Shown piece after piece: positions 1 to 64,000 of a DNA stretch of 64,000 nucleotides. Location of the stretch: positions 13,368 through 77,367 of the forward strand of contig WQZB01000008.1 of the NCBI GenBank assembly GCA_009780955.1, given 5' to 3'. The first letter of the stretch is position 1; the number at the start of each line of letters is the position of its first letter. Source of the DNA: Polyangiaceae bacterium (lineage in GTDB: Bacteria > Myxococcota_A > Polyangia > Polyangiales > Polyangiaceae). The notes under the pieces were generated by a model. The model was not told the origin of the DNA, ran no database searches, and saw only the letters and a list, made by a program, of their open reading frames with translations. The position numbers and the translations under genes are program-made.

Positions 1-816
<816 letters not shown>

Positions 817-868
817 GCGCGAATGCTCGCGGCTTTGGCATCCAGATCGTACTTCCCTAGAAGAGTGT

Positions 869-1783
869 TTGACCGTGTCGGCGTTCAAGAAGTACCGCGA
901 CCTGGGGGTGGTCATCGTTCTGCTAGCGGTCCCCTTCTTCTTCTTGCGCGCCAACATGAAGGCGCCGTCGAACCTCAACGCGCTCGACCGCGCGGTGCTT
1001 CGCATCAGCGCCCCCATCGAGTTCGCCGCTTCGAGCCTTGGCCGCGGCATGTCGAACATCTGGGAAAGTTACGTGTACCTGGTCGATGTGAAAGCCGACA
1101 ACGAGCGGCTCGCATACGACAATGCGCGTTTGCGCGAGCAGGCTCACCGCCTCGAGAAGAACGAAGTCGAAAACCGCGAGCTTAGGCGCTTGCTGCAGCT
1201 GCGCGAGTCGCTGCCTGGCGATCAGGTGAGCGCGCAAGTCATTGGCAAAGACTTCACCGAGTTTTTCCGTGTCACACGCGTCGTGCTCGACCGCGGCTCG
1301 CGCAACATCCGCCCGAACATGCCCGTGGTTTCCCCCGACGGTGTCGTTGGCAAGGTGCTGCGGGTCGCCGGCGACGAAGTGGACGTACAACTATCGGTCG
1401 ATGCCGCGTTCGGCATCGACGTGGAAGACGAACGCACCCAAGCTCGCGGCTTCGTGCGCGGCACGGGCAACCCCTCGCGCTACGCATGCAAAGTGGAAAA
1501 TGTCGACTCGCGCGACGAAGTCGAAATCGGAGATTTGCTCGTTACCAGCGGCAAAGGCAAATGGTTCCCGAAAGGCCTGCCTGTTGCGCGCGTCACCAAA
1601 GTCATTAAACGCGAGCCCGGACGCGACCAAGACATCGAGGCAACGCCCACTGTCAATTTCTCGCGCCTCGATGCCGTGCTCATTCTCGTAACGCCTCCAC
1701 AAGACGAGGATGCCACGCCGAAGCCCGCCACTTCGCCGCCCGCCTCGCCCACCACGAAAGCCGCACCCGGAGGCAACCGGTGA
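869..1783 (+). CDS. mreC: Rod shape-determining protein MreC
   Basis: N-terminal TM, coiled coil, then LDRGS..GVVGKV and GDLLVTSGKGKWFPKGLPVARV; follows mreB. Confidence 0.95.
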   Translation: MTVSAFKKYRDLGVVIVLLAVPFFFLRANMKAPSNLNALDRAVLRISAPIEFAASSLGRGMSNIWESYVYLVDVKADNERLAYDNARLREQAHRLEKNEVENRELRRLLQLRESLPGDQVSAQVIGKDFTEFFRVTRVVLDRGSRNIRPNMPVVSPDGVVGKVLRVAGDEVDVQLSVDAAFGIDVEDERTQARGFVRGTGNPSRYACKVENVDSRDEVEIGDLLVTSGKGKWFPKGLPVARVTKVIKREPGRDQDIEATPTVNFSRLDAVLILVTPPQDEDATPKPATSPPASPTTKAAPGGNR

Positions 1784-2355
1784 GGAACACCGCGTTCTTC
1801 GTTGCCGGCATCGTTTTGCTGCTCGTGCAATCGAACCTGTTCCGCGTCATCGATCCGTTGCTCCGTCTCGCTGGTGTCATCGTCGGGCTGCAGGAAGACT
1901 TGGTCGTTCCAGGGCTTCTTCCGTCGCTCGTATTGCCGCTCATCCTGTTCATGGGCGTGCACGAATATTCCCTGCTGCGCGGCGCTGGCGTGGCCTTCTT
2001 GCTCGGCTACTTGACCGATCTGATCGGAGTCGCACCCATCGGCCTCTACACCTCGACGTACGTGGCGATTTACGTGCTTGCACGCGCCGCAGGCGTCCGC
2101 CTTGCAGCGCAGACGACGCCCATGCAGGCCGGGCTCGTCGTGGCTTTCACGCTCGTGCACAGCGTGATGCTCCTCGTCCTGCTCGCCATCTTCGGCGGCA
2201 ATGCCTGGGTTCCGCGCAAGCTATACCCAATGGCCATCCCGCACGTGCTTGCAACGGGAGCAGTTGCGCCACTCGTCTTCCGCATTGCATCGCGCATCCA
2301 CGCGGCAACCATGTCGGGCTCGTCAAAAGAGACGGCGGGAAGTGTGCGCGTATGA
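1780..2355 (+). CDS. mreD: Rod shape-determining protein MreD
   Basis: Hydrophobic multi-TM protein with GYLTDL motif; GTGA overlap with mreC. Confidence 0.85.
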   Translation: MRNTAFFVAGIVLLLVQSNLFRVIDPLLRLAGVIVGLQEDLVVPGLLPSLVLPLILFMGVHEYSLLRGAGVAFLLGYLTDLIGVAPIGLYTSTYVAIYVLARAAGVRLAAQTTPMQAGLVVAFTLVHSVMLLVLLAIFGGNAWVPRKLYPMAIPHVLATGAVAPLVFRIASRIHAATMSGSSKETAGSVRV

Positions 2356-4415
2356 CCAACCTTCTCGTCCCCCGCTCCGACGTCAGCGAGTTCCGAAAAC
2401 GCTATCGGTGGCTCGCCCTTTTCGCGTTTGTCGGCTTCGCGGCCGTGGTCCTCCGCCTCTTCCACCTGCAAATCATTCAAGGCGCGAAATACTCGCAAAT
2501 CGCACACGAAAACGTCATAAGGCGCGTTGCCGTGCCAACGACTCGCGGCATCATCCGCGATGCGCAAGGCAGAATCCTTGCTTCGAGCCGCCCGTCGTTC
2601 AATGTCCTTGTCGTTCCGGGCCGAGTCATGCCGAGCGCGCGGCCATCGCGAAGTAGCCGCTCGGCCGACGAGCCGGAAAGCTGGTCGCGCGTCGCCGACA
2701 CCTTGCGATTGAACCCCGACGAGCGCACGCGGCTAACGGCACGCATCCGAGATGCATGCGTAACCGACGAAGACAGATCGCCGTGCTGGCGGCCCATCTT
2801 GGTTCGCGAAGATCTTTCGCGCGACATCGTCGCCGAGCTCAAACAGCACGCAACCGAAGTGCCGGGGGTCGAGGTCGTAAGCCAACCCGTTCGCTATTAC
2901 CCATACAAAGAGCTTGGCGCACACGTCATTGGCTACACAGCCGAAATCGACGCCGACACGCTCTCGAAGTTCCGCCCAACGAATTGGGAAACGCTGAGCG
3001 CCGAAGAGCGCCAACAGTCCAATCCCCTCGGTTACGAGCCGGGCGACATGATTGGCGCAACCGGAGTCGAGCGCACGTGGGAGAGCTATTTGCGCGGCCA
3101 GCGCGGCTGGGAAAAGCGCGTCGTCGATGCGCGGGGGCGCTATCGGTCCGGTCCCGAGGCCGAGCGCCTGCTCGATGCTCCTTCGCGGCAGGAGCCGCTG
3201 CCAGGGCGCGATCTGCGTCTGACGATTGACGTCGATCTCGAACAAGCCGTCGAGCGCGCCCTGCGTCCGTACACGGCGGGCGCTGCGGTCGTTGTCGACG
3301 TTCGCTCTGGGCGGCTCCTCGCCGTGTACTCGAAACCCGAGTTCGATCCGAACGATTTGTCCGGCGGATCAGGAAGGGACCGCATCCGCGAAAGCTTCAA
3401 CAAACTTTACTCTGATCCGCTCCGCCCCATGCTCGACAAGACGATGAGCGGTGCGTTCGCGCCAGGCTCGACGTTCAAGCCATTCAGCGCTCTCGCCGCG
3501 CTCCAAGACAAACTCGTCAACCCGGCCGAACGCGAACGATGCGATGGCTACTTGTACTTCGGCCGCCGAGCCTTCCATTGCACGCACGTGCACGGCAAGG
3601 TCAACATGCATGACGCCATCGCGCAGTCTTGCAACATCTACTTTTTCAAGCTCGCCGAAGCCGTTGGCGTCGATCGCATCGCGCGCCTTGCGAGCGAGTT
3701 TGGTCTCGGGCAGAAAACGGGTCTCGGCGTCAACCCGGAGTCGCCTGGACGCATTCCAACGCGCTCGTGGTACGCGTTGCGGTACAAAGGCCAATTCCGC
3801 ATTGGCTTCACACTCAACACGGCCATCGGCCAGGGCGCAACGACCGTAACGCCGCTGCAACTCGCGCTTGCGTACGGCGCGATTGCCAATGGCGGCACCG
3901 TGTATTCGCCCCAGATCGTCCGCGCTGTCGAAACGAGCGACGGCGCCGTGGTGCAAGACTTCCCGCCGCGCGTGCGCCAGAAGGCGCAGGTCTCGCCAGA
4001 AAACCTCGCGCGAGTGAACGACGCGCTCTACGCCGTCGTCAACGACGAAAAGGGCACAGCGTTTCCGGTGCGCGACGCAACCCTCGAAGTGGCTGGGAAA
4101 ACCGGCACCGCGCAAACCGGTTACGTGAATACGAGCGGCGACGAGCCGAAAAAGGCCTGGTACATGTCGCGTGATCACGCGTGGTTTGCCTCGTACTTCC
4201 CGGCGAAGTCACCCGAGATCGCCGTGGTCGTCCTTGTCGAACATGGCGGCTCGGGTCCGACGATTGCCGCTCCGATTGCCATGCAAATCATTCGAGACTA
4301 TCGCCGCCTTGCGCAACCACACGCTACCAAAGCCGCGGGCGCCAAAGACGGGCACCAAAGCGGCCCAAGCGCCACCGCGATCAAGGCATCCCATCAAGAG
4401 CGCCCACGAGAATGA
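2352..4415 (+). CDS. mrdA: Penicillin-binding protein 2
   Basis: RGIIRDAQG dimerisation domain, PGSTFK (SxxK), SCN (SxN), KTGTAQ (KTG); ATG 2352 overlaps the mreD stop (the ORF-track start at 1710 is an over-extension). Confidence 0.97.
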   Translation: MTNLLVPRSDVSEFRKRYRWLALFAFVGFAAVVLRLFHLQIIQGAKYSQIAHENVIRRVAVPTTRGIIRDAQGRILASSRPSFNVLVVPGRVMPSARPSRSSRSADEPESWSRVADTLRLNPDERTRLTARIRDACVTDEDRSPCWRPILVREDLSRDIVAELKQHATEVPGVEVVSQPVRYYPYKELGAHVIGYTAEIDADTLSKFRPTNWETLSAEERQQSNPLGYEPGDMIGATGVERTWESYLRGQRGWEKRVVDARGRYRSGPEAERLLDAPSRQEPLPGRDLRLTIDVDLEQAVERALRPYTAGAAVVVDVRSGRLLAVYSKPEFDPNDLSGGSGRDRIRESFNKLYSDPLRPMLDKTMSGAFAPGSTFKPFSALAALQDKLVNPAERERCDGYLYFGRRAFHCTHVHGKVNMHDAIAQSCNIYFFKLAEAVGVDRIARLASEFGLGQKTGLGVNPESPGRIPTRSWYALRYKGQFRIGFTLNTAIGQGATTVTPLQLALAYGAIANGGTVYSPQIVRAVETSDGAVVQDFPPRVRQKAQVSPENLARVNDALYAVVNDEKGTAFPVRDATLEVAGKTGTAQTGYVNTSGDEPKKAWYMSRDHAWFASYFPAKSPEIAVVVLVEHGGSGPTIAAPIAMQIIRDYRRLAQPHATKAAGAKDGHQSGPSATAIKASHQERPRE

Positions 4416-5569
4416 GAAACCTTCGCGACCATGCGCGCTTGTTTGGGCTGCCGCGCGACCAATTCGACTGGGCGCTTTTTCTCACCGCGAGCGCGCTCGC
4501 AGTCATCGGCGTGATAAACCTTTACTCGGCAACGAGCGTGTCGCGCGCGGCGCTCTCCGACATCTACATTCAGCAGGTTTACTGGCTTGTGCTCGGGGGC
4601 ATCCTGGCCGCCGTGGTCGCGATGATCGACTATCGTCACTACGAGCGCCTTGGCTATGTGCTTTACGGCATTGGCATCGTTCTGCTCGTACTCGTGTTCA
4701 TTCTCGGCAAAGACATCCGCGGTAGCTCTCGCTGGATTCAGATTGGCAGTTTCAGCTTTCAGCCAAGTGAGTTCATGAAGCTCCTGATGATCATCGCCCT
4801 GGCGAAGTACCTGCACGACGATCCGAAAACCGATTCGCGAAGCCTCAAAGACTTGCTCATTCCCGCGGCTTTGGCGGCAATTCCCACGCTGCTCATTCTC
4901 AAGCAACCCGATCTCGGCACCGCTGTCATTCTCGCGTTCATCTTCGCAACCATCGCGTTGCTTACGAAAATCCGCTGGAAAAGCCTTGTCACACTTGCCG
5001 TTGCCGTTGGCATCGCCATGCCGCTGCTTTGGACCTACGTGTTTCACGACTATCAAAAGCAGCGAATCCTCGTATTCCTGAACCCCGAGTCCAACCTTCT
5101 TGGCTCGGGCTGGCACGCTCATCATGCGCGCGTTGCCATCGGGGCCGGCGGCGTTTCCGGCGAGGGTTTCATGCGCGGAACGCAAAACCAGTTTCTCTTC
5201 GTGCCCGATCAGCACTCCGATTTCCCCTTCGCCGTTTTCGCACAGGACTGGGGTTTTCTCGGGTGCTTGATTTTAGTTGCGCTTTACACTTTCTTGGTGC
5301 TCTGGGCCGTGCGCATTGCGGCAACTGCGAAAGATCGCTTCGGAGCCGTGCTCGCCATTGGCGTTGGCGCCTTGGTTTTCTGGCATGCGTTCTTCAACCT
5401 TGGCATGGTCACGGGCATCCTCCCCGTGGTCGGCGTGACGCTGCCCCTCTTTTCGGCAGGGGGTTCGAGCGTGGTCACGATCATGCTCGGCATCGGCCTT
5501 TTGATGAACGTATCGATGCGCCGTTTCTATGTTTCGCCAGCGCATGGCACTGGGCTGTCCACAAATTGA
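4412..5569 (+). CDS. rodA: SEDS glycosyltransferase RodA
   Basis: GSSRWIQIGSFSFQPSEFMK, KQPDLGTA, YQKQRI, PDQHSDF, GVTLPLFSAGGSS; ATG 4412 overlaps the mrdA stop. Confidence 0.97.
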   Translation: MRNLRDHARLFGLPRDQFDWALFLTASALAVIGVINLYSATSVSRAALSDIYIQQVYWLVLGGILAAVVAMIDYRHYERLGYVLYGIGIVLLVLVFILGKDIRGSSRWIQIGSFSFQPSEFMKLLMIIALAKYLHDDPKTDSRSLKDLLIPAALAAIPTLLILKQPDLGTAVILAFIFATIALLTKIRWKSLVTLAVAVGIAMPLLWTYVFHDYQKQRILVFLNPESNLLGSGWHAHHARVAIGAGGVSGEGFMRGTQNQFLFVPDQHSDFPFAVFAQDWGFLGCLILVALYTFLVLWAVRIAATAKDRFGAVLAIGVGALVFWHAFFNLGMVTGILPVVGVTLPLFSAGGSSVVTIMLGIGLLMNVSMRRFYVSPAHGTGLSTN

Positions 5570-5919
5570 TGATTTTTGCTCCCTCTTCTCATCTAAAAGC
5601 AAGTAGAAAACGAAGTTTACAGCCACGGCGGAATAATCCGTAAACACACGAAAATGCAAGCATTTATGCCACGTAAAAGGGTCACTTTTATCCCCAACCC
5701 TATTGACGCCTGTTGGTATGAACCGTCAGACTTCCATCCCGTGAGCCGCCGGTCCACGCCATGGAAGGACATCGTCAGAAGGCTTGCATCATTCACGCCC
5801 GGAACGATATCGTCCGGAGCCGTTGTGAAACGTACTCTCGTTATGCATTGCGCGACACTGGGATGAATTTGAGGTGGTCGGCCCTCTGAGCCCGACCACT
5901 TGAAGGGAACGGAGCAGAA

Positions 5920-6576
5920 ATGGGTACTCTTTGGACGCACTACAAAGCCGGCGGCCCTGTGATGATGAGCTTCATCGCTTTTTGGCTCGTCATCTCGATT
6001 GGGGTCATCCTCGAGCGAATTTACTATCTCTATGGCTCATCCATTAATAAGGAAGCCTTCCTCGCAACGATGCAAAAGTGCATCCTCGCGGGCGATGTGT
6101 CGAAGGCTGTGAAACAGTGTTCGGCGGAAAACGCACCTCTCGCGCGCATCGTTCAGGCGGGCTTGGTGAAGGTAAATCGCCCTGACGAAGAAGTGCAGGC
6201 CGCGATGGACGAAGCCGCTTTGCGCGAGATTCCGAAAATTGCATCGCGCACGGGCTACCTAGCCCTGCTCGCCAACCTCGCGATGCTTTCGGGTCTGCTT
6301 GGCACTGTTACGGGTCTCATCACGAGCTTCGGCGCCGTTTCGGGCGAGTCGGTCGACCCAAGCCACAAGGCGCGCGTGCTTGCTCAAGGCATTAGCGAGG
6401 CCATGAACTGCACTTGGTTTGGGCTTTTTGTCGCCATCATTTCGCTTGTCGCCTACGCCTGGCTCAACGGCAAAACCCAAAGCCTCGAAGACGACATCAA
6501 CGAAGCAAGCGTCCAGGTGCTCAATCTGGTCGTCAACAACCGCCAGAAAGTAAATCTGTCGGCCATCGCAGCCTGA
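5920..6576 (+). CDS. MotA/TolQ/ExbB proton-channel protein (AglR-like)
   Basis: Three TM segments with GLLGTVTGLI and GISEAMNCT motifs. Confidence 0.9.
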   Translation: MGTLWTHYKAGGPVMMSFIAFWLVISIGVILERIYYLYGSSINKEAFLATMQKCILAGDVSKAVKQCSAENAPLARIVQAGLVKVNRPDEEVQAAMDEAALREIPKIASRTGYLALLANLAMLSGLLGTVTGLITSFGAVSGESVDPSHKARVLAQGISEAMNCTWFGLFVAIISLVAYAWLNGKTQSLEDDINEASVQVLNLVVNNRQKVNLSAIAA

Positions 6577-6743
6577 GCCTGAATCACGCGCGTGCGCCTC
6601 TCATATGAGTAATGCGCGCAGCATAGAGCGGGCCCACGTGACCTACAGCGAGCTAAGTGAACCAAGCCAAGCGAAGCAAGTGAACCAGGCGAACCAAGCG
6701 AGGCTCCATCATGGGCCTCGCTCCTTCGGAGTCGGAGTTTCTC

Positions 6744-7322
6744 ATGGGTGGCATTGACGTCGGTGGTGGTGACAACAAAGGTCGAAGGCCGCTCGATTCC
6801 GAGATCAACATGATCCCGTTTATCGACCTTCTCATGGTGACCATCTCGTTCCTCCTCATCACGGCGGTGTGGTCACACATGGCTCGCCTCGATGCGGACG
6901 CCCAAGTGCCCGGCCCCCCACGCGAGGTCGAGCCAACAGACAAAATCGAGCCAGAAAAGCAGCTTCACGTCGAGATGCGCGCTTCCGACAAGTTCGTCCT
7001 TGAATGGAAGCAAGGCGCCACAGTCATCAGCAGTTTCGACGTTCCCCGCAAAGACAACCTTGTTGTCACGCAAAATGGCATCAAAGAGATTCGCTTCCCA
7101 GAGCTTGCTCAGAAGATCGAATCCGAGTGGAGAAGCGCTGGCTTGCATCGCGATGCATCGGACAGGAAGTTTGATACGGCAGTTCTTCACACCGACAACG
7201 AAACTGCGTACGTCTACTTAATCGGCGTCATCGACGCAATTTACGCCGCGCATCGGCCCGTCACGAAAGACGGTAAAACCGAGCAGGTCCCAGCTTTTAA
7301 CGTTACCTTCGCAATCAACTGA
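6744..7322 (+). CDS. ExbD/TolR family protein (AglQ/S-like)
   Basis: INMIPFIDLLMV TM with the conserved Asp; GGAG RBS before ATG 6744 (alternative start 6711). Confidence 0.88.
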   Translation: MGGIDVGGGDNKGRRPLDSEINMIPFIDLLMVTISFLLITAVWSHMARLDADAQVPGPPREVEPTDKIEPEKQLHVEMRASDKFVLEWKQGATVISSFDVPRKDNLVVTQNGIKEIRFPELAQKIESEWRSAGLHRDASDRKFDTAVLHTDNETAYVYLIGVIDAIYAAHRPVTKDGKTEQVPAFNVTFAIN

Positions 7323-7333
7323 GGAACTGAACC

Positions 7334-7873
7334 ATGGCGGTCCACGAGCCCGGTCGCAGACTGATGCATGCGATCCCTCTGAAGTTCGTTCAGAAACGAG
7401 TTAGCGGCAGCGGCCGCCGTTCCACCAATGCCAGTCTTTCGCTGACGAGCATGATCGACTTTTTGGTGGTTACGGTCGTTTTCCTCCTGATGACGTTCAA
7501 CGCGTCGGGTGAAACGCCTGTTGACAGGAACGTCAGGCTTCCCAGAGCCGAAAACACGATGGACGTCGTCCTGGCGCCCGTTGTGGCGGTGTCGGGCAGC
7601 GCCATTCTCGTCGACGGCGAATCTGCCGGCAACACGCTGGCAATCCAAGACAGCCGACGCCTGCAGCGCATCGACGAACTGTTCGCCAAACTTAAGGTCA
7701 AACGCGAAACCTGGAAGGAACGCGCCCCAGGCAAAGAGTTCCCGGGTGTCGTCATTTTGCAGATCGACCAAGATGTGCCCGCCATTGTTGTAAAAAGCGT
7801 CTTTCAGACAGCCGCATTCGCGGGCTATCCAAACGTCAGTTTCATGGTGGACGTCATTCCGAAGTCTCCCTAG
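7334..7873 (+). CDS. Second ExbD/TolR family protein (AglQ/S-like)
   Basis: SLTSMIDFLVV TM with the conserved Asp; ILQIDQDVP...AAFAGY periplasmic domain. Confidence 0.88.
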   Translation: MAVHEPGRRLMHAIPLKFVQKRVSGSGRRSTNASLSLTSMIDFLVVTVVFLLMTFNASGETPVDRNVRLPRAENTMDVVLAPVVAVSGSAILVDGESAGNTLAIQDSRRLQRIDELFAKLKVKRETWKERAPGKEFPGVVILQIDQDVPAIVVKSVFQTAAFAGYPNVSFMVDVIPKSP

Positions 7874-7880
7874 TCATCTC

Positions 7881-7927
7881 GGGGAGGCACGCGCCTCCCC
7901 GCCCCAAAAAAGCGCGGTTTTTTGGGG
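7881..7927. terminator. Two adjacent hairpins after the exbD-like genes (terminator/processing candidate)
   Basis: GGGGAGGC-ACGC-GCCTCCCC (7881-7900) and CCCCAAAAAA-GCGCGG-TTTTTTGGGG (7902-7927). Confidence 0.55.
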
Positions 7928-7960
7928 TCCCCACCCTACGCGAGCGCTCCGCTTGATTTT

Positions 7961-8947
7961 GTGGCAAACGAAAATCGAAAGATTGGTCTGAAGGCTATTG
8001 AAGCGGCTCGCGCTGAACGGGCACGCTCCAAGATTGGTCGAATCTCTGGCCTCTTTTTGGCTGTTGCGGGCGTGGGCGTGGCGTTGGCGCTGCTCGCGGG
8101 TTGGCTCGTATCCAACCGCGCGCTTGCACACGACAAAGAAAAGCTGCTTGCTGAGCAGCACGCGGCAATCAGCACCGTAGGCACCAAGTGGGACTTGCTT
8201 CGGGAAAAAATCGAGAAATTCACACTCGAAGCAGCTGGCCCTTACAAGGGTGATGACGTCGATCCCAGCGTGGTGAAATGGGATTTTCGCTTCTCGCCTG
8301 GCATTTACTTGCGCCTACGCATCGAAGACGCGGCGAATGTCTCTGAGCTTCGCAAAGCCATACAAAACTCGGTGAAAGACGCATTCACCGGCTGCCTCTT
8401 GCGAGAAACGACCCCCGCCATCGTTCACGGCGATCCTGATACGCCTGATGCGAGCGCGGCGCCCGCGGCACCGTGGAATCTGCGCAAAGCGTACAGTGCC
8501 GCGCGCGTGCTAACGGACGATTGGGCGGGTGAAGTGCGCGAAGCCGACAACAAGATGCGCCTTTTGATCTTTGAGCAAGAGTACGACAAGGCGAAGAAAG
8601 TCGATCTTCCAATACTCGTCGACATCACCACGAAGGCCGAGTTCTACTTGCTCGTGCTCGACGAAAACATGCCTGCCAAGGATTCCGCCGTGAATGACAG
8701 CACCGTGAATGAAAACTCGGGGGCACCAGGCGATCTGCAAGTGCCCCACCCCGCGCGCGTGCTTGTCATGAATCTCAAAACCGGCTCCGAGGTCGTGCGC
8801 TTGCGCAGAGTCGGCAACGCCGACGTCCGCATGATCGGAGACAGGGCTTTGCTGGACACAGAGGTGCGCGAAGCCGTGCGTCGCCAGGTGAACAACTGCG
8901 CGCTAGCAAACGAAGTGTGGTCGGCCATTCGACCGGCTTCACCTTGA
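7961..8947 (+). CDS. Hypothetical single-pass membrane protein
   Basis: Long ORF with one TM (GLFLAVAGVGVALALLAGWLV); GTG start inferred because the 7922 start lies inside a hairpin; last codons and stop come from the repeat at 8931-9073. Confidence 0.7.
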   Translation: MANENRKIGLKAIEAARAERARSKIGRISGLFLAVAGVGVALALLAGWLVSNRALAHDKEKLLAEQHAAISTVGTKWDLLREKIEKFTLEAAGPYKGDDVDPSVVKWDFRFSPGIYLRLRIEDAANVSELRKAIQNSVKDAFTGCLLRETTPAIVHGDPDTPDASAAPAAPWNLRKAYSAARVLTDDWAGEVREADNKMRLLIFEQEYDKAKKVDLPILVDITTKAEFYLLVLDENMPAKDSAVNDSTVNENSGAPGDLQVPHPARVLVMNLKTGSEVVRLRRVGNADVRMIGDRALLDTEVREAVRRQVNNCALANEVWSAIRPASP

Positions 8948-9073
8948 GGCGATTTTGGCCGATCTCTTCGTTGGCGGCTGCGGTGCCTGCGCACGTACCA
9001 CAACGTACGCTTACGCGGGCTCCTCGCCGCCGCCTCGACCTCGGCTCAAACTCGCCTCAACTTGAACGCGGTC
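8931..9073 (-). mobile_element. Structured mini-element (MITE-like), type-A termini, long core
   Basis: Minus strand reads GACCGCGTTCAAGTTGAGGCGA...TCGCCTCAAGGTGAAGCCGGTC; a ~48 bp core is identical to the one in 35148-35291. Confidence 0.8.
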
Positions 9074-9100
9074 TCGCGCCAGTGCGACGCCTCGTACAAA

Positions 9101-9790
9101 CTAACGTGGTGGGCGGTCGCCCAAATCGACCACGTGAGCGCCGAAGATCTGCTGCCACGAGGCGAGCACATTGAAATAAAGCGAACGATCGCTCGGCCCC
9201 GTGAGTTCGTCGCCAGCAAGGGCGTGATCGCTGAAGCGGCACCCGGCATGCACGCTCAGCATGGGGCCGGTGGCCTTTGAGAAGATGGGAAGATCAAACC
9301 CAATGCCGGCTTGTAGCCCGGGGCGGGCTCCGAAAGCGCTACCTTCTGGTTGCATGAAAACGGCACCGAGTTCGAGCCCGAACGAGTCGATAGCAAGATC
9401 GATGCGCGGCACACCGAGCTCCATGCCCTCGAGCCAGCGCGCAAAAAAAAGCGGACGCAACTCGACGCCGAATGCCACGATGCGGCGAGGGTCGGACTTT
9501 GCACTGGCCAGCGGCCCGTCTTCGTAGGTTGCGAAAATTCCTGCAGTTTGCAAGTATCGGAGGCGAAGATCGGCGGCGGCGCGAGGAGATCGTGGACCAA
9601 ACGTTACGCCAACGCCGGCCAGAGCAGCCATGTCGCCGTCGATACGACCATAGGCCGTGTCGATTTTCCTCGCAGCCTCGAGCACTGGGACAGAGTGTTC
9701 ATCGGCGCGCGCATTGCGTGCGTTCGATGATGCGAAGGCCGGAGCCAGCGCTGCGCCGACGGCGATGGCTGCCATGCGCGCACGCTTCAT
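9101..9790 (-). CDS. Hypothetical exported protein (possible small outer-membrane beta-barrel)
   Basis: Signal peptide MKRARMAAIAVGAALAPAFA followed by alternating hydrophobic strands; overlaps the HD gene stop. Confidence 0.7.
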   Translation of the reverse strand: MKRARMAAIAVGAALAPAFASSNARNARADEHSVPVLEAARKIDTAYGRIDGDMAALAGVGVTFGPRSPRAAADLRLRYLQTAGIFATYEDGPLASAKSDPRRIVAFGVELRPLFFARWLEGMELGVPRIDLAIDSFGLELGAVFMQPEGSAFGARPGLQAGIGFDLPIFSKATGPMLSVHAGCRFSDHALAGDELTGPSDRSLYFNVLASWQQIFGAHVVDLGDRPPR

Positions 9791-11079
9791 GAGCCCAGCA
9801 CGCGCGTGATGTCTTCGCGGAGTTCGGGAGAAAAGATGATGCGCACACGTGATATTTCTTGGCCAGCAAGGCGGCCAAGAAGGAACGACACATCGCGGAG
9901 TTGGCGCGCCGGGCCTTTGGAGAAAACGACGAGAAGCGACTCACCAAGCCCATCGCCGAATGGCGTGTCACTCGCTACGTCGAGCCCGACGAAAACATCT
10001 GGGTTCATGCCTCGGTCGCGCGCCACCTTGCGCGCCATCTCGAGCGCCTTTGCCCGACCTTCTGCAAGTGCTTGTTCGCCGAAGAGTTCGAAAGTTTTGA
10101 ATAGCTGGCGCTCGCGCACACGCATTGACAAATTTGCGAGATCGGCGTCAGGGCCGGATGCCCACGCGTGCATTGCCACCGTCAGCACGGCGTCGTCGAG
10201 CTCGAGATAGTCGGCAAGCAGAGGGGGCTCGCCGTGCGCTGCGTGGACGATCGCCCGCGGCGTACCAACGAGGCGCACGCCGCTCGCGATGAGCGAGCTT
10301 ACCCGCTTGAGCACCGTGCGGATCATCCACTCGGCCGAGCGAGTTGCCTTATGGAGGTAGACCTGTTGAAACATGGAAAGGCGGCCAAGGATAAACGCTT
10401 CGATCGCGGGCAAGCCCTTCGCACCGTCAATGGCAAGCCCCGGCGCTTGGCCGTCGAGAGCGGGCGCAAAGCGAAGGCTGCGAAAGAGCCAATCGAGATC
10501 GAAATTTCCGTAACGTACGCCGGTTGCGTGCGCGTCACGCAAAAGGTAGTCGCAGCGATCGACATCGAGCGTGCCGCTGACGGCGCGCGCGAGGTACGGC
10601 AAAGGGTGCTCGCCACGAATGAGCGCTGCTACGCGCTCGGGCATGTGAGAGTCAATGCTTGCGAGTTTTTGGTGAACCGAAGTGGACGGATCAACAATGA
10701 TCTTCTCGGTCCAGTCCTCATGGTGTTTTGTACCCAAAATAGCGTCTTCGAACAGATGCGACAGCGGTCCGTGCCCCACGTCGTGAAGAAGAGCCGCTGC
10801 GAGCGCGTCTTGCGCTCGGTCGCTCGTAACCTGCTGCCAGAACGGCAGCTCGCCATGGATTTGGCGCAAACGCGAAATGAGCAATTTCATCACGTGAGAT
10901 GTGCCAATCGCGTGGGCAAACCGGGTGTGCTCGCCTCCTGGGAACGCGTACGACGCAACACCGAGCTGACGAATGCGGCGCAGGCGCTGGACCTCCGGCG
11001 TGTCGATGAGCTGGGGGATCACGCGCTCTTCGTCGGCCTCGAACGACACGAGCCCGTGCACCGCATCGCGCAAGATCAT
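9787..11079 (-). CDS. HD-domain phosphohydrolase (YwfO/SAMHD1-like)
   Basis: RDAVHG, QRLRRIRQLG, HTRFAHAIG, LLHDVGHGPLSH, DVDRCDYLLRD, VYLHK. Confidence 0.92.
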   Translation of the reverse strand: MILRDAVHGLVSFEADEERVIPQLIDTPEVQRLRRIRQLGVASYAFPGGEHTRFAHAIGTSHVMKLLISRLRQIHGELPFWQQVTSDRAQDALAAALLHDVGHGPLSHLFEDAILGTKHHEDWTEKIIVDPSTSVHQKLASIDSHMPERVAALIRGEHPLPYLARAVSGTLDVDRCDYLLRDAHATGVRYGNFDLDWLFRSLRFAPALDGQAPGLAIDGAKGLPAIEAFILGRLSMFQQVYLHKATRSAEWMIRTVLKRVSSLIASGVRLVGTPRAIVHAAHGEPPLLADYLELDDAVLTVAMHAWASGPDADLANLSMRVRERQLFKTFELFGEQALAEGRAKALEMARKVARDRGMNPDVFVGLDVASDTPFGDGLGESLLVVFSKGPARQLRDVSFLLGRLAGQEISRVRIIFSPELREDITRVLGS

Positions 11080-11147
11080 GACGGAGCCTTATGCCTTGCA
11101 CGGCGGGCATTCATCGCGCAAAAAGGCATACCCTGTTGCTACTAAGT

Positions 11148-13157
11148 TTGGTTGACATTCTGAACGCGTTGCCTGCATCCGAGCTGAATTCGCTCGTCGC
11201 ACGCCTTGGCATTCGCCTTGACCCCGCCAAGCGCTTGGGTCCGCCGCAGCAAGTGGCACGCGCACTCGTGGCGCTTGCGGACTTGCGTGATCCAAGTCGC
11301 CTGCCGCAAACGAGCGTCGAGCTCGTACACCGCATCGCCGAAGCAGGCGGCGCGCTCGTCATTGCGACCATGCCAACGTCGGTGCAGCCCCTTGTCGAGC
11401 GCGGAATTCTTTTCGCGCGCACAACGGACACTGGAAAGCTTCAATTGCTGCTGCCTGCAGCGTACCTCGTCCAATTGCGCTCGTGGGAGGGCGAAGACCC
11501 GAAAGGCATGCGTGCGCTCGTGGCGCAGGCTTCGTTCGAAACGATGAGCGCAATCGCCGCGCACTACCTTGGAAGGCCTGCAACACCGCCCATTGCCTTG
11601 TCGCTCGAGACCGCATGGCAGGTGCTCGGCAGCCACGATGGCTTGCGCGAAGAGATTGGAAAGCTCTCGCTCGGCGAACGGCGCGTGCTCGAAGTCATCG
11701 AAGAGCTCGGTGGCGAGGTCGACACCGAAGAACTGCTCGACCTCGAACGCGAGCCGTTGCGCATGCGAACGGCGGCGGGCGCAACCCCATCACGACGCGG
11801 TGTTGGCTTCTCGCTCGAACGCAAAGGCATGCTCATTCCCGTTTATCCGAACAGGCACATCGTACCCACCGAGGTCGCTCAAATCGTCGGCGCCAGGCGC
11901 AATGCCGCGCGCGAACGGCGCCGCGAGCAAATACGCACATTCGTGCTCGAAGGCGATCACGCACCCCGCCGCGCGCGCTTCTCGACCCATGCTGCCCTCT
12001 TCGCGATGGGGCTCGCCCTGGCGGTCCGCGAGACCGGAAACGAGGTCCGCTCCGGAATTGGCACGCCAAAGTCGCTCGTATCAAAGCTTGCCACGCGCTT
12101 CGGGCGTGATTCCCACGAGGTCGCGCTCGTTGCCTCGCTCTCACGCGCCATCGGGCTCTGGGACACTTCAGCAATCAGTGCAAGCGCGCCACCAGGCTCA
12201 CTCGACCTCCGCGACCTCGCTCGACATCTGTTTCTCGCATGGCAGCGCGGTGGTGCGTGGGACGAGGCTCGCAGCGAGCCCGAGATGCTCCGCTTGCCAC
12301 CCGATCAACGCGACTGCAGCGCAAGCGGCGTCGTGCGCGAGCTGGTGCTCGAAGCTTTGCGTGATCTCGGCGAGAGCCGCTGGATTCCGTGGACAAGCCT
12401 TGAAGGATACTTGAGCGCTGACCGTCACATTGCGGGCATCGAGCGCCTGCTACGCCGATGGGCAGAACGCGCTTCGGTGCCCACTACTACACCGATGGAA
12501 GTGGCACGCCGCATCGTGCTCGAAAGCCTTCCAACACTCGGCATCCTCGATCTCGGCGAAGAGAACGACGACAACGGCAAACCCGAGATCGCGCTTCGAC
12601 TGACGAAGATCGGACGCTGGCTCGTTACGGGCGAGATCCCCGCGTTCGACACGACCAAGTCGCAATTCGTGGGCACGCAGGTACTCAGAATTGGCGGCGG
12701 CACAACCGTTGGCGCGATTCTAAGCTTGTTCGGCTTTGCCGACGTCGATCGCGCTTCGGAAACGCTCGATCTCGTCATTGCGCCCCATTCGATCGTGCGG
12801 GCGATTTCGGCAGGCTACGAAGCCGACACTCTTCGCCAACGCATTGAGGCTGTTGCGCCAGTGCCCGAAGGCCTGTCACACACTCTGACGCAGGCAAGCA
12901 TTGTCATTGGGCGCGGATTGTTCGCGTTGGCAAGCGGTTTTTTGTGGGTCGACGACCCGAACATCCGCGAGCTATTGCGCACGCGCAGATCCACCGCCGA
13001 ACTCTTTGTCGATCCTTCTCCACCAGCGGGTTTGCTCGTTGCACCTCAGGTCGATCTCGATCGCCTCGTGCGCCGGTGCCGAACCGTTGGCATCGAGATC
13101 GTGCTCGAGGGGCAGGTGCTTCGCGGGCGCTCGATGTCGAACCGTAAGATTTCGTAG
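11148..13157 (+). CDS. Hypothetical protein with probable C-terminal XPB-associated (Helicase_C_3-like) domain
   Basis: Long ORF; SIVRAISAGYEADTLRQRIEAVAPVPEGLSHTL resembles the helicase-associated domain; no Walker motifs seen; start codon uncertain. Confidence 0.6.
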   Translation: MVDILNALPASELNSLVARLGIRLDPAKRLGPPQQVARALVALADLRDPSRLPQTSVELVHRIAEAGGALVIATMPTSVQPLVERGILFARTTDTGKLQLLLPAAYLVQLRSWEGEDPKGMRALVAQASFETMSAIAAHYLGRPATPPIALSLETAWQVLGSHDGLREEIGKLSLGERRVLEVIEELGGEVDTEELLDLEREPLRMRTAAGATPSRRGVGFSLERKGMLIPVYPNRHIVPTEVAQIVGARRNAARERRREQIRTFVLEGDHAPRRARFSTHAALFAMGLALAVRETGNEVRSGIGTPKSLVSKLATRFGRDSHEVALVASLSRAIGLWDTSAISASAPPGSLDLRDLARHLFLAWQRGGAWDEARSEPEMLRLPPDQRDCSASGVVRELVLEALRDLGESRWIPWTSLEGYLSADRHIAGIERLLRRWAERASVPTTTPMEVARRIVLESLPTLGILDLGEENDDNGKPEIALRLTKIGRWLVTGEIPAFDTTKSQFVGTQVLRIGGGTTVGAILSLFGFADVDRASETLDLVIAPHSIVRAISAGYEADTLRQRIEAVAPVPEGLSHTLTQASIVIGRGLFALASGFLWVDDPNIRELLRTRRSTAELFVDPSPPAGLLVAPQVDLDRLVRRCRTVGIEIVLEGQVLRGRSMSNRKIS

Positions 13158-13181
13158 GGGCGCAGCATTGGAGCCCCTGCG
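13153..13181. repeat. Degenerate GTAG-class REP palindrome
   Basis: CGTAGGGGCGCAGCATTGGAGCCCCTGCG, a decayed copy of the 34433-34462 palindrome; its TAG is the stop codon of the upstream gene. Confidence 0.75.
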
Positions 13182-13189
13182 CGCAACGA

Positions 13190-14464
13190 CTACGTAGACA
13201 CCATGGCAAGGCGTTCGTCAACCCACGCATCCATCGTGCGCCGCGGTGAAATGGCTTCAATGCGTCCACCTCGAACGAAAACCTCGGCGGGCAATGTGCG
13301 GCCGTTGTATTGACTCGCCATCGAGAAGCCGTACGCACCTGCGTCGAGGATGGCAACTTCGTGCAATGGGCCTTCGGGCAGCTCGTGCACGCCAAAGTCG
13401 TCGGAGCTCTCGCAAACAGGACCGACAACGCGGAACATGCCGACAGGGCCTGGCACACTACGAAGCGGCACAATGCGATGCCGCGCCTGATAGAGAGCAG
13501 GGCGAATGAGATCGTTCATGCCCGCGTCGAGGATGATCCAGCGGCGCCCTGCATCGCCGATTTTGCGTTGTGTAACGCGCGCGATAAGAACGCCGTGAGC
13601 GCCAACGAGTGACCGGCCTGGCTCGCAATAAAGAGCCAGATCACGCAGGCCACATTTTGCCTCGAGAGCGAGCGCGGCGCGGATGAAATCAGCTGGGCGC
13701 GGGGGACAACCATCGCCGTAGTCGATGCCGAAGCCGCCGCCCGTGTCGACGTACGACAAGGCAAAGCGTGGCATGATTTCGCGTGCCAGTTGGAAAAGTG
13801 TGCGAGCAGACAAGAGATACGTGTCGACACTCGTGATCTGCGAGCCAACGTGCGCGCTTACCCCTACCAAACGCATCCAGGGAGTTTGCGCGATCATGTC
13901 GAGCGCATTGGCGATGCGGGAAAGAGGAACACCGAACTTCGCCTCGTCATGGCCTGTAGCAATGTGGGCATGCGTGTCGATGTCTTCGACGTGGACGGCA
14001 GGGTTCACGCGAATCGAAATGCGCGCCACGCGGCCGGCCTCTTTTGCACGTGCACCAATGCGTGTGATTTCCTCGACGCTCTCGACATGGATCGCGCCAA
14101 TGCCTTCTGGGCCGGCAGCGATGGCTCTGTCGATTTCATCATTTTGCTTGGCAACACCGCTGTACACGATTTTGCTTGGAGCGATCCCCAAACGCAGTGC
14201 GAGGGCTAGCTCGCCACCGCTGACCACATCAGCGCCGCACCCTTCTGCCGCAAGCGCGCGAACGATGGGCGGCGCCGAGTTAGCTTTCACGGCGTATGCG
14301 ACGAGATGCGGAGCACCGCCAAAAGACGCCTCGAGACAGCGGGCCTCGTTCGCCATGGCATCGACGTCGTAGACATACGACGGCGTGCCAATGCGACGAT
14401 CGGCAACGATGTCCGAAAGACGAAGGCCGCCATACTCAAGGCTAAACTCAAGGGGTCTGTTCAA
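13190..14464 (-). CDS. lysA: Diaminopimelate decarboxylase
   Basis: AYAVKAN (PLP lysine), HVGSQ, EPGRSLV, GPVCESSD, AGAYG. Confidence 0.96.
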   Translation of the reverse strand: MNRPLEFSLEYGGLRLSDIVADRRIGTPSYVYDVDAMANEARCLEASFGGAPHLVAYAVKANSAPPIVRALAAEGCGADVVSGGELALALRLGIAPSKIVYSGVAKQNDEIDRAIAAGPEGIGAIHVESVEEITRIGARAKEAGRVARISIRVNPAVHVEDIDTHAHIATGHDEAKFGVPLSRIANALDMIAQTPWMRLVGVSAHVGSQITSVDTYLLSARTLFQLAREIMPRFALSYVDTGGGFGIDYGDGCPPRPADFIRAALALEAKCGLRDLALYCEPGRSLVGAHGVLIARVTQRKIGDAGRRWIILDAGMNDLIRPALYQARHRIVPLRSVPGPVGMFRVVGPVCESSDDFGVHELPEGPLHEVAILDAGAYGFSMASQYNGRTLPAEVFVRGGRIEAISPRRTMDAWVDERLAMVST

Positions 14465-14595
14465 CTTGCAAAGCGGTCTAGCGCACTTCGTAGGTTACAG
14501 TTTCGGAAAATCCGCAAGCCACCCTTGCCAAGCACGCCTGCATGTCTGATTCTCGCGCGGCCTGCTACCCCGGACTTTCTCACGCAGCCAACACC

Positions 14596-16011
14596 ATGTC
14601 GATCCGCCGTTCGAAGCTCATATGTACTCTTGGCCCTGCTTCCGATTCCGTCGAAAAGTTGAAGAGCCTCATCGACGCCGGAATGGACGTCGCTCGCTTC
14701 AACTTCTCGCACGGCTCGCATGAAGAGCACGCAGCGCGCCTCAACAAACTGCGCGCCGCAAGCGACGAGAAGCGAAAGCCGATCGCCGTCTTGCAGGATT
14801 TGTGCGGTCCGAAGATCCGCACGGGCAAGTTCGCTTCCCCCTTCGACCTGAAAACAGGCGCAGAGCTTTTGCTCACCGACGGCAACGACTCCGACATGGG
14901 AAGCGAAGTCATGATCCCGATCTCGTACGAAGGTCTGGCGGTCGACGTTCGCGTTGGCGACCGCATCATGTTCGATGATGGGCGCATCGTGCTTGCCGTC
15001 AAAAGCATCGAGGGAGACAAGGTTCGCGTCGTGGTTACGCAAGGCGGTAGCATGCGAAGCCGCGTTGGTGTTCACTTGCCCACGCGCACTTTGCGCATCG
15101 GTGCGCTCACCGAGAAAGACAAATCCGATCTTGCCTTTGGTTTGTCGATCGGCATCGATTACGTCGCGCTTTCATTCGTGCGCCGGGCCGACGACATACG
15201 CCTCGTGCGAGAAATCTGCCAAGAGTGGGGCAAGCCCACGCCCGTTGTTGCGAAAATCGAAACGCCGGAAGCCGTCGAAAACATCGAAAGCGTCGTTGCC
15301 GCATCCGATGCGGTCATGGTCGCTCGCGGCGATCTCGGCGTCGAGTTTCCACCGGAGCGCGTGCCAGTCATTCAACATCAGATCCTCGCTGTGGCGCGCC
15401 GCGTGCGCCGGCCGGTGATCATCGCGACCGAAATGCTTCAGTCGATGACGAAGAACTCGCGCCCCACGCGCGCCGAAGCTAGCGACGTTGCACACTCCGT
15501 GCTTGCAGGCGCCGACTGCGTCATGCTCTCGGGTGAAACGGCCAATGGCGACTACCCAACGGAAGCCACCGCGATGATGAGCGCCATCGCAGTGGAAGCC
15601 GAGTCGAGCCCATTTTTTGAATCTGCGCCCTATGCAACGCGCGCCATGAACGTGCCGGAAGCCGTGGCACGCGGCGCGGTCAACACGGCGCGCGAGATCG
15701 GCGCGAAGTTCCTCGTAGCATTCACCGAAACGGGAATGAGCGCGAGGAACGTAAGCCTCGCCCGTCCGTCTGTGCCCGTTGTCGCGTTCTCACCCAACCC
15801 GCAAACGCGTCGGCGCATGGCACTTCTTTGGGGCGTGATTCCACGCGAGGTGCCTGCCAACAACAACAGCGACACGTTGGTAGATTGGGTAACGGGCGAC
15901 TTGATGGCAAGTGGCCTGGCTTCACCAGGCGAACGCGTCGTTATCGTATTCGGAGCGCCCATTGGCGTTGCGGGTAGCACCAACACGATTCGTGTTCACG
16001 TCGTCGGGTGA
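14596..16011 (+). CDS. pyk: Pyruvate kinase
   Basis: KLICTLGPAS, ARFNFSHG, DLCGPKIR, AKIE, MVARGDLG, ATEML, DCVMLSGETA. Confidence 0.98.
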   Translation: MSIRRSKLICTLGPASDSVEKLKSLIDAGMDVARFNFSHGSHEEHAARLNKLRAASDEKRKPIAVLQDLCGPKIRTGKFASPFDLKTGAELLLTDGNDSDMGSEVMIPISYEGLAVDVRVGDRIMFDDGRIVLAVKSIEGDKVRVVVTQGGSMRSRVGVHLPTRTLRIGALTEKDKSDLAFGLSIGIDYVALSFVRRADDIRLVREICQEWGKPTPVVAKIETPEAVENIESVVAASDAVMVARGDLGVEFPPERVPVIQHQILAVARRVRRPVIIATEMLQSMTKNSRPTRAEASDVAHSVLAGADCVMLSGETANGDYPTEATAMMSAIAVEAESSPFFESAPYATRAMNVPEAVARGAVNTAREIGAKFLVAFTETGMSARNVSLARPSVPVVAFSPNPQTRRRMALLWGVIPREVPANNNSDTLVDWVTGDLMASGLASPGERVVIVFGAPIGVAGSTNTIRVHVVG

Positions 16012-16023
16012 CCGCTTTCGATT
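16010..16023 (-). repeat. Isolated right-end remnant of the type-A mini-element
   Basis: GACCGCTTTCGATT is the reverse complement of the AATCGAAAGCGGTC right end at 24289-24302; it overlaps the pyk stop codon. Confidence 0.55.
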
Positions 16024-16042
16024 ACGAACATGCGTTTTGTCT

Positions 16043-16185
16043 GTAGGGGCGCCATTTATGGCGCCCGGGCGCGGCGGCCGATCCCGAGGGCGCGATGAAT
16101 CGCGCCCCTACAACCGAAAAACGCAAATAACGCGATTGGCGGTAGGGGCGTATGGCCATACGCCCCTACACGCAATCGCCCCTAT
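16043..16185. repeat. REP cluster (inverted doublet plus palindrome)
   Basis: GTAGGGGCGCCATTTATGGCGCCC..GGGCGCGATGAATCGCGCCCCTAC (16043-16111), GTAGGGGCGTATGGCCATACGCCCCTAC (16142-16169), partial head 16178-16185; lies between convergent genes. Confidence 0.9.
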
Positions 16186-17897
16186 TTTTTCGCGTAGACG
16201 TCGTGCAATTGGCGCTTAAGCACCTTACCGGTGGGGTTTCGCGGAAGGGTATCGAGGAAGATGAAATCGCGCGGGACCTTAGGACCGGCGAGCTTTTCGC
16301 GGGTGAAAGCCTTGAGCGCCCCGGCGTCGACGCTGCGCCCAGGCTTGAGAACGACGAAAGCACAAACGCGCTCGCCCCACTCGGCATCGGGCATGCCGAC
16401 AATGGCGACTTCGGCGATGTCGGGGTGGTGTTCGAGAACGCCTTCGACCTCGGCGGGGTAAACGTTGACGCCACCCGAGATCACCATGTCGCGTTTGCGC
16501 CCTTCGAGAAAGTATCGCCCCCGATCGTCGCATCGCGCAAGATCGCCAACACTGAAGTAGCCATCGCGCATGCTCGCTCGCGTTTCCGCTTCGTTGCCAT
16601 GATAGCCAGCGACGAGAAGCTGGTTTTTCACATAGAGCTCGCCAACTTTTCCCGCGGGGACATCGCGCCCGTCGTCGTCAAGGAGCCGGATTGAGTTGCC
16701 AGGCAAGGCCTTGCCGATGGTGCCCGGCGCGGCCCGCATGTCAGCGGGCGAAGCGAGCGTCACGAGGCCGGTTTCGGTCGCGCCGTAGAATTGATAAAGC
16801 ACATCTCCAAATTCGTCCATGAACGACAAAGCTTGCGGCGTAGGCAAAGGTGCACCGCCCACAATGACGGTGCGAAGCGAACGCGCCGAGTATTTCATGC
16901 GTACTTCCTGCGGCAACTCGAGCACGCGGTGAAGCATTGTCGGCACAACAGCGGTTGTCGTGATGCGATGGCGCTGGACGGTTTGAAGGAACGCCTCGGG
17001 CTTGAAGTCGTCCATGAGCACCACGGTGTTGCCAAGCAAAAGCGAGAACGACATAAAGCCAAACGCTGTCGTGTGGTAAAGCGGGCAGGCGACGAGGTGA
17101 ATGTCGTCAACGCGAAAGGGCGTTTCGTTGATGAAGCGAAACGCGGCGTTCATCGTGTCTTTCGGGAACTTGCGAACAGCACCTTTTGGTTTACCTGTCG
17201 TGCCCGAGGTGTAGATGACGAGCGACGCATCGTCGTCGACTATCGCGTCAGGCTCGTTACGCCCAACGCGAGTCGATGCGTTATCGAGAAGCGACTCGTA
17301 GGCGACGTATCCCGCCGGCTCCGCAAGCGCCCGACCCGTGGAAACAACGATGAGGTTCGCAATGAGGGCGTCAGGGAGCTCGCCCTTCGCATGCTCGATG
17401 ACCGGAAGAAGCGCCTCGTCAATGACAAGGCCGACCGCACCCGAATCACTTGCAAGGTAAGCAAGCTCTTTGGCGGTGGAGCGCCACGAAATGGTCACAG
17501 CCGATGCACCGAGGCGGGAGGCAGCAGCGCCAATCTCGACGAATTCGATGCTGTTGCGCATCATGACGAGCAAGCTTTTGCCTTTGGTAATGCCCCGTTT
17601 TGTGAGCCCCGCGGCAAGGCGGTCGATGCGCGCGTCAACCTCGCCCCAGGTGAGCGCGCGGTCGTGATAGATGAGCGCGATCTTATCCGGCGAATTTATC
17701 CCGTGTAGCCGGTAGATTTGCGCTGGGTTTTGCGAACCCCTCCATAGGATTCGCACAAGCTCGCGCGTGCCGGGCACAGTGAGCTCCCACAAAATACCAG
17801 TGCCGACCGCGAGGCGGGCAGTTGTTGCGACGCGCTCTGGCGCGTTGCGTAATGTGTCAATCAACAAACGACTGCGTTTGAGCAGGACATTCCACAT
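16182..17897 (-). CDS. AMP-binding acyl-CoA synthetase/ligase
   Basis: IYTSGTTGKPKGA, YGATETG, SVGDLA, GRKRDMVISGGVNVYPAEVE, LPRNPTGKV. Confidence 0.95.
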   Translation of the reverse strand: MWNVLLKRSRLLIDTLRNAPERVATTARLAVGTGILWELTVPGTRELVRILWRGSQNPAQIYRLHGINSPDKIALIYHDRALTWGEVDARIDRLAAGLTKRGITKGKSLLVMMRNSIEFVEIGAAASRLGASAVTISWRSTAKELAYLASDSGAVGLVIDEALLPVIEHAKGELPDALIANLIVVSTGRALAEPAGYVAYESLLDNASTRVGRNEPDAIVDDDASLVIYTSGTTGKPKGAVRKFPKDTMNAAFRFINETPFRVDDIHLVACPLYHTTAFGFMSFSLLLGNTVVLMDDFKPEAFLQTVQRHRITTTAVVPTMLHRVLELPQEVRMKYSARSLRTVIVGGAPLPTPQALSFMDEFGDVLYQFYGATETGLVTLASPADMRAAPGTIGKALPGNSIRLLDDDGRDVPAGKVGELYVKNQLLVAGYHGNEAETRASMRDGYFSVGDLARCDDRGRYFLEGRKRDMVISGGVNVYPAEVEGVLEHHPDIAEVAIVGMPDAEWGERVCAFVVLKPGRSVDAGALKAFTREKLAGPKVPRDFIFLDTLPRNPTGKVLKRQLHDVYAKK

Positions 17898-17929
17898 GGC
17901 TTCCTCTGTATCAGGTATCCTTGAGGTCG

Positions 17930-18388
17930 ATGTCCGAGGCAGAACACAAGGAAAGCGGCGGGCGGTGTGACGATGAGCGCGCCCCAATCACGCTGCGTGT
18001 CGACTATAAGCGCCTTAATACATTTTTTGCCGACTACACGAAAAACATTTCGAGGGGGGGCACGTTCATCCGCACGACACGCCCGCTCGAGATTGGCACC
18101 GAATTCGTCTTCATTCTCTCCGTACCGTCGGCGGCTCGGTCGGAAACCGCGCCAACACAGCCAACACAAGATACCGTGCAGCTCGAGCTTACCGGTGTTG
18201 TCAAGTGGGTCGTGCAAGCTAGTGAAGCTTCGTCAGAACGGCCCGCCGGCATGGGCATTCAGTTTGTTTTCGCCGACGAGAAGGACCGGCAACGAGTTCG
18301 GTCGATCGTTTCCGGCCTCATGCACGACACGCTTGGTCCACATCTCACGCAGAGGCTGCTCGGTGTGAGCCCACCCGGAAGCCTATAA
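17930..18388 (+). CDS. PilZ-domain protein (myxobacterial TIGR02266 type)
   Basis: ERAPITLRVDY, NISRGGTFIRT, GMGIQF. Confidence 0.9.
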   Translation: MSEAEHKESGGRCDDERAPITLRVDYKRLNTFFADYTKNISRGGTFIRTTRPLEIGTEFVFILSVPSAARSETAPTQPTQDTVQLELTGVVKWVVQASEASSERPAGMGIQFVFADEKDRQRVRSIVSGLMHDTLGPHLTQRLLGVSPPGSL

Positions 18389-18433
18389 GAGACTCTGCTG
18401 AAAACTTTTTCAGCAGCCTGTAGGTTGAAGGCT

Positions 18434-19411
18434 ATGATGATTCGTTCGCTGCCCATCGCTGGGCGCACTTTGGCAGATCCGGTCGATCCGTCGCTCGATC
18501 TCGAGGAAGAAATTGCCAGGCTGAAGAAAGATCGCAATGCGATCGTTCTCGCGCACTACTACCAAGACAGCGAAATCCAAGACATTGCCGATTTCATTGG
18601 TGACTCGCTGCAGCTTGCGCAGGCAGCCGCAAAAACAAACGCGGATGTCATCTGCTTTGCGGGTGTTCACTTCATGGCCGAAACGGCGAAAATTCTGAAC
18701 CCCAATCGCGTGGTCGTGGTTCCCGATCTCGAAGCAGGTTGCTCGCTCGCTTCCGGCGCCCCGGCCGACAAAGTGGCCGCGTGGAAGGCGCGCCACCCCG
18801 GATCTATTCTTGTAAGTTACATCAATTGCTCGGCCGACGTGAAAGCTCTCTCCGACTTCATCGTCACGTCTTCGAATGCAGAGAAAATTGTCGCGCGAAT
18901 TCCGTCCGAAACCACCGTCCTGTTCGCGCCCGACAAAAACCTCGGGCAGTATCTCAATAAGAAACTTGGTCGAAGCATGATTCTTTGGCAAGGAACGTGC
19001 ATTGTGCACGACACCTTCAGCGAGCGAAAAATCGAGGGACTGAAGCTTCGACACCCAAAGGCACTGCTTCTTGCCCATCCGGAATGCGAAGACGTGGTGC
19101 TGCGTATGGCCGACTATGTTGGGTCGACCACGGGCATTATCAATTACGCCACGAAAAGCGACAAAACCGAATTCCTTGTCGCCACCGAACCGGGGATTTT
19201 GCACCAATTGGCAAAAGCGGCGCCGAACAAAACATTCGTCCCTGCCCCACCAGAAGCGAACTGCGCGTGCAACGAGTGCCCGCACATGAGGAAAAATACG
19301 CTCGAAAAGGTTTACCTCTCGCTTCTCAACCTCGAGCCCCGGCTCGAAATGAACGAGGCGCTACGCAACGCCGCGCGGGTACCGATCGACCGCATGCTGG
19401 CATTGTCATAA
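18434..19411 (+). CDS. nadA: Quinolinate synthase
   Basis: LAHYYQ, GDSLQL, GVHFMAETAK, GCSLA, CIVH, HPEC, CNECPHM. Confidence 0.97.
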   Translation: MMIRSLPIAGRTLADPVDPSLDLEEEIARLKKDRNAIVLAHYYQDSEIQDIADFIGDSLQLAQAAAKTNADVICFAGVHFMAETAKILNPNRVVVVPDLEAGCSLASGAPADKVAAWKARHPGSILVSYINCSADVKALSDFIVTSSNAEKIVARIPSETTVLFAPDKNLGQYLNKKLGRSMILWQGTCIVHDTFSERKIEGLKLRHPKALLLAHPECEDVVLRMADYVGSTTGIINYATKSDKTEFLVATEPGILHQLAKAAPNKTFVPAPPEANCACNECPHMRKNTLEKVYLSLLNLEPRLEMNEALRNAARVPIDRMLALS

Positions 19412-19422
19412 CCGCAGACACA

Positions 19423-20256
19423 CTAGATTTCTGTCATCAAGGTTGTGGCGATGTAATCGGCAGCAAAAATCGCGACAATGCTAGAAACCACTGCTTTCGC
19501 GGTGGCCTCGCCAACGCCGCGGGCACCGCCCGAAGCGAAGAAGCCTTTCTTGCAGCAGATGGTGCTGACAAGGCCTCCAAAAATGGCACTTTTGACGAGC
19601 AGCATGCGAATGTCAGCAAACTTCACGAACGCTTGCACGCGGTCGAAGAAAATGCCTGGGTCAATGGCCTGCCAAACCACTGCAACGAGCCAGCAGCCAA
19701 ACATGCCCGCAAGGCCGAACACGAGCGCCAGAAGCGGCAGCACAAGGGTCGTTGCCAACACGCGCGGCACAACAAGATATTGAATTGGGCTAACTCCCAT
19801 CGTGGTGATGGCGTCGATTTGCTCGGTCACACGCATGGTCCCAAGCTCGCTCGCCATGGTGCTACCCGCGCGGGCGGTGACTACGACCGCAGCAAGAACG
19901 GGGGCAAGCTCGCGCGCCAAAGCGAGGGCCACGACGCCACCCACCATGCCTTCCGCCGAGAACTGCCGAAACCCGAGGATTGTGCTTACCGTAAACGCCA
20001 TTCCGGTGAACAAGCCCACGAGGCCCGCGATGAAAAGCGAGCCAGTGCCAATGAATTCCACGGCAATCAGCACCTGCGCAATACGAAAAGGCGGCCGGAA
20101 AAGCCAAACCATCGTGCGCCCGAAAAGCAGCACTGTCGCGCCGAGATCGTCAAGAATGTCGAGTACGGGGTCGAGCACATAGTCGACAATGGCAAGTACG
20201 CTGGCAAGTGCGTTTCGCGACTTTGGAGTTTCGGCATTTTGGGACGCGTCCGCCAC
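19423..20256 (-). CDS. mlaE: MlaE-family ABC transporter permease
   Basis: RELAPVLAAVV, RAGSTMASELGTMRVTEQIDAITTMG, GGARGVGEAT. Confidence 0.93.
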   Translation of the reverse strand: MADASQNAETPKSRNALASVLAIVDYVLDPVLDILDDLGATVLLFGRTMVWLFRPPFRIAQVLIAVEFIGTGSLFIAGLVGLFTGMAFTVSTILGFRQFSAEGMVGGVVALALARELAPVLAAVVVTARAGSTMASELGTMRVTEQIDAITTMGVSPIQYLVVPRVLATTLVLPLLALVFGLAGMFGCWLVAVVWQAIDPGIFFDRVQAFVKFADIRMLLVKSAIFGGLVSTICCKKGFFASGGARGVGEATAKAVVSSIVAIFAADYIATTLMTEI

Positions 20257-20359
20257 GGCACGCGGAGTCTACCGCGCTTTGGTCGCGCTGCAGCAACGCG
20301 GTCTTGTCGCGGAAGGCAGACGGCGCAATTCTGTAGGCGATTCATAGGCGATTCAATCG

Positions 20360-21601
20360 ATGGGATTCTGGCCTTTTTCGCGAAACAAACCGAGCGTTGA
20401 AGCTGCCGATTCAGTGCCAAACACCGTCGCACCGGCGCCCTTGCTCGAGCCCACGGTGAGCGTGAGTGGCAACAGCGATGTCGATCGTCTCATCAAGGTC
20501 GGCCTCGCGGAAGGGCCCACGGTGAACGAAGCGCTCGCTCTCTTCGCTGCCCTGCGAAAAACTCCGGCCGAGGCGCGCGCGGTAGCCGAGCTCACTCGCG
20601 AAGCCGCGCTGCGTGCACTTGCCGAGCCGATTCTGCTCGCACTCGCCACGGCGTTGATCGATCGCGGGGAAATCGACGCCGCCGCATTCGTCCTTCAAAA
20701 CACGACGAGCGCACCCGCTCTCGTCTTTCGCGCGGATCTTGCCGAGATGCGCGGCGAAGTGCCAAGCGCTTTGTCATTAATCGAGCGCGCGCTGCTGATC
20801 GATTTCGATCATTACGGAGCACGCGAACGCCTTCGCCGCTATCGCATCCAATTAGGCTACGCAGGCGAAGCGAAAAGCGAAGCCCAAGGAGCCACAATCG
20901 TCACACGCGAACCCGACGCACCGTTCGATTTGTTACGAGAAGTGGGCCGCGGTGGCGCCGGCGCTGTCTACGAAGCTGTCGATCGCGAGCTTGGTCGGCA
21001 CGTCGCGCTCAAAATTTACCACCAGCCCGAGCGCGATCGCGTGCAGCTCACCCACGAAGCCACCGTGGCGGTGGCGCTCGCAGGCCCGGGCATCGTACGT
21101 GTGTTCGATATCGATCCAGAGCACGGCTGGATCGCGCTCGAGTGGGCCGCCCTCGGCACGCTGCGCGAACACATCCGAAGCCGCAACGCAAGCCTGCTCT
21201 TGCCTGTCGACCGCTTGGCAATCGGCCTTGCACAAGCTCTCGCGCGCGTCCACACCAAAGGCTGGGTCCATCACGACGTCAAGCCAGGGAACGTGCTCGT
21301 CACAAAAAGCGGCGATGTTCTCATCGCAGACTTCGGCACTGCTGCGCGCATCGGCCAGCCAAGCCCTCCCGGCAGCCTTGGCTATCTATCGCCCGAGCGC
21401 TTGGCAGGTCGAGCAAGCGATCCGCGCGACGACGTTTACGGCTTTGGCCGCATCCTCGAAGAGGTGCTCAACGCGCTCAACGCGCCTAACACAATAGCCA
21501 GCGCGCAAAAAAAACGTTTTCGCGCTCTTGCGAGTGCGTGCACGGGCCCCGATGAATCTCGCCCCGCGGATGCGCGTGAAGTGCTCGCACAGCTCCGTTA
21601 G
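20360..21601 (+). CDS. Hanks-type Ser/Thr protein kinase with helical N-terminal domain
   Basis: GRGGAGAVY, VALK, HHDVKPGN, DFG, YLSPE, DVYGFG. Confidence 0.92.
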   Translation: MGFWPFSRNKPSVEAADSVPNTVAPAPLLEPTVSVSGNSDVDRLIKVGLAEGPTVNEALALFAALRKTPAEARAVAELTREAALRALAEPILLALATALIDRGEIDAAAFVLQNTTSAPALVFRADLAEMRGEVPSALSLIERALLIDFDHYGARERLRRYRIQLGYAGEAKSEAQGATIVTREPDAPFDLLREVGRGGAGAVYEAVDRELGRHVALKIYHQPERDRVQLTHEATVAVALAGPGIVRVFDIDPEHGWIALEWAALGTLREHIRSRNASLLLPVDRLAIGLAQALARVHTKGWVHHDVKPGNVLVTKSGDVLIADFGTAARIGQPSPPGSLGYLSPERLAGRASDPRDDVYGFGRILEEVLNALNAPNTIASAQKKRFRALASACTGPDESRPADAREVLAQLR

Positions 21602-21646
21602 GAGCGCGAGGACTTCTGGCGGTCGTGATATAACGACCAATCTGTC

Positions 21647-22819
21647 ATGCCTACTACGTACACCGATCTTATCGCCAGCGTTCGCCGCGAAATCAAAGAA
21701 ATCTCGCTCAAAGAACTCAAGCGAAGGCTCGACGCGAAAGAGCCTTATGTCTTGCTCGATGTCCGTGAAAAAGACGAATATCGCGCGGGCTTCATTCCCG
21801 GTGCCATCTCGATTCCGCGCGGCTTTCTAGAAATCCAGATCGAGGGGTGTATCCCCGATAAGTCGACCAAGATCATCACATTTTGCGCGGGTGGCGTACG
21901 CGCAGCACTCGCGGCGAAAGCGCTCGCCGAGCTTGGTTACACGAACGTTGAGGCAGCCAACCCTGGCTTCGTTCATTGGAAAGAGCTCGGCTACCCGTTC
22001 GAAATGCCCCCGCAGCTCACCGATGTGCAGCGCAATCGATATAGAAGGCATTTGCTCTTGCCCGAAATCGGCGAGGCCGGTCAATCAAAGCTTCTCAAAA
22101 GCAAAGTGTTGCTCATCGGCGTCGGCGGGCTCGGGTCCCCCATAAGCCTTTATCTTGCTGCCGCGGGCGTTGGAACGCTCGGCATCGTCGACGCCGACAC
22201 GGTCGATGCCTCGAACCTTCAGCGGCAGCTTTTGCACTCCACGAGTCGCATTGGTCAGCCAAAGGTCCAAAGCGCACAAAAAGTGCTTTCCGATCTGAAC
22301 CCCGACGTCAAAATTGTAGGGTACAACGATCGCATCACGGTCAAGAATGTCGACCAGATCGTCGCCGATTACGAAGTCATCGTGGATGGCACCGACAACT
22401 TCCAAACGCGTTATCTCATCAACGACGCGAGCGTTTTTCACGCAAAGCCCGTTGTTCATGGTTCGGTCTTCCGCTTCGATGGGCAGGTAACGACGTTCGT
22501 GCCCGAAAGCGCCGCGAAGAAACTCGGCATCGAGCCAGGCCCCTGCTACCGGTGCCTCTACCCCGAACCGCCGCCGCCAGCCCTCGCGCCAGGGGGCGGC
22601 AAAGAAGCGGGCTTGCTTGGCATTCTGCCTGGTGTCATCGGTGTGCTCGAAGCCACGGAAACCATCAAACTGCTACTCGGTCTCGGTGAGCTCTTGGTCG
22701 GCAGGCTTCTTACCTACGACAGCTTGCGCGCAAAGTTTCGCGAGCTCAAACTGCGTCGCGATCCAAACTGCTCGGTGTGCGGCCCAAACAAAACCATCAC
22801 GAGCTACGTCGACTATTAA
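21647..22819 (+). CDS. moeB: Rhodanese-MoeB/ThiF fusion (MoeZ-like adenylyltransferase)
   Basis: Rhodanese CAGGVR, then RYRRHLLLPEIG, GVGGLG, SNLQRQ, CYRC and CSVC zinc motifs; the usual active-loop Cys is absent. Confidence 0.9.
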   Translation: MPTTYTDLIASVRREIKEISLKELKRRLDAKEPYVLLDVREKDEYRAGFIPGAISIPRGFLEIQIEGCIPDKSTKIITFCAGGVRAALAAKALAELGYTNVEAANPGFVHWKELGYPFEMPPQLTDVQRNRYRRHLLLPEIGEAGQSKLLKSKVLLIGVGGLGSPISLYLAAAGVGTLGIVDADTVDASNLQRQLLHSTSRIGQPKVQSAQKVLSDLNPDVKIVGYNDRITVKNVDQIVADYEVIVDGTDNFQTRYLINDASVFHAKPVVHGSVFRFDGQVTTFVPESAAKKLGIEPGPCYRCLYPEPPPPALAPGGGKEAGLLGILPGVIGVLEATETIKLLLGLGELLVGRLLTYDSLRAKFRELKLRRDPNCSVCGPNKTITSYVDY

Positions 22820-22890
22820 AGGGCGCGATGAATCGCGCCCCTACGACCAACCAAACGCGTTCGTAGGGGCGTATGGCCATACGCCCCTAC
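22820..22890. repeat. REP cluster
   Basis: GGGCGCGATGAATCGCGCCCCTAC plus GTAGGGGCGTATGGCCATACGCCCCTAC between convergent genes. Confidence 0.9.
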
Positions 22891-24074
22891 TGGGGTCGAT
22901 GGTCCACGCGCGAAGGTTCGCTCGCAGGCTCGGTGACCGCAGCGTTCTCGACATCACCGCGTTCGTTGCGTTCGTTCGTTAGAGCTGGCAAAGGCCAGCT
23001 TTCGACGTAGCGCGGCGCCTCGCCAGGACCGCTCGCGTCAATCCACGTGACACGCCCCTTACCCGCATCGCGCACATCAACATGTACGAACGAGCTATTC
23101 GGATAGTAGCCGCAACCGGTATCGCTCAAGGTTTTGCAGAATGCAAATACGTCATTGTTTTGTATACCCTCGAGGCGGAAGTCAATCGCCCGCCCGCTTG
23201 CGTGCATACTTCCCACGGACGTCGGTCGGAAGCCTGAAATAATATTAAGTTTTGCAGGCCTTTCGAGCGTCGTGAAATGATCGACAATCGACTGCAGACG
23301 AAGCACGAGGCGCGGGTCGACGCGACGAATGCCAGGCGCGAGCTGCGAGCCTTTCTTCCTGGCGAGTTCGGCGGCACTCGCCGTTGGGCGTGCGGCGCTG
23401 CCGGGGCGTATGAGCACGGAAACGCGCTCGACGGCAAGCGGCGCCACCGCGCCCGCACAAGTTGCAAGCTCGAAGGTGTCGATCTCCGGACCGCGAATCA
23501 TCTCGACCGGATCTTTCATGCATGCCGGCTCATGTGAATTACGCGAATCGAGCTTCGGCGCACCCTTGTCGTTCTTTGCGTCGAGAAGCACGCGGGCTAT
23601 CTCGACAGGATGGCCGGTGATGCGCGCGACGAGATCGGCGAAGTCCTCGTCGCGCTCGATTCTGCCATCGTCGATGTCTGACTTTTTTGAAGCGGCAGGC
23701 TTGCGCGCTCCCTTCTCGCTATGGCTCTTGCTTGCACTTGCTTTGCTGGCGTTTGAGTCCACCAACCGTGTGGAAATGGCGGGCTTTTCTACTCTCACCG
23801 CCTTGGTTGCAAGGGCGGTGCGAGTGAGCGCGCAATCGGGGTTCGGCTCGGCGTGGCCCACACCGCCGACTTGCACACCATGTGCATGATGCACGGGCTT
23901 GTCTTTCGTCACATGATGCACGCGGGAAAGAGCCTGCTTGTTGTGCTTGTCGTCCTTCTTGCTCTTGACGACCTTGGCAACGGCCGGCTTGTGTGAAGAC
24001 GTTTCGTCTGCCATCGCGGTCAGGGGTGCCATGGCGATCGCGAATGCAACGATCGAAGAAACGACGGGCTTCAT
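22887..24074 (-). CDS. Exported YcbK/DUF882-like M15 (LAS-type) Zn peptidase with long basic linker
   Basis: Signal peptide; IISGFR, SMHASGRAIDF, GYYPNSSFVHVDVR (H, D, HxD ligands). Confidence 0.85.
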   Translation of the reverse strand: MKPVVSSIVAFAIAMAPLTAMADETSSHKPAVAKVVKSKKDDKHNKQALSRVHHVTKDKPVHHAHGVQVGGVGHAEPNPDCALTRTALATKAVRVEKPAISTRLVDSNASKASASKSHSEKGARKPAASKKSDIDDGRIERDEDFADLVARITGHPVEIARVLLDAKNDKGAPKLDSRNSHEPACMKDPVEMIRGPEIDTFELATCAGAVAPLAVERVSVLIRPGSAARPTASAAELARKKGSQLAPGIRRVDPRLVLRLQSIVDHFTTLERPAKLNIISGFRPTSVGSMHASGRAIDFRLEGIQNNDVFAFCKTLSDTGCGYYPNSSFVHVDVRDAGKGRVTWIDASGPGEAPRYVESWPLPALTNERNERGDVENAAVTEPASEPSRVDHRPQ

Positions 24075-24178
24075 CAGTCCTCCTCGTCCGGGGAAAGTCC
24101 CGGCGCGTGAAGGGCAAAGTCCTACATTGTGCGACATTGGCCAACTTTGTAGCGTTTCTTTTTTTCAGAAGCCCCTAA

Positions 24179-24302
24179 GACCGCTTTCAAGTTGACGCGA
24201 GTTCAAGGCGGCCGGCGAGGAGCGGACCGGAACAGCCTGCTTTGGCTTTGAGGACCGCACCGGAGCCGCCAACGACGAAATCGCGTCAAATCGAAAGCGG
24301 TC
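24179..24302 (+). mobile_element. Structured mini-element (MITE-like), type-A termini
   Basis: GACCGCTTTCAAGTTGACGCGA...TCGCGTCAAATCGAAAGCGGTC imperfect TIRs, flanked by TAA/TAG; nearly identical to 32119-32241. Confidence 0.85.
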
Positions 24303-24316
24303 TAGAAGGCTCTTCC

Positions 24317-24745
24317 ATGACACCATCTGAATTCAACTCCCGCTTCCAACGTCTTGTTGCCGAGCATGCGGGCAAAAACGGCGACGACCACGGCAACGTA
24401 GGCTGCCTTGCGTGCGAGCGCTGCGAGCGCTGCACCGACTCGACTTTTCTCCGCGACTGCCAGAGCGTTACTCGCTCGCATTACTGCGAAGAGTGCACCG
24501 ATTGTTCAGGGTGTTCGCACTTGGCATCATGTTCTTCTTGCGTGGCATGCTCGCACTGCGAGCGCTGCGAGCGCTGCACACACAGCGCGTACCTCGTTCG
24601 CTCCATCGCCATGAGCGGGTGTACCTACTGCTTTGGATGTGTGGGCCTCTCGCAGAAAGACTTTCACATCCTGAATGAGCCCTACGACCGAAAGGTGTAC
24701 TTTACAAAAGTCGACGAACTCCGCCGCGTACTTGGATCCTCCTAA
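24317..24745 (+). CDS. Cys-rich repeat protein (period-3 Cys)
   Basis: 18 Cys, mostly as CxxCxxC runs, C-terminal FGCVGL...HILN; TAATG coupling to dtd. Confidence 0.8.
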   Translation: MTPSEFNSRFQRLVAEHAGKNGDDHGNVGCLACERCERCTDSTFLRDCQSVTRSHYCEECTDCSGCSHLASCSSCVACSHCERCERCTHSAYLVRSIAMSGCTYCFGCVGLSQKDFHILNEPYDRKVYFTKVDELRRVLGSS

Positions 24746-25251
24746 TGCGTGCAGTCATTCAGCGAGTGGCCTGGGCAAAAGTCGAAGTCGATGGCGAAGT
24801 CGTAGGCGCTATCGATCGCGGACTTCTCGTCTACCTGGGTGCAGGCTTGGGAGACAACGCCGAGGCACGCGCCTACGTGCTTTCGAAGATCATCGGGCTT
24901 CGCATTTTCGATAACGAAAATGGCAAAATGGACAAAAGCGTCGTTGACATTGCAGGAGCTTTGCTCGTGGTGAGCCAGTTTACGCTTTACGGTGACGTGC
25001 GCCGCGGGCGGCGACCAAGCTTCGATTCTGCCATGCCACCCGAACAAGCCGAAGAGGCTTACAATGCATTCGTCGTTGCGGCGCGCGCGCACGGCATTCG
25101 TGTAGAAACCGGGAAATTCCGGGCAAGCATGAAAGTTATGAGCCTCAACGATGGCCCGGTAACGATCTGGATTGACAGCGGGCACGCCACAACCGGTGGC
25201 GCCGCTCAGCAATTCGCGGGACTCCGCCGGTCCAAACGGCCGCTGATATGA
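24745..25251 (+). CDS. dtd: D-aminoacyl-tRNA deacylase
   Basis: MRAVIQRV, LRIF, VSQFTL, GRRPSF, NDGPVT. Confidence 0.96.
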   Translation: MRAVIQRVAWAKVEVDGEVVGAIDRGLLVYLGAGLGDNAEARAYVLSKIIGLRIFDNENGKMDKSVVDIAGALLVVSQFTLYGDVRRGRRPSFDSAMPPEQAEEAYNAFVVAARAHGIRVETGKFRASMKVMSLNDGPVTIWIDSGHATTGGAAQQFAGLRRSKRPLI

Positions 25252-25997
25252 AGATACGCTAAAGTTACCGCGAGCTGTATCAGCGGCAGTGCGATCAACA
25301 TTCCGACGCCGAACGGCAAGATACCCGCGGCACCGATGAGCCCAGAGAGCAGCGCCAGCGCCAAAAGATTGACGAAGTTGTCCTTGGCGGCTCGAAAGCT
25401 TGCCACGATCGCTTTGATTGGTCCCATGTTTTGATCAACGATGAAATAGGGTGCAAACGACAGAATGAACCCCGCAATGAGGCCAGGCACAATGAGAAGG
25501 AGGGTGCCTTTCCACATGATGAGCATCATGATGGGCATTATCAGGATGTAAAAGCCGAACATCTTGAAAACCCAGCGGCGACCGGAAAACAAATCGTAAA
25601 GGTAAAGGCGTGGTGAATCGCGGCGCGCAATCTTCAAGTACATCGCGATGAGCCCACAATGAAAAAACGCAGCAACTAGATACATAAAGAAAGAAAAACC
25701 AAAGATGAAAAGATTCCCAATAGAAAAAAAAGAACCCTGATGCCACTCGTTCGTCAAAGCATCCAAAAAAAAATCGGATGGGCCCATGACGGCATTCACC
25801 GGCATGATAACCGTCGGGCTCACAATAAAGAGCGAGACAACCAAGGTTCCCCAGCGAACTTTGAAAAGCTCCCACGCTTGCCGAATCAGCTGGGTTGGCG
25901 TCCACCCGCCTGGTATTCGAGGCACAGCAGGCGGCTCCACGAACGGGGTCGGAGGCGCAGCAGGCGGTGCAGATGGGGAGTTGTGCAGATTCATCAT
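25206..25997 (-). CDS. Integral membrane protein (DUF975-like), diverged tandem copy
   Basis: Paralogue of 26164-27129 (WTPTQ..QAWE.FKV, FIVDQNMGPI.A..ASFRA); AT-richer middle. Confidence 0.8.
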   Translation of the reverse strand: MMNLHNSPSAPPAAPPTPFVEPPAVPRIPGGWTPTQLIRQAWELFKVRWGTLVVSLFIVSPTVIMPVNAVMGPSDFFLDALTNEWHQGSFFSIGNLFIFGFSFFMYLVAAFFHCGLIAMYLKIARRDSPRLYLYDLFSGRRWVFKMFGFYILIMPIMMLIMWKGTLLLIVPGLIAGFILSFAPYFIVDQNMGPIKAIVASFRAAKDNFVNLLALALLSGLIGAAGILPFGVGMLIALPLIQLAVTLAYLHISGRLDRRSPANC

Positions 25998-26100
25998 CTC
26001 CTTGACGAATCAATACGCGCTTTTATTGATCTCTCGTGTGAGGCATGTTGTCACACTTGCGGCGGTGTACCAGCGCGAAGGCTTGATTGAGCTGCCTTTC

Positions 26101-26153
26101 GAGGGATTTACCAGCCGTCACACGATTGAGTTTAACGGCCGGTAAACATGCTC
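26101..26153 (+). mobile_element. Internally deleted mini-element with type-D termini
   Basis: GAGGGATTTACCAGCCGT...ACGGCCGGTAAACATGCTC resembles the TIRs of 35148-35291 (GAGGATGTTTACCAGCC / GGCTGGTAAACATCCTC). Confidence 0.65.
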
Positions 26154-26163
26154 TTATTCGCTT

Positions 26164-27129
26164 TTATCGCCCGCCAGTAGGACCATAGCCGCCACCAGCG
26201 GGGCCGCCATAACCACCGCCATAGCCACCAGCAGGAGGGCCACCATAAGGACCAGGCGGGACATAGCCACCAGCGGGGGGGCCGCCATAGCCACCAGGTG
26301 GACCGGGTGGAGGACCACCGTAAGGACCAGGCGGGGCATAGCCACCACCGGGGGGACCGCCGAAACCGGGAGTGCTGCCCGGGCCCATGCGGCCGCTAAT
26401 ATACAGATAGGCTAACGATGCCGCGATATACACGACCGACATTGAGACAAACATCCCGACGCCACACGCCAAGACACCCGCGAGGTTGATGAGCCAAGAG
26501 AGCAGCGCCAGCACCAGAAGATTGCCAACATTGGCCGAGGTGGCTCGAAAGCTTGCCCCCATCGCTTGAATCGGCCCCATGTTTTGATCAACGATAAAAT
26601 AGGGCGTGAAAAATAACAGGAACGCCGCAATGAGGCCAGGCACGACGAAAAGGATGGAGCCTAGCCACACGATGAGCATGGTCAGGATTTGAGCGCCGAG
26701 CATCCTAAAAAGCCAGCGGCCACCGGAAAACAGATCGCCAATGCTTGGTGAATCGCCGCGCGCCACCTTCACGCACATCGCGATGAACCCACCCTGAAAG
26801 AACACGAAGCATAGAAAGGCAAAGAAATACGCACCAAAGAGGATAGGGATCGAAGCAGCAGGAAGATCGTGCTGGCCCCTCTGGGGGGTCAAAACACCCA
26901 ACATGCTAATTGGGACCATGATGGCACTCTGCAGCAAGATAACGATCAAGCCTGCAATGAGGACCGAGCCAATCAAGACTCCCCAGTAGACTTTGAACCG
27001 CTCCCACGCTTGCTCGAGCACTTGGGTTGGCGTCCACGCGCCCGGTGACCATGGCCCGCCGGCAGGCGGCCCTGCGAACGGGGTTTGAGGCGCAGCAGGC
27101 GGTGCGTAAGGATTGTTCAGATTCATCAT
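26164..27129 (-). CDS. Integral membrane protein (DUF975-like) with Gly/Pro/Tyr repeat tail
   Basis: Multiple TMs; C-terminal GGPPGGGY / PPGPYGGPP repeats. Confidence 0.85.
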   Translation of the reverse strand: MMNLNNPYAPPAAPQTPFAGPPAGGPWSPGAWTPTQVLEQAWERFKVYWGVLIGSVLIAGLIVILLQSAIMVPISMLGVLTPQRGQHDLPAASIPILFGAYFFAFLCFVFFQGGFIAMCVKVARGDSPSIGDLFSGGRWLFRMLGAQILTMLIVWLGSILFVVPGLIAAFLLFFTPYFIVDQNMGPIQAMGASFRATSANVGNLLVLALLSWLINLAGVLACGVGMFVSMSVVYIAASLAYLYISGRMGPGSTPGFGGPPGGGYAPPGPYGGPPPGPPGGYGGPPAGGYVPPGPYGGPPAGGYGGGYGGPAGGGYGPTGGR

Positions 27130-27187
27130 CTCCTCGATAGATCGATGCGCGCTTCCAATGAGCTACTCGAATTGTATCTTGCCACGC

Positions 27188-28246
27188 TTATGACTGCTTG
27201 CCAGCGCGAACCAAACGCGCGGCAAGGCGCATGGCTTGTAGCATTCCACGCGGATCGGCCGTTCCCTTTCCTGCGCGATCGTATGCGGTGCCGTGGTCAA
27301 CGCTCGTTCGTACAATGGGCAAACCGAGCGACACATTGACGGCCTCACCAAAGCTGAGAAGCTTCATCGGGATGGTCGCTTGATCGTGGTACATCGCAAC
27401 CACTGCGTTGTACACGCCGCTCGCGCCGAGCCGAAATGCGCTCTCGGCGGCCACGGGTCCGCGTATCACGACGTCGATGCTCGCTCGTGCAAGACGCTTT
27501 CGCGCCAGCACGATGCCACTGCCAATGGCGGCAGTCTCTTCGCAACCGATTAGACCGTGTTCCCCTGCATGCGGGTTTAGCGCCGCAACGGCAACCACGG
27601 GCCTTGTGCCGGGTGCTACCAGTCGGCGAATCAACCACGCGGTCCAGTACGTTGCACACGCCACGCCTTCTTTGGTGATTGCCTTTGGCACGGCCGACAA
27701 CGGCAAATGCGTCGTGACGAGCGACGTTGTGAGCGCCTCGGACCAGAAGGCCATGACGACCTCTTTTGCGCCAAGGCGCGCAGCAAGGTACTCGGTGTGT
27801 CCAAGAAACCCGCGCGCGCCAGGAGCACCAGAGCGAGAAATGGCGTCTTTGCTGACCGGTCCGGTGACAAGGGCGTCGGCATGCTCTCCTGCCACCAGAT
27901 CGGTTGCAACGTCAATGTACTCGAGCTGCGCGCGACCTGCTCGGCGTGAGGGCGCGCCTGGCATTCGGTCGCGCGCCGCGAGAGCCGCACCAGGTTCGAG
28001 CACGGGGATCATGCATGATGCAAGCGTAAAGGCCTTGGGTGCATGGGGCACTTTGACCAGACGCGCGCGATCGACGCCAACGATGCCTGCAGCCGCGCGG
28101 AGCGCACCGAGATCGCCAACGAGCAGCACACGCACATGGTCGCGCGCGCGATCCAAAAGCCGCGCGGCAGCGGCGACGCTCACCTCCGGTCCAATTCCCG
28201 AAGGGCAACCCATGCTGACCGCGAGGCGCACTTCGGAGCGTTTCAT
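27188..28246 (-). CDS. pdxA: 4-hydroxythreonine-4-phosphate dehydrogenase
   Basis: SMGCPSGIGPE, TGPVSK, GHTEYL, ALNPHAGE, AMYHDQ, RTSVDHGTA. Confidence 0.95.
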   Translation of the reverse strand: MKRSEVRLAVSMGCPSGIGPEVSVAAAARLLDRARDHVRVLLVGDLGALRAAAGIVGVDRARLVKVPHAPKAFTLASCMIPVLEPGAALAARDRMPGAPSRRAGRAQLEYIDVATDLVAGEHADALVTGPVSKDAISRSGAPGARGFLGHTEYLAARLGAKEVVMAFWSEALTTSLVTTHLPLSAVPKAITKEGVACATYWTAWLIRRLVAPGTRPVVAVAALNPHAGEHGLIGCEETAAIGSGIVLARKRLARASIDVVIRGPVAAESAFRLGASGVYNAVVAMYHDQATIPMKLLSFGEAVNVSLGLPIVRTSVDHGTAYDRAGKGTADPRGMLQAMRLAARLVRAGKQS

Positions 28247-28262
28247 GGCGCGCACTTGTTCA

Positions 28263-29708
28263 CTACGCTTTCGTTCCGCCAACCGTAATCGAGTCAATCT
28301 TGATGGTTGGGCAGCCCACACCTACGGGCACGCTTTGACCGTCTTTCCCGCAGGTCCAAATGCCGTCGGACACTTCCACATCATGGCCGAGCATCGTGAC
28401 TTTACGAAGAACGTCGGGGCCGTTACCAATAAGGTTTACGCCTTTGAGCGGATAGGTAATCTTGCCATCTTCAACAAGATAGCTTTCCGTAAGTGAGAAA
28501 ACGAAATCGCCATTCGAAATGTCGACTTGCCCGCCACCGAACTTCACAGCAAAAATCCCTTTTTTGACGCTTTCGAGAATTTCGGCTGGATCGTGGGGGC
28601 CCGCGACGAGAATCGTGTTCGTCATCCGCGGCATGGGTGCGCATGCGAAGCTCTCGCGCCGGCCGTTGCCGCTCGGCTCGCACGCGTAGTGGCGCGCGCT
28701 CAGCCGATCATGCATGTATTTTACAAGTTTTCCGTTTTCGATGAGGATGCTCGAACGTGGCTCGTTGCCTTCGTCGTCCACGTTGAGCGATCCGCGTGCC
28801 TGAAGAAGCGTTGCGTCGTCGATCACGGTGCACAGCTCGCTCGCAACCATGTGACCCAACTGCCCGGTGTAGTGGCTCGTGCCCTTGCGGTTGAAATCGG
28901 CCTCGAGCCCGTGGCCAACAGCCTCGTGCAAAAGAATGCCGCTGTCGCCGGGCGCGAGCACGACTTGCATCGGACCTGCGGGCGCTTCGCGCGCATCAAG
29001 CATGAGAATCGCTTGCGCGGCGGCACGAGCGGCGTGCCACTCGGGCGACTTGCCGTCAAAGTAGCCTAGTGTCGTTCGTCCTCCACCGCCCGAGCTGCCT
29101 TCCTGGCGCTTGCCACCATGCTCGGCAATGACTCGCACGCCAAAGCGCATGAGCGGCTGCACATCACGCGCGAGTTTTCCGTCGCTGGTAACAATGAGGA
29201 TCTCGCGGATTTCCTCGGCGAACGAGCACTCGACTTTCACGACACGCGGATCGTGCGCGTGGGCAGCGGCCGCTGCGCGCTCGAGAATTGTCCGTTTCTC
29301 GGTGCCTGGCACGTCGAGCGTCACCGCACCAAGTTCGTAGCGGCTCGGCAACGTGCGAACGGAAATGTGCTGCGGGCAAGAGCTCACGCCACCCGATGCA
29401 ATCGATGCGGCGGTGTGAGCCGCGCGGACCATGGCATTCCAATCGAGTCTTTCGGTGTACGCGTAACCCGTTTGGTCGCTTTTCTGGGCACGAACACCAA
29501 GCCCCATCGAAACGCCGCGCGAGGCGCTTTTCAGGATCCGTTCGTCGTAGACCAAACTGCCGGCCGCCCGATACTCGAAAAAGAGATCGGCGTAGTCTGC
29601 ACCTTTCGACAGCGCGACGGTAAGAAGCTTGCCGGAAAGCTCACGATCGATTTCGCTTGCCCCACCGGGACCGAATGGCGCCTTGTACAGCGCAGACTGA
29701 GTCGGCAT
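28263..29708 (-). CDS. tldD: Metalloprotease TldD
   Basis: GILLHEAVGHGLEAD, NVDDEG, GNGRRES, PMPRMTNT, CGKDGQSVPVGVGCPT. Confidence 0.95.
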   Translation of the reverse strand: MPTQSALYKAPFGPGGASEIDRELSGKLLTVALSKGADYADLFFEYRAAGSLVYDERILKSASRGVSMGLGVRAQKSDQTGYAYTERLDWNAMVRAAHTAASIASGGVSSCPQHISVRTLPSRYELGAVTLDVPGTEKRTILERAAAAAHAHDPRVVKVECSFAEEIREILIVTSDGKLARDVQPLMRFGVRVIAEHGGKRQEGSSGGGGRTTLGYFDGKSPEWHAARAAAQAILMLDAREAPAGPMQVVLAPGDSGILLHEAVGHGLEADFNRKGTSHYTGQLGHMVASELCTVIDDATLLQARGSLNVDDEGNEPRSSILIENGKLVKYMHDRLSARHYACEPSGNGRRESFACAPMPRMTNTILVAGPHDPAEILESVKKGIFAVKFGGGQVDISNGDFVFSLTESYLVEDGKITYPLKGVNLIGNGPDVLRKVTMLGHDVEVSDGIWTCGKDGQSVPVGVGCPTIKIDSITVGGTKA

Positions 29709-29734
29709 GAAAGTGCACTGTAGCAAGGTATTGT

Positions 29735-29910
29735 TTAGCACTACTGCCGGAATTGCCCGGCAGTAGTGCTAACGAAGTCGCGGGAGCGACTTCGCGGAGG
29801 GGTGAATTGCCCGCAAAGCGGGCAAAAGGGGGCTCCGCGCCCCCTCGAGACAAGTCTAACATGACTGCTTTCCGCGAAGCGGAAACGCGGCCAGCGCGGG
29901 ACGAAGTCCC
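29735..29910. other. Cluster of six consecutive perfect hairpins
   Basis: Stems at 29735-772 (16 bp), 29773-794 (9 bp), 29807-825 (8 bp), 29827-845 (7 bp), 29869-885 (7 bp), 29898-910 (5 bp). Confidence 0.8.
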
Positions 29911-29970
29911 GGCACAGTAATGTTAGGTGGTTCTGGAGAGTTTGCTAAAGGTAAAAAAGAAATAGGACGC

Positions 29971-30261
29971 ATGAAACCTATGCGAAAGCACACGGCGGAA
30001 TTTAAAGCAAAAGTAGCTTTGGCAGCCTTGCGTGAAAACATAAACCTGCCAGACCTAGCGAAGCAGTTCGAGGTTCATCCAAACCTTATCTACAAGTGGA
30101 AGCGCCAGCTCGTCGACAACGCGGCCCGCTTGTTTTCGGCGGTACCACAACCAGTCATCACGATTGACACCAGCAGCAGCGAGCGCGAAGAGCTGCTGCT
30201 CAAGAAGATCGGTGAGCTCATCGTGGAACGCGATTTCCGGTCCGCAAAGCGCCCTCGCTGA
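29971..30261 (+). pseudogene. IS3-family transposase OrfA (HTH) with no OrfB
   Basis: [47 protein letters not shown]; moaB follows directly and no DDE ORF is present. Confidence 0.82.
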
Positions 30262-30275
30262 CGCAACCCTGGCAA

Positions 30276-39091: not shown

Positions 39092-41254
39092 TCAGTGCGT
39101 GGATTTTCCTTGCGTCTCGCGCAGGTGGAACAAGCGGTGCTTGTCCAAGGTGGTCGCGAAACCATCAGGCACAACGAACGTGGTCGCGTCCGATTCGATG
39201 ATGGCGGGGCCGAAGATCTCGTTGCCAGGTTTGAGCGCCTCCATTTTCCAAATCACTGCATCAAGCCATTTCTTATGGCGGTAGAACTTACGGGTACCGA
39301 GGTGCGCCTCGGCGGGTGGAGTGGGGCCGCCGTCTGGGTCTTCGGGCAGCACCGGTTTTTGCGTGGCGACGGTGCCGCGCATGATGACGCCGGTGACGGA
39401 GAACCCGAGTTCCGGCGAACGCGCGGCGCTTGCATAAACTCGGGCATACGTGGCTTCAAAAGCGTCGGCCATCGCGTCCCAATCACCTTCGCTGGCCGCC
39501 CGATGAATCGGAGAGATGATTTCGAGGTCGTTCAGCTGACCCATGTATTGCATGCGGAAACCAGGGCGCAGGATGACGTCTTTGGCTTCGAAGCCATTGA
39601 TGCGGAATTCCTCGACCACCTTGGCAGTCAGTTCTTCCCATGCCTGCTGAATGGCGCGCGCGGCTTTGCGCTTGTCGTCCGGCGAGCTGTTTTGCGGCAC
39701 CGCCAAGTCGACCGATTTGTCGTAGCGGTATTCGAAGTCGGCGCAGGCGCAACCAAAAGCCGAAAAGCCTGCCGCCCACGCGGGAACCACCACGTCTTTG
39801 AAGCCCAGGCCTGCCGTGTAGCCGTACGTATGTACCGGCCCGGCACCGCCGTAAGAGAAACACACGAAATCGGTCGGACTGTAGCCTTTGGCCGCTACAT
39901 TCGAGCGTAGATATTCGTGCAAGTGCAAATCAAGCAATTCGATCACACCCGCCGCGGCGTCTTCCACGCTCAACCCCATGGGTTCGGCCACTTGCTGCTG
40001 AATATGCCTACGGGCGCGCTCCACATCGAGCTTGATGTGGCCGCCAAGGAAGTTATCGGGATTCAAATAACCCAACACCACATGGCAGTCGGATACAGTT
40101 ACGGTATCAAGACCACTTTCCGGCCAGCACGTACCCACGCGGTAGCCAGCGGAATCCGGCCCAAGTTTGATGGCATTGCTGTACGGGTCGATACGCACGA
40201 AACTGCCCGCGCCCGCGCCCACGGAGTCCATCGTCACCAGCGGCAACGACAGCACTAGGCGCGCCATGTTCGGGTCCGATGCAATGGCAAAACTGCCTTT
40301 CGTAATGAGGGCCATGTCGAACGAGGTGCCGCCAATGTCGCTGCACGCGATGTTGTCGTAGCCAAGCGCTTCGCCGAGAAGCTTGGAGCCGATCACGCCG
40401 CCGATCGGGCCCGAAACGATCGTGCGCGCCAACTCCGACGCCTTCCATGAAATGGTACCGCCGTGCGTGGCCATCACCCGCAGGTCGAACTTGCCGCCAT
40501 GCTTCTTGAAACGATCGCTCACCTTCTTGAGCGTTTGGCGTGACGGTTCCGCCGCATAGGCCTCCAAGATGGTGGTGTTCATGCGGTGGCTTTCCTTGCG
40601 CGCCGGGTAGTAATCGACCGAGGCGAACACGGGCAGATCCTGGTCAAGCTTCTGCAGCTCGCTCTTCGTGATGTCGCGCACCTTGCGCTCGCTCGCGCCG
40701 TTTTTGTGCGACTGAAGCAGGCAGATCACGATCGCTTTGGCTCCGGCGCCTACAAGCTCGCGCACGGCCTCCCGCACTTCGGCTTCGCGCACCGGAATCA
40801 CCACTTGGCCTTGGACGTCGGTGCGCTCGGTCACACCGCGGATGCGCTGCAAGGGCACCAGCGGATCGTCGTACTTATGAGCGTTCAGGTGGATGCGCTC
40901 CTCGAGCGCATAGCCAAGATAGCTTTGCACCGCCCGACCCATTCCGTGCACGTGTTCAAAGCCTTTGTTGCAGAGCAGGCCGACATCGAGTCCTTTGCGC
41001 TGCAGCACACGGTTGAGCATGGCGGTACCGCTGTAAACGCAGGTAACGAGCTCGGGATAAACGCCGTCCACGTCGCGCTGCCAATGCGCCAGCGCGTCTT
41101 GCGAAGAATTGTAGATGGCTAACGATTCGTCGTCAGGATTGCTTTGCGCTTTGCCGACGACGAAACGCCCGTCTTCGCGGACGAAAAAGGTATCGGTCAT
41201 GGTGCCTCCTGCATCGATGCCGAGCACTTGCACCTTCGATTGGGTTGTTTGCAC
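39092..41254 (-). CDS. acxA: Acetone carboxylase beta subunit (hydantoinase A fold)
   Basis: GIDAGGTMTDTF, SGTAMLNR, TIVSGPIGGV, DIGGTSFD, SVGAGAGS, YGGAGP; GTG start behind AGGAGG. Confidence 0.95.
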   Translation of the reverse strand: MQTTQSKVQVLGIDAGGTMTDTFFVREDGRFVVGKAQSNPDDESLAIYNSSQDALAHWQRDVDGVYPELVTCVYSGTAMLNRVLQRKGLDVGLLCNKGFEHVHGMGRAVQSYLGYALEERIHLNAHKYDDPLVPLQRIRGVTERTDVQGQVVIPVREAEVREAVRELVGAGAKAIVICLLQSHKNGASERKVRDITKSELQKLDQDLPVFASVDYYPARKESHRMNTTILEAYAAEPSRQTLKKVSDRFKKHGGKFDLRVMATHGGTISWKASELARTIVSGPIGGVIGSKLLGEALGYDNIACSDIGGTSFDMALITKGSFAIASDPNMARLVLSLPLVTMDSVGAGAGSFVRIDPYSNAIKLGPDSAGYRVGTCWPESGLDTVTVSDCHVVLGYLNPDNFLGGHIKLDVERARRHIQQQVAEPMGLSVEDAAAGVIELLDLHLHEYLRSNVAAKGYSPTDFVCFSYGGAGPVHTYGYTAGLGFKDVVVPAWAAGFSAFGCACADFEYRYDKSVDLAVPQNSSPDDKRKAARAIQQAWEELTAKVVEEFRINGFEAKDVILRPGFRMQYMGQLNDLEIISPIHRAASEGDWDAMADAFEATYARVYASAARSPELGFSVTGVIMRGTVATQKPVLPEDPDGGPTPPAEAHLGTRKFYRHKKWLDAVIWKMEALKPGNEIFGPAIIESDATTFVVPDGFATTLDKHRLFHLRETQGKSTH

Positions 41255-41627
41255 GGAAATGCCTCCTACGAATCTATCTGTAAAAATCAATCAGCACGAC
41301 ATTCGAAAATATTGATTATCAAGAAAACGAATGAGGCACGGACCGTAAGGCCATGGCGATTCCGAGGTAAAGTAGGAAGGTGGATGACGCACCGCGACGG
41401 CGACCCTGCGGAGAGAAAAGAAAGCGAAAGAAGCGGCCTACTCGGCCGTGCCTCAAATGCGTCTCACAATGCAAGTCACACTCGTTGGTCAAGGCTTCGT
41501 TGTTTCATGAGCACCTTTTTGATTTCATAATCTAGCCCAGACGATTCATTGCGCGATTGCGAAATACATGAATTTCTTGACGGATGCATCGGCAGCCCCA
41601 TCAAAGTGTATAATACACATAAATCGC

Positions 41628-41723
41628 GTAGGGGCACCATTCATGGCGTCCGACCGCGGCATTTTGGAATCCGCACCATTGGCCGATTCCGAGGGCGCGA
41701 TGAATCGTATTCGGCGGGCTACG
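41628..41723 (+). repeat. Degenerate REP doublet (right flank of the acx operon)
   Basis: GTAGGGGCACCATTCATGGCGTCCGACCGCGGCATTT...GAGGGCGCGATGAATCG...GGGCTAC. Confidence 0.8.
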
Positions 41724-43023
41724 ACCCCATCACGACAACGCGCCCCTCACCAGCAAATGCGATGAGACCACGCTGCCCGCACGGAGCCTCGCTTGGTCCG
41801 AGCGCGCGCGCAACGAGCCTACCAAACCACCAGAGCACGGCTTCGCGCCGAACGCTGACGCCACGACTTGGTACCACGTCGACCGAAAGCACTTCGCCGC
41901 GGGTTTCGACAAGGACGGCGCCGCTGCCACGGAGCTGCACGATTGCCCAGGATTCGCCTCCGCCCGTTGCGATACGACCATTTTCGGACGTAAGGCGACA
42001 ATCCCATCCAACAAGAACGTCGTCGCGCACGAAGCAAAGCTCGTCGCGAAGCACGAAAGGCATGAGTTTGTAGCCTTGGCGTGCGACAAGTGCGAGTTCG
42101 CCGTCGCCCATCACATGAACGATGGGGCCGCCCTCGAAAAGCTCGCTCGCTTCCTTTTCCTTGCCTTGCGCTTGGTCAAGCTTCTTGACGGCAAGCCCGC
42201 TCGTCACCGCGCGGATGGCGTTGAGGCGGACAGCAAAGCCAGGAGCGTCTGCGCGCACAATGGCAGCACCCGAAGCATGAACGGACACGTCAAGCGGCCT
42301 ACTCATCGGGGCGCCAGCGTACAACGGAGGCGCGCCCAGAAACAGACTCGTTGCGAAAACCCATACCGTGTGAGCGCTCCAGGCCATCCAAACCCCTCGG
42401 TCGTGGACCCAAAGTGCGCCGAACCCAAGGCCGAGAACGCAATTGAAGAGGACAGACGGCAACGTGGCGTCGGAGGCGCCGACAGCCGCGATGGCCCCAA
42501 TGGCGCCACATGCAAGCACTTTCCCCAAGGCCGAAATGCGTGCACTTTGCAATGCGCGCAAAACAACACCTCGGAGCAAGAACTCGGCCCGAACGGCTTC
42601 AAGCCCGCTCGTTGCCAGGGTCAAGGCAACCGCTGCGACCGTTGGTTTCTCACGCACAAGGATCGTGGCGCGACCAACGACGAGAAAGCCAACAGCAAGC
42701 ATGGCAGCGCCCGCACCGAATGCCGCGCCGATCGCAATCCGCCGCCATGGCTTTGCTGCATGAGGAAACCTTTTGGCATGCGAAGGGCTCGTCCACAAAA
42801 TGCCCATGCGCGCCCCTGCCCACTCCGCGATGACAGCTTGCGCCATGGCCGATGCGAGCGATGCGCTCTCTAGCAGCATGCCGGCAAGGTGCGTGGCCGC
42901 ATAAGCAACAAGGCCCCACGCGACAACGGCCCATTGCGTAAGCGTGCTACGCGCCGGAGGCTCTTTTTCTTCTTGCGAGTGCTGATTGTGAACGCGGACG
43001 TGTTTTGCTGCGCGTCGAGACAT
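41719..43023 (-). CDS. Degenerate CPBP/Abi-like membrane domain read in frame into an AIM24-like domain
   Basis: Multi-TM N-half with AEFLLRG and AWSAHTVW; from Met 42306 a beta-rich half with VQLRGSGAVLV and FAGEGRVVV. Confidence 0.65.
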   Translation of the reverse strand: MSRRAAKHVRVHNQHSQEEKEPPARSTLTQWAVVAWGLVAYAATHLAGMLLESASLASAMAQAVIAEWAGARMGILWTSPSHAKRFPHAAKPWRRIAIGAAFGAGAAMLAVGFLVVGRATILVREKPTVAAVALTLATSGLEAVRAEFLLRGVVLRALQSARISALGKVLACGAIGAIAAVGASDATLPSVLFNCVLGLGFGALWVHDRGVWMAWSAHTVWVFATSLFLGAPPLYAGAPMSRPLDVSVHASGAAIVRADAPGFAVRLNAIRAVTSGLAVKKLDQAQGKEKEASELFEGGPIVHVMGDGELALVARQGYKLMPFVLRDELCFVRDDVLVGWDCRLTSENGRIATGGGESWAIVQLRGSGAVLVETRGEVLSVDVVPSRGVSVRREAVLWWFGRLVARALGPSEAPCGQRGLIAFAGEGRVVVMGS

Positions 43024-43535
43024 CACCCGAGCGTGAAAAGCCTGCCGCTGGCCTCGATGGTTGCGCCTTCGGCCACGTGGACTTCGAGCACGGTGCACGC
43101 GGCTTTTGCCTTGACCTCGTTTTCCATTTTCATGGCTTCCACGACGCAAAGGGTTTGCCCGGGCGTGACTTGATCCTTCGGCGCCACAAGAACGCGGACG
43201 ATGCGCCCGGCCATTGGCGTTTTGATGATCTTGTCGCCACCGCTGGTTGAGCCCTTTTTCGCGGCAGCCGCGGCGCGCTGGCGCTCGGACTCAACGCGCA
43301 CGTACGAGCGCTGACCGCTTGCAATGGCGCCAAGTTCTGGTGGGGCCCCTTCGGTTGTGAGATCGACAATGCGATTGCCGACGCGAACCGAAAGCGTTGC
43401 GTCGAGGGCCACGACGTCGACAGGCACTGCCTTTTCACCGACATGCACGGCGAGCTCACCAGAAGGGAGCTCGGTAACGTCGACGATGGTTGGGGAAGTG
43501 CCGGGAGCTGGGTCAAGATTCACGTAATAGCGCAT
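43023..43535 (-). CDS. Biotin carboxyl carrier (biotin/lipoyl attachment) protein
   Basis: TPMAGRIVRVLV..GQTLCVVEAMKMENEVKA biotinylation motif. Confidence 0.93.
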   Translation of the reverse strand: MRYYVNLDPAPGTSPTIVDVTELPSGELAVHVGEKAVPVDVVALDATLSVRVGNRIVDLTTEGAPPELGAIASGQRSYVRVESERQRAAAAAKKGSTSGGDKIIKTPMAGRIVRVLVAPKDQVTPGQTLCVVEAMKMENEVKAKAACTVLEVHVAEGATIEASGRLFTLG

Positions 43536-43826
43536 GCTCGAGTACTGAGATTCCGACGAATTTGGGTAGTCGTCAAGCGCCGCACTCTTCTACGCGAACG
43601 TAGGCCCACGAGTCGCGTTGTCATGACGTGCGATTCAGGCACGTTTCGCGTGGCATGATGCGACCACGTCAGGTGCGCTGCGCCCTTGCGACACGACCCG
43701 TGCGCGCGCGGAGCGGCGGCGAATCGAATGTGAAATCTTGAAATGAGCAAGTGTTTCCCGTGCACTCTGCACAAGTGGCGAGGCTCTTGCTTTGGCACGG
43801 TGGCGAGAGCGAGAGAGAGGAACATC

Positions 43827-44318
43827 ATGCCGAGGACACCGACGACGACCGGGCGCGCAAAGAAGGAGCAAGCCACAACCGCTGCGCGCGCTCCCCACGC
43901 CGAAACGCGCGATCGAAAACATTCACGACAGGTGCAACAGGTTCGGGGCAGTGCCAACACTGCCAGCGCCAAGAAAGAGCCCGCGGGCAAGCGCGCAAAG
44001 GCCGCACCGACGACTAGTAATTCGCGCGCCAAAAGGCGCGCTGCATCGAAACGTCCTCGCAGAGCGGCCGCGGCGCGCGCCCGAGCATCCGGCACGATGA
44101 TCCCAAAAGCTACCTTAGCGCCGCGCACGACGACTCGCCCGGCAAAGCGTGGTCAGGCTCGCAGTAACCCGCGTCGCAGGACCGTAACAAAAACGATGTC
44201 GCGCACCGTGGCACGCACAACGCCGCACAAGAGCAATGCATCTCGCCGACAAGTCCAACGGACGACAACGCGGCGCCGTCAATCCACCCGCCAACGAAGT
44301 ACCAACAATCCGGCTTGA
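43827..44318 (+). CDS. Small, extremely basic protamine/histone-like protein
   Basis: 163 aa, R/K/T/A/S-rich, only 4 acidic residues, no aromatics; GAGAGG RBS; fills an otherwise empty gap. Confidence 0.65.
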   Translation: MPRTPTTTGRAKKEQATTAARAPHAETRDRKHSRQVQQVRGSANTASAKKEPAGKRAKAAPTTSNSRAKRRAASKRPRRAAAARARASGTMIPKATLAPRTTTRPAKRGQARSNPRRRTVTKTMSRTVARTTPHKSNASRRQVQRTTTRRRQSTRQRSTNNPA

Positions 44319-44322
44319 TCGC

Positions 44323-45438
44323 CTAAAAAATGCCGTCGACTACGGCGCCGCTACTGCCCGCGCCAACAGTTGGAAGCACACGCGTGCGCCCGGTCAATAG
44401 CGGCAAAGACTTCTCGTTCGATCGATCGCCCGTGAGAAGCAGGTAGAGACCCGCGCCCACGCCGACCGCACCAAGCGCGCCAGCCGCGATGGCGATGGTC
44501 GAGGCTTGCTTGGAGCGCTTGTCGATCGTGCAAAACTCAGGATCACTATTGGGTGCGCATGGCTTGGTCCCAGCAGCAACGCCTTCGGCCCTGTCTCGGC
44601 CGCGATTCTGCAACGACGAGTAAAGGAGCGCCTGCTCTACAGCCACGCCACCAAGAATGACGCCCGCACCAATCGTGGCACCGCCAATTACCTTGCGCGT
44701 GAGAAAAGGCGAGGTCGAGTTGTGCAAGGTTGGCAAGTCGACGAGACTCTCTTTGCCAGCACTGACGAGCACGTTGCGCTTTGTCGTTGGAACGCCCGGG
44801 GCAACGATTTCGACCGAGTGGCTGCCCGCCGCTAGCTGGGCGCGCGCAGTGCCGGCACGCAGGGGAATACGCTTGTCGCCGTCGAGAACGATTTCACCGT
44901 TTAGCTTTCCGGCGCGCACGACCACCGTGCCGATGACCGATGCGCTCAAACGATCGACGATGTGCGCGGCGACTTTGCGGAGCGTGTCGTCGTTGGCATC
45001 TTTGAGGTTTTCGGCGTAACTCTCTTTGATAACCGTGTCGTCCTTGTCCTTCTGATAGAGATGGATTTCGGCAATCACTTCGCCAGGCGACGGCCCCTTT
45101 GATACGAAACCCCAGATGTAACGGTCGGCTCGTATCTGTTCGCTGATCTTCTGCTGGCAGTCCGCGGGGGGCCGCGGCGGGCACTTGAGCGCTGCGGTGA
45201 GCATACCGAGCGAACGCGCCGTTTCGAGCAGCGACCATCCTTCTGCCGCGCGAACACGCGAACGCATGGCTCCGGAAAGCGCGATGGCCTGCTCGTCGGC
45301 ATCTTCGCTATCGAACCCGAGAACTGCCACAGTTACAGTGTGGGGCCCCTGGTCGGCGCGGGCCTGGCGTGGCACGCAGAGCACGCAAAGCAAGGGAAGC
45401 GTGAGAGCAAGGGCAAAAGCGAGCCAGGAACGCAGCAT
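44323..45438 (-). CDS. Myxobacterial membrane protein (probable PEGA-like domain, C-terminal TMs)
   Basis: Signal peptide; GEIVLDG..GSHSVEIV segment; two C-terminal hydrophobic helices. Confidence 0.7.
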   Translation of the reverse strand: MLRSWLAFALALTLPLLCVLCVPRQARADQGPHTVTVAVLGFDSEDADEQAIALSGAMRSRVRAAEGWSLLETARSLGMLTAALKCPPRPPADCQQKISEQIRADRYIWGFVSKGPSPGEVIAEIHLYQKDKDDTVIKESYAENLKDANDDTLRKVAAHIVDRLSASVIGTVVVRAGKLNGEIVLDGDKRIPLRAGTARAQLAAGSHSVEIVAPGVPTTKRNVLVSAGKESLVDLPTLHNSTSPFLTRKVIGGATIGAGVILGGVAVEQALLYSSLQNRGRDRAEGVAAGTKPCAPNSDPEFCTIDKRSKQASTIAIAAGALGAVGVGAGLYLLLTGDRSNEKSLPLLTGRTRVLPTVGAGSSGAVVDGIF

Positions 45439-45494
45439 CACCCAAGAGCGTATCGCGCTTTCACCCACCGAATCAAAGGGCTACCCTCAGACCC

Positions 45495-46082
45495 GTGCGC
45501 ATCACGGGCGGAATGTGGCGTTCCCGCTCCATCAAAGCCCCAAAGGGCCGAACGACCAGACCCACATCCGACCGTGTGCGCGAAGCGCTTTTTTCGATGC
45601 TTGAAGCCGACGCTCACCTTGGCGGCCGCAGCGAAGGCGAGCGCGTTCTCGATCTTTATGCTGGAAGCGGGGCTTTGGCGTTCGAGGCTCTTTCACGCGG
45701 CGCAAAAAGTGCGGTCTTGGTCGAACAAGCCCGCGATGCGCTCGCCACGATTCGCGACAATGCGCGCTCACTCGGGACAGAGGGACGCATCACCATTGTG
45801 CATGGGCGCGTCGAGCACGCGGTCATAGCCGTGGCAGGACCCTTCGATGTCATCGTTGCTGACCCTCCCTACGCGCACATCCATACGTTGTCGTTTCAAG
45901 CGGTTCTCGAAGCCACGCCCAAGCTTCTCGCAGCTTCGGGTGCGTTCGTTCTCGAGCACGCGTCGAGCGACCAAGCACCTGCCGTTGCGAGGCTCACGCT
46001 CGATCGCAGCCGACGCTACGGTGACACGACCCTCTCGGTGTACCGTCACGCCGGCGAATGCGTCTCGAGACCGCCTTTATGA
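45495..46082 (+). CDS. rsmD: 16S rRNA m2G966 methyltransferase
   Basis: MRITGG, TRPTSDRVREALF, DLYAGSGAL, EALSRGA, DPPY, RYGDT. Confidence 0.95.
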   Translation: MRITGGMWRSRSIKAPKGRTTRPTSDRVREALFSMLEADAHLGGRSEGERVLDLYAGSGALAFEALSRGAKSAVLVEQARDALATIRDNARSLGTEGRITIVHGRVEHAVIAVAGPFDVIVADPPYAHIHTLSFQAVLEATPKLLAASGAFVLEHASSDQAPAVARLTLDRSRRYGDTTLSVYRHAGECVSRPPL

Positions 46083-46885
46083 CGAGTCCGCGTCAATATC
46101 GTGGCGTGCTGCTCACCGTTGCCTACGAAGGAACGGCCTTCTCGGGCTGGGCGTCGCAAAAAAGTGCACGCACCGTGCGCACCGTCGAAGATGTGCTCCG
46201 CGGCGCAATCCAGTCGCTCGATCGAAATGCCCGAGGGCCTCGCGGCGCCAGTCGCACCGATGCCGGCGTCCACGCGCAAGGCCAACTTGCTGCATTCGAC
46301 ACGACCCTCGAGCTGCCGGCTCGCGGCTGGGTTCTCGCGCTAAACCAGCACATGCCTGACGACGCGTGCATTCGCGCCGCGCGAATCGTGTCCGCAGGGT
46401 ATAACCCGCGCTTGATGAGCCGAATGAAGCGCTATCGCTATTCGCTTGTCTTCGACAAAGTGCGCGATCCTAGCCTACGCCACAGTCATTGGCGCATTGG
46501 GTACGAGGTGGACATCGAGGCGATGACTCGCGAAGCCTCGGCCATCGTTGGCACGCACGATTTCGCTGCATTCCGCGCGGCTGGCGACACGCGCGCGACA
46601 ACGACACGCACCCTCATGGCGGTCACGGTCGCCCCGTCGCCGTCCGACTCGCGTGTGTGGACGATCGCGTACGAGGGCACGGCATTTCTCTACAACATGG
46701 TGCGCATCCTCACCGGCACGCTCGTCGACGTTGGGCGCGGGCACCTGCCCAAGGGTACGATCGCGCGCGCCTTGCACGGGAAAAATCGTGCGCTTGCCGG
46801 GCAAACGGCACCGGCGCACGGCCTGGTTCTCGAACACATCGACGTGGATCTGCCCGGGCAAGTCGGCGAGTCATGGCCGCCGTGA
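46079..46885 (+). CDS. truA: tRNA pseudouridine(38-40) synthase
   Basis: AYEGTAFSGW, ASRTDAGVHA, GTHDFAAF, FLYNMVR, TAPAHGLVL. Confidence 0.96.
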   Translation: MTSPRQYRGVLLTVAYEGTAFSGWASQKSARTVRTVEDVLRGAIQSLDRNARGPRGASRTDAGVHAQGQLAAFDTTLELPARGWVLALNQHMPDDACIRAARIVSAGYNPRLMSRMKRYRYSLVFDKVRDPSLRHSHWRIGYEVDIEAMTREASAIVGTHDFAAFRAAGDTRATTTRTLMAVTVAPSPSDSRVWTIAYEGTAFLYNMVRILTGTLVDVGRGHLPKGTIARALHGKNRALAGQTAPAHGLVLEHIDVDLPGQVGESWPP

Positions 46886-47910
46886 GCAAGTTTGCAAGCG
46901 TCGTGGTGCGCGCGGCCAACCCAAGCGAAGGGCCGGCCGTTGCGGGGCTTTGGCGCGAGCTGTGGGACATTCACGAAACTTGGGGCGGCTACATCGGCAG
47001 TCGCGATCCGCGTGTTTACGAACAGCTCGCCGAGCGCCTGTCCAACGATTTTCGCACCCGATCGGGCCAACCGGTGCTTGGTCGTCACGTGCATCTCGTT
47101 GCCGCAACATCCGAAGGGATCATTGGTCAGGTCGAGGGCTGGTTCGATCGGCATGGCGTCGACGAAACCACGCCGTACACGTGCGAGGTCCGCTCGCTCA
47201 TCGTCTCGTCGCGCGCCCGCACGCGAGGCGCTGGCCGCGCCCTCTTGCGAGAGCTCGGTCGCTTTGCCCTTCAGATGAGCCGAGGCAGCGCCGTGGTGAT
47301 GGCCGCCGAAGTCCTTGAACCGAACCCGGCACATACTTTCTACGCGAAAGCTGGCTACGTGCCTGTCTCGTGGGCCGCGCGCGTCAGCACGGCAAGCGCA
47401 CGCGATGTGCCCCCGACCGGTCCGTACGTAGCTCGCAGAGCCTTACCAGCCGATGCCCTGTCCATTGCGTTTCTCGATCCAACGCTCGCAGCACGCCGAA
47501 GATTGCAGGGCGACGTTCGCTTCGACCGCCCACGCGCCGTCGACGCGACCTTCGTTGGCGCGCTCGCCTCGCACTTGGCCCGACCGCGAGGCTCTCAAGA
47601 CCCATACGACATCGTAGTCGTTGACCAGAAGATGCGTGTGCGCGCCAACGCAACCCTCTTGACAATGTCGCTCGATCCGCCTTTTTTGCCAACTCGCCGT
47701 GCGTTACTCGGACGCTTTGCACTCGACCCAGCACTCCCTGCCCCGCTGCTCGTCGCTCCCCTCATCCGCTTCGCACGGCGCGTAGCCAGCGCACGCGGGG
47801 CTTGCATGTTGGAGCTGGTCGATCTCGATCCGCCAGGCAATCCACTCTACGAGGCGATGCGCCTCGCAGGCGGCGTGCCGTGGTCGCGCCTCGTCGAACG
47901 CTATGCCTAA
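46873..47910 (+). CDS. GNAT-family acetyltransferase (probably two domains)
   Basis: VRSLIVSSRARTRGAGRALL acetyl-CoA motif A; N..AHTFYAKAGY. Confidence 0.75.
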   Translation: MAAVSKFASVVVRAANPSEGPAVAGLWRELWDIHETWGGYIGSRDPRVYEQLAERLSNDFRTRSGQPVLGRHVHLVAATSEGIIGQVEGWFDRHGVDETTPYTCEVRSLIVSSRARTRGAGRALLRELGRFALQMSRGSAVVMAAEVLEPNPAHTFYAKAGYVPVSWAARVSTASARDVPPTGPYVARRALPADALSIAFLDPTLAARRRLQGDVRFDRPRAVDATFVGALASHLARPRGSQDPYDIVVVDQKMRVRANATLLTMSLDPPFLPTRRALLGRFALDPALPAPLLVAPLIRFARRVASARGACMLELVDLDPPGNPLYEAMRLAGGVPWSRLVERYA

Positions 47911-48016
47911 AAGGGCGTGCTCTCGAGAAAGTCGTCTGTAACCTGGCAAGGCACTTTCGAGAGGTCTAGAATTTTTGTTTCATCTTGCCGCGTCTTGTCG
48001 CGCCATTGGGTGGTTT

Positions 48017-49438
48017 ATGATTCGTCGCCTTTCTATCCAGTCTATCCAGTTTGCATTCCTGCTTGCCTCTGCGTCCCTTGCCTCCTTGGCATTCGCGCCG
48101 TCATCGGCCTTCGCCGATCCGCCGCCTGCCGTAGCAACGCGGCCGCCGCCCTCTGCCGCCACGCCGGGTGCAGCCGAAGCGCGCAGGCTCTCTGACGCGT
48201 TTGTTGCCGTTGCCGAGCACGTCAGCCCAAGCGTCGTGCAAATCGACATTACCGCACGCGACGAGCAAGAAACGGTTCCTAACCTTTTCAATCGCAACCA
48301 AGACTCACCTGTGGCGCGGGGCACGGGCTCGGGTGTCGTGTTCTCGACCGACGGCGCGATCCTCACGAACAACCACGTCATCGATCACTCGCTCACCATC
48401 AGCGTGCGCCTTCGCGACGGGCGCATCTTTCCCGCCAAGCTTCTTGGCCGCGATCCTGGTACCGATCTCGCCGTGGTCAAAATCGACGCCGCGGGACTGA
48501 CTGCCGCGAAGTTCGCCGACTCCGACGCCGCCCGCGTTGGCGAGTGGACGGTTGCCATTGGTTCGCCCTTTGGACTCGGTTACACCGTCACCACAGGGGT
48601 GCTTAGCGCGAAAGGCCGCGGCGCGCTCGGCATGAACCTCATCGAAGACTATCTGCAAACCGACGCAAGCATCAACCCAGGCAACTCGGGCGGCCCGCTC
48701 TGTGATCTCAATGGCAACGTGCTCGGCATCAACACGATGATCGTCGGGCATGGCACCGGCATTGGCTTCGCCGTCCCGTCAAACCTCGCCAGGCGCGTGG
48801 CCGACCAACTCATCAAGACCGGTCGTGTGCAACGCGCATGGATCGGCGTGGGTGTGCAAGACCTGTCACCCGAACTTGCCGCTGCCAAGAAAGTCGACGT
48901 GCGCGCCGGCGTGCTCGTCAACTCGGTCGTCGACAACGGCCCTGCGAAGAAGGCAAACGTCAAGCCTGGTGACATCATCGCGAGCATTGGCGGCAAAAGA
49001 GTGACCGACACGCGCGAACTCGTTCGCAATACGATTGCCCACGAGGTCGGGCAAACCGTGGTGCTCGAAATTGTCCGCGACGGCAAGCATTACGGCGCAT
49101 CCGCCGTTTTGGGCGCAAAGCCGGAGCCTGCAGTGCCACCGCTGCCCGTGCAACAGCAAGGCGTCCCGCAGGCCGGCCTCGGCCTCAGTGTTCGCGATCT
49201 TTCCCCTCAGCAAACTTCGCAGTCTGGGCTCAGCGGCAAGCCGATTGCGGTCGTTACGTCGATCAATCCGGGCTCGTCAGCCGATCGCGCTGGGCTCAAA
49301 CCAGGCGATGTCATCATCGAGGCCAACGGCATCGCCGAGCCGAACTCGGCGCAGCTCGTGGAAGCAGCCAAAGGCGGGCAGCTTTTGCTTCTCGTGCGAC
49401 GCCGCGACCAGAGCTTTTACGCAACCATGAAAAAGTAG
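48017..49438 (+). CDS. DegP/HtrA serine protease with two PDZ domains
   Basis: GSGVV, TNNHV, DLAVVK, QTDASINPGNSGGPL, two PDZ repeats. Confidence 0.96.
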   Translation: MIRRLSIQSIQFAFLLASASLASLAFAPSSAFADPPPAVATRPPPSAATPGAAEARRLSDAFVAVAEHVSPSVVQIDITARDEQETVPNLFNRNQDSPVARGTGSGVVFSTDGAILTNNHVIDHSLTISVRLRDGRIFPAKLLGRDPGTDLAVVKIDAAGLTAAKFADSDAARVGEWTVAIGSPFGLGYTVTTGVLSAKGRGALGMNLIEDYLQTDASINPGNSGGPLCDLNGNVLGINTMIVGHGTGIGFAVPSNLARRVADQLIKTGRVQRAWIGVGVQDLSPELAAAKKVDVRAGVLVNSVVDNGPAKKANVKPGDIIASIGGKRVTDTRELVRNTIAHEVGQTVVLEIVRDGKHYGASAVLGAKPEPAVPPLPVQQQGVPQAGLGLSVRDLSPQQTSQSGLSGKPIAVVTSINPGSSADRAGLKPGDVIIEANGIAEPNSAQLVEAAKGGQLLLLVRRRDQSFYATMKK

Positions 49439-49462
49439 CACGCGGGAAAAGGAAAAATTCTC

Positions 49463-50599
49463 ATGCTTGATATTCGACAGTCGCCCATGGGCGGCAATAT
49501 CCATCATTTTTTGAATGTTGTTGATACGATTTACCGAGACGACCCTCGTTACATTCGCCCGCTCGACATGGATATCAGCGATAGGCTGAATCCGAAAAAG
49601 AATCCGTTTTTCGAACACGGCGAAGGCACCCTTTATACCGCGCACCAAAATGGCCTTTGCGTCGGTCGTATTACCGCGCAAATCGACCGCGAGCACCAGC
49701 GTCGATACAAAGACAACGTTGGCTTCTTTGGCTTTTTCGACACCGTCGACGACGAACACGTCGCGCGTGCCCTACTCGAGCATGCCGAAACTTGGCTCCG
49801 CGATCGGAGCATGAAGCGCATTCGCGGGCCGCTGTCGCTCAACATCAACGAGGAGCTCGGATGCCTCGTGGACGGTTTCGATTCGCCGCCGGTTTTAATG
49901 AATCCGCACCACCGGCCTTACCAAGGCGGGCTCATCGAGAAGGCCGGCTACGAAAAGGCCAAAGACTTTTTCGGCTGGCGCTACGAAGTTGGCGAGCTCA
50001 ATCCGCGCGTGCGCAAAGCATTGCAAGACATCGAGGCAATGCCAGAAATCGCAGTGCGGTCGTTCTCCAAGAAAACGCTGGCGAGCGATGTAGCCATTGC
50101 GTTGGAACTCTTCAATGACGCGTGGAGTGAGAATTGGGGCTTCGTTCCCATGACAACGAAGGAAGCCGACAAGATGGCCGCCGATCTCAAAATGTTCATG
50201 GTACCCGAGATCACGAAAATCGTGACCATCGATGGCGAGCCCGCGGCCGTGGCCATTGCGCTGCCCAACGTCAACGAGATAATTGGAGACTTGCGCGGCA
50301 AACTTTTCCCGCTTGGAATCGTCAAGCTGCTCTGGCGCCTGAAGGTCGAAGGCGTAAAAAGCGGGCGACTCATCATTCTTGGCATCAAAAAGAAGTTTCG
50401 CATGCATCGCAAGTATGCGCCGCTGTCGGTTTATTTGTATGGCGCCATGAACAACGGCGGCAAGCAGGTTGGCATGACCTGGGGCGAACTTGGTTGGACG
50501 CTCGAAGACAACGCGGCGGTCAATACAGGGATCAAAATGATGGGGGCAAAGAAGTACAAGACGTATCGCGTGTACGAAAAGCCGATTGTGAAAGAATAA
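49463..50599 (+). CDS. Tandem-GNAT acyltransferase of the YghO / bacterial ceramide synthase (bCerS)-like family
   Basis: KKNPFFEHG, GRITAQID, GFFGFF, IRGPLSLNINEELGCLVDGFDSPP, WTLEDN, KTYRVY. Confidence 0.75.
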   Translation: MLDIRQSPMGGNIHHFLNVVDTIYRDDPRYIRPLDMDISDRLNPKKNPFFEHGEGTLYTAHQNGLCVGRITAQIDREHQRRYKDNVGFFGFFDTVDDEHVARALLEHAETWLRDRSMKRIRGPLSLNINEELGCLVDGFDSPPVLMNPHHRPYQGGLIEKAGYEKAKDFFGWRYEVGELNPRVRKALQDIEAMPEIAVRSFSKKTLASDVAIALELFNDAWSENWGFVPMTTKEADKMAADLKMFMVPEITKIVTIDGEPAAVAIALPNVNEIIGDLRGKLFPLGIVKLLWRLKVEGVKSGRLIILGIKKKFRMHRKYAPLSVYLYGAMNNGGKQVGMTWGELGWTLEDNAAVNTGIKMMGAKKYKTYRVYEKPIVKE

Positions 50600-50627
50600 G
50601 CTCAATTCGATAAGAAAGGAAATTCCC

Positions 50628-51578
50628 ATGTCGAAGGAACAATTCAGCGATCATGATCTGGCGCGCTTCAAACAGGCGCAGCGGCTCGCCTACGATGCCG
50701 TCACGCATGTAGAAAAGGAGCTTTACGAGGGCATCACGGAGAAAGAGGCTGCCGCAAAGATCGAGCGCTGGCTGCGCGACCACGGCGTCACGAATTTCTT
50801 CCATTATGGTTTTGCTTGGTTTGGTGAGCGTGCGGCGTTTCGAGGGTTCATGCGGCTCGCCGACAATGCGATTTTCACCAACCTCATTCCTCATTTCGGC
50901 AAACAGTTTCAGCCTTCGAATCGGAAGCTGCGCAAAGGCGATTCCGTCATTCTCGATGTGGCTCCAGCCATTGGCGACATCGCGGTCGATATGGGATATG
51001 CTTGTAGCCTCGGCGAGTCCGAAGCACTTCACGACGCCAGAATGGCCCTCGAGCCGCATCGCGAATTAATCCTAAGTATGGTGAAGGCTGGCAAAACGCA
51101 GAGAGATATTTATGCCGCGGTCGACCGACTCATCGCCGAACAGGGCTACGAAGCCGCGCACAGCTTCTACCCAAATGCCGTGCTCGGCCACAAAGTAGGC
51201 AGGTATCCAATGCCTATGCTGCAGTTGCCGCGGGTTCTTGGTTTCGGCCCACAAGCTCTTGTTTATCTCGGCAACCACGTCGCACACAAAGCCCTTCACC
51301 CCAAAGCGAATGCCATGCCGATTTGGAATATGCATTCCAACGTACCGTGTGAACCCGGGTTGTGGGCCGTGGAGCCCCACATTGGCAAAGGCGATGTTGG
51401 CGCGAAGTGGGAGGAGCTTCTCGTCGTCACCGAAGACACGGCCTATTGGCTCGACGACGATCTGGCCCACCACCGCTACTGGAAGGAGCATCGCTCCGCG
51501 CATCCTGCCCATACAGCCACAGGTGAACTGCAAGCCGCACGGGGGGCCGCGCCGCGCCTGGGGAGATCCCTGGGCTAG
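50628..51578 (+). CDS. M24-family metallopeptidase
   Basis: Pita-bread ligands D(VAP)..D, H(KVG), E(PH), EE; no long N-terminal domain. Confidence 0.8.
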   Translation: MSKEQFSDHDLARFKQAQRLAYDAVTHVEKELYEGITEKEAAAKIERWLRDHGVTNFFHYGFAWFGERAAFRGFMRLADNAIFTNLIPHFGKQFQPSNRKLRKGDSVILDVAPAIGDIAVDMGYACSLGESEALHDARMALEPHRELILSMVKAGKTQRDIYAAVDRLIAEQGYEAAHSFYPNAVLGHKVGRYPMPMLQLPRVLGFGPQALVYLGNHVAHKALHPKANAMPIWNMHSNVPCEPGLWAVEPHIGKGDVGAKWEELLVVTEDTAYWLDDDLAHHRYWKEHRSAHPAHTATGELQAARGAAPRLGRSLG

Positions 51579-51596
51579 CTGTGTTACGTTGTCCGA

Positions 51597-52208
51597 GTGT
51601 ACGCAACCTCGCTGACACCTATCGAAGAACGACTCGACCGCGACGACCGCGTCATTCTCCACGGAATGACGTGGAAAGACTTTGAGATTGTCCTTGCGGT
51701 GCGCGGCGATACCGCGGGCGTACGCATGTACTATCTCGACGGTGAGATCGAACTCATGAGCCCCTCGCGCGGACACGAAGGAAACAAAACATTGCTGGCG
51801 CGGTTGTTGGAGCATTGGGCCATCGAAACGGGTGCAGAGCTCGAAGGGTTCGGCTCATGGACACTCAAGGAAGAGGCAAAAGAAGCCGGCGCCGAGCCTG
51901 ACGAGTGCTACATCATCGGCGATCCTCAATTGAAGGACGTGCCTGATTTTGCGATCGAGGTTGCCTGGTCGCGCGGTGGATTGCACAAACTCGAAATCTA
52001 CGAGCGATTGGGCGTTCACGAATTGTGGATGATGAATCGCGATGGAACGGTCGAGATCTACGCGCTCGAAAAAGCGCACTATGTGCCTGTAAAGGAAAGT
52101 CGCGTTCTACCAAAACTCGACGTGGCGTGGCTTGCAGGCTTCTTGAAGCATCCAACACAGCATGAGGCCGTCCTTGCACTCCGCGATGTCCTTCGTGCAA
52201 AGCGCTGA
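51597..52208 (+). CDS. Uma2-family (PD-(D/E)xK) endonuclease
   Basis: GEIELMSP..HE, EPDECY, PDFAIEV, KLEIYERLGVHELW. Confidence 0.9.
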   Translation: MYATSLTPIEERLDRDDRVILHGMTWKDFEIVLAVRGDTAGVRMYYLDGEIELMSPSRGHEGNKTLLARLLEHWAIETGAELEGFGSWTLKEEAKEAGAEPDECYIIGDPQLKDVPDFAIEVAWSRGGLHKLEIYERLGVHELWMMNRDGTVEIYALEKAHYVPVKESRVLPKLDVAWLAGFLKHPTQHEAVLALRDVLRAKR

Positions 52209-52253
52209 AGGCTCATTTGATTTGCGCCCCAATTCTGGCAATAGCTTCTTCGC

Positions 52254-53237
52254 ATGAAAGTTCTTGTCACCGGAGGCAGCGGTTTTCTGGGTAGTCACGT
52301 GGCCGAGCAGCTTACGAGGGAGGGTCACTCTGTGCGGGCGCTCGTTCGAAAGAGCTCGAATCGTACGTTTCTAAGTACACTTGCCGGCATTGAGTTCGCC
52401 GAAGGCAGCGTGGAAAACCGTGCAAGCGTGGAACAAGCCATGAAGGGCGTCGACGCGGTCGTGCACTCGGCCGGGCTCGTCAAAGCGCGAAGCGAAGCCG
52501 AGTTTTTCGCGTGCAACACCGAAGGCACTGCAAACTTGCTCAACGCCGCCATCGCTCATGCGCCGAACCTCAAGCGCTTCGTTCACATCTCGAGCCTCGA
52601 GGCGTGCGGTCCGTCGTTCGATGGAAAACCCGTGGCCGTCGATCAACAGAAGCCTGTCACGGCTTACGGGCGCTCGAAGCTCGCCGCCGAGAAAGAATGC
52701 ACGAGTCGCAAAGACAAGCTTCCGATCATCGTCTTGCGACCTGGCGCGATTTACGGCCCGCGTGACGTTGAAATCTTCGAGGCCTTTCGGGCCGTGCGCC
52801 GTCGCCAGTACCCCGTCATCGGAGACGGGAAAATGCTCGCGTGTTACATCTATGGCCCCGACTGTGCGGCGGCATGCATCAAAGCCATCGAAGCAACCGT
52901 GGCGAGCGGAAGCATCTACTTCGTGGACGATGGCAAGCCTTTGAGCATGGCACACGCCATGGGTGAGATCTTGCCAGACGCGGTTGGCAGAAAGCCGTTC
53001 GTGCGCTTTGGCGTACCGCTCGCCGTGCTGAAGGTTGCTTCCGCCGGCGTTGAGGCGTACGGCAAGCTACGCGGCAAAGCAGTCATGCTCACACGCGAAA
53101 AGGTGACCATGCTTAGCCACCACTGGGTATGCGACAGCGCAAGCGCGCGTGCCGATCTCAGATGGAAGCCCGAGGTGACCTTCCGCGAGGGCGCGCGCCT
53201 CACAGCAACATGGTACGAAGACAACGGCTGGCTATAA
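52254..53237 (+). CDS. NAD-dependent epimerase/dehydratase (extended SDR; CerR candidate)
   Basis: VTGGSGFLG, HSAGL, YGRSK (YxxxK), RPGAIYGP. Confidence 0.9.
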   Translation: MKVLVTGGSGFLGSHVAEQLTREGHSVRALVRKSSNRTFLSTLAGIEFAEGSVENRASVEQAMKGVDAVVHSAGLVKARSEAEFFACNTEGTANLLNAAIAHAPNLKRFVHISSLEACGPSFDGKPVAVDQQKPVTAYGRSKLAAEKECTSRKDKLPIIVLRPGAIYGPRDVEIFEAFRAVRRRQYPVIGDGKMLACYIYGPDCAAACIKAIEATVASGSIYFVDDGKPLSMAHAMGEILPDAVGRKPFVRFGVPLAVLKVASAGVEAYGKLRGKAVMLTREKVTMLSHHWVCDSASARADLRWKPEVTFREGARLTATWYEDNGWL

Positions 53238-53267
53238 CGCGCGCGAAAGGTTCAGGCACATTTTACT

Positions 53268-56351
<3,084 letters not shown>

Positions 56352-56379
56352 TCGAAACAGGGTAGTCTAGTTCGCTGAT

Positions 56380-56904
56380 ATGAACTTCGCCCGCCTCTTT
56401 CGCGCCGCTGCAACGTCCGTTGCCATCGCTACCTCGGGCTTGCTGGGTTTGCTGGGCGCCGCCTGCGATGCCGGCGCCCCTCCGAATACTGCGAACATCG
56501 CGCCGGGGCCAATGCCCGCGGGCGAGTCATGGAACGGCGTCTACTTCCACCCCATCTACGGCTACCTTCACCTCGTCGAATCGGGCTCACAGGTCATCGG
56601 TCGCTGGAAGCGCACCAACCAAAGCCATTGGGGCGAACTCAATGGAACGGTGAGCGGCAACGTTCTTCATTATTCATGGAAAGAGCACCAAATCGGAATG
56701 GTTGGTCCGAGCGCCACAACCCGCGGCAAAGGCTACTTCGTTTACAAAATGGACGAAGAGGGCCGCCCTGTTCTTGAGGGGCAGTTCGGCCTCAACGACA
56801 ACGAAAGCGGCAGCGACTGGAGAAACGTAAAACAGGCTCGCGTGCGACCTAATCTCAGGTCGATTGGTGGGGATAGCGAAGGGGTTCCCCCAGGTGGTTT
56901 CTGA
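56380..56904 (+). CDS. Hypothetical lipoprotein
   Basis: LLGLLGAAC lipobox; WNGVY..YG.LHL beta-rich mature domain. Confidence 0.75.
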   Translation: MNFARLFRAAATSVAIATSGLLGLLGAACDAGAPPNTANIAPGPMPAGESWNGVYFHPIYGYLHLVESGSQVIGRWKRTNQSHWGELNGTVSGNVLHYSWKEHQIGMVGPSATTRGKGYFVYKMDEEGRPVLEGQFGLNDNESGSDWRNVKQARVRPNLRSIGGDSEGVPPGGF

Positions 56905-56908
56905 TTTC

Positions 56909-57086
56909 GTAGGGGCGCCATTCATGGCGCCCGACTGCAGGCGGATGCCGAGGGCGCGATGAATCGCGCCCCTACAATCAGCCAAACGCATACTTCGTAG
57001 GGGCGGCCCCCTGTGGCCGCCCCATAACCGTCAAAAAAACGCATCAAAACGCATATTCGTAGGGGCACCCCTTGTGGGTGCCCCTA
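56909..57086. repeat. REP cluster (doublet plus two variant palindromes)
   Basis: 56909-56975 doublet; GTAGGGGCGGCCCCCTGTGGCCGCCC at 56997; GTAGGGGCACCCCTTGTGGGTGCCCCTA at 57059-57086. Confidence 0.9.
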
Positions 57087-57109
57087 ATCGCATCCGTGCA
57101 CCGCAAATG

Positions 57110-58141
57110 TCAGGATGCGTCGTCAGTTCGTCGCCCCGGTCTGACTGGGCCGAATGCGACAATTGCTTGGCGCAATGTGCAAAGCATTTCTGGATTTTGT
57201 GCAAGCATATCGCGTGAGCGCTCGCGCCCATTGCCGAGCGCACTGCCAGCGAAGCTCAGATGGTTTCCGCTTTTTTCGATGAGACCTCGCGACAGACCGA
57301 GATCGATGAGTTCGCTCGTCCTATCAACACCCATACCGTAGCGTATTTCGAATTCGGCCTCGGTGAATGGAGAGGCCACTTTGTTCTTTGCGAGTTTCAC
57401 GCGCACCCGCCCGCCGACAATCTCGTCGCTCACCTTTACCTGGCCAATGCGGCGGACATCAATGCGCATTGATGCATAGAATTTGAGCGCGTTGCCGCCG
57501 GTTGTGGTCTCGGGATTGCCAAATGTGACACCGATTTTCTGACGCAACTGGTTGATGAACAAAAGCGTCGTGCCTGTCCGGTGCGCGACGGCTGCAAGCT
57601 TGCGTAGCGCTTGGCTCATCAAGCGTGCCTGCAGCCCCATGTGCGAGTCCCCCATGTCGCCCTCGATTTCGGCGCGCGGCGTGAGCGCTGCAACCGAATC
57701 TACGACAATGAGATCGACCACACCGCATTTTACGAGCATTTCGCAAATGTCGAGCGCCTGCTCGCCCGTGTCGGGTTGCGACACGAGAAGCCGATCGATC
57801 TCCACACCGATGCCTCGTGCATAGTTGATGTCGATGGCGTGCTCGGCATCGATGAATGCGCAGATCCCGCCGGCCTTTTGAGCCTCGGCAATCGCGTGCA
57901 ACGCGAGCGTTGTTTTGCCGCTCGACTCAGGACCGTAAACTTCAATGATCCTTCCGCGTGGGTAGCCGCCCACGCCCGTTGCAAGATCCAAAGCGAGCGA
58001 TCCCGTCGAGATCGTTGCCACGGGCTCGGTGCCGCTTTCGTCGCCGAGCGCCATAATCGAGCCTTTGCCAAACTGCTTTTCGACTGTGCTCACAACGCCT
58101 TTGAGCACGCGCATTTTTTCAGTGATTTGATCGATTATCAT
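57110..58141 (-). CDS. recA: Recombinase RecA (short C-terminus, no acidic tail)
   Basis: [46 protein letters not shown]. Confidence 0.97.
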
Positions 58142-58162
58142 TTTTTTCTCCGTTTTCCATTC

Positions 58163-58234
58163 GCCTGCCAAAGGTAAAAGTGACCCGCGAACGGAGGCGA
58201 AAATCGCCCGCGAGCCTGCCAAAAAAAGTGACCC
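58163..58234. promoter_or_regulatory. Imperfect direct repeat in the recA upstream region
   Basis: GCCTGCCAAAGGTAAAAGTGACCC (58163-58186) and GCCTGCCAAAAAAAGTGACCC (58214-58234). Confidence 0.5.
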
Positions 58235-58244
58235 CAAAAAGGAA

Positions 58245-59786
58245 TTACGCCGCGCTCTGCGCCGTGCCGAACGCGTCGCGGTCGAGCACACGGCCGCTCA
58301 CGGCTTCCCCAACGTCAGACGCCGCAATCGCTGTGCGTCCGTCGAGATCGGCCAGGGTGCGGGCCACGCGAAGGACCTTGCCGTAGGCGCGCGCCGACAG
58401 CCCAAGACGCTTCACCGCGTCAGCAAGGATGTTCATGCCAGCTTCATCGAGCGCGCACACGCGTTCGATGTCGTGCTGCAAAAGACGCGCGTTCCATGGC
58501 TCCGATACTTCGCCTGCTTCCGCGCGCCCGCGTTGCACCCGACGCGCCATTTCGACCCGCGCACGAACCACACTGCTGCGTTCGCCACATGCTTTGCCTT
58601 GCAGAGCCGCGACATCGACAGGCCTGAGCGCAACATGAATGTCGAGTCGGTCGATGAGCGGACCGCTCAGACGTGATCGATACTCGCGCACTCGATCGCT
58701 CCGACAATCGCATCGCCGTGTTCCGTCTCCCATCCGGCCACACGGGCATGGATTCGTTGCGGCGATCACCATAGGTCTTGCCGGATAGGTGGCGGTGATT
58801 TGTGCGCGCGAAATCGTCACGAAGCCATCTTCCAGAGGCTGACGCAGCGCCTCGAGTGCGCCCCGCCGGAACTCGGCAAGTTCGTCGAGGAACAAAACAC
58901 CGTCGTGAGCAAGACTGACTTCCCCGGGCCGCGCGAGCTCACCACCGCCCACGAGAGCAGCCTCGCTCGCGGTGTGGTGCGGCGCGCGGAATGGGCGCTC
59001 GCCAAGAGAGCGACGCCGCATCCCCGCCACGCTATGAATCGCGAGAACGCCGAGCGCTTCGTCGCGCGAAAGAGGCGGCAAAATCCCTGGCAAGCGTCGC
59101 GCAAGCATGGTTTTTCCCGCGCCTGGCGAGCCGATGAAGAGCAAGTTGTGCCCACCAGCGGCAGCGACCTCGAGTGCCCGCCGCGCGGAGGCCTGCCCAC
59201 GCACGTCGCCAAGATCGTCACGTACTAGCACTTCCGGGAGCGAGTACGGCGACGCGGCTGCTCGCATGAGCGGACCTTCGCCACGCAGCGACGCGACGAG
59301 CTCCGCGAGCGTGCTCGCCACCCCGATTTCGATCCCTTCGACGAGGGCCGCCTCGGACTCATTGGCACGCGGAATGACCACGCGACCGACGCCTCGCGCG
59401 CGGGCCTCGAGCAAGTGCGCGACGAGCCCACGAACTGGATGCAGGCTTCCATCGAGCGAGAGCTCGCCGAGAAAGAGCACGTCCCGAGGGGCATCTTGGG
59501 AAACGGAGCCAAGGGCCGTGAGCGTTGCGACGGCAATCGCAAGGTCGAACGAGCTACCTCGCTTTTTTAGATCTGCCGGCGCAAGATTGGCGACAACACG
59601 GTATTCGCTGAGATCGACTCCAACGTTGGCAAGCGCGCTTCGAACGCGCACGCGGCTTTCACGAACTGCAGCTTCGGCATACCCCACTACTTCGAACGAC
59701 GGGATGCCACGCAGGACCTCGACTTCAACGCGAACAGGATGGGCAGCGAGCCCAACGAGGACAGAGCCATGTGCAATAGCGAGCAT
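58245..59786 (-). CDS. comM: ComM/YifB Mg-chelatase-like AAA+ helicase
   Basis: [76 protein letters not shown]. Confidence 0.95.
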
Positions 59787-59935
59787 GACCCGGGCACATT
59801 GCGATCTGTATGCCTAAGTGCATCTTGAATAATTCCCGTAGGATACAAATGCTGGAAACTGGCGGCGACAGATTTCGGGCTGGCGGCGACAATCTTGGGA
59901 TCGCCAATCATGCGCCTTCGCGGAAGATCGATTGG

Positions 59936-60018
59936 CTCGCTTTCAAGTTGACGCGAGATTTCGGCCAGAGGCCGCACCGCAGGCACCAACGAAGAGATCG
60001 CGTCAAATCGAAAGCGGG
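59936..60018 (+). mobile_element. Short type-A mini-element (internal deletion)
   Basis: CGCTTTCAAGTTGACGCGA...GCACCGCAGGCACCAACGAAG...TCGCGTCAAATCGAAAGCGGG. Confidence 0.8.
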
Positions 60019-60068
60019 TGTCGTCACAATTTCGTAAAATAGGCATAGGCTAGGGTACTCTATCGCGC

Positions 60069-61133
60069 ATGAAGAAGGAGGCCTTGCGACTCACGGCGAC
60101 CGTCCCCGTTGCCCCTACAACGCTGTACTATGCATGGCTCGACAGTGCTCAGCACTCCGCCATGACGGGCGCCGATGCCACCATGGTTAGCGAGGTAGGT
60201 GCGAAGTACTCCGCATGGAACGGTTACATCACCGGGAAAATGATTGCTCTCGATCTCGGTCGCCGCATCGTCATGAGCTGGCGCACAACGGATTTCCCTG
60301 ATGACGCTGCAGACTCGCGTGTCGAGCTGCACTTCGAATCGCTTGGCGGTGGCACTCGGATCCTCGTTCTTCACACTGACATACCCGAAGGTCAGAGCGA
60401 GCAGTTTCGCGTGAGCTGGAACGAAAAGTACTTCATGCCGCTGCGCACCTACTTTGCCAAGGCATTGCCCGATCCTCGCTTGCCTCCACCCGTGCGAAAG
60501 CCCCCGCCCCCCCCCGAACCCGACAACGAGGAAGAAGCAGAAGAAGAAGCACCGAGTGCCGACAGCAAGCTTGCGAAGCCTTCCAAGCCGGCCAAGCTGA
60601 CAAGCGTTGTCACGCCAGCGAAATCGGATTTGCCGAAACCAGACAAACTAGCCAGGCTTGCAGTAGAGGAGGCGCCCGCCCCACCACCAACTGACAACGA
60701 CAAGACTGCAAAAGGTGAAAAGGCTTTGACAAAGAAGCCAGCAAAGTCTGCATTCAAGAAAAAGAAGGCCCCCAAGAAGCCAGCAGAAAAGCCGGCAAAG
60801 TCCACCGTCAAGAAAGAGACCTCGGCAAAGAAGCAGCCCAAGCTTGCAATCAAGAAGAAAGCCTCGGCAAAGAAAGCAGAGAAGCTTGACAAGCCCGCTG
60901 CCCCAAAAAAAGCGAAAGTAAAAAAGCAAGCACAAAAGCAAGTCAAACTTGCAGCCAAGAAAAAGCCCTCAGCAAAGAAGCAAGCCAAGCTTGCAGCCAA
61001 GCCAACCAAGAAAAAGGCCGCAGCAAAGAAATTGGTAGCGAAAAAACCTACTGCCAAGAAGGCCAAGAAGCTTCAGCGCAGCCGACCAGCAGCGAAGGAT
61101 CAGAAGAAAAAAAAGAAGGCAAAAAAGCGCTAA
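60069..61133 (+). CDS. SRPBCC/Aha1-like domain fused to a histone-H1-like Lys/Ala/Pro tail
   Basis: LYYAWLDS..H..MTG, AWNGYITG, RRIVMSWRT, W..KYF; then an acidic patch and about 150 aa of KKPA/AKK repeats. Confidence 0.85.
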   Translation: MKKEALRLTATVPVAPTTLYYAWLDSAQHSAMTGADATMVSEVGAKYSAWNGYITGKMIALDLGRRIVMSWRTTDFPDDAADSRVELHFESLGGGTRILVLHTDIPEGQSEQFRVSWNEKYFMPLRTYFAKALPDPRLPPPVRKPPPPPEPDNEEEAEEEAPSADSKLAKPSKPAKLTSVVTPAKSDLPKPDKLARLAVEEAPAPPPTDNDKTAKGEKALTKKPAKSAFKKKKAPKKPAEKPAKSTVKKETSAKKQPKLAIKKKASAKKAEKLDKPAAPKKAKVKKQAQKQVKLAAKKKPSAKKQAKLAAKPTKKKAAAKKLVAKKPTAKKAKKLQRSRPAAKDQKKKKKAKKR

Positions 61134-61148
61134 ACTAGCGATGTGACG

Positions 61149-61871
61149 ATGCGCCGTATTGCCGTTTTGGTTGGTACAATTGGATTTTTGATTGCGGCTT
61201 GCTCGTCGGGCAACACATCATCCGGGTCAACGTCTGGAGGCTTGGTGGGCCCTGTCGTCACAGGGCACGCCACATGGTTCAACGCCCATGGCACTTTGAA
61301 CTGCAGCTTTCCCCCGTTTACGGATTGGATGGTCGGCGCTCCAAGTATGGCGCGCTATTACAATGCGGGCGAGGCTTGTGGCGAATGCCTCAAGGTCACA
61401 GGGAAGAGGGGCACCATCGTCATACGAGTTGTCGATAGCTGCCCCGACTGCGACACAAGGGACCCTGTCGCCGATCTCGATCTCTCCCAAGAAGCTTTCA
61501 AGCTCGTCGACGATCCCAACGCGGGATACGTGCCCATTACTTTCCAAGTTGTCCCGTGCGATGTCACGGGACCCATGCAATATCGATTCAAAGATGGGAG
61601 CACGCAGTATTGGACTGCCATTCAGGTGATCAACCACCGCGAGCCTATCGCCACGGTCGAATACGCCGATAGCAAAGGAAATTGGATTAATTTACCCCGC
61701 ACCGACTACAACTTCTTTATAGCCGACGGCGGCGTTGGGGCCCATTCGCAGCTCTCGTTGCGAATCACATCGATTTATGGGCAAGTCGTTGTCGATACGG
61801 TCAACGTCACCGTGGGCAAGAACGCCATCGACTCGAATACAATTTTCACCGGCACCCAGCAATTCGAATAG
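61149..61871 (+). CDS. Bacterial expansin (EXLX1-like), lipoprotein
   Basis: LIAAC lipobox; ACGECLKVTG, VVDSCPDC, DLDLSQEAF (DPBB); YWTAIQVINHREPI, RTDYNFF (CBM63). Confidence 0.92.
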   Translation: MRRIAVLVGTIGFLIAACSSGNTSSGSTSGGLVGPVVTGHATWFNAHGTLNCSFPPFTDWMVGAPSMARYYNAGEACGECLKVTGKRGTIVIRVVDSCPDCDTRDPVADLDLSQEAFKLVDDPNAGYVPITFQVVPCDVTGPMQYRFKDGSTQYWTAIQVINHREPIATVEYADSKGNWINLPRTDYNFFIADGGVGAHSQLSLRITSIYGQVVVDTVNVTVGKNAIDSNTIFTGTQQFE

Positions 61872-61876
61872 TGGTT

Positions 61877-61914
61877 GTAGGGGCGTAGGGCAGCCACAAG
61901 AGGGCCACCCCTAC
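61877..61914. repeat. Variant REP
   Basis: GTAGGGGCGTAGGGCAGCCACAAGAGGGCCACCCCTAC between convergent genes. Confidence 0.7.
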
Positions 61915-61926
61915 GAAATACAATCT

Positions 61927-62427
61927 CTACATCGCGACTTCGATGACTTTCCAGTCGCTGAATTCCTTTTCTATATCGACGATGTGCCCTATGCCGGATG
62001 ACTTGTTGACAAGCACAGTCTTGTCTTCGTTGAAAAAATAAATCTCATCGGAGTTGCTCGTGTCGAGAAACGCCCTCGTGCGCACATGACTCATTAAATT
62101 AAAGATCATTCTTATCGCTCGCTCGAAGCAAGCGCGCGATTCGAATTCATCATTAAAACGAAACGAAAGGAATTGCCTATATTCAAATTCGGCAGCCCTT
62201 CCTCCTCCCCCAAGAAGCCATATGTCCATCACGTTGTTCGAGGGCCCCATAGACTTGACCAGCGTCACCAGAAAGCCCAGCGTGTCGAAACATGATTCAC
62301 AATCGAAGACCCGCTCTACGTTTGGGGTTTCTACTGTGGATGTAAACCCAAGATCATGGATTCCTTTGAGAACCATTTCTTCGTCCAGAACTTCTTTTTC
62401 CAACTGAAGTATCAATTCCATAGCCAT
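61927..62427 (-). CDS. Immunity protein (SitI3-like)
   Basis: Acidic 166-aa protein directly downstream of the toxin; MAMELILQL N-terminus and SFRF..E pattern recall the SitI3 family; AT-rich. Confidence 0.65.
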   Translation of the reverse strand: MAMELILQLEKEVLDEEMVLKGIHDLGFTSTVETPNVERVFDCESCFDTLGFLVTLVKSMGPSNNVMDIWLLGGGGRAAEFEYRQFLSFRFNDEFESRACFERAIRMIFNLMSHVRTRAFLDTSNSDEIYFFNEDKTVLVNKSSGIGHIVDIEKEFSDWKVIEVAM

Positions 62428-62456
62428 TTTTCATTCTCCTATTCACACAGCAAATC

Positions 62457-63683
62457 TTAGGGATAAAGGTCAACAACAGACCCACTTCTCACTATCTTGA
62501 CCTCCTTCAAACCCTTAATGGGATAATCGGTCAATTGTTTGCGCATACTTTCGACATTGCCGCCCCAATCATCCAGATTGAGAACAATCCGATCTGCCTG
62601 TTTGTTGTCTACTTTTTGTTTGATATGGCTGTATACGCTTCGTGTATTCGTTTCGGTTTTGGGTGCATGGCAATCAAAGATCTCCCCTTCGATTTTGTAA
62701 TCTGGTTTTTTCCTACCGGGAACCTGGGGCCTTTGTTCTACATCGTAACCGTTCTTGGCTAGCGTGTCGGCTGCCTCATTTTCTCTTGTTATGCCTCTGA
62801 TTTTCTCAGCATCGTCTCTAGAATTAAATGTCGCGCGATGTCCCCTCGGCACGGCATTCGCGTCCGGCGACCTGCTTGGTTTGACGACATCGGCTTTTGA
62901 TGGGCCAGTGGTGGGCGACGACGCCTTGACAGGCGCCTCTGCTTCCGCAGACTTGCTCGGTTCGGTGGCAGGTGCTGAACCGGTGGCAGGCGAACCGGTG
63001 CTCACCAAGCCATGTACGATGAGATTCACCGCGCCGACAGCATGCGCCGTTGCAACACCGAGCGTGGCTACGCCGTGCGCCATGACCGGTACGGCGGCTG
63101 CCGTTGCAGTGCCGCCGCTTGTGACTTCACCCGCGCCACCGCCGCCGATTTCTGCCAGACCTTCCACGGTGAGAACCGCCGCCGAGCCCGCCTGACCTAC
63201 TCCGAATGCGAATTTGTCGTCTTTGGTCCCATATCGATCAACGGTGGCATCAATGGCTTGTTGCACCATCGCGCCTTCAGGGCCAAGCTGCCCGGTCGCA
63301 ACACCTGTGACGAGGCCGCCTGCTCCCATAACGTAAGGGCGCGCGCGTTCGGCAAGACTGCCTGGTTGATTAACACCTGGAATATACTGAGGGATCTTGC
63401 GAAGCAAATCTTCCGGGGTGGAATTGAGCAGCGGGCCAAGCGGACCAAGTACAGCGTCGGGCACATGCGCAGCTACGTTTTGCGCGTTGACCATGGCGGT
63501 GACGTCGGCGACGAACTGCTCGTCCATCGCCTTTGATGGCTCGGGCAGCGGGGGCGGCTCGGCCCGACGAGTGACCGAGGTGACGGCTTCTTTTGCTTTT
63601 GAAATAGCGTTGTGGGCTCCTTCTTCAGCTTGGTTAAAGGTTTCGCGAGCACGTGATGAAACGGAGTTGAACCAACTGTTCAT
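62457..63683 (-). CDS. Polymorphic toxin with C-terminal CdiA-CT-like tRNase domain
   Basis: RENEAADTLAKNGYDVEQ..KKPDYKIEGEIFDCHAP..KQADRIVLNL..LKEVKIV; Gly/Ala-rich hydrophobic middle segment; no signal peptide or lipobox. Confidence 0.82.
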   Translation of the reverse strand: MNSWFNSVSSRARETFNQAEEGAHNAISKAKEAVTSVTRRAEPPPLPEPSKAMDEQFVADVTAMVNAQNVAAHVPDAVLGPLGPLLNSTPEDLLRKIPQYIPGVNQPGSLAERARPYVMGAGGLVTGVATGQLGPEGAMVQQAIDATVDRYGTKDDKFAFGVGQAGSAAVLTVEGLAEIGGGGAGEVTSGGTATAAAVPVMAHGVATLGVATAHAVGAVNLIVHGLVSTGSPATGSAPATEPSKSAEAEAPVKASSPTTGPSKADVVKPSRSPDANAVPRGHRATFNSRDDAEKIRGITRENEAADTLAKNGYDVEQRPQVPGRKKPDYKIEGEIFDCHAPKTETNTRSVYSHIKQKVDNKQADRIVLNLDDWGGNVESMRKQLTDYPIKGLKEVKIVRSGSVVDLYP

Positions 63684-63832
63684 GACAGCCTAAGTCGGCC
63701 GCTTTCGACCGCGAGTTGCGTCGATGAACCAAAAATCGTCAGGCGCTCGTTATCAATTCAGCAACGTCATAACATTGCAGTGAGAGTGCGCTGGATGGTG
63801 CTTGCCGTGCGGACCAAAACGGCCTTGGCGGG

Positions 63833-64000
63833 CTACCTCATTCGAACGACAACGCGTTCAGGCCGCCCCTCGTTGTCGAGCATGATCGAATCAGGCTTCG
63901 CCCCACGGCGATCGAGCTCGCTCATCACGCGCTCGGCTTGTTCGAGCTTGCGCCGGTAAGGCATAACTCCCATGCGCAACAAGACCGGGCCATTTCCGAC
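63833..64000 (-). CDS. Probable C-terminus of FtsQ/DivIB (gene continues past the window)
   Basis: Open frame ...KLEQAERVMSELDRRGAKPDSIMLDNEGRPERVVVRMR* resembles myxobacterial FtsQ C-termini; only 55 aa visible. Confidence 0.55.
   Translation of the reverse strand, partial: VGNGPVLLRMGVMPYRRKLEQAERVMSELDRRGAKPDSIMLDNEGRPERVVVRMR

Follow-up and report, generated by a model that had tools for sequence, protein, structure and literature searches.

Six copies of a hairpin repeat were located in the 64,000-nucleotide stretch of Polyangiaceae DNA analysed here (the window), all six in intergenic positions. Four are full copies. The copy at 8931–9073 is on the minus strand, between convergent ORFs at 7922–8947 (+) and 9101–9790 (−); its core (8969–9035) contains a stem, P1, of sequence GGCGGC/GCCGCC and an apical stem GCGTAC/GTACGT, its inner stem (GCCGAGGTCG/AAGAGATCGGC) is the same as in loci L043 and L088, and its outer arms (TTGAGGCGA/TCGCCTCAA) are type-A-like. 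The remaining full copies are on the plus strand. A type-A copy at 24179–24302 (core 24206–24274), in which the 5' arm of P1 has an extra C (GGCCGGC/GCCGCC), is surrounded by divergent genes, a peptidase M15-like gene at 22887–24137 (−) and a Cys-rich ORF at 24317–24745 (+). Another type-A copy at 32119–32241 (core 32146–32213; P1 GGCGGC/GCCGCC) is flanked by a moeA-like gene (30863–32146) and a class II tRNA-synthetase-like gene (32241–33173), both on the minus strand, and is antisense to both. The type-B copy at 35148–35291 (core 35186–35252) has P1 GGTCCC/GGGACC and long outer arms (GAGGATGTTTACCAGCC/GGCTGGTAAACATCCTC), with CTAA on either side.

The other two plus-strand copies retain a shell without the full core. 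At 59936–60018, an internal deletion in a type-A copy has left the two outer arms and the right half of the core (GCACCGCAGGCACCAACG at 59973–59990; right arm GGCACC). At 34404–34507, nhmmer found a type-A-like shell with a decayed right arm and CTAG on either side, in which the core is replaced by a REP-like hairpin (GTAGGGGCGCAGCATGCTGCGCCCCTAC at 34434–34461). In every copy the outer arms pair across 20–35 bp as terminal inverted repeats, and each copy folds as a single long hairpin (z-scores −5 to −11). The frame pattern matched the window three times, compared with 0.00 times across 100 shuffles. An earlier note on this DNA had described the frame (A/G)AGGC-stem-GAGGAGC...GCACCG(C/G)A-stem'-AACG, covariation of the stem (GGCGGC/GCCGCC, the extra-C variant, GGTCCC/GGGACC and the right arm GGCACC) and covariation of the termini (TTGACGCGA/TCGCGTCAA and TTGAGGCGA/TCGCCTCAA); each sequence that it quoted was found where it had been placed, and these descriptions were confirmed. 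Hairpins of REP-like form with a GTAG head were also seen in the window and constitute a separate repeat family.

The core is approximately 67 nt long and has the frame AGGC-N6-GAGGAGC...GCACCGNA-N6-AACG. Outermost is P0, a long stem of free, covarying sequence. It is followed inwards by loop E, in which (A)AGGC faces AACG(A), and by P1, a stem of 6 bp that either covaries or contains tandem G.A. Inside P1, a loop of GA opposite G(C/G)A leads to a GG/CC helix, an A opposite A and a GC/GC helix. The apical part is variable, with further GA/GA loops, a 6–7-bp stem with a closing G.U pair, and an unconstrained loop. Approximately 25 bases are near-invariant, all of them in internal loops between helices of free sequence; the pattern used to collect copies fixes 22 core bases, and their invariance is partly by construction.

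Pairing was examined in the collected copies. In a scan that left the two N6 arms unconstrained, P1 had at least five of its six pairs in Watson-Crick form in 56 of 89 unique cores, representing 47 different arms. In an alignment of 123 copies (A3), 92.4% of cells were paired, compared with 63.5% in shuffles and 30–34% in slid controls, and two-sided change was seen in 28 of 31 pairs; in alignment A2, 25 of 31 pairs showed two-sided change, and 92.1% of cells were paired, compared with 67.3% after shuffling. Copies outside the search pattern showed covariation in the short helices P2 and P3 as well. The non-Watson-Crick pairs were strand-specific: on the AGGC...AACG strand there were 189 G.T against 48 A.C, and 120 G.A/A.G against 19 C.T/T.C. 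The closing pair of the apical stem was G.U in 66 copies, A-U in 41 and G-C in 12. These alignments establish that the stems are kept by compensatory change between distant lineages. As the non-Watson-Crick pairs are strand-specific, one strand is the selected fold, and this is the top strand (AGGC...AACG).

The core frame was present in genomes labelled Patescibacteria, Chloroflexota, Myxococcota, Bdellovibrionota, Desulfobacterota and Omnitrophota. All of these hosts are metagenome-assembled genomes (MAGs), and some phylum labels may be binning errors; the MAGs with core matches represent at least five phylum-level groups, and some of the matches lie on 0.4–5 Mb contigs. A covariance model (R1) built from Patescibacteria and Chloroflexota copies only was run on the 64 kb window. 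It recovered the four full copies on the expected strand at 55–74 bits (E approximately 1e-15 to 1e-20), namely those at 8931 (73.5 bits, E 2e-20), 24179 (59.3 bits), 32119 (66.4 bits) and 35148 (55.4 bits), and nothing significant beyond them. The proposal in the earlier note that selection acts on a folded single strand with purine-rich loops gained strong support from three findings: covariation across 123 copies, G.U and G.A pairs specific to one strand, and the recovery of the window copies by R1.

Rfam 15 gave no match in the window at gathering thresholds, in agreement with the earlier note, which had recognised no named family; the same search of 18 diverse loci gave only tRNAs, and in E-value mode only noise was returned (E 0.3–6). 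Neither the core nor a full copy had a BLAST match among plasmids and phages, the core pattern had no match in IMG/VR, and no description of the element was found in the literature. The module looks like an undescribed structured nucleic acid lying beyond the Rfam families.

The relationship between core and shell was also considered. The copies at 8931 and 35148 are identical over 48 nt of core (GAGGAGCCCGCGTAAGCGTACGTTGTGGTACGTGCGCAGGCACCGCAG) despite unrelated outer arms, as had been reported. Outer stems of at least four kinds house the core, and in a related Polyangiaceae MAG the type-A and type-B shells hold at least three other cargos, which gives partial support to the suggestion of a mosaic in which a module is passed between different carriers. 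The part that treats the carriers as unrelated is less secure: the type-A shell and the Patescibacteria copies have a common inner stem (AGTTC(A/G)AGGC ... AACG(A/C)AGAAAT) and a common length of 123 nt, which raises the possibility that the outer arms are a fast-covarying region within a single homologous element and not unrelated chassis.

Word depth was 5,000–25,000 at the elements versus approximately 28 in flanking single-copy DNA, Logan contigs end at the elements, and the element was repetitive in two further sequencing runs of unstated type. The window copies are members of a high-copy repeat in a termite-gut Polyangiaceae-like genome. Two of the insertions, at 32119 and 35148, are missing from a related strain, in which X3 contigs jump over 32111–32239 and have 73 nt in place of 35110–35319, the latter intergenic region being 137 nt shorter; the empty site in X3 is too diverged from the window to define any duplication. 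Copies were also found decayed, truncated, in tandem and nested. Flanks were inconsistent: TA..TA or CTAG in the Patescibacteria-type copies of L003, L046, L062, L063 and L071, CTAA..CTAA at 35148, TTGA at L015, and TA on a single side in most type-A copies. Within the genome, the type-A arms are nearly identical (0.09 bit per column). The element is discrete, high-copy and insertion-polymorphic.

The structured strand was antisense to neighbouring genes in 42 cases and sense in 16. This bias is the reverse of that predicted for an IS608-like preference for the lagging-strand template, and is also unlike read-through transcription of a useful RNA; the gene run at L046 holds copies in either orientation. 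Local GC skew was examined as a stand-in for the direction of replication but rejected, being confounded with gene orientation in 8-kb tiles. When 3,237 neighbouring ORFs were clustered, no protein family recurred beside the element in the manner of a dedicated cis partner, and no transposase was recurrent among them or present in the contig flank. Across 97 sources, in 8-kb tiles, no split copies or solo termini bordering an ORF were found that could point to an autonomous partner. The claim that different transposases mobilise the shells was thus left without a transposase, a split copy or an autonomous partner to support it. In a few loci there is an association with type IV pili, the element adjoining pilC/pilin genes at five unrelated loci. 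No promoter-like site was detected inside the element and no terminator-like tail after it. A family member lies within a 530-nt metatranscriptome contig; the metatranscriptome contigs of a related sludge Polyangiaceae, which do not distinguish the strands, cover mainly a neighbouring conserved gene. A search for RNA runs from the window organism found none.

The reading we prefer, tentatively and with somewhat less than even confidence, is that the repeat is a non-autonomous hairpin mobile element, MITE- or REPIN-like and 120–150 bp in length, with a conserved structured module at its centre. The core would be a protein-recognition structure, and the element would be copied or moved by a protein acting on its folded top strand. 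This protein would probably be a dimer, to judge from the way GA loops and 2-bp helices alternate. We favour single-stranded DNA over RNA as the substrate. The outer stem would act only as a clamp, master copies would retain the core because it is needed for spread, and the host would tolerate insertions that fall mainly between genes and whose structured strand is mainly off the mRNA. A cut-and-paste MITE of the ordinary kind, moved by an IS630- or IS5-type transposase, would share the long inverted termini, the TA or CTAG flanks of many Patescibacteria-type copies (and CTAA at 35148), the near-identical type-A arms and the insertion polymorphism, and its core would be kept by descent, recent amplification and template-switch correction of quasi-palindromes, without selection on the fold. 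This is distinctly unlikely: asymmetric loops should be lost under template-switch correction, but here they are retained between phyla; a DDE transposase should read the outer termini, yet these are the least conserved part and the centre the most; the strand-specific excess of G.T and G.A is unexpected in duplex DNA; and a matching transposase was not seen in the neighbouring ORFs or contig flank.

It is possible, if on balance improbable, that the core works as an RNA (a protein-binding, processing or stability element, or a small RNA) that the shell merely spreads, with the transcript benefiting the host or the element. The exchange of G.U with A-U and G-C, the tandem G.A, and the variable helices between purine loops are typical features of functional RNAs, and the significant orientation bias relative to transcription, the metatranscriptome contig and the recurrent pilC/pilin adjacency fit the same interpretation. 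The structured strand is, however, mostly antisense, so that read-through mRNAs carry the other strand; promoter-like sites and terminator-like tails are lacking, either orientation occurs within one gene run, and hundreds of copies per genome, together with many decayed ones, sit badly with a host function. Other repeats carry hammerhead and HDV-like ribozymes, and the confinement of approximately 25 near-invariant bases to the internal loops of a repeat would suit a small catalytic RNA (a self-cleaving ribozyme, for instance) or an RNA machine of another kind. We consider this highly improbable for a simple rod fold that shows no sign of a junction or pseudoknot, has no likeness to any Rfam ribozyme and is mostly antisense to transcription. 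A further proposal, which seems doubtful, is that the core serves for recognition, or even catalysis, in a new kind of structure-dependent mobile element, or else represents a new class of protein-binding or self-processing RNA on a repeat. In the former case, folded ssDNA or RNA would be read by a probably dimeric enzyme, and the element would have passed between Patescibacteria, Chloroflexota, Myxococcota, Bdellovibrionota and Desulfobacterota.

Several specific identities were rejected. The apical loop of the 8931/35148 subfamily shares an 11-nt identity with the hairpin ribozyme; kinship was dismissed, as this loop is not conserved in the family. An integron attC site does not fit, since AGGC lies unpaired opposite AACG, an AAC...GTT arrangement is absent, and copies occur dispersed among housekeeping genes. 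For a kink-turn, P1-GAG-GA could supply the bulge and the G.A pairs, but the 3b.3n and 4b.4n pairs would be G.G and C.C, a register that is contradicted because the GG/CC helix covaries. An intrinsic terminator was discounted, as no terminator-like site coincides with any element in 23500–36500.

As a rule, a small palindromic repeat is confined to one lineage and has a neutral centre. In this element the conserved part is the centre, with strand-specific non-canonical pairs, and it is common to very distant bacteria, a good many of which are uncultured epibionts or predators. If a protein reads the fold, the element offers a route to a new mobilisation system or a new RNA-protein pair, and would also mark gene flow between host groups. 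At hundreds of copies per genome, the repeat breaks MAG assemblies, and the family should be modelled and masked; the R1 model makes a census and experimental tests directly possible.

Among known systems, attC sites and the ends of IS200/IS605 elements are folded single-stranded DNA substrates, and the present element may, by analogy, share with them structure-based recognition, one active strand and unpaired identity bases. It has neither the R and L boxes of attC (RYYYAAC ... GTTRRRY) nor cassette arrays, whereas IS200/IS605 ends carry two separate subterminal hairpins and have their active strand on the lagging-strand template, the reverse of the bias observed here. The RIME elements of Rhizobium and the BIMEs of E. 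coli are similarly modular, with an inner module in varied outer modules and the reverse, but are lineage-specific; we know of no sequence relation between them and the element. REPINs and REP-BIMEs, which are mobilised by RAYT transposases of the IS200-like Y1 type, are also short, intergenic, imperfect palindromes in high copy, with a one-strand hairpin and no gene of their own, and share mosaic and tandem arrangements and compensatory stem changes. REPs carry a GTAG head and do not extend beyond a genus or family, whereas the core and arms here lack GTAG, the purine-rich loops are fixed and several phylum-level groups are involved; no RAYT gene was seen in the part of the genome examined. 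The Correia/NEMIS (Neisseria), ERIC/IRU (enterobacteria), RUP (pneumococcus) and Nezha (cyanobacteria) elements resemble the repeat in length (100–150 bp), long inverted termini, TA-type flanks (in many copies), intergenic position and insertion polymorphism, and Correia and ERIC elements have orientation-dependent effects on adjacent transcripts. In those families the termini are conserved and the taxon is narrow, whereas in the element described here the centre is conserved, the termini covary and the hosts range very widely.

Every string quoted in the earlier note was found, by direct reading of the sequence, at the five places from which it had been reported. The four full copies in the window (8931-9073 on the minus strand, 24179-24302, 32119-32241 and 35148-35291) share a common frame of (A/G)AGGC, a 6-nt arm, GAGGAGC, approximately 31-33 nt, GCACCG(C/G)A, a complementary arm and AACG. 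The arms of the 6-bp stem (P1) are GGCGGC/GCCGCC in the 8931 and 32119 copies, GGCCGGC/GCCGCC at 24179 and GGTCCC/GGGACC at 35148; the copy at 59936-60018 retains both outer arms and the right half only of the core. A 48-nt centre is identical in the 8931 and 35148 copies despite their unrelated outer arms. The window gave three matches to the frame pattern, where 100 shuffles gave none, and one long hairpin was predicted for each copy on either strand (z-scores of -5 to -11). An nhmmer search of the window added a sixth relative (34404-34507), in which a REP-like hairpin lies inside type-A outer arms, the kind found at 24179, 32119 and 59936. All six elements are intergenic by ORF calls. The observation was thus confirmed, and the family is larger than it first appeared.

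Other features were seen around these copies. The 24179 element is followed, 15 nt downstream, by the start of a Cys-rich ORF of 142 amino acids (24317-24745), which has repeated C-x2-C motifs and no match in Pfam. A promoter-like site facing a moeA-like gene (32103-32130, minus strand) is made up of a TTGAAA hexamer from the left end of the 32119 element and GATGAT from the flank; such sites are no more frequent in the region than expected by chance. Two ORFs in tandem, at 25206-25997 and 26164-27129, are paralogues with 300-nt and 136-nt stretches in common at ~75% identity; a tandem repeat of 75 nt is present at 26191-26340.

A scan of one genome per GTDB species used the pattern AGGC-N6-GAGGAGC-N25-45-GCACCGNA-N6-AACG, which by our estimate should match about once by chance in 596 Gb. 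At least 96 loci matched. Those listed came from MAGs labelled Patescibacteria (including Kaiser-, Yanofsky-, Magasanik-, Kerfeld-, Moranii- and Paceibacterota, and Saccharibacteria), Chloroflexota, Myxococcota, Bdellovibrionales, Desulfobacterota and Omnitrophota, and from a few others that may be binning errors. One locus, L072, whose arms are not complementary, is probably the match expected by chance. All hosts among the matches listed are MAGs, many of them from epibiont or predator groups (Patescibacteria, Bdellovibrionales, Myxococcota and Omnitrophota), a bias that may, in this listed set, be a sampling effect.

The scan left both N6 arms free. At least five of six Watson-Crick pairs were nevertheless present in 56 of the 89 unique cores among the matches listed (0.5% expected by chance), with 47 different arms; GCGAGC/GCGAGC, i.e., tandem G.A, is frequent among the other cores. 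A 31-pair structure was written on an alignment of 21 Patescibacteria and Chloroflexota copies, in which 92.1% of cells were paired (67.3% in shuffles, and 29-40% once partners were slid) and 25 pairs changed on both sides. A covariance model built from this alignment, which held no window sequence, recovered the four window copies on the expected strand at 55-74 bits, the next match scoring 11 bits, and collected 123 copies over 97 sources. The covariation of the stems proposed in the earlier note holds in this larger alignment: 92.4% of cells were paired (63.5% in shuffles), and 28 of the 31 pairs changed on both sides. Eighteen copies outside the search pattern also covary in two short helices that the pattern had fixed (e.g., GAGC...GC, GAGT...AC, CC/GG). 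The layout comprises the outer stem (P0), a loop (A)AGGC/AACG(A), P1, a loop GA/G(C/G)A, GG/CC, A/A, GC/GC and a variable apical part with further GA/GA loops and a 6-7-bp stem; 22 of these bases were fixed in the collecting pattern, and their invariance is partly by construction.

Non-Watson-Crick cells in the 123-copy alignment were strongly one-directional (G.T 189 versus A.C 48; G.A/A.G 120 versus C.T/T.C 19), in the same direction in all three helices, and the apical stem was closed by G.U in 66 copies, by A-U in 41 and by G-C in 12. It is therefore on the AGGC...AACG strand that pairing is kept, which fits RNA or single-stranded DNA and not duplex DNA.

The core is carried in several settings. 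In Polyangiaceae it lies within type-A stems, type-B stems (as at 35148), a 'AAACAGCG...CGCTGTTT' type and the inner stem of loci L043 and L088, the last being nested within type-A-like arms in the 8931 copy. Not all type-A and type-B shells enclose the core; the one at 34404 has the REP-like hairpin, and those at L027, L091, L094, L095 and L015 have further modules. The suggestion of unrelated chassis is only partly right, because type A has its inner stem and 123-nt length in common with the Patescibacteria copies. Type-A arms are almost invariant, with 14 different apical loops of 5-6 nt in 23 copies (the Emb289P4bin34 loci, and 24179 and 32119 in the window); the loop is either a local hot spot or free of constraint. 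The window also has a second family of repeats, unrelated to the first: GC-rich hairpins headed by GTAG, GTAGGGGCGC...GCGCCCCTAC (16042-16169, 22809-22890, 34434-34461, 36066-36102, 41627-41718 and 56907-56977), which look like classical REP/BIME elements; one is nested inside the type-A shell at 34404-34507.

The window belongs to a 121,856-bp metagenome contig. Its DNA is present in termite-gut metagenomes, and the MAG 'Polyangiaceae bacterium Emb289P4bin34' has near-identical copies of both types, A and B, throughout; the host is therefore most likely a termite-gut member of the Myxococcota. When Logan contigs of termite-gut runs were placed on the window, word depth was 5,000-25,000 at the elements against ~28 in flanking DNA, and every element was a break point of contigs, indicating a copy number in the hundreds per genome equivalent. 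Most metagenome copies have another base at 32154 and 35192, so the window copies are variants with both arms changed. In a run holding a related strain (~90% identical), some contigs join 32110 to 32240 with eight other letters between, and others join 35109 to 35320 with 73 letters replacing 210; the 32119 and 35148 insertions are therefore absent from that strain. Elsewhere there are decayed (L046:6047-6170) and truncated copies (59936; L030), head-to-tail arrays of two or three (L086:4655-5085, L040:1976-2220, L033:1185-1440 and L059:5437-5802) and, at L023:1995-2141, a solo terminus that directly adjoins a full copy. The arrays and solo terminus suggest insertion beside or into existing copies, and the polymorphic, decayed, truncated and tandem copies together behave as a selfish repeat does. 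Many Patescibacteria-type copies are flanked by TA..TA or CTAG, the 35148 copy by CTAA..CTAA and most type-A copies by TA on one side only; these flanks do not define a single target-site duplication. The autonomous insertion sequence with matching termini that had been proposed as a search target was not seen in the loci gathered or in the flank of the window contig, and no recurrent protein stood out as a likely partner among the genes neighbouring the copies.

Orientation was counted, with crude ORF calls, where both neighbours of a copy were co-directional (123 copies, 97 sources). The structured strand was antisense to them 42 times and sense 16 times (p ~9e-4); the counts were 20 versus 4 in low-GC loci and, not significantly, 22 versus 12 in high-GC loci. 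Three copies at L046 lie within one minus-strand gene run, two antisense and one sense. The plus strand of the window is C-rich throughout and carries the structured strand in five of six shells. In single-strand transposition of the IS608 type (IS200/IS605), the active strand lies on the lagging-strand template; on our analysis the orientation bias is opposite to what that model would predict. Neither does it fit a useful read-through RNA, nor the usual models. Most simply, it may reflect hosts selecting against a tight top-strand fold inside mRNAs. The element also adjoins type IV pilus genes at five unrelated loci (L007:3855-3977, L061:2938-3061, L064:1045-1167, L080:3869-3992 and 1064-1187, and L097:7043-7162), next to pilC (Pfam T2SSF), pilB/pilT (T2SSE) or pilin-like ORFs with GFTLIE; a rough estimate puts this far above chance, and it may reflect an insertion preference or a function.

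These elements may be mobile hairpins with a conserved core that folds as a single strand, either ssDNA or RNA in its active form, and would be read by a protein needed for their spread. We offer this mechanism as a whole tentatively, at slightly less than an even chance; that they form a repeat family which is mobile, structured and shared across lineages, and which Rfam lacks, is much more certain. The earlier note recognised no named family, and Rfam 15 likewise holds none that matches the window or diverse loci. Searches of plasmids and phages with the core and a full copy, and of IMG/VR with the core, were empty, and our literature searches gave no description of the element. The elements lack the defining features of an attC site and of a kink-turn, and no terminator-like tail follows those within 23500-36500. 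The nearest known kinds are the REPIN/BIME, RIME, Correia and ERIC elements; in contrast to these, it is the centre that is conserved here and not the ends, and the host range is very wide.
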